Positions 1-60,000 of a stretch of DNA of 60,000 nucleotides are shown here, in pieces; positions within the stretch are counted from its first letter, which is position 1, and each line of letters opens with the position of its first letter. The position numbers and the translations under genes were made by a program. Under the pieces are notes generated by a model. It worked only from the letters and a program-made list of their open reading frames with translations, was not told where the DNA came from and searched no databases. Source of the stretch: Botryllus schlosseri (lineage: Eukaryota); the NCBI GenBank assembly GCA_051294905.1, contig CM119373.1:4776001-4836000 (forward strand), written 5' to 3'.

Positions 1-299
1 TACTGCTTCATAGCACAAGTTTACAATGACTACATTGGATGAATTTCCAAGTATGTTGAAGAGAGACGCAAAGTGGAGAAAGGACATGATCCGATTCGTC
101 ATCCGAAGCGAATAGAACTGCACGGAGACTGGTAAAACATGGTAGGACCGGCTTCCTGGCTATGATTTTGAGATCGCCCCTATTGCTTGCAAGGAAAATT
201 TGATGAACTGCGAAGTAGAAGACCCCTGCAACGATTAGCATTGCGTCTCATCATGTAGTCCTTCATGATGCATTTGTACCAAGACCACATCCTGAATAC

Positions 300-1470
300 A
301 TATCGATAAATACGTGCAAATTACAGCACTTATGTGTTGCTGATATTGATGCGAGGCGTGCAAATTACTGCCCAACATAACATTGAGCAGAGGCAGAGTT
401 GTCTAAAACATGGTGCGGTGCTGGAATAATAATATTAATAAGGGTTCTAGAAGATTCGTTGGAAATTACTTGTTAACAATACTGCAAAATATTACTCGAA
501 GATGTCTGTCATCGAGGGGATGCAGAGTTGTCAAAGACAAAGTGCGATTGGAAGTTGGGGTGAAGAATAATTAACAGACAGTTAACTCTCTCCATCAACG
601 GTATTTTGCATCCTAATAGAATGTTAAATACCTGAAGACCAGACAGGGTGTTTATGTTGAAATGGTAGACTAGCCCAAAGCCACCAGAGACATAATAATA
701 CAATCCCTATTATTTACATGAAACCAGGCAGGGCTTCAGAGATGATAAAAGGGCAAAGAAAATAGGGAGCTTTTCAAAAGGAACGAGCTAACAAACGGCA
801 TTCATTATCGCGAAGAACGATAAGGAAACGACTCAATATGTCAAAGACATGCAACGATTAGACGTCACGCGTGCAATACATATAGCTGCAGCATATATAT
901 GGACCCTGGAAAATAAATTAATAAGTCACAGGGACAGAGTAGTCGAGGATACGCCTCTGCTGGATGTAATGCAAGCCAACTACAGGTCTACGTGGAAATT
1001 GAAGAAAATGCTGCGCCTAGATGTAATGCATGCAAACCATCACACATGGCGCAGAATATAGATATTGCTGTATTGAACAAAGAAAATCCTGTCATAAGAA
1101 TGAGTGGTTAAAGATATGCTTAGATGAGACGTCATAAGGGCAAATTACTACATCTACGTGCAAATTAACGAAAATGTTGCGATTGGACGTAATGCGTGCA
1201 AAAGTATCACACATAGCGCAGTAGCAATAAATTTCAGAAGCCCCTGTAGTGTTGCATAATGCATGTTCTTCTACTGGGAGCTTGTTCAAAGATCAATTTA
1301 CAAAGAACCGCCTACAGATATGCCGAAACATGACCCTATTTGTAATTCGAAGCCAAATCGCAATAAATTTCACTAGCGCATAAAATGAAATCATGCATCT
1401 CGTGCTTTCAAATACTAGCAAGGTTAAATTGCCCAGTGTTCCCTATAGTGACGTGCAGAGACATTACCCG
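300..1470 (+). pseudogene. Degenerate orphan repeat-protein gene with a recurring motif like RVVKDMLRLDVxRANY
   Basis: + strand translations repeatedly give KDMQRLDVTRAI (about 843), EDTPLLDVMQANY, KMLRLDVMHANH, DMLR*DVIRANY and KMLRLDVMRAK, with stops and frameshifts. Nucleotide paralogy with 42230-44400. Confidence 0.4.
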
Positions 1471-1669
1471 ACAGGAGGGAGGAAAATGATAGGCTTTGCT
1501 AACGTTATATGATATCAGACTACCTAGTAACGGTTACAACATTCCAACTTCATGGAATTGTTGAGCTGTCTTCAGAGTCGATGCAAAACAAATTTAACTA
1601 AATTTCATCTAGTAGAAGCAGAGTTTTCCGTTGTTGATCCTCGGATTATCCACCATTCAAAGTCTATAT

Positions 1670-2639
1670 CAGTGGTTCCCAACCTTTTCCGACTCATCGC
1701 CCCCTTTTGAAACTCCACACCGATCATCGCCCCCCAAATATTAGGAACCAAAAAACAGCACTTCGTGACGCCCCCCCCCCCCCGAAAAAAAGTTGGTTTT
1801 TGGCCCCATAGGGTGATAAACCAAACCCCAGTCGCCCTCAGTTGGCTTTTTGTCGGTACATATCAGCTATACCCTACTTCATGTAGGCCTACTGTTTGGT
1901 GAGTCACCGTATTTCGTCAAAACGTACCAAACTAAAAGACGCACATGATTTCATATTGGTATTTCTTTACTGGCAAATAATTTTTTCCTTGCGGGATGGC
2001 ATATGTCCTGTAGGGTTTCGAGGTCGCCAGGACAGGAACATTCGACGCCAGCGAGTGAGGTGCCTATGGACAATTGAACATATATGCATTGTATATATAT
2101 CGAAGTTTTCAGTCAGCGCAAGGGCATTCCTTTTCGGCCAATTTCTTCTCGCTGCTGATCGTTCTGGCACACTTCTCGGACTTGCATGTTACATGGCCTC
2201 TAACTTCATATGTCTTAGTGCGTCGTGGCGCAGTAATGGCCGCTCAATCATGCGTATTTTTGTTGGGTGAAGGGGATCCCAACAACAAGATACATGAAAA
2301 GATGAAATCGCGCACGTCGCGAAATTTTTTTGAAAAAGTCGCATGAATTTCTAAAAAATGACTCTATCATTCATGTTAATTCACGAAATAATTTTGGGCT
2401 TCCTTCGATTTCGGGCCCCCACCCCCAATTGGGGGGTTTGGGGTACGGTAGTTACGGTCCCGACTCCAATATAGCCGTTTTAACGCGCCATCGCCCCCTT
2501 CGTTGTTTTCGCCCCCTTCGTCCGTTTTCGCCCCCCCTATCGCCCCTTTCGTTATTTTCGCCCCCCTAGACCGCCAAATCGCCCCCTGGGGGCGATATCG
2601 CCCACTGGGGGGCGATATCGCCCACGTTGGGAACCACTG
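1670..2639. mobile_element. Non-autonomous hAT-type element (CAGTGGTTCCCAAC TIR family)
   Basis: TIRs cagtggttcccaac...gttgggaaccactg; perfect 8-bp TSD gtctatat (1662-1669 and 2640-2647); subterminal TCGCCCCC repeats. Confidence 0.92.
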
Positions 2640-3317
2640 GTCTATATGATAGAAATGGTCCGGTAATGTTGAGGATTGACTAGTATTAAGTTAAATTTAT
2701 TAGCAATTTCCAATACTCAACAAAATTTGGGTTACAATGAAAAGATAGGTAGGTATAGTAGTAGAGCAGCGGCTCCCAAATTTTCTGTACTAGGTCCCTT
2801 TAATGCTCGTGAAATTTTTCGTGCCCCTTAGCCTACCGTTGTGTAGTCGAAATGACTAAAGTCAACATTTTCACAGGCAGTCGGTATCCGCTACGGCCGG
2901 ATTCGAGCAAGTCTTGGACATAAATTGTGGTCGGATTGACTTGTCCCCCAGGTCTTGGTTACAACCTTGCGAATGGCAATCGGGAATCTACGAATATTTG
3001 GTGTTCTACTGGGTTCGAGCATGTATTGGAAAAGTCGCATACAATCATTCAGCTCACCACTAAGGTATCTGGTCCGTTTCGCCGCCGTAGCTACACTCTG
3101 CTAGTTAGGGTTCTGATGATACTCTTCGACACTCTATTCCACCGGGATATTTCGGAAAAACGAACGTGTAGGCCAAATAAACACAGAAAAACCCATACCA
3201 ACCCTATACTTCACTCATTGTGGTGCAGTGATATGCATCTTGGTCTAAAGAGCATCATGACCGAGGTGATCGAAGTGAAGGTGCCGATTTCGAGACTGTC
3301 CCGATGTATTCAGTTAA

Positions 3318-3418
3318 AGCACCTTGAATTTCAACAATGCATACCAAACGAAAGCACCTTGAATTTCAACAATGCATACTAAACGAAAGCCCCTTGAATT
3401 TCAACAATGCATACCAAA
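3318..3418. repeat. About 35-bp tandem repeat, 3 copies
   Basis: gcaccttgaatttcaacaatgcataccaaacgaaa repeated with few mismatches. Confidence 0.85.
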
Positions 3419-3762
3419 CATATTAGTCAGAAACATGGTATATTTTGTTCATGTGCATTTCCAACGTAGCCTAAATCTGAACACGTACTAGATGCCGACA
3501 TTTGAATCTGGCGGCTAGCAGCGTCTATCATGTTCGGAAAGTGGAGCGGTGGGTAAGCCAGTCATTCAAGTCATAAATCCTTTTAATTGCAACACAACGT
3601 TTATATTGCAACAAATTGCAACACAACGTTTATATTGCAACACAACTTTTCCATTGACTTTCGCTAAAGTTTTGATAAAAACCCAGGAGTTCCATGTATG
3701 TTCTGGACCACAATTGTGGAACAGCATCTCGCCGGCTATCCGACAGTCGTCGAGCATGTCCG

Positions 3763-4830
3763 CTAGGGCTGTTCAAAAATAACCTTTTTTCCTGAATCTT
3801 GCTTGTTACTTGATTAAATCGTTAGGTTGCCTTAAAAAATGACGCACACCAAATTTGAATTCATTCCAACCAATATTCGCGGATTTCGTAGAGTTCAAAA
3901 TTTTCAACAATTTTTTTTTTCCAATTTTTCTGCCAACCCCATGAAATTGTTGCGCTGTCTTCAAAAACGATGCAAAACAAATTTGACTCAATTCGAAGCC
4001 GTAGAAGTGGAGTTATTTCAGTTTTTCTTTGATAATTCTTGGACTATCCTTGATTGGTGGATCATCCCAGAATTATCATCAAAAAACTTGAATAACTCGG
4101 CCTCTGCACCTTGGAATTGAGTCAAATTTGCGATTTCAAATTGGTATTTCTTAACTGGAAAATAATGTTCCCTCGACATGGGATTTGTCTTGTTGTGGGA
4201 CTCGGATCCCCTGGACATGAACATTCGGCGCTAGCCATTTAGGCGCCCATGGACACAGGCAATTACACATATATTTGTATATATCGAAGTTTTCGGTCAG
4301 CACCGGGGCAGTCTTTTTCGCCCAAGTTTTTCTCGCTGCTGATCGTTCTGGCGCACTTCTTGGATTCGCATGTTACATAGCCTTTAACTTCATATGTCTT
4401 GGTGCGTCGCGGCGCAGTAAGGGCCGACGCCGAAGTCTTCATTTGCATAAATCAGTCGTATTCTTGGCGCGTCATGGTGCGGTAATGGCCGACGCCCATT
4501 TCTATAAATCATGCCTAATTTTTGATGGGAAAGAGTACCCAATAATTAGCTATCTTACAATAATGAAACGCGCGTAGCGCGAAAAAAAATTCCTGAAAAA
4601 TTTCAAAAAATACACCATGATTTATGTTAATTCTCGAAATATTTTGGACCCCCTTCGAGCTCGGCCCCTCCAATTGGGGGGTTTAGGGTGCGAAAGTTAC
4701 GGTCCTGAGTAATTCTTACACAATGTTCATGCCACGCGAAGAAGACTATCATTCGTTAGTTTCTCGCAGATTAACTTTGAGCTAGCCCATTGTTATTTAT
4801 AACTTTGTTAAACCAGGTTTCTTGGTTGTA
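3763..4830 (+). mobile_element. Truncated DNA-transposon relic: TAGGGCTGTTCAAAAAT terminus followed by the shared core module
   Basis: The same terminus and following ~330 bp recur at 45814-46165, and the inverse terminus (tttttgaagagcccta) ends at about 34052. 4140-4830 matches 56460-57050 in reverse. Confidence 0.7.
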
Positions 4831-5689
4831 TTAAGGTAGCAAACCGGCGTGTATTAAGGTAGCAACCGGCGTAAGTATACTAACGGCTATTTACAGATTC
4901 GAGGAGCGTACCGGAGCCGCTGTGGCACATTACCTAGTAACCGTAATTATTAGTCTAGCGTTTAAATAGGCTACTTACTTCCTTCTTCACTCTTTCGTCA
5001 ACGTTCGGATTTCCTTTTCGAGTCTCCTTCAGACTCTTCAGTTCTACCTCCCCAGGTCTCGGAAAATTCTCGTTCCATACCATACCATACCATGCCCTGG
5101 GTTCATGTGCCGTGTTGATTACCATATAAATATGTGGTCTATGTACTCTCTCTATCTCTCTCTATATATATATATAAACTTCTATGATAATACACCTTTG
5201 CATATTCGCAGAGCGCACACGAGTGACAACTGTACCTGATACTGCATCTGCTACTACTGTCTGCCTCTAAACGTGGGACACATCCACATTCCGCATGCGC
5301 GGCCTTGGTCACGGACCAATTGTCCAATTATCAATCACGGACTCCGCGGCAAATTAGTAACCGGCTAATCTGTATGAACAACACCCTTGCGCACGTTAAC
5401 CGCTGATCGTGGTTACAGTCGAATCTCGTTTTGCAGTGATATTTTTGCAACATATCGGAACAGCCCAGATCGCACATTCATCTGGGCGCGGTTGATGAAC
5501 AAAATATATCGTATTCGTGCCCGTCCGGTCTATTTTCATAGTCCTTTATCAATTTTACGATGTCAAATGATCGTCTTATGTTGCGTAGAAACCTACATAC
5601 CTTGTATCGATGCTATGCATATAATATATAGTCGACTATCATCATTTAATAGCCCTCGACAGTTTTCTTTGTATGCACTTCAAATTTAT

Positions 5690-5830
5690 TTATGGTATGG
5701 TATGGAATGAAACTCCGGTATGGAATATGGGGTGCAAGTATTGTATGGTATGGGACTTTCTCGATTATGGTATGGTATGGAACTTTCCAGAGTATGGTAT
5801 GGAATGTTCTATTCATACTTCCAAACTTTT
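5690..5830. repeat. TATGG-rich subterminal repeat (MITE remnant)
   Basis: tatggtatggtatggaa arrays; complementary ccatac arrays at about 5075-5099. Confidence 0.55.
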
Positions 5831-6959
5831 CCATTCTTTGTCAGTTTTGCCAGAATCATGGCAGTGATCTTACTTTCGATTTGTCAAATTGATTGCATAC
5901 CTCAGAAAATCGCTCACTGAGTGCACGCGGGTCATACTAGTCGTCAGTCACCGGTCCCAGACGTATATAACTAATATAATGCCTCAAGTCGGGTCTGCAC
6001 GACCGTGTACCTGCGTCCATGTTGATACCAATTCGTCACTGGGTAACATTAACTTATTGTCGGTTTGTTCGCGAATCGTGATGTCAACACGTCACCATCC
6101 ACACATAACTACACCGGTGTTTGTACGGGACGGTACATTCAATCATTTGCATGAATAAACATAGGCCTACGTTGTATTACTATAACAATGAATTACCGAT
6201 CGGTATACTCCTTCTCCATTAACAGTATATCATTCAAGTACACAACGGTACAATAATTTTCGGCTGTCTTTGTAATCCGACAAAGAAGTATATATTAGAT
6301 CAGGCGTAATGCATGCGTTACAAATCTGAGCAGCTACGTCCGTTATGTTATCGTGAACATTTAACACGACCTATCCACACACCGTGGTGTTACAACAATA
6401 TCAACCCAGACCAAGTTATTTTCCTAATAAATACATGCGTATTTCCGTTCTTATGCACAACAAATTTGTTGTTTTAAATCGAAAGGAGATATCCGTATCA
6501 GACAATAACGATAGTTACGTCACGAATATTCAGCATATGTACTGTTTACGTCGTCTAATCTACATAGTGAAAAGCCACGCCTGTCACTGCACTACCAAGT
6601 AGTAGAAGTATACCAACATTCAAGTCAATACAGTTGTCGATGATACCGGCGATACTATATGACGTAATGGACGTGGGTAAACTTAGCGCTCGTGCACATA
6701 GTCGACATCCCCGTGGGCGTGTATACAGGCGGTTGTTGTTACTATTGATTGCGACTGTTTCTGTGTAAGTGCGCAAACTACGTAAGGAAAACCATTCATA
6801 ATAATTATGATCGCATTGTGTGACGACAGCTTGCCGTCTGTTCAGTACCCGTTTGCACCATCGAAAAGTCATCATTGAAGTTATTTTTTATTTATACATA
6901 TCATTCGATAATATTCTGGTCTTGCTGTCGAGATCGGTGTATGACCAGTATAATCCAGG

Positions 6960-7790
6960 TCGTGCCATCAATTTGCTCGACCCCGTAACTGTAGCCCGTG
7001 TCGTCTGAAAGGAACATGAGGTAACGTCACCATTTGGTCCTGACTATAATTGTATGCTCCAATGCGACGTACCATACTCGCCTGTATCATCCGCCACGCC
7101 ACTGGTTTCTCCTTCGTCGGACACGGGTTCAACGCTGCAATGTATTGGTGGTAGTCGACGCCATTATAAATGTTATCGTATAATAAATGCTCACAATTTG
7201 TATTCGGCATGTTCGGCATCACCCGCTTCGCCCGCTTGAAGTTGTGTATCCCAACTAAACGCACCACCGTTTTTTTTATAACACCGTGTAGGACAGTTAA
7301 GCGATATACTGTGTGTACAAACCTGCGTGTTTCTACGGTAGAGATTCCCATATCGACTGAGGAGTCGTCCCTCATCGAGCTGTAACATAACATTATGCCT
7401 ATCATTATCCATGATAGCTGCATATTATACCAACTAACTCAACACACACTAATGGCGTGTCTATACAAGTACTATACAAAGCAGCACTTACTCCTCATCA
7501 GTACGGCTGTGGTAGTCGCCGTCCGTGGCCGCATCTTGGACAGGGTCCACGCACTCTTCGGCCCGCTCACGTATTTCAGGAATACCGGCGTATTCGTCCA
7601 TCTCACGTATTTCAGGAATACCGGCGTATTCGTCCATCTCACGTATTTCAGGAATACCGACGTATTCTTCCATCTTTTTCCGTAAATGGCACAGCCGCTC
7701 CACTTGAACATTAGTAATCAACGTCGGAACTGGCAGTGGCTTGACCACTGTGACGACATAGCGCTCTCGTACCGGACGTGGTGGCATTAG
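6960..7790. pseudogene. Orphan gene relic, copy 1 of a tandem paralog pair
   Basis: Collinear similarity to 8310-9060, with substitutions concentrated at third codon positions in places (STEESSLIEL vs SAEESSLVEL on +). Coding strand is not resolved. Confidence 0.4.
7566..7670. repeat. 36-bp tandem repeat, 3 copies
   Basis: ctcacgtatttcaggaataccggcgtattcgtccat x3. Confidence 0.9.
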
Positions 7791-8309
7791 CCTGATGAAG
7801 TGTTTGCGGCTCCCGTATTGGTCGTGCGTATAAAGTAAAAACTACTGCTTTTTCCGTATGAACGCACAGTGCATGGCTAGTGGGACATTGCGTATATTGA
7901 TATTTTGAAAACCTGCGAGTGTCGCTGTCCTATCTGTCGCGTTATTATCTTGGACCGGATTCGTCACTGGTCGTCCTTGGAATCAACATTATCACAATTA
8001 GCATAAACGTTTTGTGTTACCAGCTATGGACAGCGAATTCTCACGTGCCATTATGCAATTTATATTAAGAAAAACCTTCGGAAAACTTATGCTTGCATTG
8101 ACATGCGTTACATTCTGCATTGTGTTAGGCACCCCTTTGTACTATCAAACAGTCGTCGCGTTTCATTCCACAAGCTTTAATACTGAATAGTCGTAAAGCA
8201 CGGAATAATTACATAATAATAAATCTTATTTTCAGGGTGGCGTCGGCTTAGGATACCGGTGGAATATAAATTTGAGTAGGATACCGGTGGAATATAAATT
8301 TGAGTCGGG

Positions 8310-9060
8310 TAAGGCAATCGATTTTCTCGACCCAAGACTGGTCGTCTTCATTCACTCCTGAAAGCAACATGAGGTAACCATTTGATATTTCCTACAATTA
8401 TGTTCCACTACGATACCATTATTATCTGTATCCGCCGCTACGGTAAGGGGCATATCTTCCGATTGCTGTACTTTCTCGGTGACTGGATCATTTTCATAGT
8501 GAGCGCTGAAAATGTATGGGTCTGAATACGCGAGATGATGACATTATAAATGTAAGCGCATAATAAATGCTCACAACTCGTCTCCGGCACGGTCGCTGTC
8601 GCTCTTTAATGGCGATGTGAGCTGCGGGTACCAACTAAACGCAATATGTTTTTGATGAATACCGTGTATATATATACGACGGTTAAGCGACAGAGTATGT
8701 GAACAAACTAGCGTGTTTCTCTGTTATTGAATTCTCGTTCACATTCGGCCGAGGAGTCTTCATTGGTCGAGCTTAACAATGAAATTATGCAGATTATAAT
8801 ACATTATAGTTAACTATTACAACAACTCTATACATAACATTGGTACTTATATACAAGTACTATACAAAAGTATCACTTACCATGCAGTATCCGTGGTAGG
8901 TTCACTGTCCGTGGCCGGACAATGGTAATTACACTCTCTAATTTGTGGGATGCTGTTGTCGTCCATGTCGATTTTACGAATTGGTATATTTGTTCCCCTG
9001 TTACATTACTAATCAACGCCGGAACCGACAGCGGCTTGGCCATTGTGACGACTACTGCTA
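8310..9060. pseudogene. Orphan gene relic, copy 2 of the tandem paralog pair
   Basis: Shares blocks ctgaaag(c/g)aacatgaggtaac, ataataaatgctcacaa, ccaactaaacgca and tacaagtactatacaaa with copy 1. Confidence 0.4.
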
Positions 9061-9385
9061 TCGTGCAGAACGAGGTGAGCATTCGAATGTTAAGGGTGTG
9101 TTATGGTGACGTCTATTAATCGCTGACATCATACATACCACCAATGGGGTATACAACCAATTATGTATGATTAGCGCATGTTATTACATTGCTTGATAAC
9201 GAGACAACTTCGCGCATTTCTATTCTTATTTTGTTTTCTAGCGATCGTTTTGTAAGCTATGCACTAACAATTGTCATTCATCATTGTGAGAGTACGACCT
9301 GTAATAAAGTAGATTAGTCCTTATGTTGCTGCAAAGTACATTTCGTTTGTGTCGTAGCGACGGATGCCATAGCGTTAGACTAGCC

Positions 9386-10109
9386 CAGGGCTGGCCAACC
9401 TTTTAAGCCAGGCCACATTCGATTGACGAACTTTTGCGCGGGCCACTATCCGCGGGAAGCGCGAAAATTTTCTGAAGTTCATAGGTCAATAATATTGTTA
9501 CTTAATAATATTGTTACTTGACTATGTTGTGGGCCTGCTTGGGCCTGCTATATATCGCGGGGCTAAGTTTGCGAGGACTGGACTATTCGGCGCATGGACA
9601 TATCCGATATCGAAAGCTGCGACCAACATGCGTCAATCATATCGTGCCTAGCATAGTCGACAGTCTTACTGCGAGCGCAAACGCGAAGTCGCATATGCTG
9701 AACGACACTTTGTCTCGTAATCGCGAATATAGTTGGACTCAATCTGATACATTAGGTGTTCTTCCATTTTGGCAAAAGGGCAACAATATTAAAAACAAAA
9801 TCGAGTGACAACATATAGCGCTAAGCTTGTAGAAATTTTTTAACTTTGATAAATTTATCGCAACTTATTCTGCTTTATTGTAGTGTACGAATATCTACCA
9901 ATATGTGAATGGCTGACGGATCTGTCAATGCGTCGGAACTGATATTTTAGTCTTCACATCCCAAGTGTTGCGGCCAGACTAATCAAATTATTGGTTGGCC
10001 TTGCAAGTTTACAATATGTGCAATCCATTTTTGATGATATTAGAAATTTCGGAAATTACCTCGCGGGCCACTAAAACCTTGCCCGCGGGCCACGGGTTGG
10101 CCGGCCCTG
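9386..10109. mobile_element. Non-autonomous hAT-type MITE
   Basis: TIRs cagggctggccaacc...ggttggccggccctg; perfect TSD gactagcc. Confidence 0.9.
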
Positions 10110-11934
10110 GACTAGCCCGTCCTGCCGATTTTTATATCCCGATATCAATGTCAGTACGTCAAATGAACATATTATTTCGCGTCAAAATCTACATATATGA
10201 TATGCATATAGTAGATAGTCGACTATCCTCAGTTAATAGCGCTTGACCGTTTGGTTTGTATGCACTTCAACTGTGTGTTATGTAGATCATGGATGTTTAC
10301 CACAAATTAATGCCTACGGTCAGCTTGGATGTAGTAAGCTTGTCATAACATAGAACATGACTATACAATATAAATGTTTATTCTGAATTGGTCAAATGTA
10401 GTCCAATGGAAGTATGTCGTCAATACCCATTGTCGTAAGTCCATGTCCTTAGTTCTACAACAACAATGTTGTGTTCTGATAACTCCTGTCATAATATATA
10501 ATAAACACATCAGGCGTCAGTGTATTGAGAAATGATTCGGCGACTATTAGTTGTAACCATATTATATCGCAATCAGGCATGCATATTATCCGTCACGTGA
10601 AATGTATACTATACATATCAGCAACCAACCACTCGTAACAGTCCTTGAATAGCATTGTAATAGAGTGTTCGACATTGAAAGCGGTTCGTAGTTGACATTT
10701 TGTACGATCGTGGTCACAATTTATATGCACCGGTTGCTTTTTAGATCTAATACAAGTCGACCTTCAGACATACTATTGCGTATCGCTCCAACACACATCT
10801 CACAGCTTTAATGTGACATAATTACAACGTACTTGTAATATACTTTGGAAAATATGTCCGTTAAATATAAAATATAGCCGTACTGGTAACCATGGTTGTA
10901 AGGAGTGGACTCTGTCCGAGTGAGGGTGGGTCGATGGATGTATTCGACAATGCAAGCGTTATTAGCTGACATTTATAGACGTTCGTGGTCGCCATTTTTA
11001 CATGGTTCTGGTCTCATTTTCAACAAGACGAACTGAGACTTTTGCAATCCTCGGACTGCGAAGATGTCATTTTGAACAAAAATTTCTCATTATGCGTATT
11101 TGGACGCGGCACATTCATCGATTCCGCAGTCTCATTTTTTGAACCGAAAACCTGTGCCACAGTGGAATGCGTCTTGCGATAGAGCTGTAAGACGCAAGTA
11201 ACCGGCTCTCCTCAAAATATTACGAAAGTTCTGCATAAATGATGCCATCCAACATATAACCGCATGCGGTCGGAATGCCGGAAAATTATACTTCTAAAAG
11301 GGAAGAAGTGGAAAAAACATTCCAGTAAAGTTAGGAAGCTCGTACGCTCCTGTTCTGGTGTTCATTCCTAAATTAAATGCCATACCTAAGATCAGTGCTT
11401 TTCAACCTTTTTGAGCTCCATTCGCACTTTTTTTTGAAAAATAATTTCATTCGCACAAGTCAGCCGAAATTTAGTACACGAAAAGAAAATGAAGAAACTT
11501 ATCACTTTTGTATTCGAAGGGCTTCTTGGAGGTACAGAGCTTCATTATTTTGCATTCAGCGTATCGTATTATTGACTAGTCAAGTATACTAAAATCAAAT
11601 CACTACAGTAGAAAAATCACAGATATCGCACGCCCGTTGTTCTCAAGAAGTTCGTTGCATTTTCCGGGGGTATCGTGTAGTGATTTCCATGGAAGCTTAA
11701 AGGGCGAACCCAAGAACAATATTCTCTCGCAGCAATATCACTTTGCCACTAAATCCACATGTTACGTCATCGCGATGTAAATGTGTTTGCATTTAGAACG
11801 CACAAAATAGTGAAACTGCACTTGAATCGTAGCATCATTGTTGCGACTAGCACCTTTGGTTCATTTTTCTGACAACATTCGAAAAGATGCTTCGCGTACT
11901 AAGGTATGTTAGATACGTACTAAGGTATGTTAGA

Positions 11935-12226
11935 TGAGTTACCAACTTACCATACGTCCTCATTTAGGAGGATTTTGTCCTCCTTTTTTAGGAATTTTGA
12001 TCAAATTTATAGCAAAATTCGACTGAGATGCCGTATATCAGCACCGAAGTGACGCTCCGGAGGGTATTTCGGGAGCTGAGCAAAAGTTGACCTTTTTTTT
12101 TATTTTAGTCAACCGACTACGAAGTGGTAAAAATTGACCACTTTTTCAGGATTTTCCACCGTATTCTGTGTTTGAAAATTTTGAAATAGTATCCTCCTTT
12201 CCCGATTCTAAAATATGGTAACCCTA
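11935..12226. mobile_element. Nested MITE (TAGG(G/C)TTACCATA family) with a damaged left end
   Basis: Right end tatggtaacccta; flanking atgttaga on both sides; related to 34212-34665. Confidence 0.65.
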
Positions 12227-12887
12227 ATGTTAGATGATTGGATGGTACGGTGGGCGTTAAAATCAGGATTGCCTTGCTATACAAACCCACACAATCCGAG
12301 TAATTGATGACTATTGTTTATGGATAAGCTTAGGCTTCATTCGCTTCTTATCTATGCAATACACAAATCGACATATCTTTCAATAACAATGATCGGCATC
12401 CTTGTGTTGTCTAAGCCAACACTTTCACCTTGAATAATTATTACTCACATAAGATTCATGATTAACACACAGTTATATCGGCCTGGGTAGCCAACTGCGG
12501 GATGGCTCTTATGTCAATCGTAGAATATTGGAAAACTGGCTGAAATAATGCCAAATTATCTTTACTATCCCACATATCCTTATACATAAAGAGTAATAAA
12601 GGTTCAACAGTATAATTAAGCTTCAATTAGGCTGCATAAGGAATATCGTAAGACAAACGGCTTGGTGGATTTGATTTTGCTCTGCAGATGGTGCTCACTG
12701 CTCATCTGCTCGAGCTAAACCGGTAGAGTTCGGAGTATTGCAAAGTTTGCAGTACAAAGGCGGTAAGAACACGAACTAGGCAAACTTTTCTTCCTATGGA
12801 TCAGCAAGCTTAGTGGAATCACCAATATGTTATATAGTCCTATGCCTTTACGATCTAGACTTGGCCTGAGATCATCAGTCCAAGAAC

Positions 12888-13726
12888 CAGTGTTGGGATG
12901 ACTCGACTCGTGACTCGGAGCAAAATTCACGAGTCAATTTCGAGTCATCAAGCAATCGATGTCGATAAAAATCATTTTATCTTTAGGTACGGATCGTACG
13001 CGAAACGCTGGTGTAACCCGTGAAAGCGACCAATCATTCAATTATCGTTATCGTGCGTTTTACTGAGCCTCCATTGTTCTCTCACAGATAAATTGATCGC
13101 AAATGAAGTGATCGTAGCTTACGCTGTCGTAAACTTGTATGGTAGAGTAATTTAATAGCAAAATGTTAATTTCTGTTCTCTGTTCTTAACTTAACCAAAC
13201 CTTGTTTTATTGAAATTGAATTCCAATATAGTTTATATAGTCCTCAACCATTGGAGCAGGCTGGAATTGCATTAATATCAATCTGTAAATTGGTATTGTA
13301 TTGCATCTCATCAGTTCGTTTCTCTATTCTCTATTTTGGCTGGTAACTATAATCCGAGGCTATGCAATACTTACGTATAGTTTAGCATTTATCCGTATAT
13401 GCGAGGGATAAAGCGCCTGATTGCGTGTATATATTAACTCTATATTCGTTCATAGGTCCAGAATCAATGACCACTCAATCTGTATTTCAGACAGCTAGCA
13501 AAACGCAATGACGTAAGCATGCCTCATACTTCGAAAAGACAACTTGACTTGAATTGTGACTTGACTCGACTTGACTCGACTTGACTCGAGTCACCTCCAA
13601 AAATCGGGTGACTTGACTTGACTCGAGTCACCTTCGAAAATCGATTGACTTGACTCGAGTCAAAATGTGCAATGACTCGAAATGACTCGTGACTCCAAGG
13701 TAGTGACTTGATCCCAACCAACACTG
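12888..13726. mobile_element. Nested hAT-type MITE with GACTC/GAGTC subterminal repeats
   Basis: cagtgttgg...ccaacactg ends; TSD ccaagaac / cgaagaac (7 of 8). Confidence 0.8.
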
Positions 13727-14619
13727 CGAAGAACAGGAAAGCGTGGCTAAGGCTAAATTGTGGAGTTCGCATTACAAACAGGCCATTGCACTGGTCAGTA
13801 GATAAACTGCCCAGTGACTTAATAAATCAATGTGAAGGAAGATAAATATTCATTGGACGTAAGACACTAATGTGCTTACACTAATTTTATTTATAACAGC
13901 CTCTAATCCTTGGTTAGGTACACGAGTAAACAACACGTGTTATAGATCTAATGTGCTAATTGTTATAGTTGAAGAACGCTAAATTCTGTTGTTAACTAAC
14001 ATGAATGTGTGCCAAAATTCCAATATTTTGCATTCAAACACTTGCATCAGCTACTATTACCTACATTCCTACAAGGTCCGTATACAATATCCATACACGG
14101 TGGATGTTTTCGAGCAAGTGAACAACTGATAACGAATTCTTTTTTCCATGCAGTGACGTAATATCCTCTCGCACGGAAATATTATCTCAAACTTTGCATT
14201 ATACACTCATCGGGAGCGTTCCTCACTTGTTTACTAGAAAAGCCTAGCTACCAACAAGTTTTTAGAATTGCTTCCAAACGACAAAATTTACGGCCTCACT
14301 GTACTTGATATCGTGTTTATTAGAATTATTCCACGTCGAAAAAAGTGAAACATGGACAATTTTCATTCGCACTAATCCGGATTTTTCATTCGCACCATTC
14401 GCACCACGCTTGCCGTTCGCACTCACCCGGATTTTTCATTCGCACCATTCGCACCACGCTCGTCATTCGCACTGAAATTTTTTTCATTCGCACTAGTGCG
14501 AACCGTCACACAGGTTGAAAAGCACTGCCTAAGATCACTGTCGATGGCGTCGTTACTGGTAGTGACTGTCGATGGCGTCGTTACTGGTAGTGACGACAGG
14601 TCGAAGGATTACGCTCTAG

Positions 14620-15160
14620 CCTTGCACTTTTCGTCGGTTAGCAGTGACAGCAATTAGACGTTTGCATTCCGAACAAGGAAGGAAGCGATTGGGGATCTCA
14701 AAGTGACTGAGGATCAAGTAATCTCCCGAATCAACAGTCTTCAGCAACAGCGATATCCTTAACTGTCCTTTTTCCATGACCGAATTAAAATCAGCCACAT
14801 CGTCTTGCGGAAACACAAGCCCGGGCTTGGACGATATCGCTTACCCCATGTTGAAGCACTTGTCTGACAAGTCTCTATTTGATCAACTCTTCATGGAGTA
14901 ATGGCTCTCTTCCCGACTACTGGAAATACTCTATTGTTGTCCGCATATTGAAAGGTGAGAAGGATCCTCATTGTTGTCCGCATATTGAAAGGTGAGAAAG
15001 ATCCAGCCGCGGTTGAATCGTATCGTCCCATTTCGCTGACCAGTCAATTATGTGAAGTGATGAAGGTTTATGGTAACGAGGCGTTTGGGATTGCACTTGG
15101 TATCGAACTCCCTTCTCAACGCCGCTCAGTCTGGATTTCGTCATGGGCGTAGCATGTGAA
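14620..15160 (+). pseudogene. LINE ORF2 fragment (RT N-terminal region), I/Nimb/Ingi-like
   Basis: Translates across frames to LNCPFSMTELKSA...SPGLDDIAYPMLKHL...WKYSIVVRILKGEKDP...SYRPISLTS...QSGFR, which are canonical LINE RT motifs. Confidence 0.85.
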
Positions 15161-16342
15161 GTACGGGTTCCGAGGTGTCCATCTTCCCGCGGCGGCATCT
15201 TGATACGCCGAAAAGCAGGCCTCGATACGAAGATGACTGTTGTAATAATAGTACAAAACCGGCATCATCACCTGCCATGTCAAGAATACGATCGGACACC
15301 ATACCAATCTCGGGAGGCTATTCGGGGGTGCACTACACAACAGTATGTTGGAACGAACAGCCGGTATCGATTGCAACTATCCGGGAAGATGACGAGTTCA
15401 CCCATTCGTACTGGCACAAGAGAAGGGGGAAGCGAATTAATCAATCAGTCGCCGGAGTGGAGTCACAGATCAGGCCAATTTCGCAGCATGATTACCCTCC
15501 CGGAGTCAAGGCGGTGATGGCAAAGGTGTGATGGTAGCGAAGTCTCCGAGCTATGATATATAATGGAATTTTACGCAATGGAACACATTCTTGTTTGTGT
15601 TCGATCGTACATCGTATATGACTGTTGCAAATATATATACTCTCGAATTATATAAACCTGGCCTGTTTAGACCGAGGTCCAGACTTTGCCGAGAATAAGT
15701 ATAGAAAGCAGGCAGGTTGTTGAATTTATAGTTCCGCACATAGTCGGTTCGGCATCGTCCTCGGTTCGGCATCGTCCTATCTCATATCGGTTTGTTACCT
15801 ATCATTGTGGGTCCTGAATAGAGCCTGACCGATCTAGGATTTTTAGCCGATGCCGATAAAACCAATAAATACCTAGCACCTTCCTCGATCTGATCAGCTG
15901 ATATTCAAGGCATATGTCATCTACAAGGCATACGTCATCTAGAATATAGATTATAGTGAACTTCAAAAACTTGAGCATTTATTTATTCAGCATTACAGCG
16001 ATTTCTATGCTCGGACATGATTTCAATACGAAAAACTGCATCTGGACACCCATGATCTATATGAAATTTATCAATATTCTTAGCTTACTACCATGCTGTG
16101 AGTCACAAAAATGGCCGATATTTTTCCTTTACTCCAAATGCCGATACCGATAGTTTTTTTAAAGTGTGACACCGACTCGATATTATCAGCCAACCCGATC
16201 GTCAAACGGGCTCTGGTCTTTAGCGGACGAAGTAAATAATTACAATTAAGAATTTGCTGCATTTGCTAATCGAAACATAGTTTCGGTGGTTCGCAAACAT
16301 GTTCACGATTACATCGTTACACTGACCATACAAAATTACATC

Positions 16343-17243
16343 ATGAAAAGGAAATCGTCATCAGATATCAGTAATTTGAGCAACGTGAACAGACCCCGAA
16401 AAATACTGATCATGAGCAGCAGTTCTGCGGACTCGAATGACAAAAGTTATCCGGAAATTTTGAAGGGAAAGAAAAATATGATACGTCGCACCAGGCGTCT
16501 ACTACGTACGCCGCATGTAGAGCTGTAGCCTGCAACGTTACCATCCGAGGTCATGTTGGAAGGCGCACCTTGAAAGGCATTTTACGACCTGAAAGAAGAA
16601 ATTGGAACGGGGTTTGGGCGGCACGGTTCACGCTTGTGAGTTATTTTTTCAAACTGCCGCTCTAACGAAATAACGGTATAGTTTCAGAGAATTCATGATA
16701 TATGTTGGCACCGGTTATTTAGAAATGGAATCCGTGAATAATCTAAAATAGTTCGCCCGGAATCCGTGAATAATCTAAAATAGTTCGCCCCGGTTACTCG
16801 AATTTTTAAGCATAAGATTTTTTTGAATATCCCTTGTGTCAGTTACTTGCTGACTGCTTACGACGATCAACCGTGATTATTGCAAGCCGAATCTATTCAT
16901 GTATATTACAAAATGAATTTTTCATTCAAATGTTGCAATAAAGATCCATACCTTTAATAATCCCTACAATAAATACTGCGGCATCTTACAATTGATATCT
17001 TACAATGTAGTATTTCACACATCAATCTAACGTCTCATTTCTTATTGCAGCGACTCAGAAATCAGACAGCAAGGCCGTTGCCCTAAATTTTACACTGCAG
17101 TGATTCGGAAATCAGACAGCAAGGCCGTTGCCCTAAATTTTACACCCAAGTTCAACGTACCTCGATGGGTTCAATTTTCAGGCTGCACGGTACCGATTGA
17201 ATTCGAACTTCTTCACAAAGCTTCGATGTTAACAAACATCTAG
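16343..17243 (+). pseudogene. Pim-like Ser/Thr kinase, N-lobe exons only
   Basis: Exon ending FYDLKEEIGTG(frameshift)LGGTVHA at a gtgagt donor (16636). After the ttgcag acceptor (17050) the same phase gives STQKSDSKAVALNFTPKFNVPRWVQFSGCTVPIEFELLHKA, resembling the Pim VAIK...W..L.G..VP.E..LL.K region. Frameshifts and a 50-bp tandem duplication are present. Confidence 0.65.
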
Positions 17244-17779
17244 GTTAGTTCATAAAGTTTATTATGGCCGATATATTTACACTATACAATTGATAGATAG
17301 TCAATATATCAATGATTATATTGACTAAGTGATCTGAATTAGATTCCGTTACCAGTGGTGCAGGCGCTTCGCACTCACGTACGTATAGTTGCGAAGCGTT
17401 TGGAACGAAAGTGTGAAGAGGTACGGTGTCACTTAGTTACTGCTGTGCATTTTAGCCTTATTTTTACACGTTTTGTCTATTATATCTGCAAATAATAGAT
17501 AGTAAAGGAAGATACGATATACCTATGGGAAAATAGAAATGCTATCTACGAGCTCTCTGCTGTTTAGATTTTTGCAAACCAAGTAGCCTACTGTGAAATG
17601 CATTTGCACATAATAGGTCAGGAAACAGCTTCCAAGGCACCATGATCCGGAGATGCGATACCCAGAGTAGGCATAACCCTAGATATCTTACGGATTTGAA
17701 TTTGATCGCGTGCCATGTGATGATTAGCCAAGATTGTCATGACTTGCCGCTTTGTGAACGCTATGGTGCTCCGAGAGGA

Positions 17780-18760
17780 ATAAACTCCTATTTGAATGTC
17801 CCAGCGGAGATGTTGAGCGTCACGTTTCTGTGACCGTATGTGGTTATTATTTTGCCGTCAGCCGCTTGCAACGGAGCGCGATTCTCGTTGAATCGGCGTT
17901 CATGATTTGCAGGCGTTAGTGCGCTGACTTCCGCGCCGGTGTCAGTAAGAAATTTCCTGCACTAAAAGAAGGCTAAAAGGTTGACCGGTTGCTTGGCCAA
18001 CTCCCCTATAGGATTTGTGATATTTTGCTCGACGAGTGCGAGGCGAATGTCCTCATGCATATGCTGCAAGTCGAGGCGTTCGAAGAGTAAACACGGTTGA
18101 TGATCACCTACTGAAGAGAGCATCTAGTCCGCGAGAGCGGAAGGCTTTCGATTGCTCGAACGCGGTCTGCTGATTAGTCGCGCGCTCCTGTCGTGGAATG
18201 TAGAAAGTGTCAAGAAGGCGTAATTTTATTGCATTGTATTTGTTCTACTGTAGAGGCTGCTCTAAAATGTCAAAAAGTCGACTTGCTGTTACTTGGTCTA
18301 AGGCGAAGACCGCGTAGTAGAACTTCGTACTGTCTGTTGTAATTCCTCGGGTCTGGAATTGGGGCCTCGACCTGGAAAAACCAGGTGCGCTGCAGGTCGG
18401 CCTGAAAGGAAGGAAGCTTGATAGCCACTGCGTTCTACGCTGGTGTAGCCTATCTGAACCTGCCTGATTCTCGGGATTCATCTTGCTGCATGAACTATCC
18501 AGAAATCTCTGGCTCGCGGGGTCACCAGTTAAGCGGGTAACAAGTTCGTTGTAAGCATCACTCAAGCGAACTGAACTAAGCGCAGTCAAACAACTTTGTA
18601 TAAAGCGACATGATAATGAGAGAAAGTACTGTACGCTTCGATGACCACAGTTCTGGTGTCGCATGATGTCGCCACACTATCCATTAAATGGTAACACAAC
18701 GACCACCACTGCCTACCCACTTTACCACACCGTAAATCACTAAGGTAGCGTCCCGTTACA
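17780..18760 (-). mobile_element. Decayed Gypsy LTR retrotransposon (5' LTR, PBS, gag, protease)
   Basis: LTR-like start TGTAACGG at 18760; PBS TGGTGACCCCG at 18527-18517; gag TKFYYAVFALDQ; protease KFLTDTGAEVS at about 17955. Confidence 0.85.
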
Positions 18761-19421
18761 CCAGGGGCGGCCAAACCGTGTCCTGTGGAGTTATGTGGCC
18801 CACGGGATAATTATCTAAATTATTTTTAACGTCAGGTAGAATTGCAAGGCCACCCAAAATATGATTGGCCCGACCGCAAATTTGATGATGACTAAAACAT
18901 CAGTTCCGACGCATTGGCGTTACTACGGGAAAGCCATATTTATCGCAGATCTTCGTATATGACCATAAGTGGAATATTTCGTAGCAGATTAGTTTGACTT
19001 GAAATCTTTCTTAGCAGTTCGCATGAGTTATTGTCACTCGATTTCTTGCTTTTAGTATTGGATACCCCTCCTGAAAATTATAAATACGCATTATATTCAG
19101 GATTGAGTCTAACGATATTCGCAATTAGGCCATAACGTGTCCTCCAACATGCGAATTCGCCTGTGCGCTCGCAGCGAGATCGTCGGGGATGAAACATTTG
19201 CAGAAAATGATAGAGAATGTTCACCGAAACCTTCGATATTGCTATGTCTAAACGCCGAATAATCCTGTCCTTGGCAAATAAGCCAAGTGGCATACAGAGG
19301 CGACCTCCAATATATACAAGTAACATATTTATTGACCGAATTCATTCAAGACCTTAAGCAAAATTTCGCGCCCCGCGCGACCATGTCACAGTGCACAGTC
19401 CTCACAGATATTTCATGACAC

Positions 19422-21190
19422 TGTAGCGGCTCTACAAGGCGCGGTGGTCGATCTTGTTGATTATTTGATTAGCAATTTGTGAATACTTCCGCGTCCCTTT
19501 CCAATGCATGCATGTTGATGCGTTTACGGCCAGTTACTCTTTTCGCTCGCAATAAACGCAGCTCTCGCTTTATTGGTGACCCCGACGCACAGGAACGTAT
19601 TCCTGTACTACGAGCATGGATCAGCAAGCAGGCAATCAGAATGCGGTAGCTGTTAACCTCCCTACCTTTTGGGCAGAGGAACCACGAGTTTGGTTTCGAC
19701 TGGCGAAAGCACAGTTCGCCTTGAAAGGAGTTACTGCCGATGAAACCAAATTCCATTACGTAGTTTCAGCTTTAGATCAGGCCACGGCAAAACGGCTGAT
19801 AGAACTATAGGACAATCCTCCACAGGCAGAGAAGTACAACGCAAACAAAAGCAGGTCATTACAGTCATTTGATTTGTCTCCACCAGAGCGAGCTGCACGT
19901 CTGTTGAAATTGTCACCTCTCAACGACAGAAAACCGACAGATGATGGACGAAATGCTTGCGCTGCTAGGAGATCATCACCCATGCTTCCTTTTCAAATAC
20001 TTATTCTTGCAGCAAATACAGGAAAACATACGGATAGTGCTGGCAAAAGAGGATATAGATAACCCCCGAGATTTGGCTCGGCGGGCAGATCAAATGTGGC
20101 AATCGAGAACCGACAATTACTGTATAAGTAAGTTGACTAAGACAAAACTGGCCATCCCTTATACTATTGAGCCGGATTCAAACTTCTGCTTCTACCATCG
20201 ACGATTTGGTAAGAAAGCACGACAATGCTGCCCTCCCCGTGCTTGGCAACAGGAAAACGACAAAGCCGGTTGTCCGCAGTAAACGGGCAACCGGCAAAAA
20301 ATTATTTTACCCGCAAGACCTGAGTTCTAACTTCTAACTTCCTTTTTCTTGTCGACACCGGGGCGGAAGTGAGCGTATTCCCACCCACCAGGCTTGAACG
20401 GAGACACAAAACCTCTGGTCCGCTGCTCACGGCCGCGAACGGAAGCATCATACGTACGTACGGGACCAAGCGTCTTTCTTCGGTTTTTCCGTCAGTCAAA
20501 TATGGTTGGGAATTCACTTTGGCTGACGTGTCCCAGCCCTTGCTCGGAGCAGATTTTCTTCGAGCGCAAGATTTGCTGGTTGATGTCAAACACCGTCGCC
20601 TGATTCATTTGCATTCCCTGACCAGCGTTCCTCTTCGTATTAGTGAACACGTTTCGCTTGGTCTTAATTATGTCAGTACGGGCCGGTCTTGCTACGCGCA
20701 AATCTTAGCTGAATTTCCCAAGATTACTATCCCGCATTTTACACATGTACAACCCAAGCACAACGTGGAGCATCTTATCTCAACAATAGGACAGCCGATT
20801 CATTCACGTGCAAGGCAATTGGCCCCTGACAAGCTCGCCATCGCACAAACTGAGTTTAATACGATGTTGGAGCTGGGAATCATCCGTCGTTCTTCAAGCC
20901 AATGGTCCTCCCCTTTGCACATGGTGCCCAAGGATTCCGGAGGCTGGCGGCCTTGTGGAGATTACAGGCGTCCGCAACCAGACCGTTATCCCATCCCACA
21001 TCTTCAAGACTTCACCGTGCGCCTCGTGGGATCAAATGTATTTTCTAAAATCGATTTGGTGCGGGGCTACCATCAGGTTCCCGTAGCACCTGATGACATT
21101 CCGAAAACAGCCATCACCACACCATTCGGATTGTTCGAATTCCTACGCATGTCATTCGGGCTTAAAAGCGCAGCGCAGACATTTCAGCGA
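19422..21190 (+). mobile_element. Gypsy LTR retrotransposon 5' half (LTR, PBS, gag, protease, partial RT)
   Basis: LTR-like start TGTAGCGG; gag LPTFW...WF...AQF with a CFYH..FG..A..C zinc knuckle; [10 protein letters not shown] protease; RT motifs [30 protein letters not shown] and [12 protein letters not shown]. Stops, frameshifts and truncation before YxDD. Confidence 0.93.
19574..19587 (+). promoter_or_regulatory. Primer-binding site complementary to the tRNA-Trp 3' end
   Basis: TGGTGACCCCGACG matches the complement of animal tRNA-Trp ...CGTCGGGGTCACCA. Confidence 0.85.
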
Positions 21191-22650
21191 AATATTAGTC
21201 CTTCGCTTTCTTCGCGGGTCGTACCCGCCGCATAAGCTTGATGCGAAATCCCGTTGAGCTTTCCGTGGGGCTTCTGTGCCAGTCTTTCAGGCACTTCATC
21301 GTGTCCGTGTTCGCGTCCTGAACGTAGATTTATTCCATTCCGTCCAGATATGAAAGCCCCCCTCGCACACAATGGCGGAGAGGGCTCTCAAACCATGGAC
21401 TCCCGCGTCCTTGCATCTAAGCAGGTTCTCGGCGCTTTCGACGCACCATCCGCCGCGCCAATTTAAAACAATGGTGCCGTGGACCACTCGGTCCACTTTA
21501 GCACGGGACGTAATCCATGCCTTTATTTCTTCCGTCCGATATTTGTCGCTTTTCTTGCGGAACTCTGCCGCCAGGGTGGAATTATCCGTGACGATTGTAA
21601 TGTCAACCACCCTGGCAACCTTCTCGCTCTTATTGATGAGAACGAGGTCGGGTTTACGGAGTCCACTCTTCGTTCTTTTATGTGGCTCCCACCAAGCTTC
21701 GTCGCCATGCTGTTCAGCTTTACGCAAGACAGTCATGCTGTTCAGCTTTACGCAAGACAAAGCGAGCGACGCGATTGTGGCGTCTGATACGCGCGGCATG
21801 CGTCCTGGGGCACACTTGAAGGATATGCCCCAGCGACGCGATTCTTCCACAGCACTCGCAATGCTTATCGGATTCGAGACGTGCCCGTACTTTTCGGGCC
21901 GGCTTGGGCATGAGATTTCCACGTATTTTAACGGCTCCGATATAATTTCGCCCAGTTAGGGTGGTTGCTGTTTGTATCCCCTCCTGAGCTTTCGGAAGTT
22001 CATTGGCGGCTCTCTGAGGCCGCTACCATCCACTGAGGCCATCAGACGCTCTCGCATCCGGGCCGCCAGTGTCTCGTTGGAGTCCGTGGCAGAACACAAC
22101 GGTTTCCGTGCGCTGCGATAGGCGAAAGCGGCTTTCACCGCTTCGTCCTCTACGCCTTAGAGGCGCACCAATCTCCGGGCTATAAGCACCGGCGTTGGCA
22201 TGAGATTTCCACGTATTTTAACGGCTCCGATATAATTTCGCCCAGTTAGGAGGGGATAGCGCTCTTTCTATCCCCTCCTGCGCTTTCGGAAGTTCATTGG
22301 CGGCTGTCTGAGGCCGCTACCATCCACTGAGGCCATCAGACGCTCTCGCATCCGGGCCGCCAGTGTCTCGTTGGTGTCCGTGGCAGAACACAACGGTTTC
22401 CATGCGCTGCGATTGGCGAAAGCGGCTTTCACCGCTTCGTCCTCTACGCCTTAGAGGCGCACCAATCTCCGGGCTTTAAGCACCGGAATTCGTTGACTGA
22501 GTGACATCACACCCAGCCCGCCGTCGCCCTGATTTGAATGGACAAACGCGATCGGTGTATCCTTCGGCAGCCTAAGCCACCTCCGGACCACCTCCCTCAC
22601 CAGACGTTCCATGCGACTCAGATATTCTTTGGTCGCATTCGCGGCTCTCG
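21191..22650 (-). mobile_element. 5'-truncated R2-like (RLE-clade) non-LTR retrotransposon fragment
   Basis: VRRWLRLPKD...HS..GDGGLG (post-RT thumb), CECCG...LGHILQVCPRTHAARIRRHNRV (CCHC), KPDLV...VVDITIV...K..KY (restriction-like endonuclease), then about 100 bp of 3' UTR. Internal 290-bp tandem duplication (21907/22197). Confidence 0.88.
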
Positions 22651-24649
22651 CTTCAACACATTTGTTATTCATCTCAAAGCACAGCAATATAAGTCTTGCG
22701 GTGCCACGCGGTCACCTTGTACGCGATCAATTGAAGGTTGAAAAGTGCTTCTTCTGTAATGGCATTAATATCGGCTGCATTACAACTAGGGTTGCATTTG
22801 AAACCAAAAGAAATTTAGAACTGACATGTTTTTTTTAAAGCGATGACGACACGAATATTAATTGTGACGTCATAGTGGAGTGACATTGACAATTTAAAAT
22901 ATTGGGTAAATATAGCTCCTTTGCTAAGAACCGGCTATTTTGAGGGTTCCAACCAGTGGTGGCCCTAGGATTGGGGGGGCCCTGGGCGAAACTTCCAGGG
23001 GGGGCCCTATATATATCTATAAACGCAGCTTCTGGGGGGCTCCGCCCCCCAGACCCCCCTCCCCTCTCCATACAGCTGTTATATATTGCATGTTTACAGA
23101 TTCCTTGATAGTCATGGAATGTTGATGCCTGTATGTTTCTATTTACTACAATCACAATGTACACAGGCAACTGTTTCATTCAAGTTCAAGACGTAATTTT
23201 CATGCGGGAAAGTAATCACAAATACAGTGGCAATGGAAACTAAAAAAGAAAAAGTTCATACTTTTTCAAGGAAACGGTTGCTGGATTCCAATGACACGAG
23301 TCGTGATATTTTGGTGACTCGACTTGGCTCAGATCAAAATATGAAAGTAGAATTGATATTTGACTCGGTTACAACCCTGAATGAGGACCAAGTGCTAATC
23401 GATCACTAAGTTGACCAAACAATGAAGTTTATAGAACACATCAATAGAATTGAAACTTCCAATCAATGAAGAAACTTCTATGACCGGACAATTGAATTGA
23501 TGCATTTAGTTCTTCAAAAAAGTAGAAATCAAAATTATGATAGCAAATATATGACACCAGAAGTAAAAAAGAACAATTAAAATGGAAACTATCATACGGG
23601 TACAAAATGACATTGGCTCAAAACAACAACAAACAAGGACTTCCCTTTGACAAGATGACTCAACCAAGAGGAGTTTATGGTCATAAAGAATTATTACCGG
23701 ATCACTCAACAAGAATTAACTCATGGACTATATTTGTACAGTGAAAGAAAAATGATTTATTCCTAACAGCTAACACAGCAAAAGTACCTACAGAAAAGAA
23801 CAAATACCGGTATATTACAAATCACCGCTTGTCCCAGAAGTTACCTACAGCTGCATGTTTATGGTAAATTTTACAATGAATGCTTGCAATGGTACCGGTC
23901 ATAAAACAGCTTAGCCAGACAAATTAAGTCATACACCGCGTCAATTTCAAATATTGTTGACGTAACACTGGCCACACGAAAATTTCGAACGCTAGTTTTA
24001 AGAGGAACTAAACATTATCCAAATCGCCTACTTCTGCCTACAACATACATTGCTGTCACAAATTAAAAATTATATCTTCAATAAAAACTCATTTTTCAGC
24101 ATTCTTATAACACGGTAGCTTCCATATGATGACTATAGTGATGAAAATTTTCACGTTGACAGAAATGAGAGGGATACTCCAATGATTTTCATTAGCAATA
24201 ACTTTAAACTTGAGTGTCGTACAGAAAAAAGCTAAATTGTAACTTGAATGATATATTAGATCATGGACAGACCTACCAAAAATTCTATCAATTTTACGAT
24301 TGAATGAGCCGGAAAAGCTTGTTTTTATCATGCGCTGGCTTGAAAAGCTGGATATTGAATTTAAAAACTTGAAATTGTGAGGTAGGCTACTCGGATATAT
24401 TTCAAAATCACTTTATCCAAATTTCTGTCAAATCTAAAAACTGAAATAAACCATTAATTTCTTTTAGGGCTGCTGACGTGGAGTTGGCCTATTACTGAAA
24501 ATGAATGAGATGCACCAGTCACTGAAAATATATACTTCCTGTATACACTGTAGTAGTTTCTTGTCAATGTTATTGTAATATCATGGACGTGATAATCATT
24601 CACGACAAAATTTTACGTTAGCGGATGCGATCGCGTCTCTCACACAAAT

Positions 24650-27060
24650 CACCAATTTGATGATCGACAACCGTTTACGGTACCGGTACCATATTTTACA
24701 TGGGTTCATATATTTTCACGGTTATTCGCAAAACGATTATAAATTTCATAAATGTAGCAGGGGCCCACTTCATAAAATATAAGTAAGCTCTTATAACGTG
24801 TGCAGAAATTTAATTATCGACAACTGTTTACAGTGCCATATTCTACATGGGTAGGCCTACATGTATTTCAGTTATTCGCAAAATGATAACCAAAAATTGG
24901 GTAAATGTAGGAGTCCCCCACCTCATGAAATCTAAGTAAGCTCGTACAACGCGTGCAGGATTTAATGATCGACAACTGTTTACGGTACCATATTCTACAT
25001 GTGTACATATATTTTCACAGTTATTTGCCAAATGATAACCAAAAATTGTGTAAATGTAGGAGGGGCTCCCTCATAAATCGAAGTATGCTCCCATGCACAA
25101 CGCGTGCAGAAATTTAATGATCGACAACTGTTTACAGTACCATATTATATATGGGTAGGCCTGCATGTATTTTCCGTTATTTCCAAAATGATAACAAAAA
25201 ATCGGGTAAATGTAGCAGACCCCCGTATAAAATCAAAGTAAGCTCTTTTACCACGCACAGAAATTTGATGATCGACAACTGTTTACGGTACCATATTCCA
25301 CATGGGTAGGCCTACATGTCTTTCCACAGATATTCGTAAAATATAAATGTATGTAAAGTATAAATTGCGTAAATGTAGGCGGGGCCCCCATAAAATTAAA
25401 GTAAGCTCTTTTAACAGGTGCAGAAATTTAATGATCGACCACTGTTTACGGTTGGACTAGACCAGTGGTTCCCAACGTGGGCGATATCGCCCCCCAGGGG
25501 GCGATTTGTCGGTCCAGGGGGGCGAAAATAGCCAAGGGGGCGATAGGGGGGCGAAAACGGACGAAGGGGGCGATAGGGGGGCGATGGCGCGTTGAAATGG
25601 CTATATTGGCGTCCATGACCGTAACTGCCACACCCAAACCCGCAATTGAGATGGGAGGCCTGAGTTCGAAGGGGGCCAACAATTTTTTCGTGAATTAACA
25701 TAACATTAATTATAGAGAATTATTTTGAAAATTTAGACAACTTTTTCAAAAAATTTTCGCGCCATTTCGTGGTCACGTACGTATTTCTTGCTTATTAGAT
25801 ACTTTTCCTCCAAGAAATATTACGCATCAGGTATAGAAATGGGCATCTCGGCGTCAGCCATTATCACACCATGACGCACCAAGACAAATGAAGTTTCAGG
25901 CCATGTAACATGCGACTCCGAGAAGTGTGCCAGAAGAAGAAAACCTTGGCGGAAAAGGACTGCCTTTATGCTGGCCGACTTCGATATATATACGATATAT
26001 ATATATATATTTAATTGTCCATAGGCCCCTAAATGGCTGGCGCCAAATGTTCCTGTCGTGGCAATCAGAGCCCCACAAAAAATGCCATCTCGCAGAGAAA
26101 AATTAATTGCCAGTGTCGAAATACCAATTTGAAATCGTGTGTGTCTTTTAGTTTTTGAATATCTTTTGACATAGCAGACAGGCCACGAAATGTCATTACG
26201 TAACGAAGTCATTATACCCACGGGCCATACATTTACCAACACACCTCACTCAGCTTTACCGGTAAATCTGAGTACATGAGCAGAGAGAGGATAAAAAATT
26301 GACAGCAATATATATGCAATTCTCGATCATATTGAGCGATTCAATCATGAATGATAAAAAATTTTCAATCAAGCCAACGAACTAAATAGTACAACAATTT
26401 GTGCTGAGAAGTAGCGGTAAAGAGGTATCGGGGGAGTATGGTCTGAGGGGTGCACAAGTTTGCTTTCGCCCTATGGAGGGGGTTCAAGACCAACGTATTG
26501 AGGGGGACTGACGAAGTGCTGTTACGGTCCTTTTGAAATCAAGTCGGAGAAATCACCTTTTTTGTTAGTCAACACACCAAAATTTAGCCGGAAAGTGTAA
26601 TTTCGAGGTCGAGCCGAAAAAGTCGACTTTTTTCTTAGTCAACTCGCCGGTGATTTCATTCTGTATGCCCATTTTTCGGTCCTCAATATTTGGGGGGCGA
26701 TGATCGGTGTGGAATTTGAAAAGGGGGCGATGAGTCAAAAAAGGTTGGGAACCACTGGACTAGACCATATTCTACATGGGTAGGCCTGCATGTATTTTCA
26801 CGGTTATTCGCAAAATGATAACCAAAAATCGCATAAATGTAGGAGGGCCTTCCCTCATAAAATCAAAGTAAGCTCTTTAAACGCGCGCAGAAATTTGATG
26901 ATCGACAACTCTTTACGGGACCATATTCTACATGGGTGCATGGATTTTCACGGTTATTCGAAAAATGATAACTAAAAAATGGAGAATTATCATCGACCCC
27001 TTTTTACGGTACTGTACCGTATTCTTCACGGATACAAGGATTTCCACGGTTATTTAGAAA
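24650..27060. repeat. About 152-bp satellite, about 7 copies, interrupted by a nested hAT element
   Basis: gatcgacaactgtttacggtaccatattc recurs at about 24662, 24815, 24967, 25119, 25270, 25433 and 26900. Confidence 0.9.
25463..26757. mobile_element. Non-autonomous hAT-type element, same TIR family as 1670-2639, opposite orientation
   Basis: cagtggttcccaac...gttgggaaccactg; perfect TSD gactagac. Confidence 0.93.
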
Positions 27061-27066
27061 ATGGTA

Positions 27067-27250
27067 ATAGTTGGAAAAAGGCGCATAAACCGGATAAATA
27101 GTTGCTAAAAACCGCGTAAAACGGAGAAATAGTTGGTAAAAAGCGCGTAAACCGGGGAAATAGTTGGTAAAAAGCGCGTAAATCGGGGAAATAGTTGGTA
27201 AAAAGCGCGTAAACCGGAAAAATAGTTGGTAAAAAGCGCGTAAACCGAGA
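27067..27250. repeat. 31-bp minisatellite, about 6 copies
   Basis: aaatagttggtaaaaagcgcgtaaaccgggg with period 31. Confidence 0.9.
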
Positions 27251-28163
27251 AGGGGGGGGCCTCGAAAGCGCGTAAATCAACCAGGGGGGCCCTGGGCGAC
27301 CGCCCACCTCGCCCACCCCGAAAGCCACCACTGGTTCCAACCATCCCATAAAGATATACGTCGGGTGGTAATTGTCCGTAGGCTCATACAACATGTTTTT
27401 TGGAGAGTATTTACAAAATTTTGGCACAATTTTACAATTTGCTTGGCATGGTTCTTCACATCAAGAAGGGCATGATGAAAATTTTTGATCTAGACACATT
27501 GTTAGAATGAAGCAACACGGTTTGACATCAGCAATGTACGTACAACTTCAGTGTTGCCGGCCAACAGCTGCTGCTGTTGAACTTTCTTCCTCCATTCTTG
27601 GCAAGCCACGTTGTAACGACAGACACTTTCTACCCGATAACGTGGGAAAGTATCTGTCGTTGTACCAAAACAAATTTCAATTATTTTACCATTATACGTG
27701 ATGTAACTACCGGAATTTTTCATAGGCCTAGATTTCGGTAAAATAAAGCTTTTTCATATAAACTTTCGTCGGTTTTTGAGTCGAATGTTTTTAAGACCAA
27801 ACTACTTCGCAGGGTCAGACAGTTCCAACCAGAATTGAAGATAAGTAGTTCCAATTCTAACATTATATGGGAAAACAACTAATTTGCTTACGTCTGGTAA
27901 GAATTTCGTCCAAATTAAGTTTAAGATCACAAAATGTCAAAACTTTGATTTTTTTGGTGACAAAAATTGCCATAATGATGAGCATTGACGAATTTCACGC
28001 AACTAGTAGATCATAATGTTTCTAAGACACTAATTCATCAAAGGTCAGATTTCTCCAACTTTTCATGGCCCATGGAACATGATCTTTAGTCATAATCAGT
28101 AATCAGTATTCACCATAAGTGAGTCACAATTCATAAGCAGCTTCGTAATAATTGTATAATCTA

Positions 28164-28505
28164 TCATGACAGTCTAAAAATTGTTTTCTGCCAGCATGAT
28201 ACAAGGCAACATCGGTCGACGAATTTAGTATACTGATCATAATATGCAAATCCGTCGACACTGTCTGACTGGCAAAATCTGAACAACAATACGTCATTTC
28301 CAGACAGTGTCATAATCACCCGTCCTTTCATCCTTTCCGATTGGCATCCGTCCTTTATTGAAGTTGGGGCTGAGTTGAATAAATTTAATGTCGAGCAGCA
28401 AAATTTGCCCGTATAAATTTGCCCCGAGTTAGTGCAACGTATATGATATTGATACGGGAACCACGCACCGTCGTCTGTCGCAATGGAGTCAAAATGAAAT
28501 AACAA
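28164..28505 (-). CDS. Orphan 113-aa ORF or exon of unknown function
   Basis: Open, protein-like composition (DDGAWFPYQYHIRC...) in non-TE background; no family recognised. Confidence 0.25.
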   Translation of the reverse strand: MLFHFDSIATDDGAWFPYQYHIRCTNSGQIYTGKFCCSTLNLFNSAPTSIKDGCQSERMKGRVIMTLSGNDVLLFRFCQSDSVDGFAYYDQYTKFVDRCCLVSCWQKTIFRLS

Positions 28506-29889
28506 TAACCACCATTTACTGTAACAAGTGCAATTGTAATCGCAATTATAAATGATAACGGTATATTCCTAGAGTTGGTTAAGGCCGTGTGGATGCTTTA
28601 GGGGAAAAGACAGTTGTTCTAAACCGCTTGCCTCTATTTTAGGGTTCGCAAAGATGTTGGGCGATTTCAGCCAGACTTGGACAACTAGAAAATTTTCGGC
28701 TTCTCCAAATTAGAATAGAATTGGATTACTGGCATTTCGATCTAATTTAGTGAAATTAGACAACTAGAATTATCTAGTTGTCCGAGCATATACTTGGACA
28801 ACTAGAAAATTTTCAGCTTTTCCAAATTAGATTAGAATTAGATTATTGGCATTTCGCTCTAATTTAGTGAAATTAGACAACTAGAATTACCTAGTTGTCC
28901 AAGTCCGATTTCAGCTTCCAAAATAGGCCGTAAATATGAGCAAGCTGACCTTTATTAGTAATCATCCTATCAATTTTCGAGCTGTACCGCAGAACATTTT
29001 GAAACTGAAAATGAGGTTGCGACCATAAAAGGTTGGAGACCACCCACTAGATGTGCAACCTGCTGGTGCAGTTCATAGCAATATATGGAAAAACCAATAA
29101 TATTAACAGAATTCATTTACAAAATTCAACAACCTGATGCATATATAGTAAGCCCCCACAAAGTTGCATCGACTTTCCTATGGTGGGCTCCAACTTGATG
29201 CTTTTTGGGGCCAAAAGGGTCTCAAAAATGTTGTTTCGGATCTGGTTAAAACACACAGAGAATCGCACCGACCTAACAGTACAGCAGGGATGTTAAACAG
29301 ACACCTGCCGGCCAGATAAAGACCGCCAGACTATTTCATCTGGCTCGTGAATATATTTGTTGCACACCCTAGCATTCACATGAGCTCACCCCAATGTAAG
29401 AAGCCCACTTGAAGGCTCCAAAGCAGGGTTACCAACGCGGTGCCCGCGGGCCCCAGGTAGCCTGCGAGGACCAGTTGGATAGCCCGCGAGCCTGTTTCAA
29501 AAATAGATCGAATAGCAGCAATAACCAATATTCGTCAGATTATTACCAGTGAGCTTTTAAATGTATAGATTGATTGATTTAGCTATTCTTGTTTAAATCA
29601 CACCAACATTTAACTTTATATATACATAATACATGTATATATAAACACTGAAAATGACGATATAAAATATCCTCAATTACAATTAGTAATATACCAACAT
29701 GTAGCCTAAAAGAATCATAAGATATCGAAGACTTGGCATACGGCGCACTGCCAGCGTACTCTACAGCAGTGGTTCTTGACCTTGCCTCCTGGCGATTTTG
29801 AAGGGGGCGGAAACGCGCAGGGGGCGATATGGGGGGCGCTGGACTCAGGGGGGCGATATGGGGGGCGCTGGAGAAAAATGGCTTCGCAG

Positions 29890-32184
29890 TAGATGATTTG
29901 GTAGTAGGACATATCCGTAATGAGTATTCAGAGCGAATTAACGTAAATTCACATTCGGTACTGAAGTCAAATCTATACGCAAACAAGTAAGATGTAAACG
30001 AGAAGCTAAGGAGGCTGAAACAAGGCAGCGTAAAAGATCACGTGATGACATGCTGGAGGCATCTACGTGGATATCACCGGACTCCATTCTCACTAGCACT
30101 AGTAGTGACACAGGCTCTTCTGCCTCTGTATTAACAACTGACGATGATATGCCAGGTTCCAGTAGATCAAATCGATCTGATTTCGTGTTGTTGAAAGTCC
30201 CACGAAGAATATCATCTCTGCCTTCAGTAATTGCTGCTGCTGATAGACATAAACTTTCAAATCACGGATTAAATGATATTTTGGCATCCGTTATCAGAGC
30301 ATCTGGCGGTGATGTCAATGACTTCATTTTAAGTGAGTCAACAACTTCACGGTGGCATCAGGCTGTTCGGAGTAACTATTGTTGGGAAATCAACGAACAA
30401 TTGAAATTAGCATCAAAAGGGAAACTATTTTACAATTCACTGGGACGAGAAACTTCTGAAGCAGGGTACTGATATGTTTCCCAAACAGCACATCGCCATA
30501 TTGGCAAGTGCTGGAGGGGAATCAAAGCTTCTTGTGACTACAGATTTACAATCCGGGACTGGGTTTAATCAATCTTCAGCTATCCTAATTGCTGCTGCTG
30601 ATAGACATAAACTTACAAATCACGGATTAAATGATATTTTGGCATCCGTTATCAGAGCATCTGGCGGTGATGTCAATGACTTCATTTTAAGTGAGTCAAC
30701 AACTTCACGGTGGCGTCAGGCTGTTCGGAGAAACTATTGTTGGAAAATCAAGGAACAATTAAAATTAGCATCAAAAGGGAAAATATTTTACAGTTCACTG
30801 GGACGAGAAACTTCTGAAGCAGGGTACTGATATGTTTCCCAAACAGCACATCGCCATATTGGCAAGTGCTGGAGGAAAATCAAAGCTTCCTGGGACTACA
30901 GATCTACAATCCGGGACTGGATTTAATTAATCTTCAGCTATCGAAGAAATACTAAACGAATGGCAAATTCGGGATAATTGCTTAGCCATGTGTTTTGACA
31001 CGACGTCCTCAAACACTGGCAAATTTAGTGGTGCATGCATTTTGCTGGAAGCTTTGCTAGGACATCCACTACTTTTCGCCGCATGCCGTCATCATATTTT
31101 TGAAATCATTTTATCAAATGTGCTCCAGAGTGTTTTCGGTGCATCAACTGGCCCAAAACTTGATATTTTTGATTATTTGAAAAAAACGTGGGATATTTTG
31201 AATCATGAAAATGAAACGAATCATCTGGTAATTGGAGAAAATGTTGAAAAGGGTGATGTATTACAGGCAAAATCCACTTTAGACAAGCTACGTTCCAACA
31301 GTAACTACACCCCACGAGATGACTACAAGGAGTTGCTTACTCTTTCTATATTTTACATTGATAAGGCAGCATTTCCTAATTTCACATTTCGCAGGCCAGG
31401 ACCTCATCATAGAGCGCGGTGGATGTCATCTGCAATTTACACGTTAAAGATGCTTCTTCTACAAGACCAAATTGATCTTGACGAGTCCACTCTCATGAAG
31501 ATGAAGCGTTTTGGTGACTTCATTGCATGTTTTTATACCTGTTATTGGCTTCAAGCTCTCCTCCCCTCCCCTCGGAGGCTGCAGTCTATGATTTGCAATT
31601 TTACCGAAAAATGCTGGAAGTTTCCGTTAGCAATGGCCCAATGAGGGAAATTGCAACAACTGTAATTTCCTCATTCAAGGGCCATCTCTGGTATTTGTCA
31701 AAATAGCTTATTCCCTTTGCTTTATCCTCAGAATCTTTATCCCCTGACGAAAAAGAATCACTTGCTTTGAAAATTTATGAATCCTTTGAAAGATGTGCGG
31801 ATTCCTCTATGACACCGCAGAAACCTGTTTTTCCGACGGTTTCTGAAGAAACGAGACTTCATCATCTGGTCGGTGACAGATCAACCACTGGTCGGTGACA
31901 GATCAACCATACTTCTTAAACGAATGAAATTCAGTTTAGATGCCATGGAATTTCTTGAGCATCCATCGACAACGTGGCTTCAATTTTCCAAGTATAGGTA
32001 CCTTGAAAATGTAGTGAGATCTTTGAAAGTTGTGAATGATCCTGCAGAAAGGGGAATTCGTCTCCTTGAGGAGTACAAAGACATCCTCACGCATGACTCA
32101 TATGAAAGGAATGTAATAATGCAGTGCGTTGAAAACAGCCGCAAGCTTCGCTCAGATTTCAAAAAATCCTCATTGGCACATAAA
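29890..32184 (+). pseudogene. hAT-superfamily (hATm-like) transposase pseudogene, 5'-truncated
   Basis: IHWDEKLL (D1), CFDTTSSNTG (D2), ACRHH (CxxH), HRARWM and VNDPAERG (E). Contains a 358-bp internal tandem duplication, frameshifts and stops. Confidence 0.88.
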
Positions 32185-32394
32185 TAATTTGAAATTGGTG
32201 AATATGATGTAAATGTGCTAAATAAATTCTACTTTTACGCTTTTCAATATTGTATCTGGTCGTTTTTGTATTATTGTTTCTTTGGTGAAAATACATTTCG
32301 GTCTTTGGTGAAAATACATTGCGGTAACTTTTTCGTTTGATAAAATACACTTCATTCAATGGAAATGGTGTCATTTGAAATAAATAACCATCCA

Positions 32395-32670
32395 GGGTGG
32401 CGAGATAGCGCAGTGGTATAATCCGCGGCTACAACACCAATGGGTGCGGGTTCGAGTCCGACCGAGGTCGACTTCCGAATTCCGAAATCTAAGTGTTGGA
32501 GGTTTACCTAGGCTCCTCCTCGCCACCTCATCCGCGTCAGCGGTGTCTTACAAAAGCCTAGAGGTGGGCCGTGCTATAAGTCGGCAGTTACGGAAAAATA
32601 CAAAGAATATCGGCCTGGTGTAAATACCACAGTAGTCGACAAACACCATGAATACCCCAAAAAAACAAAC
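32395..32670 (+). mobile_element. tRNA-derived SINE
   Basis: Box A TAGCGCAGTGG and box B GGTTCGAGTCC; non-tRNA body; A-rich tail; perfect 13-bp TSD aaataaccatcca (32382-32394 and 32671-32683). Confidence 0.9.
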
Positions 32671-32795
32671 AAATAACCATCCATCTGGCTTCCAGGTAAT
32701 TTTTAAACCTCAAGACATCTAAAAATGTTAGGCAATACTTCTCGTTCAACCACACTGAGCAGGTTTTTTTTTCATAGAAGTTTTTTTTTCCCTAC

Positions 32796-33750
32796 GTAGT
32801 ACGGGAGATGTGGTACCGATGGATCAAAAATTGGAAAATGATCGCTGGCCCCAAAATGTTCAGCCGAAAACAGCAGATCTTTTGTTGACTCAGCACTTTG
32901 ATACAAGCTCTACCTGTCGCGCACATATGCATGAATATCCGTCTTTTCAAAAAATATTTATGGACGTTAAAAATTTGTTGCTCGTACGTATCATCGGTCC
33001 CCACCCGGTGGGTCCAATGGCACACGACCCGGGGACCTATGAGACATACACCCTAAAAACTCAGATGTGACAACTTTTCTTGCTCAGTATTATAATCTAA
33101 GCTACAGCAAGCCAAAGAAGAATGTTTGGTCGCAACCGTCAAAAAATACAATATATATTAGCTCAAATGTTGTCATAAAATCACGTTTCGATTTACCGGA
33201 TTTAGGCTCGAATTTATAAATTTGAGGGTATATACATATTGCACGAAAATCGACAGTGTGACTTCCAAATACCTCGTTATAGCGATAAAACATCATATGC
33301 AATTATTACATAATTATGTTCTGTACGTAGGCGTGTTTCATTTGTTTCATGATTAGTATGCTTGATTATTTCGCTTAATTTGGCTATTGTATCATCGGTC
33401 CCCACCCTACGAATTTTATACATGAATCTAAAAAAAATCCACTCAAGGAAGGTACTATGATATAGCCTGATACAAGCCCTACACTTCACAATAAAAATGA
33501 TTGCTGGTTTGTTCGTGCTGAAGGTTACAAAGAAAAATTTATATGTCGATTTAAATTTAGTTTACACCCCCCAAAACTGTGAGAGAGCCCATAGCTCGCG
33601 CACGTCGAATTTTTTTTGTACGTGAGGAAAGATTTTGCCAGCATGCAATTGTAGACAGGTTCACGAAGTGTAATCATGAAATTATCATAGAGAATTTTCA
33701 AAGTATTTTCGGTCCCAGTGATCTATCGGTACCACATCTCCTCTACCTAC
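32796..33750. mobile_element. TIR element or MITE
   Basis: Inverted repeat ggagatgtggtaccgat (about 32804) and atcggtaccacatctcc (about 33725); exact ends uncertain. Confidence 0.6.
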
Positions 33751-34211
33751 CTTACTTTACTCTTCTTGTAGATATAGAAAGCTACCTTCGATACAGATTA
33801 TTTCTGTGACTCCGTCATCCGTCACAGGCATTCAAGTATATACCGCTTGTACAGTGGCTATTTCAGAAACACTGATTCTAGTGAATGATGGTATTTTTCG
33901 GAAAAATTTCCTAGTTTTTAAATTGCTGGAGCAATGCGGCTACTGGCTAGAATTGAACCAAATTTGGTGTGTAGCCTTAAATTAGGTAACCTAACAATTT
34001 TATCAAGTACCAGTACGATTTGAGAAAAAAAGTCATTTTTGAAGAGCCCTAATGTTCAATTTCGTGAAAGAATTCTGTCAATAATATTGGTTTTTCCATA
34101 TAATCATATTAAATTTTTATCCTCTCCGCCCGCATGATCAGAGTTCGCGGTAGAGCTGGTGGATGTAAGGACTTCGAACATGCAGGTGACTTGCACATTG
34201 TTAAGTCATGT

Positions 34212-34665
34212 TAGGCTTACCATATTTCGGAAATGAAAAAAGAGGACACTTTTTCAGAAATTTCAGACATGCAAAACTGGAGAAGAATTCTCAAAAACCG
34301 GTAAATTTTTCCCACTTCATGATCGGTTGACTAAAAAAAAAAAAAAAAATCATCACTTCCGCTCAGAGCTCAAAATCATGTTTTTCACTCCACATTGCCA
34401 GGTGGATGACTAAAAAAAAAAAAAAAAAAAAAAAAGGTCTTCTTTTCGCTCAGAGCTGAAATCACCACTTTTCCCTCCGGAATACCCGCCGGAGCTTCAC
34501 TTCTGCGCTAATTTGCGGCATATCACTCGCAATTTCCTCTAAATCTGACCTAAAATTTTTAAAAAAGAGGACAAAATCTCAAAAAAGAGGACAAAAGGGC
34601 GTCCTCCGGGGACACTTTCAAAAAAGAGGACAAATCCTCTTAAAAGAGGACGTATGGTAAGCCTA
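34212..34665. mobile_element. hAT-type MITE
   Basis: TIRs taggcttaccata...tatggtaagccta; perfect TSD agtcatgt; AAAGAGGAC subterminal repeats. Confidence 0.92.
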
Positions 34666-35059
34666 AGTCATGTTCATCTCACACAGGTAAGACTATTTAT
34701 GAGTCGAAATAACAATCCGCAGCAGTGACAGGTTGCAGGTTTCATATCTGGTGGCTCCCAACTGTTTATGGTCGCGATTCCATTCCTAATTTGACAATAA
34801 CGCGAAACAATAATTTCATATTGCTAATTTATTCGCTAACAGCTTTTCGACTGACCCTCATCAGTAGCGAACGTCAGTGATAGGGTCGATCAAATTCGAA
34901 ATGTAAGAACTATTTTGTGTCTATGACGTAATCATAACAAACACCTAGTAGACGGGCAAGATACGGTAGTAACGATACAAAACAAACGTTAACGAGCAAA
35001 TATTCGGATATAAATAACCGAGAACACAGCACACAGCATTAAGGAAATATTCCAAGGGC

Positions 35060-35390
35060 AACTCTAAACGGCGGACCGCGGAACAGCGGAACATGTAATA
35101 CTAAACGGCGGACCGAGCGGAACTGCGGACCGAGCGGACCATAAGAAAATAGCTCAATACTAAACGGCGGAACGAGCGGACCGCGGAACTAGCGGAACTT
35201 GCAATACTAAACGGCGGACCGAGCGGAACTGCGGACCGAGCGGACCATAAGAAAATAGCTCAATACTAAACGGCGGAACGAGCGGACCGCGGAACTAGCG
35301 GAACTTGCAATACTAAACGGCGGACCGAGCGGAACTGCGGACCGAGCGGACTACTACAACGACCACAATGTAAACAGCGGACCGCGGATC
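35060..35390. repeat. 106-bp tandem repeat built from GCGGA(A/C)C submotifs
   Basis: ctaaacggcggaccgagcggaactgcgg at 35101, 35207 and 35313. Confidence 0.85.
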
Positions 35391-36003
35391 AGGCGCAACC
35401 CGCAAATGTCGCAATACTTCTAATTTCTGAAGGGGTGCCTTTCATTTTGGCAATAAGGAGCATACCGAACATAAGGGCATCTTGTCTAGCAGACATGGGG
35501 TGATTACTTCATGAATGTAATCGATTGCGATTACGATTACTTCAGAATCACGCGATTACGATTACGATTACGATTACAGCAAAATCACGAAGTAGTCGAT
35601 TACGATTACGATTACATTCGAAAAGTAATCACGATTACTCACGATTACATTTGTTTTGCTTCTTAGGACTGTAATCTTAAATGATATATTGGAAGACAAT
35701 ACACAAGAATTGCGATGAAAAGGCTTAATGAGATATCAACTCTCTTCATACATCATGCGTCATTTGCTTATTACGTCATAATATACCAATTGCCCAACTT
35801 TGGGATGATTTATCGCACGTAACGATTTGGATTATTGCCAGGTCTTTACCTGCCGCACCCCAAATTCCTTAATATGGTGGGGAGCGTGCTCGAGGGGGAC
35901 TTAAAAGTATTTCGTAAATCAACATAAATTATAGAGTATTTTCGAGAATTCAATTAATTCTTGAAAATGTTCTTCGAGCTTCGCGATTCAAATGTCTCTA
36001 GTA

Positions 36004-36485
36004 CAGGGGTCACCAACGCGGACCAAATGAGTCGCCCGCGGTCGCTGTAGCAAATATTCAAATGAAAGATTTGAAAGTTGAAGCTGGTTTCATATGAGCA
36101 GCAGTTGAACATCGGTCGGCCGACCCCAGGGAACATACGAACGCAGTCGCTCGGGGCATTGCCCGTCTTCGCCCACGCGTTGGCTCAACGGCAATCTATA
36201 GTTAATATTCCCGAGTCTCGACGCGTAGATTGGCGCTTCGGCGCGCACTGCAGCAACGCAACTGAGCCCGGAGGAGCTGGCGTGAGTCTCGGCGATTGAG
36301 CGTTTTATGTTCTTGGTAAGGGGCGGAAACCCGGCCCAGTGCTCTGATTGTCTTCCTCTAAGTGAAGAAATCCAACTGATCACGGATAAACGGCGGGAAT
36401 AAGTGGTAACCCGTCGGTCGTCGCAATAATCAGTACACACTACAAAAGGAGTAGCTTTTTGTTTCAAAACGGTTGGTGACCCCTG
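36004..36485. mobile_element. hAT-type MITE
   Basis: caggggtcaccaac...gttggtgacccctg; TSD ctctagta / ttccagta (6 of 8). A related left end lies at about 29424. Confidence 0.8.
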
Positions 36486-36743
36486 TTCCAGTAGATAGCT
36501 GGGTTTGAAATGCATACCTCTCCCCCTCAAAAAAACATGCATAGGCTATTTTATGGGAACAGGCCTTTCGGAGCCGGTCATTACCGCGCCACGATCCCAC
36601 AACACACCAAAAGACATATGCAGTTTCAGCTAACACGCAACTCCACGGGATGTGATACCAAAGAAATACCTTGGCCGAAACTTAAGGTATTCGTCCATTG
36701 TCAATAGCCGCGTTGGGTGGGCGTGACTAATAATAGTCCTGTC

Positions 36744-37340
36744 CAGGGTTGTAACCAAGTCACAAGGCACCGAGTCACAAGTCAATCTCAGTTTTATAGT
36801 TTTGACTCGAGTCAAGTCGAGTCATTTTCAATTCACCACCGAGTCAAGTCCGAGTCCAAGTCATCGAAAATAGAGTCGAGTCCGAGTCACGGTATTATGA
36901 CTCGAGTCGAGTCCAAGTCATTGTGTTGACTGCTCAGATTCCTGTTAATGTCTTGGTAAACCCACCATTTATAACTCTGTTTGGTGATGTCGACTGGTTC
37001 GCATTTCTAATATACTAATTTTCCTCACTTTTAGCAGTTTTTGGTCGCATTTTCAAGTACCAGTACCCATAGACGAAATCCCAATAGCGTGGTTACTTTA
37101 CTATTCTTCGAAAATACAATGAAATGTCGGTCTTGGCGGTCTGCGTATCGAGTCATATGACTTGGCTCGAGTCATGCACAATGACTCGAGTCTAAGTCGA
37201 GTCAATACAGAAATTGACTCGAGTCGAGTCGAGTCATTTTAGTATTTTGAGAAAATGACTCGAGTCAAGTCGAGTCATCAAAAAATGGTGACTCGAGTCC
37301 GACTCGAGTCGAGTCATGACTCGAGTCATTACAACCCCTG
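36744..37340. mobile_element. hAT-type MITE with GAGTC/GACTC repeats
   Basis: cagggttgtaa...ttacaacccctg; perfect TSD gtcctgtc. Confidence 0.92.
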
Positions 37341-38859
37341 GTCCTGTCCTTCCAATCTGAGCCCACAATCAAATGCCACCCGGCGCATCCACATAGGAAT
37401 AAAGCCATGACAATTTGCGTGTGCGTCTCACGAAAGATATTCTTTTAGTCTGCTATGTTTGGGCGAGTACAATATCTGTTGATTAATCAACAGACTGGAG
37501 GTCACGAATTAACAACATACAATAAAGTAATTATAACAACATACCAGATGCTATAATTATGAACTACGTGCCCCAGCTCTACAGGTAAATCTGACACTCG
37601 GGGCTGAGAGAGGTTAAAAATGAATAGTAATTAAATTCAATGACCAATATTATTGACGAAATTCAGTTTTGAAAATTGACCAACGGTTGGACTGGGGGAC
37701 GAATTGCTGTTGGTTCTGACTCTAGCTACAACCCAAGCTAACATGTCAGGCTATATAAGCGGATGGTTATGGCGGCAGGTCAAAATGCTGAGTAACGAAC
37801 TGTGAAATAACGATTGACGCCCGTTTCAAGTCGTTATATGAGAATAAGATATAGTGAACAATAAAATTCTGCCTTCAACTTAATACAGATACTGCGAGCT
37901 GCTGTTACGAGAAACGGCTAAGCACGGCTCGGTTATGATATATATCAGCACTAGCAGCTGTTTATTTGTAATGCTTCGTTGTGGAAACTGCAATGTTTTA
38001 TTCGACGAGTACAAAACTCCGAATTTTTGTCAGGTGTACGTTGTACGTGCGTACGTAGGCCTACTGCTCGCCAAGCCAAGCCAAACGTTGAAACTGCGTT
38101 TAACTGGGCACAACCAAACATCAATACATAAACCAATGATGATGAAGTTACTATTTGAAACTATAGGCAGAGTGGTGATCAATATCCTGCTGCGAGGTAG
38201 GGGCTTCTGTAGTGTATTGATAACCTGATATACACCACGGGGGTGTTCTTACAATCACACTACAATGTCCACCGCATGTCTGTTTACAATGTGTGGATAC
38301 TTCTTACGCAATGACGAGCGGAGCTAATACTTTGAAGTGGCGTTTGAAAATAAGACGTTTGTGCTATCGCTAACGTGGTATATTATCTCATTCTTGTTCA
38401 CGAATATTCAGTTTATGTCATAGTCCTTGTACAAACAAAAAGTAATCGTTCTTTCACAAAGAAATCGATTAGATATGGGAAGTAGTCAATTACGATTACG
38501 ATTACTTCGGATTTTTTTCGAATGTAATCGATTGCGATTACGATTACTTCAAAATGCTGTAATCGTCGTAATCGATTACGATTACTAATCGCGATTACCC
38601 CATGTCTGGGTTGAGGCACTTGAATGGAAGAGGCTATGTAGTGCCGCTATGTATCAATATGGTATCGCGGCGAAATTCCGCATGAATGCACGGCGACCTT
38701 GGTATGTCGCCTAATTGTGACTGCGACGTGCGACGTAATCAACAACGGCGGGAAATGGTAGGTAATTGAGCGCGGGGTTGATATGGATATCACATAGGTG
38801 AGTGGAAGTCGGACTGACGGTTAGTTATGATTCCTCTCGAACGCTGTAGAACGTTGTAA

Positions 38860-40951
38860 TAACACAGTCAACGTGTATCATTTTGCGTGTTATTTAGAGC
38901 GGTGCGCGTGTAGTTTGAGAAGGTTGGTTCGCATATCAGCAGTATCGCCAGTCGAAAGCAGCGTGAAACCATCGTGAGGCGTAAATTTGAAGTTCGTCGC
39001 GCAAGGCTCGCGTAACCATTGGAAAACGCGTCTGGCCATGAGAATACTGCTGTCACATGTCGTTTGGTAACGGGGGAGTCGCGTATGCGTTACAGACGAT
39101 AACCACATAGACATAGACTCAAATGACGTCTGAAAAATGTACGGCATCAACGCTAGCCATCCTAACGAAAATGACGTCGATGGACCACGGCCGAGTTCGG
39201 AGTAATCACGACACGAATCTCGCCGGAATGATTGCGTATGACTACACGTTCTTTTTTTGGTTACAGTGAAGCCGGTGGACGGCACGAGGAACCTGCCCGC
39301 ACCTCGCTTGCCGACGACCTGCAAAGGTGTGTTGACGAGTTTGAAACGTTGCGTTTTAATTATAAATTGTGAAATCCTTGCAGTGATAACAATTGCTCGT
39401 CCACTTCGAGCGGGAGCTCAGCTGAGTGCCCCGTTCACCCCCCAAGAGACAACAGGTATATTTCTAAGGCTCGGTGTCGTGCCCGAAGCAATCGCCATAG
39501 TCGTTGAATTGCACCTTCTTTACAGCTGCGATGAAAACGACGCGCAGATGGCCTCAAAATCGGTCGACAAGCAAGCACGGTTAGTCACACAGAATGTAAC
39601 ATCGCCGATAAAGCTGACATCTAAATTTTTTCAAGGAGTTCCGACGACGAGACGGACTCGACTGCGGCGAAATCCGCAGATGGAAAGGTCTTTTCTACGA
39701 CCCGTGAACGCACTGACACTTGCCCTATTTGTGGCATTCTTACACGAGGTCATCGGGCACGCCACATGAGGAGCGTTCACAACGAATCTCCACCAAAGAC
39801 CCGTTGGTAGGTGTTGCTGCTTGATCGTATTTTGTCTGACAATTTTAGATGACCGTGTGGATTTCTCAGGAAACCGGGTGCTTCGGCTGAACGAGCGAAC
39901 GCTAAAATTGCGCCTAGATCTCTCTGTGCGTTGTGCAAAGACAGCGTCACGACGTCATACGTGTCGTCCCACTGGCGCCGTGTTCATCAAGATCGAGTGG
40001 CAGCAGGTTCCGGTGTCGGCAGTGATGAATACAAAAGTAATTTTTCAAAGATCACTTTTGAGAGCGACATGGAAACGGTAACTTGCTCGTCGTCGTGTGT
40101 AAATGTGCACCGGGTAAATTATATTTTAACCTTACCAAGATGCTGAAAAAGTACGCTAAATTCCGGGCTGCCCGGCAGCTCGACTATCACAATACAAACA
40201 TGGTGCTCTCACGGATAAGGTCTATGTTCGGTGACTATCTTCGTACAGACGCAGAGCGCCTCATAGATTACGTTGCTGAGGGAGGGCGTGCAATATCGGC
40301 GAGCACCGTCTTCAACACCCTTAACGCCATAAAGGGTTTCATAGAGTTCGGTCAGGGTCACGACAGGCCTCTCTTGGACGCCATCGTATCGCCGGATAGT
40401 CAAGCTAGGTTGCTCCAGATCGTCGCGGGAACGTACCGATCCACCAACCTGCAGCGTAAAAAAGCCAACGCACGAAACCTCACGAGCGATATGCGAACCA
40501 TCAATGAAAACTGGTCACTATTAAAAACGTGTGTGTGATTGAGTGTCAATGGCTAAAGGTAACCTTGTTGAACATAACATCCTGTGATATTGCAGTATGC
40601 TCTCGTCGACAGACTACAAGGCAGATCTCGACAGACCGCTGACGAACGAAAACTTTCGCTTTTGCCTCGCCGCATGCATTATCGACATTTGATTGTGCAC
40701 CGGAACAAGACTTTCGTACTTCTGCCGGGTAACCGCCGACGAGCTTCTGGAACATATGACGTCGCTGACCGACGACTCCAGACTTGTGATACAGAGTGAA
40801 TTTAACACAAATTTCTATCACACAAATCGAAGGGCACATACTAAGTCTGACATGTGACAACATGAACGCTGGTATCATCACAATGATGTAACAATGGCGT
40901 ATCCGGATTTTGACACTTGACATATGATGGAGCGTAGATAACTCTGTCCAT
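38860..40951 (-). pseudogene. Multi-exon gene encoding two C2H2-like zinc fingers plus a tyrosine-recombinase-like domain, disrupted by an internal inversion (39139-40719 now reads on +)
   Basis: Eight frame-preserving GT-AG introns: 40841-40783 (-), 39202-39266, 39327-39383, 39456-39525, 39580-39635, 39807-39869, 40078-40139 and 40529-40595. Zinc fingers CPICG...RHMRSVH and CALCKD...SHWRRVH. YR-like segments SASTVFNTLNAIKGFIEF, ENFRFCLAACIID, HRNKT, KFTPHD and NLLKLHAHRS. Confidence 0.72.
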
Positions 40952-41048
40952 ACCAAATTTTATGTAGATCCGTCGCCAAAAACGTGTCCAAAATAGATAA
41001 CTATGAATTATAGCGCTTGTAATTTCAACCAAATACGCGAGAAGCTTA

Positions 41049-41380
41049 TCGTGTTTCGATGAGCGCAGTTCCGGAAACCAACATTTGTAGTAAATGTCGA
41101 CGATATCCCTAGACGAAGCTTGTATAGTACCTTAATCGTGCCAAATATTAAAGGTATACCATATGTCTTTCAGCTCAAACAACGCCGACTTCTGGAAGAA
41201 GGTACCACATTTTAGCGAATCGCGTATGAATCGCGTTTACGAGAATTGCAACGAAATCGCGAAAAACTCGTGTTTCGATGAGCGCAGACCCGGAAAAGAA
41301 CATTTGTAGTAGGTCAACGATATTCCTAGACGTAGCACTTACATGTGCCAAATAAGCTATAGCAAATGTCTTTCAGCTCC
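41049..41380. repeat. Diverged tandem duplication, period about 220 bp
   Basis: tcgtgtttcgatgagcgcag...acatttgtagta...atgtctttcagctc occurs twice (about 41049 and 41268). Confidence 0.7.
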
Positions 41381-42229
41381 AAAACAACGACCGCGAACTC
41401 TCACATCGAGAGTTCAGGTTGAAATTATACAGCTGTAGTCCTACCGAAGAGCCGTTAAAAGTGAAAGGAAGGGATGCGTTTTCGCGCGAAGGAGTCACGC
41501 GAAGGAGTGTCAGACTGCATGGCAAAGAAATACTGCCAGGAATCCTATCTCCAGACCCACCAAATGTAAACATGATCTTTCGCTATCCTAGATCCTGGAT
41601 ATGACATTGCAGTGCAATAATAAATCTCACAAGGCATATAAGGAAGACACAGACGTTTATTGCTTTCTCAGACATGAAATGTTACAGGAATTGACGATAT
41701 AACCCGTAAGGGTCTTGTTACTCATCATCTCCATTACTGTGAAGTAACTCCATTACTGTGAAGTAACACATATCATATCAGTGAATATAAACAGGACAGT
41801 CTGCCTTTGCAGGAAGCAGAAGCACACATATAAATTACTTAAAACACCGGTCAGTTATGGCAACATGCTCGTATTAGCAGCATATGGAATCGATAAACAC
41901 TAAACAGTGGCATAATATATCAATGCACTATTCCAACTGTACACATATATATGTACTGTACGCACAAGGCTGTGTATGTTTGTATCAAGCATCATAAACA
42001 GCGGGGCATAGAATGGTTGAAAGCTAAGCCGCAATATATTTTAAGGAGCGGAAACATGTGAACTCGGCAACAATGACTGAATTACTAAAATTCATTTAGT
42101 GGACACATATACTCTTTCACAGAAGAGAGCTAACAAAGGACATATGTTAGCATGCAACTCAATATACACACGATTCAAGTTCAGCACAACAATACATACG
42201 ATTCACCGTCAGCACATAGTCTCAACAGG

Positions 42230-44400
42230 CTGTGAATGAAGAATTAAAGTCTCAACAGGCTGTGAATGAAGAATTAATAACAATAAGAGTGAATCGATAC
42301 AACTTAAACATATGCTTCTGGGAGCTTCGGTGCAAAAAACTGGAAAATACTATTCAAAGATGTCTGGCATCGAGGGGAGGCAGAGTTGTAGTTGTCAAAG
42401 ACATGATGAGACTGGATGTTTGGAACAACTAATCAACGCACAGGGTAATCAGAGATATAAACATGCCCACTGTATTTTATTATTTACTTACAATTAGCAT
42501 CAAAAATGTTGTCGCAGTAAATTTCACTAGCGCAGAAAATGATAATGAAATTTAACAACATAACTATTTTACAACCAACAACTTTCACCGCTCGAAAGGC
42601 TGTTGCTGTCGTGCAGCAGAACTGCGAGAGAGCAAATTACTATACATCACTAAACCCGTACACTTGAAGTTATTCCAACGGAAGTATACAACGACTACTA
42701 GGTGAACGGAGCATTTACAAAAAGTTTACAAAATTTACAATGACTACATGAGATGAATTTTTTCCAGTAAGTTGAAGAGGGACGCAAAGGGGAGAAAGGA
42801 CATGATCCGATTTGTCATCCGAAGCGAATAGAATTGCACGGAGAATGGTAAAACATGCTAGGATCGGCTTCCTGGCTAAGAATGAGGTCTGCGCCTCTAT
42901 TGCAATCTATCACACATAGCGCAGAATATACATGATATTGCTGTACTGAACAAAAATCCTGTCATAAGGATGAGTGGTTAAGGATATGCTCAGATTAGAC
43001 GTCATCAGGGCAGTAGCATAGCGCAGTAGCAATAATGCATGTTCTTCAACTGGGAGATCCTGTTCAAAGATCAATTTAAAAGAACCACCTACAGATTGCA
43101 GAGACATGACCCAATTTGTCATTCGAAGCCAAGTTGCAATAAATTTCACTAGCGCAGAAAACGAAATCTTGCATCTCGTGCTTTCAAATACTAGCAAGGT
43201 TACATTGCCCAGTGTTCCCTATGGCGACATGCAGAGACATGACCCGACAGCAGAGATGCCACTGGGATATTTCGTAAAAACCCAGATTGGGGACGCTAAA
43301 TGAACCCAGATCTTATATTTACTCAAATCTTTATGCGATAGCTGTGAAACTGGAAATACAGTCATGGACGTAAGTATTATGCCTTGATATTGAAATCCTC
43401 ACAGTTCATACAATAAATTCGGTTCATCGGCTCAGTCAACACTGCAAATCTCACAAAAATATGTCGTTTCCGTCGTGACGCATTGCAGTGAAACAATAGG
43501 TGCGCATCGCCAATACTCTGAATAATGAATAATGCCAGGCCCTATCTCTTTGTTCATAACGAACACACCTTCACGTCCGATATTTTTCGTTTGTTCATAA
43601 CGAACACACCTTCACGTCCGATATTTTACGTAAGATAAATCATCGTGCCCTCAAAAGCTTTAAGCCCGATTACGTCTTCATGGTGCTTCAGTAGGTAGAA
43701 TCGAATATCGTTGTTGTCTATGTCAGGAGTGGTACTGGTACACCACGGATTGAGCGCATTTCACACGGACACGGTTGGCATGAGATGAAATCGTTCTACC
43801 ACGGCCAACACAGGCCTGGATTCCCTGTTGAGGGTACCGGTAGTTGTTAGCCATATTTACTTGAACGCTTGAATGATGACTGCAAGCAGAACAGACTCTT
43901 ATTCAACAGAAAACGCCAGCAGTATTGATGAGCCTGATCATTTATCGGGTATCTGAATGGTTTGATGCTATCCCTCGTGACGATTAACTCTATTGATCTC
44001 TGTAGTTAGAGTATGGAAGGTTAAAACAGTTACCATGTCTCTTTCGTCAAAGCTTAACTATTGAAAGTTGCATTATTCCAGAACTTCTCAAAACTCGCAC
44101 GTCCGTCACTATACAACAGGGGTTTATATAGCTCAGTGGGTTAAACCCGCTCAGACACCAGCCGCCGACAGGAGGGAGGAAAATGCCTAGTCTTTAGCAA
44201 CGTTATATGATATCATAATTACCCAGTAAGGGTTACAACGTTGCTGAATTGCATTACAACTTCCAGTTCCGCATCAGAAACCAAGTAAGAGTGTCAGAGA
44301 CATGCTACGATTGGATTCCAGGCGTGCAAATTACTATACATAGCTGCACCGCTTGCCCAATACATAGCTGCACCGCTTGCCCAATGTAACAATGTTTGGA
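42230..44400 (+). pseudogene. Paralog of region 1-1545 (repeat-motif protein relic), rearranged
   Basis: 42732-42880 matches 17-165; 42910-43250 matches 1040-1470; 44165-44245 matches 1466-1545. Motifs KDMMRLDVW, DMLRLDVIRA and RDMLRLDSRRANY. Confidence 0.55.
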
Positions 44401-45813
44401 ACTTTAAGTTGCTTTACTTTGTACTTCGCTCCCTTTCGGCATTCTTATTTTTTCTTCCAGAAGAAACCTGAAAGCACAATCAAGACTGATACACTACAAA
44501 AAAGTAGAAAAATTTGGTTCTGGTGTAAGACCTCAGGATGATCTGGTCCCATAATTCAGACCGATTCAGCATGACAAGTTGTCCCGACATCGTCTTAAAA
44601 AGAAGACAAATAAACGTGCTTATCAAGGTAGTTTTGTCTGCATTAGTGTTTCAGTATCAGTTGTTTTCAAGACAGATATTGTTAATTATGAAACATGATG
44701 GTTGGTTATTGGTAATTATGAAACATGATGGTTGGTTAATGAAGTTGTCATGAGAGCACAAGACACCACTATGGAATAGGTGTCTTGTGCAAACCAAAGA
44801 TTTTACCGACTACAAACGGTTGTTATGCTGAGAACATTTATCAGAGCGGTTATATATGCTGACCTACTCTACTTGCGAGTTGTCAGGAAGGCAAATCATC
44901 TTAAGCGAGGTCATACGGACGATCGGCAGTGTTCAGCGCCGCGCGCACTCGGACAAAGCGGAACTTATTTCGATTTCCTCAGTATCCAGGTTACGAGAGT
45001 CCTTCAGGAATCAAGAATATGGTTAACTGGAACCAAAATGCATTATAGGTGCACATTCGAACCTTAACTAACAAATGAAACTTACCGACTTTCCCCGTGA
45101 CTGCTCGTTACCGACTTTCCCGTGACTGCTCTTCGCGACTTAATTATAGGTAATTTGAACACGATCTCATAAAACAGGTGAATTTGAACACGATCTCATA
45201 AAACAGGTGAATGACTCCATCAGGAGCTGTGAAGCGCCTTGTATAATCGTTGACTGTAATCTTCAAGTCAGGATATCACGTGCGTGCCACGTGAGCGACT
45301 TCACTTTTCCCTACTTCAGTAACACCGTGATACCCCCCACGTGGTTTCAACGATATCGGTCGAAGAGGAAAAGCGGGATCTACACTAGCAAGTAGCTTGA
45401 GGCTTTTATTGACGTGAGGCGTGCAAACTAGTGCCCATAGCGCGGCTGTACATTTCAAAGCACTTAAAGGTTCTTCAAGGTACACAACTTCAATACACAA
45501 TTGACTAATAGATATATTCTATAGTACTTATATGACACTCATCACGGGTAATCGCCAGCAACTAGTAGATAATATGAATGAACACTGTATGCATATTAAC
45601 AATAACAATATAGTATTTTTAGATTGTACAACGAAAATCGATGGTAAGGAAAGTCGATTCTCAAGCTGTGGGGACGAAGACTGACTGAAAAAGACATGTT
45701 ACGATGGATGAAAATGAACTCCAATGACTGGCCGCCGCGTCCACACCAACATTTCGTTCTAAGTTGATTAAAAGTCGAGCATTGAAGCTTGTTTAGCATT
45801 GATATATATATAT

Positions 45814-46165
45814 TAGGGCTGTTCAAAAATAGCTTTTTTTCCTGAATCTTGATGGTTACGTGATTAAATCGTTAGGTTGCCTTAAAAAACGACGCACACC
45901 AAATTTTAATTCATTCCAACCAATAATCGCGGATTTCGTACAGTTTGAAAATTTCGAATTTACCCAAAGATGCAAAAAAATTTTTTTGTCAAATTTTTCT
46001 GCCAACCCCGTGAAATTGTTGCGCTGTCTTCAAAGACGATGCAAAACAAATTTGACTCAATTCCAACCCGTAGAAGCGGAGTTGTTTGAGTTTTTCTTCG
46101 ATATTTCGGGGATTATCCTTGATCGGTGGATAATCCAAGAATTATCACCGAAAAACTCAAATAAC
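45814..46165 (+). mobile_element. Left terminal fragment of the TAGGGCTGTTCAAAAAT element
   Basis: High identity to 3763-4095. Confidence 0.75.
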
Positions 46166-46189
46166 GTAATAAATTTGTTTCGGTATTCT

Positions 46190-46506
46190 CCACTCCACCC
46201 GGCGATCAGTGTTCCCCATGATCACCTTCTCCTTTGATTTCTCTCTTACTTCTTTGTTGGAAGAAAGAAAGGAACTTTCTTCAACTGCGATCAATTCTTC
46301 TTACACGCTTCGATATGTCTTCGAAGATGCGACGTACCACTTGTCAACTTGTGATGCTTTAGCTGAACATTGTAATTTTGACATCTCGCAAACCCAGTAT
46401 ACTGGCCGTTATTATCATGCAGCATCAGAGTGAAATCCTTCCACACGTCACTCCTTTCCTGCGTCTTTGTGGGTAACCCACTTGACGTCGACGGTGCTCC
46501 AGCCAT
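46190..46506 (-). pseudogene. BED zinc-finger fragment (hAT transposase N-terminus)
   Basis: SDVWKDF...FARCQNY...SGTSHLRRHIEAC fits the BED pattern S.VW..F...A.C..C...GTS.L.RH, with one Cys lost. Confidence 0.75.
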
Positions 46507-48466
46507 TATATGTAAAACGACGAAGGAAGACCAGTCAGTTCGAACTAACTACAACTAACACCACTGAAATCGACGATCACATCACAGGTTTCAGTAAATT
46601 AAGTTGATGGAACTGTACTGCACTAAACATACATGATGATTGATGCGTCACTGACGCACCGATCGACGCTCCTTGGAGTTGAGGTGACTTCCAATTTTGA
46701 AGCTGATACATGATATCTGGAATTTGGAGTCTGAGACAGACCAGCAGCAGAAACTTGATTGCGGTGCTGATTTTTCTTATCACATCACAGTCATTTCTCC
46801 ATCAAACCAAACATTACATGACGAAATTTCAGAAGAGTTCTGGATGACTGACTACGTCAATCAATATTGAAGGAAGCGTAGTTGATGCGAGCAGAGCAAA
46901 GCAAACGGTAGTAGTTATTTGTGGCTGTTCAGAAATTCGGAATATTTTGTTTTTACAGGGTAAGATCAGCTTACGTTAGTGATTTATGTATTGTTGAAAT
47001 CTTTAAAGCGGGCTTAGATGCTGGTATGCCTCTGTGAGCGGATCTTACTAGCGAAAATTCGTCGCAATGTCATTAAATCATTGTAACACATTGCATAAGT
47101 TATTATGTTTTCCATCCAGAAACTTGCTTGTTGTATGTATATTTCTCACAGATATAAAGGTAATATTGATGTAACACTTATTATCGATATCTCTCACTGC
47201 AAATTGCAAGTACGATGAAAGTTGCGAAAAGTTATCACAAAAGTGGTACCGTATCGGATATTATCCTGTTCCAACTGATACCAACGTTGGGAATACATTT
47301 TCACAAGATGGACCTATTACTGCGTTGAATGTCATCAGGATAATGGGATATATTCCGTTATGATCATGAACTTGCTGGAAGAATCAGGGTAGCTAAAGGT
47401 TGTACCATTGGGAAGCCCCTCTGTATGTTGCTGATTGTAAATGTTTCGCACAATTACTGGGGTAGCATGAAAATGAGTCACGAAGGAAATATGGAAGGAG
47501 GAATGTGACTATAGAAGACTGCAATGACAGCAACGTGGAAGATTCTGGAGATCATATCTCATAATACAGTGACATTCAGCTGTGCATTCAAAGACTGCAT
47601 CTCAAGGCAGGGAGCAACTGATGCACTGCGAATGATATTGGGCGGCTTTAATTTTGTGAACTACAGACACTGCTCAACGTAAATGCCTTGCTAGATCACT
47701 AGGTTAGTTACTCTCCAGTCCCCAATTGCAGTACAGATGGCTGATTTTTATGCACTAGGCAATCATTTTTGCATGTTACCCGTCATATTACAACTTTACA
47801 AGGTGTCAACTGTCTGTGTTTTGGTTTGTAATCAATAGTGTCTTCTGGTCAGAGCTATCGAGAGATATCGGGGGCAAAACTTACAACACTCCGGAAAAAT
47901 ATCTGTAGTAAACTCCGAGCCCACTCCGAGTATCACAAAATTGGCAAAACTCCGCTCCGGAAACACTCCGACTCCGCTCCGATGCTCATCACTGGTGTAT
48001 TCACAGCGTGTTGACCAAGTCACCGAGTACTGCATGAATAAGTCAATCCTACTTTGACAGCCGAAAAATATTCGGGTTTATTCCAATATAAATATACTAT
48101 TCAAATGTTTATTGAAGTTCTGTTCCCTCGAGAAGCTTTTCTCACTTCACACCTGGAATGGCCTCATTTTGAAAACAATACCACCGATAGACCAACGACC
48201 TCATAAATCTTAATGCAATGTATGGATTACTGGAACGACGGCAACTTCCGCATTGTGTGATAACTTCACTATGAGCTGAAATAACCTCCGATACAATGGT
48301 AATTACCGGCCCCAATTTGCATCACATACATTGCAATTGAAATTATAATTGTATTAAATGAAATGAAACAGCGCGTCAGATGAACAAATGGGATCATGTC
48401 ATTCATCGGACTTCGTCACTGCGTTGCCACGTTTATCATTTGCCCAGGCACACCTGAAATAAAATA

Positions 48467-50290
48467 ACATAAATTCAATATTTCTTCAATGACAAGTTCC
48501 AAGAAACCCAAATTTGAGAACTGTAGCATAGAAAGTCTAGTGTGATGTTCACCCCTACAAAAATCTCGGTACGTTTCGCCTAATATGTAACACGTGAGCA
48601 GCGATTTTTCTCCAAGTTAGTGTTAATTCAGTGAAAAAGAGTAAATTCAATGAAAAAGAATTGTGAGACACAGATTCCACAGCTCAATGATCACACACAC
48701 CAAATAGTGAGCTCCACAGCATAGTTAAAGAAATGCAGCACTCAAAAGCTTAGTTTGGGAACACCAAATAGTGAGCTCCACAGCATAGTTAGAGAAATGC
48801 AGCACTCAAAAGCTTAGTTTGGGAAATGCAGCAATGCAGCAATCTGATAAATGTAACGAAAGTGTACCTTGGCGTCCTCTTATATGCTCGTTTGACTTCT
48901 TCTGCGCTGGTTAAAATTATTGCGACTTTGCTTAGAATGGCACATTCCGCGGCGAGTATTCAAGAAGACACGAACGGCTCACATCAATGGAGGCCTTCGC
49001 TCCTAGCTCTCAGTCTTCGACTGACATCGTTGACATGGAAATGTCTCGAAACTTTCAATTTTGATGCGGTAAACTTTGAAAGTCGACATGGAAGAAATTG
49101 TTTGGAAATGTCAATCTAATGAGAAATTTGCTGTTACCTTCTTTGTAAACAATTCGCAAGAATATTGTTTTTCGAAAGAAATGCACCATTGCCGTTTGCT
49201 AGGTACTCAATATCCTGCTAAAATACAACACTTGTTGCATTGTTACGGGCGATAAGAAGTCCAAATCAGACCATGAGCTCTGTCTCACAACAAGATCCGG
49301 AAAACACGTTCAAAAATCACATGATATTTGACTTTTCAATTCAATTAATGGAGCAGCGTCTAACTTTTTCCGATTCACAACTGAGACATATAAAATTTTG
49401 ATATATTCGGCATACCAGCACGAAATTTGACATGAATAGGCACTTGAGAACCACTACTATGCCATACAGTACATAAATCGGCCTTAGTCGCTCAAGAGAA
49501 TTATCAACGTACTGTACTGCCATACCCAATCCCGATTTCTACTGGCTCGAACCCACCGGTTGTGATGAAGGCAGTAGCATTTGCTTTAAACACGCTACAC
49601 GCTCGGCCTTCTCCTTGAGCTCCTCACACACGGCGTTCGACTCTAGCTGCAAAGTTCAATCGAAGATCAGACCACGATGCAGCAAACGCCTCGTGACAAC
49701 ACAGCGTCCGCAGGTGGTCAGTAATGAAGTACTACTTTTCTGAGTACTCAAGACTACATAACTTCTAACTGAAATACTTTCTCTTTAAGGTAAGATTTTG
49801 AAAAGTATCCATGACATAAATTCAATATTTCTTATAGAAATGGGTTCTATTGGGCGATCTTGAATATAATCGACTCTTTGAATGACACTTCCAAGAAACC
49901 CAAATTCAAGAACTGTAGCATAGAAAGTCTAGTGTAAGTTCACCCCTACGGGAATCTCGGTACGTTTCGCCTAATATAACACATGAGCAGCGATGATTCT
50001 ACAAGTTAGAGTTAATTAAATGAAAACAAAGGATTGTGCGAGCAAAGGACACAGATTCCACAGCTAAATGATCACACACATCAAATTGTGAGCTCCACGG
50101 TATAGTTTGGGAAATGCACCAATCCGATAAATGTAACGAAAGTGTCTTGGCGTCCTCTTATATTGAATGATGGCATATTCCGCGGCGAGTATTCAAGAAG
50201 ACACGAACTGCTCAAGAAGACACGAACTGCTCACATCAATGGAGGCCATCGTTCCTAGCTCTCAGTCTTCGACTGACATCGTTGAAATGA
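48467..50290. repeat. Dispersed direct duplication, about 500 bp (48467-49035 and 49815-50290)
   Basis: Shared blocks acataaattcaatatttctt, ttccaagaaaccc, aagaagacacgaac and tcgactgacatcgttga. Confidence 0.8.
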
Positions 50291-50693
50291 AACCACGTGG
50301 CGAATCTCACTTCTTGCGCTTGAGTGATCCCAAGATTCAGCGTTGTTCCGAACTGACGCTCCTTGCACAATGCATTGAACACTGAATTTCAGGAAGGATA
50401 CGATAGGAAACGACGAAAATGAATGCTACGTGTGTCGGTAGCCGAGTTTTATACCTAGTTAATCTTCAATATTAAAACCTGTTCAATCCACGTTTGACGA
50501 CTACGCGTATGTGACATTGAATGCCTCGTATTGATAATACGGCAGTATTCCTCTCACTTACAACTAGAATGGTCCTAATTTGCAAACAACAACACTGATA
50601 GACCAAATATACCTCATGAATCTTAATGTCAAACAAAGCTACCAAATGGTACTCGTAAATGTAATCTTGTTTTTATTAAATCGATTTACTAGA

Positions 50694-51062
50694 TTATTAT
50701 TATTATTACACACAACAACAGTGGCGCTTATCGCCTGTGAAGGCCTTGTGCGCCACGACAATGCATTTAGTACAGTTCAGTATCTTTGCTTTCGGTCTTT
50801 TTTTGCACTTCTTTGTTCATGCTCGCGCACTCCCACACTTTCATACATTCATTCTTGCCTTCCTTGCGTTCACTTCGGGTCTCTGCTGCCGTCTTTTGGA
50901 GCTCGGCTTACTCTGCCTCTGGGCTTTTTATCAATGCACTGCGTTAGCAGCGGGATCGGCGATGAGGAGCCCAGATAAACCTCCGACACATAGAAACATG
51001 GTAGAGCCGAGACTCGAACCAGGAACCATTGGTGTCGTGACGGTGTCGCTTAGCATGCGTTT
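50694..51062 (-). mobile_element. Second tRNA-derived SINE with a (TAA)n tail
   Basis: Minus strand reads gcatgctaagcgacaccgtcacgacaccaatggttcctGGTTCGAGTCtcgg (box B) and ends in ttgttgtgtgtaataataataataat. Confidence 0.6.
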
Positions 51063-51508
51063 TTATTATCCAGCCCTTCCATCCGTATTCGCGTCATCTC
51101 GTTCTTGCTTTTAATCGCCTTGTTTCTCGTTAGCTTTCTTGCTTTTCCGTCTTTAGACCGCCTCGAAACTACGATCCGCAGTTGCTCTGCAAATTAAATC
51201 AAACGAGGCGGCAGAATTTGTAGGCGAAAAGTTATTGAATACACAAACCTACGTGCTGTAGCATCGCTAGCTGGTGCTGATTAGTTGTCTTGCTTTTCCA
51301 TGTCCATCGCCTCGAAGCTACGACCCGCAGTTGCTCGGCAAAATAAATTGAACGAGGCGGCAGAATTTGTACGCGAAAGGTTATTGATTATAAACTAACT
51401 TACGTAGCATTGTGATTGCGGTCTACCGAGTTATTGTTGTTTCGCCGAGAAATTTTATTATATCGATCTATTAGCTATGTTGACAAAGTTTTCAAGTGGA
51501 TCAGCACA

Positions 51509-52052
51509 TCAACGATTTTGACATACAGAACAAAACCATAGAAAAGACGGAATTGGAAGAGGATTAGCATGGTACCATTTGTCGCATTTCACCATTTCAG
51601 GTTGAGAATCAGAATAAGGCAGCTTGCACACACAAAATAGTGGCAGGTTTAACGTTGCGAAAGGAGCTGGTATTGGATTTTCGACAGAGAAATCCAGTAA
51701 ATAGACATTTCCTACTTCATTCATGGTGAGACAGACACATCTGCCGAAGTTGTTGCGTATAAACCACCTTTTCTGGATTTAACCCAAAACACACGGTTAT
51801 CGCATTAGTTATGGCGAAGACGCCGCAATCACTACCGTTACCTTGCTGTTGGACGCGGGGAAAAAGTACTTCTCAAGAGTGCTCGAACACGGCCTAGTAA
51901 GCATGCTGATTGAACATACGGTTTCGTCGTTATGTGCCGAAGAATTATAGGCGGAATCATACACACATACATATTTGGCCATCTGCACAGAACATGTTCG
52001 AAGCGGTGACCCCCAATGATTGTTATTTATTTGAATAAATTTTTTTCTTGCT
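51509..52052 (-). pseudogene. Ulp1-like (C48) cysteine protease plus PHD finger relic
   Basis: FIQINNNHW...VYDS...QQGNGSDCGVFAI (H/D/Q/C pattern) followed by FCVCKLPY...MVKCD(deletion)KWYH...WFCSVC. Confidence 0.8.
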
Positions 52053-54063
52053 TTCATTTTCACCGGAGCTCTACATAAAATTCAGCCGGAGCTGGAGCCT
52101 GTTATTTGAGGAGTAGCTCCGGCTCCGTCGTATTTCATAAGATGCTATTATATATATGCAACAACCACATCTGCTGATTTATCATAATTGAACAGCAGGC
52201 CTGAATTTTAATGCTGTGTGCAGCAATGGCATAGCGCAGTGCTTTTCACACCCTTTTTGAGCTCCATTCGCATTTTTTTTTGTGAAATAAATTGCATTCG
52301 CACCAAGTAATAGAAAATGAAGATACAATAAGAAAATGAAGGCCCACTTAACAGTATCATTGCCGTGAACTAGCAACCTAGTTAATAATCATATGCACCT
52401 CTGAAAGCGATATCGATATGTTCATGCGCAGGACGAAGGCAATACCGGACAACTCATAGTGGAGCAACGACGTGTCGTTCCTGCCGATGTATCGATGCGG
52501 AAAGAGGAAAATTGTTACGCAACATTTGTACTTACGCTGTTCAGTCGCCCTCGAACGCCTTGTCTCCTGTCTCTGTAATACGTTGCGTCGTATCCGTCTA
52601 ATGCTAACGCAGTGTTCCTTCTTTGCTATGTTGGCTCGCCGCAGGAATGCAAACGTCATGGCAGCGCGCAAACTGAAGCACAAGACCGGCAACCAGTCCG
52701 TGAAGTAGTTTCAAAACCGACCGCGTTGAATGACCCCGGACCAGGCATGACTGATAAGCGCCCGTCCACGTCACGCATGTTGACAGACGTTAGTATGGAC
52801 GACGTTATTAATAATAGCTCCCGCTCATATAATATATGTCACCACGACTTATTCAAAGGAGTTAGTGGCAGTGCCTGACGTTCCGAGAGCATCATCCTTC
52901 GGCTCAACGATCCAACCAACCCACGTCATCACTACGCCAACTCGTTCTGTGTTGCCGATAGTGTCCGACGATTGCTCGACCGACGAGGTGAACCCATTGC
53001 AGAATGGTACATATTTCCAGTCTTTTAGCTGTTCTGCCTCTTTGATGAAAGTTCTGTACACGTTTGCTAACGAACGTCTGTTGCTCTTTTATGCAAATAG
53101 GAGATCGATGTGGCTGCCTTGTGCACCGAAGCAGGCACCGATGGACCGAATGAGTTGGACATGTCAGAATTAGCAGTCGGAACAACGGTTAGTACCTAAT
53201 TGCAGTCGCATGTCACTTGTCATACTCAGTCCGGTATGCGCAGGGCACGTCTGTTACGATCGAGACGCGCCACACGATACCTGGTGTTAGATGCCAATAA
53301 TCGGATAAGAATCAGTTGATCTCCGGTCTGACGGAGGGTCAATTACTGTGCATTAGGGTTGTTCAAAATTTGGAAAATGTTTGGAATTCTGCGTGTCCAT
53401 CGCTTATTCTATAGATTATTGTTAAAAAACAATAATGGGCTTGAAAGAAGCTCGCAGGAAAGCCGGTAATATTTGTCTAAATGTGTTTGAAAGTAGCCGT
53501 CGGCGAGTGGGCGGGGAATCGATGAAGTGGGCGGGCAAAGAGAAGCCATTAATCCTGATTGGTTGAAGCCGGTAATAATAAGCTAATGATTGGCTGAAAG
53601 ACCGACTTTGTGAACACTGCTGGTAACGATTTTTGCGTTCTGTTGTGCAGTCGTTTCTGTTGGTGGCATTACAGACATGATATATTGCCTTTGTTATTGT
53701 TGTCATCAAGAGTCCATAGTACAACATTGCAACCGCGTAAGTTAATATCTACCTGCAGAATGTGTATAAGTGCTATGTATTGCACAGGTGCTCTCGCTAG
53801 ATGAGATACGAATAAACTAGATGCATGCATCTTGCTACCTTCTACCTTTCCAAAAGTTACTGACAGTGAGTGAAACTCAAAAATTTACCACCAGGAGTCA
53901 ACATTTCAGTAGTACTTGTTATGACTAGTCCACGTCTCACCCATAAACAAACGCATATTACACTTTTTATTCACAATTGAATGAAGGCGAAAAGCACTAT
54001 TTACAAAATACATTAAAAAAGTACGTGCAGATCAGTGTTGCATTGTCAGGCGCAAGTTGCAGA

Positions 54064-57000
54064 TTACAGGCTTTTGATTAGAGTTGACTTCCTGCTGTCT
54101 CCAACTGTCTTCCTATACTGTTCCACAGCTTGAAGCAGACTGTCTCTTTGTTGTTCATTGTCAGTCAAGATTGCAGCATAGTCTGTGCTTAGCTTTACAT
54201 CTCGTTCTGCGGCATCATTAACGACTGTGACAGAACTGATGTAGGAGCTCATTCTGGTGTAGGAGCTCATTCTGGTGTAGGAATCTGATAAGTGCCAAAC
54301 ATCAACCGGTTGAGCTAGCCACGCCCCAGAGCATTCAAAAACATCAAATATGTACCACGACTGTGGCCCAATAAAATCAGACAAAGTAGTGTCCTTGTTG
54401 ATGTGTACAACAGTTGCATTCAACGAGCTCGGGCCTCTCCTGAAACTTGAAGTTCGCTACATCTCGTTCTGCGGCATCATTAACGACTTTGACAGAACTG
54501 ACGTAGGAGCTCATTCTGGTGTAGGAATCTGATAAATGCCAAACATAAACCGGTTGAGCTAGCCACGCCCCAGAGCATTCAAAAACATCAAATATGTACC
54601 ACGACTGTGGCCCAATAAAATCAGACAAAGTAGTGTCCTTGTTGATGTGTACAGTTGCATTCAACGAGCGCTGGCCTCTCCTGAAACTTGAAGTTCGCTC
54701 TACCTGCAGGAGCGTCTTTGCCATATTTTCTCGGGTTTCATTGCTTTCACTCGGCGAAAACAAGGCATATACAGCGGTTTCATCCACGATATACCAGTCA
54801 TGCTTCAAAAGCTTTTGTGAAGCAGCTTTGGAAACTTGTTCATCATGTTCCTTGTAACTCAACATGTCCTGGATGAATCTCAAGTCATTACCGGCTGCAT
54901 CACGACCGATGCTGGAAGCAACCCAGGCAGGGATGTAAAAGAGAACTAAAAATAAATTGAAGCGATGCAGCAGTTCCACTTCTTCAGATTTGTAATGTAA
55001 CTGATCAGCCCACATGAACATCTTCTGAGCATACAGAATTGTGCCCATCTACATTGTATGGTGTTTTGCACCAGGTTTGTGATGATGTATCTCCATCTGC
55101 ACCGGGAAGAGCAAGAGCATTAGTCACACATTGTTTGTAGTCATCCCGTGTGAAGAAATCTTTTCTGGCGAGTAGTAGCTTGAAGTTCTCAACTTTCATT
55201 GCTGCTCGTTCTTTGAAGCATATAGGAATAGTCAGAGTCTTGAATTGCTGTTTTCTGTCAAGACTGCTCCAGCTCTTCTTAAGTTGGGCAAACTTGGACA
55301 AAGCTTCATATCGATTTCCTAATCTATCCTCTGTGAGCTTTCCATCACAATGAATGGCAACATGCTGTGATTTTCGGCAGATTTTTCCAAAATGTCCCGA
55401 GATATTTCCAGGCGATTTGTTTCCCTGGCTCTCTTCGTTGAAGATATTGACAGGGTGAACATGGCGATATCTCCTCCACAAGCTTTAATAAATGCTCCCA
55501 TCAGCATCGTTGCATCCTTGTCAGTTAGTTGCAATCGATCCAGAGCTTGGGACACATGCGTATTTTTCATAATATTTTTAGGTGCCATCAGTTTAATGGA
55601 TTGGGTCGAGGTTCCAAGTCCAACATCAGCATCATAGTCAGAACTTGAACTCAAACTGTCACACTCTTTTGAAGATGACGATGATTTGATCTGCAATGGC
55701 TGCTGTTTTTTTTTGAGGTCTTTAGCCAGAATTTTGTCTCTTCCCAACATTATTGACTGGCGAGATTGCCGTTGATCTTCATAAAATGCAATGTCTTCAA
55801 GCTTTCTTTCATGTGATAGATAAATGTCATTTTCTATTGTTGTTATGGCATCTCTACTTCCAATATCCCACAGCTTGTCCAAATTATCAGTGAATTTTCT
55901 CCTCTTACCCTTGGGATCACTTTCCTGTTTCGGATTCTTCTTCAGGTCACGCCATCTTTCGTGCAGGTTTTGAAGTGATCGCACCACATGTGATTTCTGC
56001 ATTGTCGCAATTCTCGCCATTTTCCACACTGTCATATTACATCATCCACCACCACAGTACATAGTTCATGAGCAATGTTCCCTCTAAGCTGCGCACGTGC
56101 GCAAATGCGCAGTGCTGAAGCGGTCTCTGCGCACAGAAAATCTAAGTTGCGCACAAAAAATCCGAAGTGATGTTTTTTTTTAAAGTCGTTGCGCACTGTT
56201 GTCCAAGGGACCACGCAGGCGCGCAAACTCGTGAAAAATTAGGGGGAACATTGCCAGGGGCAATTAGTGTTATCGCTGAAGTATTACACCGAGGTACAAG
56301 TGCGGCCCGCAAAGGTAAATATTGCGCTCCGTGACGAAATGAGACTTTGCAATCACGAGCGCCTAACGAAAAATCTTTTCTTTTAGTATGGCCTCGTACG
56401 CGTGAGCGATACTGATATCATTTCAATAGCGCATTATTTTCTGGGAATGGCGAAATAACATGGTTTAACAAAGTTATAAATAACAATGGGCTAGCTCAAA
56501 GTTAATCCGCGAGAAACTAGCGCATAGTCTTCTCCGCGTGTCATGAACATTGCGTAAGATTTCCTCAGGACCGTAACTGCTGCACCCCAAACCCTCAATT
56601 AGGGGACCGAGATCGAAGGGAGCCCAAAATTATTTCGTGAATTAACATAAATCATGGTGTATCTTTTGGGAATTTTTCAAAATTTTTTTTCAAATTTCTT
56701 GATTATTGAGTACCCTTCCCACAACAAAAGATACGCTTGATTAAGAGAAATGGGCACTTGGTCGTTGGCCATTACCTTGCCACGACGCACCAAGACATAT
56801 GAAGTTATAGGCTATGTGACATGCGACTCCAAGAAGTGCGCCAAAACGATCAGCAGCGAGAAAACCTTAGCCGAAAAGGACTGCCCTATATATGCTGACC
56901 GAAAACTTCGAATCATACATATAAGTTTAATTGTCCATAGGCGCGTAAATGGCTGGCGCTGAATGTTCATGTGCTGGCGATCCGAGTCCCACAACAAGAC

Positions 57001-57754
57001 AAATGCCATGTCGAGGGAATATTATTTGCCAGTAGAGAAATACCAATTTTAAATCGTGTTCGTGTTTTAGTTTAGTACGTTTGAGCGATTTCAATGTCTT
57101 TTGACATAGCCGATAGGAGGTCACGAAATAGCATCATGTAACGAAGTCATTATACCAAGGGGTGCGCCCGAAGATGTTTAATTAATATTTAGAGGACCTA
57201 TCTTTTCTAACACACCTCACTCGATCAGCTTTACCGGTAAATCTGATGATGTGAGCAGAGAGAGGATAAAAATGGATAGCAATAGATATATGCAATTCCC
57301 GATGATATTGACCGATTCAATCATGGATGATATCAAATTTTCGCGCTTCGCGCGTTCAGGTGACACAACCACCCAACCAGCCCCCGATTTAGATCAAAAG
57401 TATCAGCAAAAAGCGCAGAACACGATAGGGGGGTCTGGGGGCGAAGCCCCCAAGAAGTTCAGTTTATCAGCTTATGTGGGGGGATGGTTGCGCACTATTT
57501 TCCAAGGGCCTGCGCAGTGAGTTACCGTGTTTGCGCAGACTCGTGAAAAATTAGAGGGAACATTGTTCATGAGTAGAGTTTGACTGAGGACGATGCTCTT
57601 TCAGATGCAGCAAGTAACTCATTACTTCTCGTATAGTAGGTAATCTCGAGCCACAGATGTAATCGCAAGTATATCCGACCAAGTACTGCTCAGATTTGGA
57701 TCATGTTATTCGCTGCGGCATGTGTGCAATCTTTCGCGGTTTTGCCTGTGCCAT
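54064..57754 (-). pseudogene. hATm-like transposase pseudogene
   Basis: N-terminal YLVG...GSRLPTIREVMSYL, VWKMARI, LDKLWDI, FYEDQR, IHCDGKL, RDDY and VNDAAER. The DTT/CRHH block is deleted, there is a 244-bp tandem duplication, and an insertion at 56073-57565. Confidence 0.88.
56073..57565. mobile_element. Nested hAT-type element with an extra internal right end
   Basis: caatgttccctctaa...ttagagggaacattg; perfect TSD ttcatgag; a second right-end copy ends at 56253. Confidence 0.92.
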
Positions 57755-58573
57755 GACTGCACTATTGTTGCTCCAAATCATGAACTACTGCTATCGACTC
57801 TGAAGCATTCAAAGAACATGTGTTACAGTACTACTAATGACTCAACCCACAACGCGATTGTACAGAACCACAACCGCTACTAACAGACTCTACCTCAGCA
57901 AAACGGACTTTCAATTTAGTAAAGCGAAGCTCCCTTATCCGAGTCAGCTGTTGCAGTAATCAGTGAAGCTTAGCCGATTGCCCAATCAAGAACCGTGGTT
58001 TAGTGATTGCCCGCCTCTGCTGTCGGTTGCCCACCCACTCTTCAACAACGACTTTCAAACGCATTTAGACAAATGTTAGCGGCTTTCCTGGGAGCTTCTT
58101 TCAAGCCCATTATTGTTTTTTAACAATAATATACAGAAAGGACACGCATAATTCCAAACATTTTCCAAATTTTGAACAACCCTACTGCACATGTTCGAAG
58201 ACGACGACTTCGGAGAGGTGAGCACCTACTCCAGTAGTTATGATTCATCGGTTCCACAACGGATTCGGCGCAGTAATAATATGTAGTAACAACGTGCTGT
58301 GTCATATTACAGAACAGCGACAGCGCAGAAGTACTATCACCTGTAAGGTCCAACATAAAACCCATTACAGACGCGGACCTTGAGCAATTGTTCGACGGTA
58401 GCACTCAAGAGGTCATGGTATTGACGCCGGTTTAAACGGAGTTGAAGTAGACCCATTACATACGTTAACACTTATTCCACAGGACTCAGACGACGAGGGG
58501 GTGGTTGCGATTGACTAGGACACCGATGTTGCAGGCCCGTCTCCAAAACGTTATGAAGACATGCATATACCTT

Positions 58574-59230
58574 TTATATAATTATTGTAACATTGTTTAC
58601 CGAGTGTGGGGGGATTTCAGGAGCTGTTGTGAGGTGTTTTACGATTAGTACATTGGCATCATTTCGGGTTGTTCGCAAATAAATGCACTTCGTTGATCGC
58701 TGCTCGTGTTGTAATGGTAGCACGTGTGCACATTTATTTGCATAACCATCTTTCATAGCATAGGCTATATACCGTGACATTGATCCATGCCACTCAGTGA
58801 TTTGTCAACGTAGCGGAGATATGCGACATGATAGCCAGTAACGACGATAGGCCGGTATCGACATGGATTACGATACGAGCAATAACGCTCGACTTGCGTA
58901 CCTTGACCGAGTCGACGTAACAGCCTGTACGACAACCAATAACTGAGTTTGGAGCTGTAAGCTGTAACCGCCTTCAACATCTGATAATGGTGGTTCGGAT
59001 TAAGCATAATCATTTTACATCGGAATATCTACCTTTTTGATACAGTTGTTCTCTAGAATGTATGTTGTCCGAGTGTGGCTCAGCTGGCAAAATATACTGG
59101 TACTGCACCGGCTATGCATGAGGGTTATACAACTCAAATTAGTGTCGGATTGTCATGATGAAGTTTATGCAAAAATTTGTATGTTTGCAAGATTTCGGAG
59201 CACAAAATGCACTCATACCGCATGAAAAGG
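58574..59230 (-). pseudogene. Possible orphan gene relic
   Basis: Adjacent protein-like ORF fragments on the - strand (MIMLNPNHHYQMLKAV...); no family recognised. Confidence 0.2.
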
Positions 59231-60000
59231 GTGTACGTTCACAATGTCGCAGTAGTCTTTACATGTTGTTCGATTTATCTAACTGATGTCTAATTTAACG
59301 GTTGCAGCTAGCTTTGAGTCTGCTATGTCAGTTTAGAGTAAAAATCATCAAATAACTAATCGGTATACGGATTATTTTGCACTCAGACACATTCGATTGA
59401 CTTCTAATTTCGCTATGGACTGATTAAAGCATGCCTGCACCATTTAGAAGCAACAAATTTCAAATACCTCTTTACTTATTCACCAAACTATTGATCAATG
59501 TTGAAAGTTGATTGTCTGCCATTTCGACCTTATGGAAAGAAGATGTCACATGGACAGGAAATGTTGATCTCGTAGGACCTCCAATGCTGATCAAATTTGG
59601 CGCAGTATAAGCACTAATACTGTTCTACTGCTGAACCTATTGCTTTTTTCATATGAGTTTCACTACGCACTACGCAACTTTTTTTACCGGGAATATTCTA
59701 TAAGGAGAAGCATCAATACTGCGAAACGTCTATACAATACTCAACAGATTTGAGGCGCCTATAGACTTGGAGCCTTTTCCTGTTAAGATTATGTCAATTA
59801 CTTGTACATATGATAAACCACAGTAAAGTAGGACATGATGAAACTCTGAATATGTACATTTGTATACGATACAACATCAGTTTAATTCACACACACGACA
59901 GAATATACTACAGCGATCTGTTAATGCAGCCAACGGCCAATGATACTGCTCATGGAGCAGTCGGTTTTAACATCATTATACCATAGTATTATGTAATCAA

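Follow-up and report, generated by a model that had tools for sequence, protein, structure and literature searches.

The window analyzed in this study, a 60,000-nt stretch of the Botryllus schlosseri genome, contains a probable, decayed tyrosine recombinase (YR) gene, a low-copy block of gene remnants to its right, and a set of orphan open reading frames (ORFs), all overlaid by transposable elements (TEs). TEs could be masked across 34,706 of the 60,000 nt (58%), leaving 25,294 nt of residual DNA. The preliminary description of this locus had reported insertions bounded by target site duplications (TSDs), and seven elements having terminal inverted repeats (TIRs) and 8-bp TSDs were indeed found. 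Elements of this kind, none assigned to a strand, lie at 1670..2639 (nonautonomous and presumably hAT-like), 9386..10109, 11393..14527, and 22954..27333, the last with a nested element at 25463-26757. A Gypsy-type gag-pro-RT relic occupies 19580..21235 on the plus strand (DUF7041, E = 4e-14; RVT_1, E = 2e-7). A plus-strand DNA transposase relic at 29942..32187, within a TIR pair spanning 29086-34098, is taken here to be hATm-like and is akin (E = 2e-15) to 54064-56041 in a second, minus-strand transposase relic (53354..58184), which has TIRs of about 190 bp and, nested at 56073-57565, an element with an 8-bp TSD. Partly transcribed transposon debris, with read depths ranging from thousands up to hundreds of thousands, covers 45531..48129 (no strand assigned) and includes an ORF that we assume to be BED finger-like. 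Two pieces of apparent background proved to be ordinary TEs as well: 46.2-48.1 kb is high copy by read depth, and 14.6-15.5 kb is presumably a LINE reverse transcriptase, from a reading by eye. Pfam failed to detect even the two transposases in the window, and searches for hallmark genes in this DNA are therefore insensitive.

A gene for multiple C2H2 zinc fingers, a SAM-like domain, and a YR very probably did exist at about 39.0 to 40.9 kb (39000..40900, plus strand, start approximate) and is now dead, its frame broken by several stops and frameshifts. The zinc finger YR of the preliminary description is borne out by two C2H2-like fingers, a SAM-like ORF, and a homolog of the catalytic half, all on the plus strand. 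The first finger (39721..39780) was recognized in translation and has only a zf-C2H2_4 match in Pfam (E = 0.64), while the second (39925..39987) was found by eye and has no Pfam match. A core-binding, SAM-like N-terminal integrase domain follows as 158 stop-free codons (40062..40538) that match nothing in Pfam or PHROG; its ORF (40062-40535) scored 0.93-0.96 to core-binding/Phage_int_SAM clusters in the Atlas (recognition 2522), a score that serves as a lead only. The fold model of this domain was poor (the two predicted folds reached pLDDT values of 55, for this domain, and 50), and a BFVD search with the pLDDT-55 model returned nothing at E ≤ 0.001.

The first half of the catalytic domain (40588..40854) has a single true homolog, P0004, among 1.84 billion representatives (E = 4e-10, 47% identity); the other nine of its ten matches were long Ig-like or fibronectin-type repeat proteins and were dropped as composition artifacts. 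Conserved in the alignment of these two sequences is a G-T-R-L-S motif, a candidate for a box-I-like YR arginine motif. Neither the fragment nor P0004 matches Pfam, PHROGs, or PDB, and no C-terminal catalytic half (H-x-x-R, H/W, catalytic Tyr) was recognizable by eye. Searches for longer homologous proteins yielded none among 495 candidates with the SAM-like ORF as query and none among 483 with alignment A1; no relatives of the YR parts were found in IMG/VR viral contigs, nor related loci in metagenomes or prokaryote genomes. Directly past the recognizable part lie two copies of a high-copy repeat of about 221 bp (41021..41400, no strand assigned), with a depth of 10455 at one site and a joint jumping back 221 in contig set X5. 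Two candidates at this locus were rejected. A minus-strand YR at 38893-39954 had no Pfam or PHROG match and is read as an antisense shadow of the plus-strand gene, and a hairpin at 38606-38647, considered as a target site, had no match for its partner half in the window, a second search giving 5 versus 2.1 expected.

An ORF-rich cassette on the minus strand (5399..9100; ORFs 7841-7488, 7438-6968, and 6887-6555), with an observed/expected (o/e) CpG ratio of 1.30, has tightly packed same-strand ORFs at 6.5-7.8 kb; these gave no usable match in the Atlas or Pfam, and the best PHROG match (E = 0.0016) is to a family of unknown function. Three pairs of tandem paralogous DNA, at 7162-7788/8542-9083, 5519-5683/10115-10270, and 48485-49040/49878-50292, agree with the tandem orphan paralogs described earlier. 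The minus-strand segment 10115..10300 is a paralog of 5519-5713 at 75% identity. Codon periodicity was significant in none of six tests of paralog pairs and dN/dS gave no robust signal; as judged from their sequences, the duplicates appear to have diverged nearly neutrally. A CUB-like reading of ORF 28164-28568 was discarded, no match being found in Pfam or PDB.

The Pim-like kinase of the preliminary description is a resemblance by eye at 16322..17620 (plus strand), where Pfam, PDB, and a generic profile of 85 kinase sequences with frameshifts allowed were all negative (target bins scored 8-20 versus null maxima of 26-30). The analogy drawn earlier to Teratorn depends on this unconfirmed kinase, which is the sole likeness to the Teratorn features described in PMC5601938 and PMC10175614. 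According to these reports, Teratorn is mobilized by a DDE enzyme and not by a YR, and the window differs in having no piggyBac transposase, TTAA-bounded ends, or herpesvirus core genes; for the transposase and the core genes, no Pfam match was obtained in 479 ORFs, a search of low sensitivity on decayed DNA.

The background had also been characterized as a dense series of genes, which is upheld by the residual DNA as a whole, having 20 ORFs of at least 100 aa versus 11.2 expected (P = 0.01), but not by most of its parts. An ORF excess at P < 0.05 was seen in 3 of 13 residual segments and none in the other 10, and after correction for the 13 tests, only segment 4830-9377 (P = 0.003) remains significant. 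Seven of the 20 long ORFs overlap the YR segment, and two lie in a segment read in part as LINE debris.

An alternative that these features bring forward, and one we regard as unlikely, is that a large endogenous DNA virus, either nimavirus-like or of another kind, decayed to give the residual DNA, with the zinc finger-SAM-YR protein as its integrase and the compact cassette and CpG-rich segments as its genes. Telomere- and 28S-associated YRs of endogenous nimaviruses, as presented by Kawato et al. (PMC10871703), share with the window YR the C2H2-SAM-like-YR order, which is reported there for majaniviral YRs, and come from a similar, marine invertebrate-type host context; in the literature searched, only endogenous nimaviruses have this layout. 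The likeness is one of domain order. A viral origin would also account for the packed same-strand ORFs of the cassette and for CpG o/e ratios of 1.2-1.4 in several residual segments, and the insensitivity of the hallmark searches weakens the negative results. Against it, no viral hallmark was found by Pfam in any of 273 ORFs of at least 60 aa or 206 residual ORFs of 40-59 aa, in agreement with the preliminary description and at low sensitivity, and no nimaviral core gene was found with Pfam profiles, which are not nimavirus specific. The window has no tandem TTAGG/TTAGGG dimers, no apparent rDNA target, and no ORF remnants as long as polymerase or capsid genes, the YR parts are without IMG/VR relatives, and the overall CpG gap is small (o/e ratios of 1.14 for residual and 1.04 for masked DNA).

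To the right, the YR gene occupies the left margin of a block that is low copy in public runs (38.6-53.3 kb) and has paralogs of 85-92% identity to its parts, is oriented into that block, and is followed by several gene remnants. A repeat-motif coding relic, previously described as present twice, was confirmed in two plus-strand copies 42 kb apart with 86-90% DNA identity: copy A at 1..1543, running off the window start, and copy B at 42336..44335. The 11-residue motif has six instances, four of them in copy A and all on the plus strand (none on the minus strand; nulls, 0-1). Codon differences among the instances (52 synonymous versus 58 nonsynonymous) are partly circular, the instances having been picked by protein score, and a set picked by DNA, chance hits included, showed no codon bias (P = 0.51). 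A low-copy duplicated segment, which may or may not be coding, occupies 48440..50330 (no strand assigned) and contains the last of the paralogous pairs listed above. An S/T/D-rich orphan relic (52579..53345, plus strand) is cut by the transposon at 53354-58184, and an acidic orphan relic lies beyond it (58185..58560, plus strand); the two are probably the 5' and 3' parts of one gene, continuous across the insertion. The short introns attributed earlier to this acidic gene were not substantiated, the only GTRAG..YAG candidates being 17 and 28 nt long and without RNA support.

Also within the block, and absent from the preliminary description, is a decayed module of a Ulp1 (C48) protease and a PHD finger on the minus strand (51515..52048; Pfam C48, E = 0.0027). 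It has an 86% identical paralog, P0011 (PHD, E = 2e-8; C48, E = 0.004), which has two weak metagenome matches (31-33% over 58 residues). In Ginger1 and Mutator transposases, Ulp1 followed by PHD forms a known C-terminal module (PMC2836005), and by analogy the relic is of transposon type. It differs from those transposases in that no transposase core, DDE or KDZ, was found upstream of Ulp1 in the window.

The copy numbers of these parts bear on whether they once formed a unit. The YR is low copy in three contig sets, depth not being equal to copy number, and no RNA reads over it were found in public runs. In X5, summed depths were similar for the YR (243-326), 43.8-44.3 kb (276), Ulp1 (288), and the acidic relic (256). 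In X6, the YR (24-26) was 2 to 5 times deeper than most of its low-copy neighbors (2-17), and 49104-49635 had no coverage. Contigs paralogous to the Ulp1 and acidic parts are 85-92% identical to the window, whereas the YR contigs of other runs share about 99% identity with it and, unlike the supposed cargo, no 85-92% YR paralog occurs among the matches listed. In X5, a single contig (depth 112) links 43221 with 51810 across a diverged linker. Another copy thus has the motif gene next to Ulp1, which hints at a repeated multigene unit in the right third of the window.

One reading of these data, which we hold as tentative, takes the stretch from about 38.6 kb to at least 58.6 kb as what is left of a single large, low-copy, YR-mobilized cargo element, in the order YR captain, motif gene, Ulp1-PHD, and acidic gene, with 1-1543 as the remnant of a second copy. 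The mode of action of such an element would parallel that of fungal Starships, although it would not belong to them. The window resembles Starships, as described by Gluck-Thaler et al. (PMC9156397) from Pezizomycotina fungi, in its low copy number, its possible unrelated cargo, and a YR that points inward from the edge of the low-copy block, as a captain at an element end might, but lacks DUF3435, DUF3723/FRE/PLP/NLR cargo, and TSD-bounded ends. The position and orientation of the YR, the matching X5 depths of four segments, the diverged paralogs of the Ulp1 and acidic parts (P0011 among them), and the joint from 43221 to 51810 all speak for it, as does the pairing of YR and Ulp1 in some oomycete Cryptons, which encode a Ulp1-type C48 protease (Kojima and Jurka, PMC3212892). 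However, the joint comes from a single contig, the ends were not found, the YR contigs are nearly identical to the window, the X6 depth of the YR is uncoupled from that of its neighbors, and segmental duplication accounts for the same data. Segmental duplication might also have spread the relics other than the YR as duplicated host-gene pseudogenes, consistent with the near-neutral divergence of the duplicates. We consider this very unlikely, as no residual ORF matched a conserved host family in Pfam scans, the Ulp1-PHD relic is of transposon type, and no spliced RNA was found over the low-copy parts in about 6% of one run.

The data do not support the proposal that a single element makes up the entire background, although its right third fits a repeated multigene unit. 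The left 28 kb, with its cassette and kinase-like patch, is tied to the YR only through the motif gene, of which it holds a partial second copy. Termini were not found in the window, at low sensitivity, as the preliminary description had also noted, and a comparison of the YR-side boundary with other residual DNA gave no common 11-mer in direct or inverted orientation. We favor, with a probability of about one-half, the view that old relics and a low-copy duplicated block together make up the residual DNA as a mosaic in the transposon graveyard of a marine animal. This mosaic is favored by the large maskable fraction, the 10 segments having no ORF excess, the two background pieces that are ordinary TEs, the near-neutral paralogs, the known association of Ulp1 and PHD with transposase tails, the divergent depth of the YR and the uncovered 49.1-49.6 kb in X6, and the absence of a shared 11-mer and of telomere repeats. 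YR-like genes outside viruses in decapods, mentioned in PMC10871703, favor it as well. It is weakened by the similar X5 depths, the 43221-51810 joint, the inward-pointing YR at the edge, the oomycete Crypton precedent, the lack of a DDE or KDZ transposase upstream of Ulp1, and the possibility of YR paralogs beyond the matches listed.

Under the mosaic model, the background would consist of three parts of possibly independent origin: the dead zinc finger-SAM-YR gene, the low-copy block, in which the motif gene, Ulp1-PHD, and the acidic relic survive as remnants, and unrelated orphan and TE debris. The YR may once have served as integrase for an element of its own, either Crypton-like or nimavirus-YR-like. 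Like Cryptons, whose animal members have no terminal repeats (Kojima and Jurka, PMC3212892), it is the sole recognizable mobility gene and has no TIRs; it differs in its N-terminal C2H2 fingers, its very low copy number, and the absence of DUF3504, no match to which, to DUF3435 (PF11917), or to another Crypton-type Pfam domain was obtained in window ORFs. By extension from YR biochemistry (PMC3212892), the protein would have bound the element ends via its fingers and SAM-like domain and excised and integrated a circle through a 3'-phosphotyrosine intermediate. The gene would then have been fixed at low copy and lost its frame, with its 3' end cut off or obscured by the high-copy repeat, while the low-copy block would have been duplicated mostly after gene death. 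The hAT-like, Gypsy, LINE, and SINE insertions would be younger, having accumulated later.

YRs are rare in animal genomes. A virus-free second setting for the C2H2-SAM-YR arrangement would bear on the origin of nimaviral integrases, and should the block on the right turn out to be a single unit, cargo elements resembling Starships would exist in animals. It is conceivable, if doubtful, that 38.6-58.6 kb is such a fossil, a giant low-copy cargo DNA element led by a C2H2-SAM-YR from a barely sampled lineage, which would be an animal counterpart of Starships and a possible nonviral source of nimavirus integrases. This copy is too decayed to furnish proof alone; what it offers is a probe with which younger copies could be sought in the same genome.

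A transposon layer accounts for much of the window, which has the composition of AT-rich animal DNA (GC, approximately 0.42). The TSD-bounded insertions claimed in the preliminary description were located: seven elements in the window carry TIRs and are flanked by exact 8-bp TSDs (1670-2639, 9386-10109, 11393-14527, 22954-27333, 25463-26757, 34212-34665, and 56073-57565). The element at 22954-27333 contains 152-bp (24654-25452) and 31-bp (27066-27251) tandem arrays. A Gypsy relic lies at 19580-21235, where the Gypsy RT is truncated by an oppositely oriented insertion at 21240-22490, which we take by eye, from a restriction-like endonuclease motif, to be the 3' part of an R2-like element; this insertion includes a 294-bp tandem duplication. 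DUF7041 (Gypsy gag-type) pieces occur on opposite strands at 18245-18676 (-) and 19580-19807 (+), with 1 kb between them, and 14.6-15.5 kb is presumably a LINE reverse transcriptase, again by eye. Two transposase relics, at 29942-32187 (+) and 54064-56041 (-), are related to each other through their C-terminal parts (E = 2e-15) and are assumed here to be hATm. Internal tandem duplications (358 and 244 bp) are present in both of their segments (29940-32190 and 54060-56045), which are CpG depleted (observed/expected, 0.73 and 0.58), in contrast to the CpG-rich segments (1.28-1.38) discussed below: the tyrosine recombinase (YR) gene, the Ulp1 module, and the ORF-rich orphan cassette at 5399-9100 (-). 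Run depth identified high-copy repeats at 45.5-48.1, 50.9-51.1, and 41.0-41.4 kb; multi-copy TE-like DNA at 46900-47750 had 20 to 100 reads on both strands in the RNA run X23. Exact two-copy tandem duplications of 16 to 50 bp are numerous throughout the window, suggesting a strong slippage bias, local or genome-wide. A hand-made TE mask covered 34,706 nt, leaving a residual of 25,294 nt.

This background had been described as a dense series of compact genes. Using dinucleotide models and an earlier mask (residual of 26,285 nt in 13 segments), we counted 20 frames running for 100 codons or more without a stop where 11.2 were expected (p = 0.01); with a cut-off of 130 codons, the count was 8 where 2.3 were expected. 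The excess was confined to three segments: 4830-9377 (p = 0.003), 52400-53345 (p = 0.037), and the segment holding the YR (p = 0.027). It was not significant in the other 10 of 13. Of these 20 frames, seven share positions with the YR segment, and two fall in the LINE-relic segment. A 134-codon ORF at 28164-28568 (-) looks CUB-like by eye, with no Pfam or PDB match.

The decayed gene at 39.0-40.9 kb (+) is very probably a YR, as the preliminary description proposed. Two C2H2-like fingers (39721-39780 and 39925-39987, +) lie upstream of a 158-codon frame (40062-40538, +) to which Atlas gives scores of 0.93-0.96 for membership of core-binding and Phage_int_SAM clusters (recognition 2522), a score of 0.95 being reached by 1 of 100 shuffled proteins. 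A frameshift separates this frame from 40588-40854, which was unrecognised by every HMM library searched and returned 10 matches among 1.84 billion proteins; nine were discarded as long repeat proteins. The sole true homolog (P0004; 114 aa, E = 4e-10) comes from a Logan contig of 2.3 kb and is a singleton; both sequences keep a G-T-R-L-S motif, which we read as a putative YR box I. The H-x-x-R or Tyr half was not found in the window gene. Its expected place is occupied by an approximately 221-bp repeat (41021-41400) at about 100 times its neighbours' depth, one frame of which has a faint YR-like patch, probably by chance. No RNA reads fell in the four bins over 38996-41123 in the approximately 6% of X23 that was read; high-copy repeat bins had reads.

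According to Kawato et al. (PMC10871703), majaniviral YRs typically combine a C2H2 domain with a SAM-like domain at the N terminus, and related YR-like genes exist outside viruses. All 273 ORFs of 60 aa or more and all 206 residual ORFs of 40 to 59 aa were scanned with Pfam, and none matched a capsid, polymerase, terminase, or packaging ATPase. This is a weak negative, since neither of the transposases was picked up by these scans. A large endogenous DNA virus is a possible source of the residual, at rather long odds.

Other relics fared unevenly. The preliminary description included a Pim-like kinase; by eye, a patch at 16.3-17.6 kb resembles Pim motifs in their order, but it had no match in Pfam or PDB and was negative, single-frame and frameshift-aware, against a profile, not Pim specific, built from 85 viral-contig kinase domains. 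For the acidic orphan relic (52579-53345, probably continued at 58185-58560, both +), said to have short introns, only 17- and 28-nt candidates were found. The repeat-motif sequence does occur twice (1-1543 and 42336-44335, +), with six instances of its 11-residue motif, all on the + strand, at 849-1206 and 42986-44335, two of them being one site seen in both copies. The duplicated and paralogous blocks were likewise borne out at the DNA level. Codon periodicity was significant in none of six residual duplicate pairs; pN/pS was 0.7-1.25 in all frames of the two longest cassette pairs, and best-of-six values of 0.26-0.48 in the others came from few differences or stop-filled frames. Either most of the divergence therefore arose after the genes had died, or this DNA was never coding. 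Derivation of these relics from host pseudogenes is unlikely.

Absent from the preliminary description was a decayed Ulp1-PHD module at 51515-52048 (-; C48, E = 0.0027), with an 86% identical paralog (P0011; PHD, E = 2e-8). No transposase core was found upstream of it in the window. Ginger1 and Mutator transposases are known to end in such a module (PMC2836005), and an Ulp1-type protease is present in some oomycete Cryptons (PMC3212892).

Four public runs were compared over 37400-53340, with depth not equated to copy number. Among the matches listed, X5 had five contigs near-identical to the window (depth, 80-92), with summed depths of 243-326 in three YR bins, 276 at 43.8-44.3 kb, 288 in the Ulp1 bin, 256 in the acidic bin, and 107-180 at 44.8-45.4 and 48.6-49.6 kb. 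TE bins reached thousands to hundreds of thousands; the residual is thus low-copy, with perhaps one or two copies in each haploid genome. Also among the matches listed, YR contigs in X6 and X7 differed by at most 4 letters in approximately 500, and the Ulp1 and acidic parts had contigs 85-92% alike. In another copy, per one X5 contig (depth, 112), the motif gene would adjoin Ulp1, 43221 being joined to 51810 via a diverged linker. A single cargo element spanning the right third of the window is a serious, if tentative, rival. Against such a unit, X6 depth among the matches listed was 24-26 in two YR bins versus 2-17 in neighbours, and 49104-49635, covered in X5 and X7, was essentially uncovered in X6, a possible presence/absence polymorphism.

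The window contained no telomere-repeat dimers, and the YR-side boundary shared no 11-mer with the rest of the residual. Loose ends in X5 and X6 point to an approximately 77-bp hairpin family with 24-bp arms; the right arm of a remnant at 38606-38647, whose partner half was not found in the window, ends where YR-bearing DNA starts.

The window differs from both Starship and Teratorn in the membership features tested, and literature outside subscription journals and Repbase yielded no animal cargo element led by a C2H2-SAM-YR. By analogy, the YR locus would function as the integrase locus of a Crypton or a nimavirus does. The preliminary description had suggested that the background may be one element; at a probability of roughly 0.5, the best-supported reading is instead a mosaic, in which a dead ZF-SAM-YR from an old YR-mobilised element, a low-copy duplicated relic block, and unrelated debris have been overlaid by younger transposons.

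Follow-up and report, generated by a model that had tools for sequence, protein, structure and literature searches.

Does a 60,000-nucleotide stretch of Botryllus schlosseri DNA (the window) hold, split among short exons, a gene for a zinc-finger tyrosine recombinase (YR), and could such a copy still act? An earlier note, made from the letters alone, had proposed an intron-rich YR integrase that was already dead. We find a spliced gene at 39137-40795, predicted to comprise 8 exons and 7 introns; it reads on the + strand as given, and the reverse-complementing called for in that note is not needed. The introns are short and of GT-AG type (56-70 bp), as had been said, although they number seven rather than eight, six being of phase 2 (instead of seven) and one of phase 0. 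With seven introns the description of the gene as unusually intron-rich still applies. The spliced frame runs through 371 open codons, and its first in-frame stop is the TGA at 40690, about where the open frame had been thought to end. The features are listed below.

38727-39136, + strand: upstream region, non-coding; 62 % identical to its homologue at the paralog, with 44 gap columns
39137-39201, + strand: exon 1; ATG at 39137, ATG and GT donor kept in paralog L021, 65-nt alignment without gaps
39202-39266, + strand: intron 1; 65 bp, GT-AG, phase 2
39267-39326, + strand: exon 2, acidic Ser-rich N-terminal region; weakly constrained
39327-39383, + strand: intron 2; 57 bp, GT-AG, phase 2
39384-39455, + strand: exon 3; from splice model and paralog alignment
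39456-39525, + strand: intron 3; 70 bp, GT-AG, phase 2
39526-39579, + strand: exon 4; from splice model and paralog alignment
39580-39635, + strand: intron 4; 56 bp, GT-AG, phase 2
39636-39806, + strand: exon 5, zinc-finger-like motif 1; C-x2-C-x10-H-x4-H at 39721-39780
39807-39869, + strand: intron 5; 63 bp, GT-AG, phase 2
39870-40077, + strand: exon 6, zinc-finger-like motif 2; C-x2-C-x11-H-x4-H at 39925-39987
40078-40139, + strand: intron 6; 62 bp, GT-AG, phase 0
40140-40528, + strand: exon 7, SAM-like core-binding domain (MLKKYAKF...NWSLLK); from predicted-structure matches
40529-40595, + strand: intron 7; 67 bp, GT-AG, phase 2
40596-40795, + strand: exon 8 remnant, start of the catalytic domain; carries catalytic Arg I (GTR, Arg codon 40708-40710)
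40690-40692, + strand: in-frame TGA; a Gly codon in the closest paralog
40796-41500, no strand assigned: unrelated dispersed repeat in place of the gene's remainder; 115 matches in the own genome

The upstream region is possibly a promoter or 5' UTR. Four sequencing runs compared with the locus showed no splice joint. Contigs of two of them, which are only guessed to be RNA, cross introns 1-2 and 5 unspliced, so these two sets behave like DNA; one further read set gave 4 reads at the locus, all on the repeat from 41049 onwards. A minus-strand ORF of 175 aa at 38890-39417 had no Pfam match, and we treat it as spurious antisense.

The gene can be followed through its paralogs. In the own genome, exon 7 has at least 44 matches and exon 9, the catalytic exon, at least 56. 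Intact paralogs include one at C16:22,383,600-22,388,300 and a unit on C30. All eight window exons align gap-free to L021, a paralog on another chromosome (169 of 200 bases are identical in the exon 8 remnant), and four of the seven introns carry indels. Between the window copy and its closest paralog, omega is 0.032 in exon 7 and 0.046 in exon 8, at a dS of 0.9-1.0; the values are 0.135 for exons 5-6 and 0.74 for exons 1-4. Judged from the sequence by its gap-free exon alignment, its intron indels and the low dN/dS of exons 7 and 8, the gene is real, far beyond chance. Paralogs lacking the predicted introns were what the earlier note had named as counting against it; instead, intron positions and phases are common to distant paralogs, down to ~35-41 % amino acid identity. 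At the intron 5 junction, the fitting listed candidate in L021, L003 and L006 is 60 bp long and of phase 2. The intron 6 junction is occupied in L003 and L006 by a 63-bp intron of phase 0, and in L012 an AG acceptor stands immediately 5' of the matching codon; a phase-2 GT-AG candidate for intron 7 falls at the same codon in 7 of the 8 sequences examined. Beyond the window copy's seven, intact paralogs have at least an eighth intron.

Many family copies carry stops. Copies on chromosomes C1 (13.17 Mb) and C5 (20.76 Mb) are 99.5 % identical, with identity extending beyond the 7-8 kb compared, and a copy at 8.88 Mb of C3 is near-identical as well; a segmental duplication could account for the more than 7 kb that the C1 and C5 copies share. 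Some paralogs are located within an rDNA-like tandem array, in the spacer rather than in 28S, or close to a telomere-like run that marks a chromosome end. The window copy itself sits in ordinary repeat-rich DNA, not in telomere or rDNA.

Intact family members begin with an acidic N-terminus, continue through two C2H2-like fingers, a SAM-like domain and a YR-like catalytic domain, and end in a small helical domain. The spliced window product bears out the earlier reading of its first part: the Ser/Asp-rich N-terminus, two C-x2-C-x10/11-H-x4-H fingers and the peptides MLKKYAKF..., SASTVFNTLNAIKGFIEF and LTNENFRFCLAACIID are all in it. The classical C2H2 spacer is 12 residues, and those of the window fingers are shorter (10 and 11). 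The finger ligands are kept in paralogs of 41 % identity, and the fingers match only zf-H2C2_2 in Pfam (E=0.6).

For exon 7, the evidence comes from its predicted structure. The AF2 model of the window's own exon has a pLDDT of 69.7, and in VIA-align named integrases or recombinases take 10 of its 14 top rows (Z 9.2-6.9; in these rows 79-89 residues are aligned at an rmsd of 2.5-3.1, over model residues 1-100). The best rows are YR core-binding domains at Z 9.2-7.5; for helical domains, a Z of 7-9 counts as modest. The top four Foldseek matches are Brujita Int, an archaeal Xer, Cre and XerA, at E >= 0.09, and in paralog L012 the Pfam domain Phage_int_SAM_1 reaches E=0.017, below the cut-off. 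Ndc10/Cbf2 is a Crypton-derived kinetochore protein, and its DNA-binding domain is also among the structural matches of exon 7 (Z 7.0 and 5.7; PDB 3sqi and 6p7w). By its modelled fold, exon 7 is backed as a recombinase-type core-binding domain, and the earlier assignment of the S.ST..N.L...F..F motif to core-binding helices agrees with this fold match.

Is the family that lies behind this copy a tyrosine recombinase? Intact paralogs with an R-K-HxxR-H-Y set, which were to be sought in the genome, are present there. Six of the seven with a complete domain have the spacing R-33-K-68-HxxR-23-H-9-Y, and the seventh, L032, deviates only from K to H (56). In L025 the pattern for the third His caught an earlier SSHS, and the aligned SSHS is in the same column. 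Lambda Int, Cre, XerD and XerC have spacings of 23-28, 68-88, 3, 22-23 and 9. The R, K, HxxR, H and Y columns are kept among paralogs that are ~38-64 % identical to L006 in the catalytic domain. With hhalign, the family scores 23.4 against six reference YRs (P 0.02, 2.4 %), a score reached by 1 of 100 column shuffles, and box I and the Lys fall in register with the references; the C-terminal half alone scores at chance level (27 of 100 shuffles reach the score). In a protein language-model atlas all named neighbours are PF00589, the best at 0.93.

Sequence profiles gave no such signal. The 281-aa uninterrupted catalytic ORF of L006 (L006:663-1505) matched nothing in Pfam or NCBIfam at E up to 10, DUF3504 included. 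A PF00589 search of the whole own genome returned 0 candidates, a result for which its first-look filter may account. PDB searches with phmmer, and with hmmsearch using the family profile, found no recombinase, and tblastn against phages gave five chance matches (E >= 1), none of them in an integrase. The AF2 model of the 238-aa catalytic domain has a mean pLDDT of 40, and its structure search was uninformative, with unrelated helical proteins only (best Z 5.8). Because no YR sequence profile (PF00589, NCBIfam, PDB HMM) matches, the assignment depends on how the catalytic residues are spaced and on the core-binding fold, together with weak signals from profile comparison and the language model. 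Most likely, the family encodes a zinc-finger tyrosine recombinase of mobile-element type.

What remains in the window copy is the pair of fingers, the core-binding domain and 66 codons from the start of the catalytic domain, with Arg I among them; it has no Lys, HxxR, His or Tyr. Paralog homology stops at 40795, and the dispersed repeat starts exactly there. Many of the repeat's 115 genomic matches begin at query base 1, and some are inverted pairs 4-9 kb apart. The window contains no inverted mate of the repeat end at 40796; within 19 kb there is therefore no sign of a simple insertion that would have left the 3' part of the gene beyond the repeat. Exon 9 sequence is absent from the window, which covers 4.78-4.84 Mb of C3, and among the exon 9 matches listed for C3 there is none in the interval from 1.62 to 6.65 Mb. 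The loss of Lys, HxxR, His and Tyr is thus due to truncation, not to small deletions.

The copy is dead, as the earlier note had it, because of the in-frame TGA at 40690 and the loss of all sequence after 40795; the small deletions it had invoked for both catalytic arginines do not account for this, Arg I being present. Of the three segments that it had read as catalytic boxes, two also fall away. HRNKT is in the wrong frame (ORF 40578-40799), the paralog-homologous frame passing the TGA as LCTGTRLSYF..., and KFTPHD...NLLKLHAHRS is encoded at 38890-39000 on the minus strand, ahead of the gene's start, with no match to the paralogs' catalytic exon. Over the 34 codons 3' of the TGA, 15 nucleotides but no amino acid separate the window copy from its closest paralog, which suggests that the TGA is young and that selection acted on the full-length protein. 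By this measure, the copy died recently compared with the time since it split from that paralog.

As to the kind of element, the earlier note had seen no linked reverse transcriptase (RT), and this holds: the paralog loci L021, L025, L035 and L027 together have 29 ORFs of 110 aa or more, none of which matched RT or RNase H, and the sole match was a sub-threshold DUF4371 fragment. We found no element ends, target sites or empty sites. The family most likely belongs to the RT-less, Crypton-like YR DNA elements. Crypton DNA transposons were reportedly described by Goodwin and colleagues in 2003. In the available text of Kojima and Jurka (2011, PMC3212892), animal Cryptons (CryptonA, CryptonI) are YR-only and lack RT as well as terminal inverted or long terminal repeats; they occur in chordates including tunicates, may carry introns and have repeatedly been domesticated. 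The window family is likewise YR-only without RT, bears introns and lives in a tunicate. It differs from what that text describes in three respects: CryptonA YRs match DUF3504 strongly (E at most 8e-12), whereas the window family has no DUF3504 or PF00589 match; animal Cryptons are described without a C-terminal domain, and the window family has one; and its zinc fingers have no counterpart in the Crypton descriptions given there.

A second comparison is with the YRs of endogenous nimaviruses and decapod genomes, associated with telomere repeats and 28S rDNA (Kawato et al. 2023, PMC10871703). The available text of that paper describes proteins in which a C2H2 zinc-binding domain is combined with a SAM-like domain at the N-terminal side and a YR domain, with some genes multi-exon, and reports them as distinct from DIRS, Enterprise and Cryptons. 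Compared by these descriptions only, the window family resembles them in its motif pattern and fold (finger, SAM-like domain and YR) and in being multi-exon, and some Botryllus paralogs also occupy tandem-repeat niches (the rDNA-like spacer and the telomere-like run). Unlike them, the copies examined have no nimavirus genes around them, and the host is not a crustacean. XerC/D, lambda Int, Cre and Brujita Int are alike in core-binding fold (Z 9.2-8.0) and in residue order and spacing. However, the family has no significant sequence similarity to prokaryotic or phage YRs, its R-to-K distance is longer (33 vs 23-28), and it carries zinc fingers and an acidic N-terminus in addition, as well as spliceosomal introns.

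Several other readings deserve to be weighed against that of a dead element copy. The window copy and a paralog on C16 could descend by duplication from a domesticated gene of the host, in which a YR had become a factor for DNA binding or recombination and of which the window copy is the dead duplicate. Such a history would suit the strong, long-lasting purifying selection (omega 0.03-0.05 at dS ~0.9), the 95 % clade with only two members among the matches listed, and the likeness of the two copies, whose eight exons align gap-free and whose introns 1-7 are alike in length (56-70 vs 57-71 bp); Crypton YRs have been domesticated repeatedly, tunicate candidates included, in the available account of Kojima and Jurka (PMC3212892). 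But purifying selection acts on active elements too, the wider family is multi-copy with many stop-bearing members, and near-identical copies sit on two chromosomes and others inside repeat arrays. Intact paralogs also retain the full catalytic set, most of which domesticated DUF3504 proteins have lost according to the same account. We therefore consider domestication unlikely. That the protein is no recombinase at all, but a zinc-finger and SAM-like DNA-binding protein whose C-terminal half mimics the YR pattern by chance, would explain why every YR sequence-profile test failed, why the catalytic-domain model is unusable and why its C-terminal half scores at chance, and helical core-binding-like bundles fairly often reach Z 7-9. 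Yet the R, K, HxxR, H and Y set is complete, with its last spacings of 3 and 9 equal to those of all four references and 23 against their 22-23; its residues are conserved across the ~38-64 % paralogs, it lies directly 3' of a domain that best matches YR core-binding structures, and both the hhalign register of box I and Lys and the PF00589 neighbours in the atlas speak for a recombinase. Chance mimicry seems quite unlikely to us.

The window copy might instead be alive as a truncated protein of 371 residues, in which fingers and core-binding domain serve to regulate by binding DNA or to inhibit the full-length enzymes. Its frame is open from ATG to TGA over seven introns with intact GT-AG sites, and what it retains is the DNA-binding part. 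The unchanged amino acids past the TGA, however, indicate a young stop and selection for full length, and of the amino acid changes in exon 7 that could be polarised, most occurred on the branch of the window copy (4 vs 1, small numbers), which makes a living truncated protein very unlikely. An RT-like ORF in the window at 20324-21235 raises the thought of a fragment of a DIRS- or Ngaro-type YR retrotransposon, but that ORF is 18 kb off with unrelated sequence between, and the four paralog loci are free of RT and RNase H. Retrotransposed copies would lose introns, and the window copy has seven conserved spliceosomal introns and intact paralogs at least eight; such an origin is scarcely credible.

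Our preferred reading, which we hold to be probable, is that 39137-40795 is a pseudogene, a nonsense-bearing, 3'-truncated copy from a family of RT-less, Crypton-like YR elements. In an intact member, the fingers and the core-binding domain would recognise DNA, R-K-HxxR-H would activate the Tyr nucleophile, and the element would move by site-specific excision and integration. The window copy would have lost its 3' part where the repeat begins and gained a TGA, leaving it unable to recombine DNA.

Our searches brought up few public relatives. A word-index search with window exon 7 found no public homologue, and exhaustive HMMER with the same exon over 1.84 billion representatives gave one 123-aa ORF (P0001, 42 %) and a spurious WD40 protein. 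A word-index search with the 267-aa ORF of L012 found no public homologue, and one with the family alignment found a single 148-aa ORF (P0003). Literature searches on Cryptons and YRs with introns, at telomeres or rDNA, or in tunicates and ascidians turned up no account of the family. It is tempting to speculate, as a possibility that we hold tentatively, that it represents an undescribed intron-rich lineage of eukaryotic YRs (C2H2, SAM-like, YR and HTH-like domains), kin to the nimavirus-associated telomere and 28S recombinases rather than to Cryptons. Its sub-lineages may be specialised on chromosome ends, the rDNA-like array and dispersed sites, with the clade of the window and C16 copies a dispersed lineage still active or a fresh domestication.

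For the locus, this means that its 'zinc-finger' ORFs belong to a pseudogene and not to a host transcription factor. Though a dead fragment, the window copy is a clean marker of a gene family missed by standard annotation, which it escapes because it has no Pfam match, only two exon-sized public ORFs were found, and it is divided by seven or more tiny introns. The main interest lies with the intact relatives elsewhere in the genome. Eukaryotic YR DNA elements are rare and poorly understood, and a family with intact catalytic residues, shared introns and copies in rDNA-like and chromosome-end repeats offers a system for studying how such elements choose repeat niches and for asking about kinship with the integrases of large endogenous viruses.

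The gene that the earlier note proposed as a zinc-finger/tyrosine-recombinase (YR) gene is real, and the observation was largely right. Of the eight short introns it listed, seven are confirmed and the eighth is not. These seven GT-AG introns, of 65, 57, 70, 56, 63, 62 and 67 bp and in phases 2, 2, 2, 2, 2, 0 and 2, join eight exons of the window copy:

39137-39201, plus strand: exon 1, starting with the ATG at 39137
39267-39326, plus strand: exon 2
39384-39455, plus strand: exon 3
39526-39579, plus strand: exon 4
39636-39806, plus strand: exon 5
39870-40077, plus strand: exon 6
40140-40528, plus strand: exon 7
40596 onward, plus strand: exon 8

As had been claimed, the spliced frame stays open to about 40690: starting at the ATG, it spans 371 codons until a TGA (40690-40692) closes it. 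Among the quoted peptides, the zinc-finger, MLKKYAKF, SASTVFNTLNAIKGFIEF and LTNENFRFCLAACIID ones are plus-strand ORF fragments between 39625 and 40692. The other quoted peptides are not part of the same protein. KFTPHD...NLLKLHAHRS, read as containing a catalytic box, comes from the minus strand, as the end of an ORF (38890-39417) that lies upstream of the plus-strand pieces; it does not resemble the catalytic exon of the paralogs. HRNKT, taken for another box, belongs to a different frame (ORF 40578-40799). The minus-strand ORF is 175 aa long and runs antisense to exons 1-3 and to the 5' region of the gene; a Pfam search with it gave no match.

We searched the animal's own genome (495.5 Mb, 219 contigs; the window is C3:4,776,001-4,836,000) and obtained at least 44 matches with exon 7, which encodes the core-binding (SAM-like) domain, and at least 56 with exon 9 of a paralog, the exon in which HxxR, His and Tyr lie. 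The closest relative, locus L021 on contig C16, shows 73.5 % DNA identity to window 38727-40795. All eight exons align with it gap-free, and indels fall in four of the seven introns and in the upstream region. By the Nei-Gojobori method, exon 7 has a dN of 0.032 and a dS of 0.99, and omega rises from 0.046 in exon 8 to 0.135 in the exons with the fingers and 0.74 in those of the acidic N-terminus. The intron positions, whose absence from paralogs would by the earlier note have refuted its reading, are found in paralogs of about 35-41 % amino acid identity. For intron 7, seven of eight sequences examined have a GT-AG candidate in phase 2 at the same codon; intron 6 is in phase 0 in L003 and L006, and in L012 its acceptor directly precedes the matching codon; for intron 5, phase-2 candidates of 60-63 bp occur in the window, L021, L003 and L006. 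L012, L003, L006 and L025 also have an intron 8, in phase 0. Because such distant paralogs have the same intron positions, the introns are most probably old and real.

The window copy is dead, as the earlier note held, though not by small deletions removing both catalytic arginines. Its causes are the in-frame TGA and the loss of sequence past 40795. The exon-8 frame supported by the paralogs reads AACIIDI-TGA-LCTGTRLSYFCRVTADELLEHMTSLTDDSRLVIQ, with the TGA standing where L021 has a Gly codon, and catalytic Arg I (GTR) is kept at codon 40708-40710. The stop is probably young relative to the duplication, because the 34 codons past it differ from the paralog by 15 nucleotides and by no amino acid. 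Homology to L021 stops at 40795. Exon 9 of the paralogs has no match anywhere in the window, and its matches listed for C3, the window's chromosome, include none between 1.62 and 6.65 Mb, an interval that contains the window (4.78-4.84 Mb). From 40796 onward lies a dispersed repeat, for which the genome search gave 115 matches, many beginning at query base 1; its end coincides with the gene's truncation point. Inside this repeat (40796-41500, extending beyond) are tandem units of about 200-220 bp, assigned to repeat families D2 and D8. Elsewhere, some copies form inverted pairs 4-9 kb apart, which suggests that it forms the end of a DNA transposon, as its terminal inverted repeat; no inverted mate lies within the window. 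The feature is an ordinary pseudogene of an unusual family.

The window holds other features. At 20324-21235 and 19908-20282 (both plus strand), a 303-aa ORF has motifs that resemble the protease and reverse transcriptase (RT) of an LTR retrotransposon; it is unrelated to the gene. Long ORFs form two groups, at 29942-32187 (plus) and 54064-56041 (minus), in which some segments are partly duplicated, AADRHKL(S/T)NHGLNDILASVIRASGGDVNDFILSESTTSRW for example occurring twice; they have the look of genes derived from transposases and interrupted by introns or frameshifts. A patch of short direct and inverted repeats with GACTCGAGTC-like units lies at 36797-37327.

What the family encodes is best seen in its intact members, which continue with QV-x3-K, YQHLRK, S-x-HS and HYDG. 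The spacing R-33-K-68-H-x-x-R-23-H-9-Y occurs in six of seven paralogs with a complete domain, the exception being L032 with 56 residues from K to H and otherwise the same spacing. (In L025 the third-His pattern matched an earlier SSHS; the aligned SSHS is in the same column as in the other paralogs.) Our references were lambda Int, Cre, XerC, XerD, FimB and FimE; the first four, on which catalytic positions were verified, have spacings of 23-28, 68-88, 3, 22-23 and 9, and the family's last three fall inside their range. Folded with 12 relatives, the window's exon 7 gave a model of pLDDT 69.7. In a Foldseek-independent structure search of 48,161 PDB representatives, named integrases or recombinases occupied 10 of the top 14 rows (79-89 residues aligned, rmsd 2.5-3.1), with Z values of 9.2 for Brujita Int, 8.1 for XerD, 8.0 for lambda Int and 7.0 for the Crypton-derived Ndc10; the best 50 rows held 20 named integrases or recombinases and two Ndc10. 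These Z values are modest for a helical domain, and the weight lies in the consistency of the matches. Foldseek's first four matches were also recombinases, but at E of at least 0.09.

No sequence profile picked out a recombinase. An uninterrupted 281-aa ORF spanning the whole catalytic domain, with intron 8 retained in frame (L006:663-1505), matched nothing in Pfam or NCBIfam at E up to 10. PF00589 searched over the genome yielded no candidates, PDB phmmer and a family-profile hmmsearch found no recombinase, and phage tblastn returned chance matches only. The AF2 model of the catalytic domain reached pLDDT 40, and a structure search with so poor a model is meaningless. Local hhalign against the six references aligned box I and the Lys in register (score 23.4, P 0.02, probability 2.4 %, both profiles being very thin); column shuffles reached its score in 1 of 100 cases for the whole, 5 of 100 for the N-half alone and 27 of 100 for the C-half. 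In a language-model atlas the domain's nearest neighbours were unnamed eukaryotic clusters (0.96-0.97), and every named neighbour was PF00589, the best at 0.93 and with few shared features, a lead only. The earlier reading was right in kind, a tyrosine-recombinase-type, RT-less, intron-rich, dead gene, and wrong in several particulars.

A DIRS-type retroelement is excluded, because four paralog loci, with 29 ORFs of 110 aa or more, gave no match to RT, to RNase H or to any other enzyme family and because the introns are conserved. Cryptons differ in two respects: according to Kojima and Jurka (PMC3212892), DUF3504 is strongly matched by CryptonA recombinases and animal Cryptons have no C-terminal domain, whereas our family lacks a DUF3504 match and its intact members end in a conserved domain of about 85 aa (L006:236-496, minus; L021:8402-9298, plus; L012:2704-3330, plus). 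This C-terminal domain has no Pfam match; its language-model neighbours are transposase HTH families (0.83-0.86), again a lead only. In L012 and L007 it is preceded by a tandem peptide repeat that is rich in proline and threonine and varies in copy number. The closest published architecture is that of recombinases from endogenous nimaviruses and decapod genomes, which combine C2H2, SAM-like and YR domains, are in some cases multi-exon and are tied to telomere repeats or 28S rDNA, according to Kawato et al. 2023 (PMC10871703).

Contig C30 (212.5 kb) is filled by a tandem array of about 17.7-kb units (loci L022, L023 and L024), with 12 family copies among the matches listed, spaced 16.7-18.9 kb apart. 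Each unit examined also has 18S, 5.8S and a 28S that is shortened internally to 1,699 nt; in an examined unit the recombinase gene looks intact and lies some 4 kb past the 3' end of the 28S, to which it is convergent. In the canonical rDNA, on C28, the 28S measures 3,726 nt and no family match was obtained; the C30 unit and C28 share 28S-3' and spacer segments of 82-93 % identity. Family matches at the start of C3 (16.6-26.2 kb) have no rRNA genes and lie by a telomere-like run at C3:18817-18876. Further along C3, more than 15 family matches cluster at about 6.65-9.08 Mb, and in-frame stops interrupt many of them.

The family is multi-copy, with stops in many copies. Between L025 (C1:13.17 Mb) and L026 (C5:20.76 Mb), an identity of 99.5 % extends for more than 7 kb, past the ends of the segments compared, which reflects either recent transposition of a large element or segmental duplication. 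As no element ends were found, mobility is something we infer for the family. We rate it among the RT-less eukaryotic YR elements, a known kind, and it is the intact relatives, rather than the window copy, that merit follow-up.
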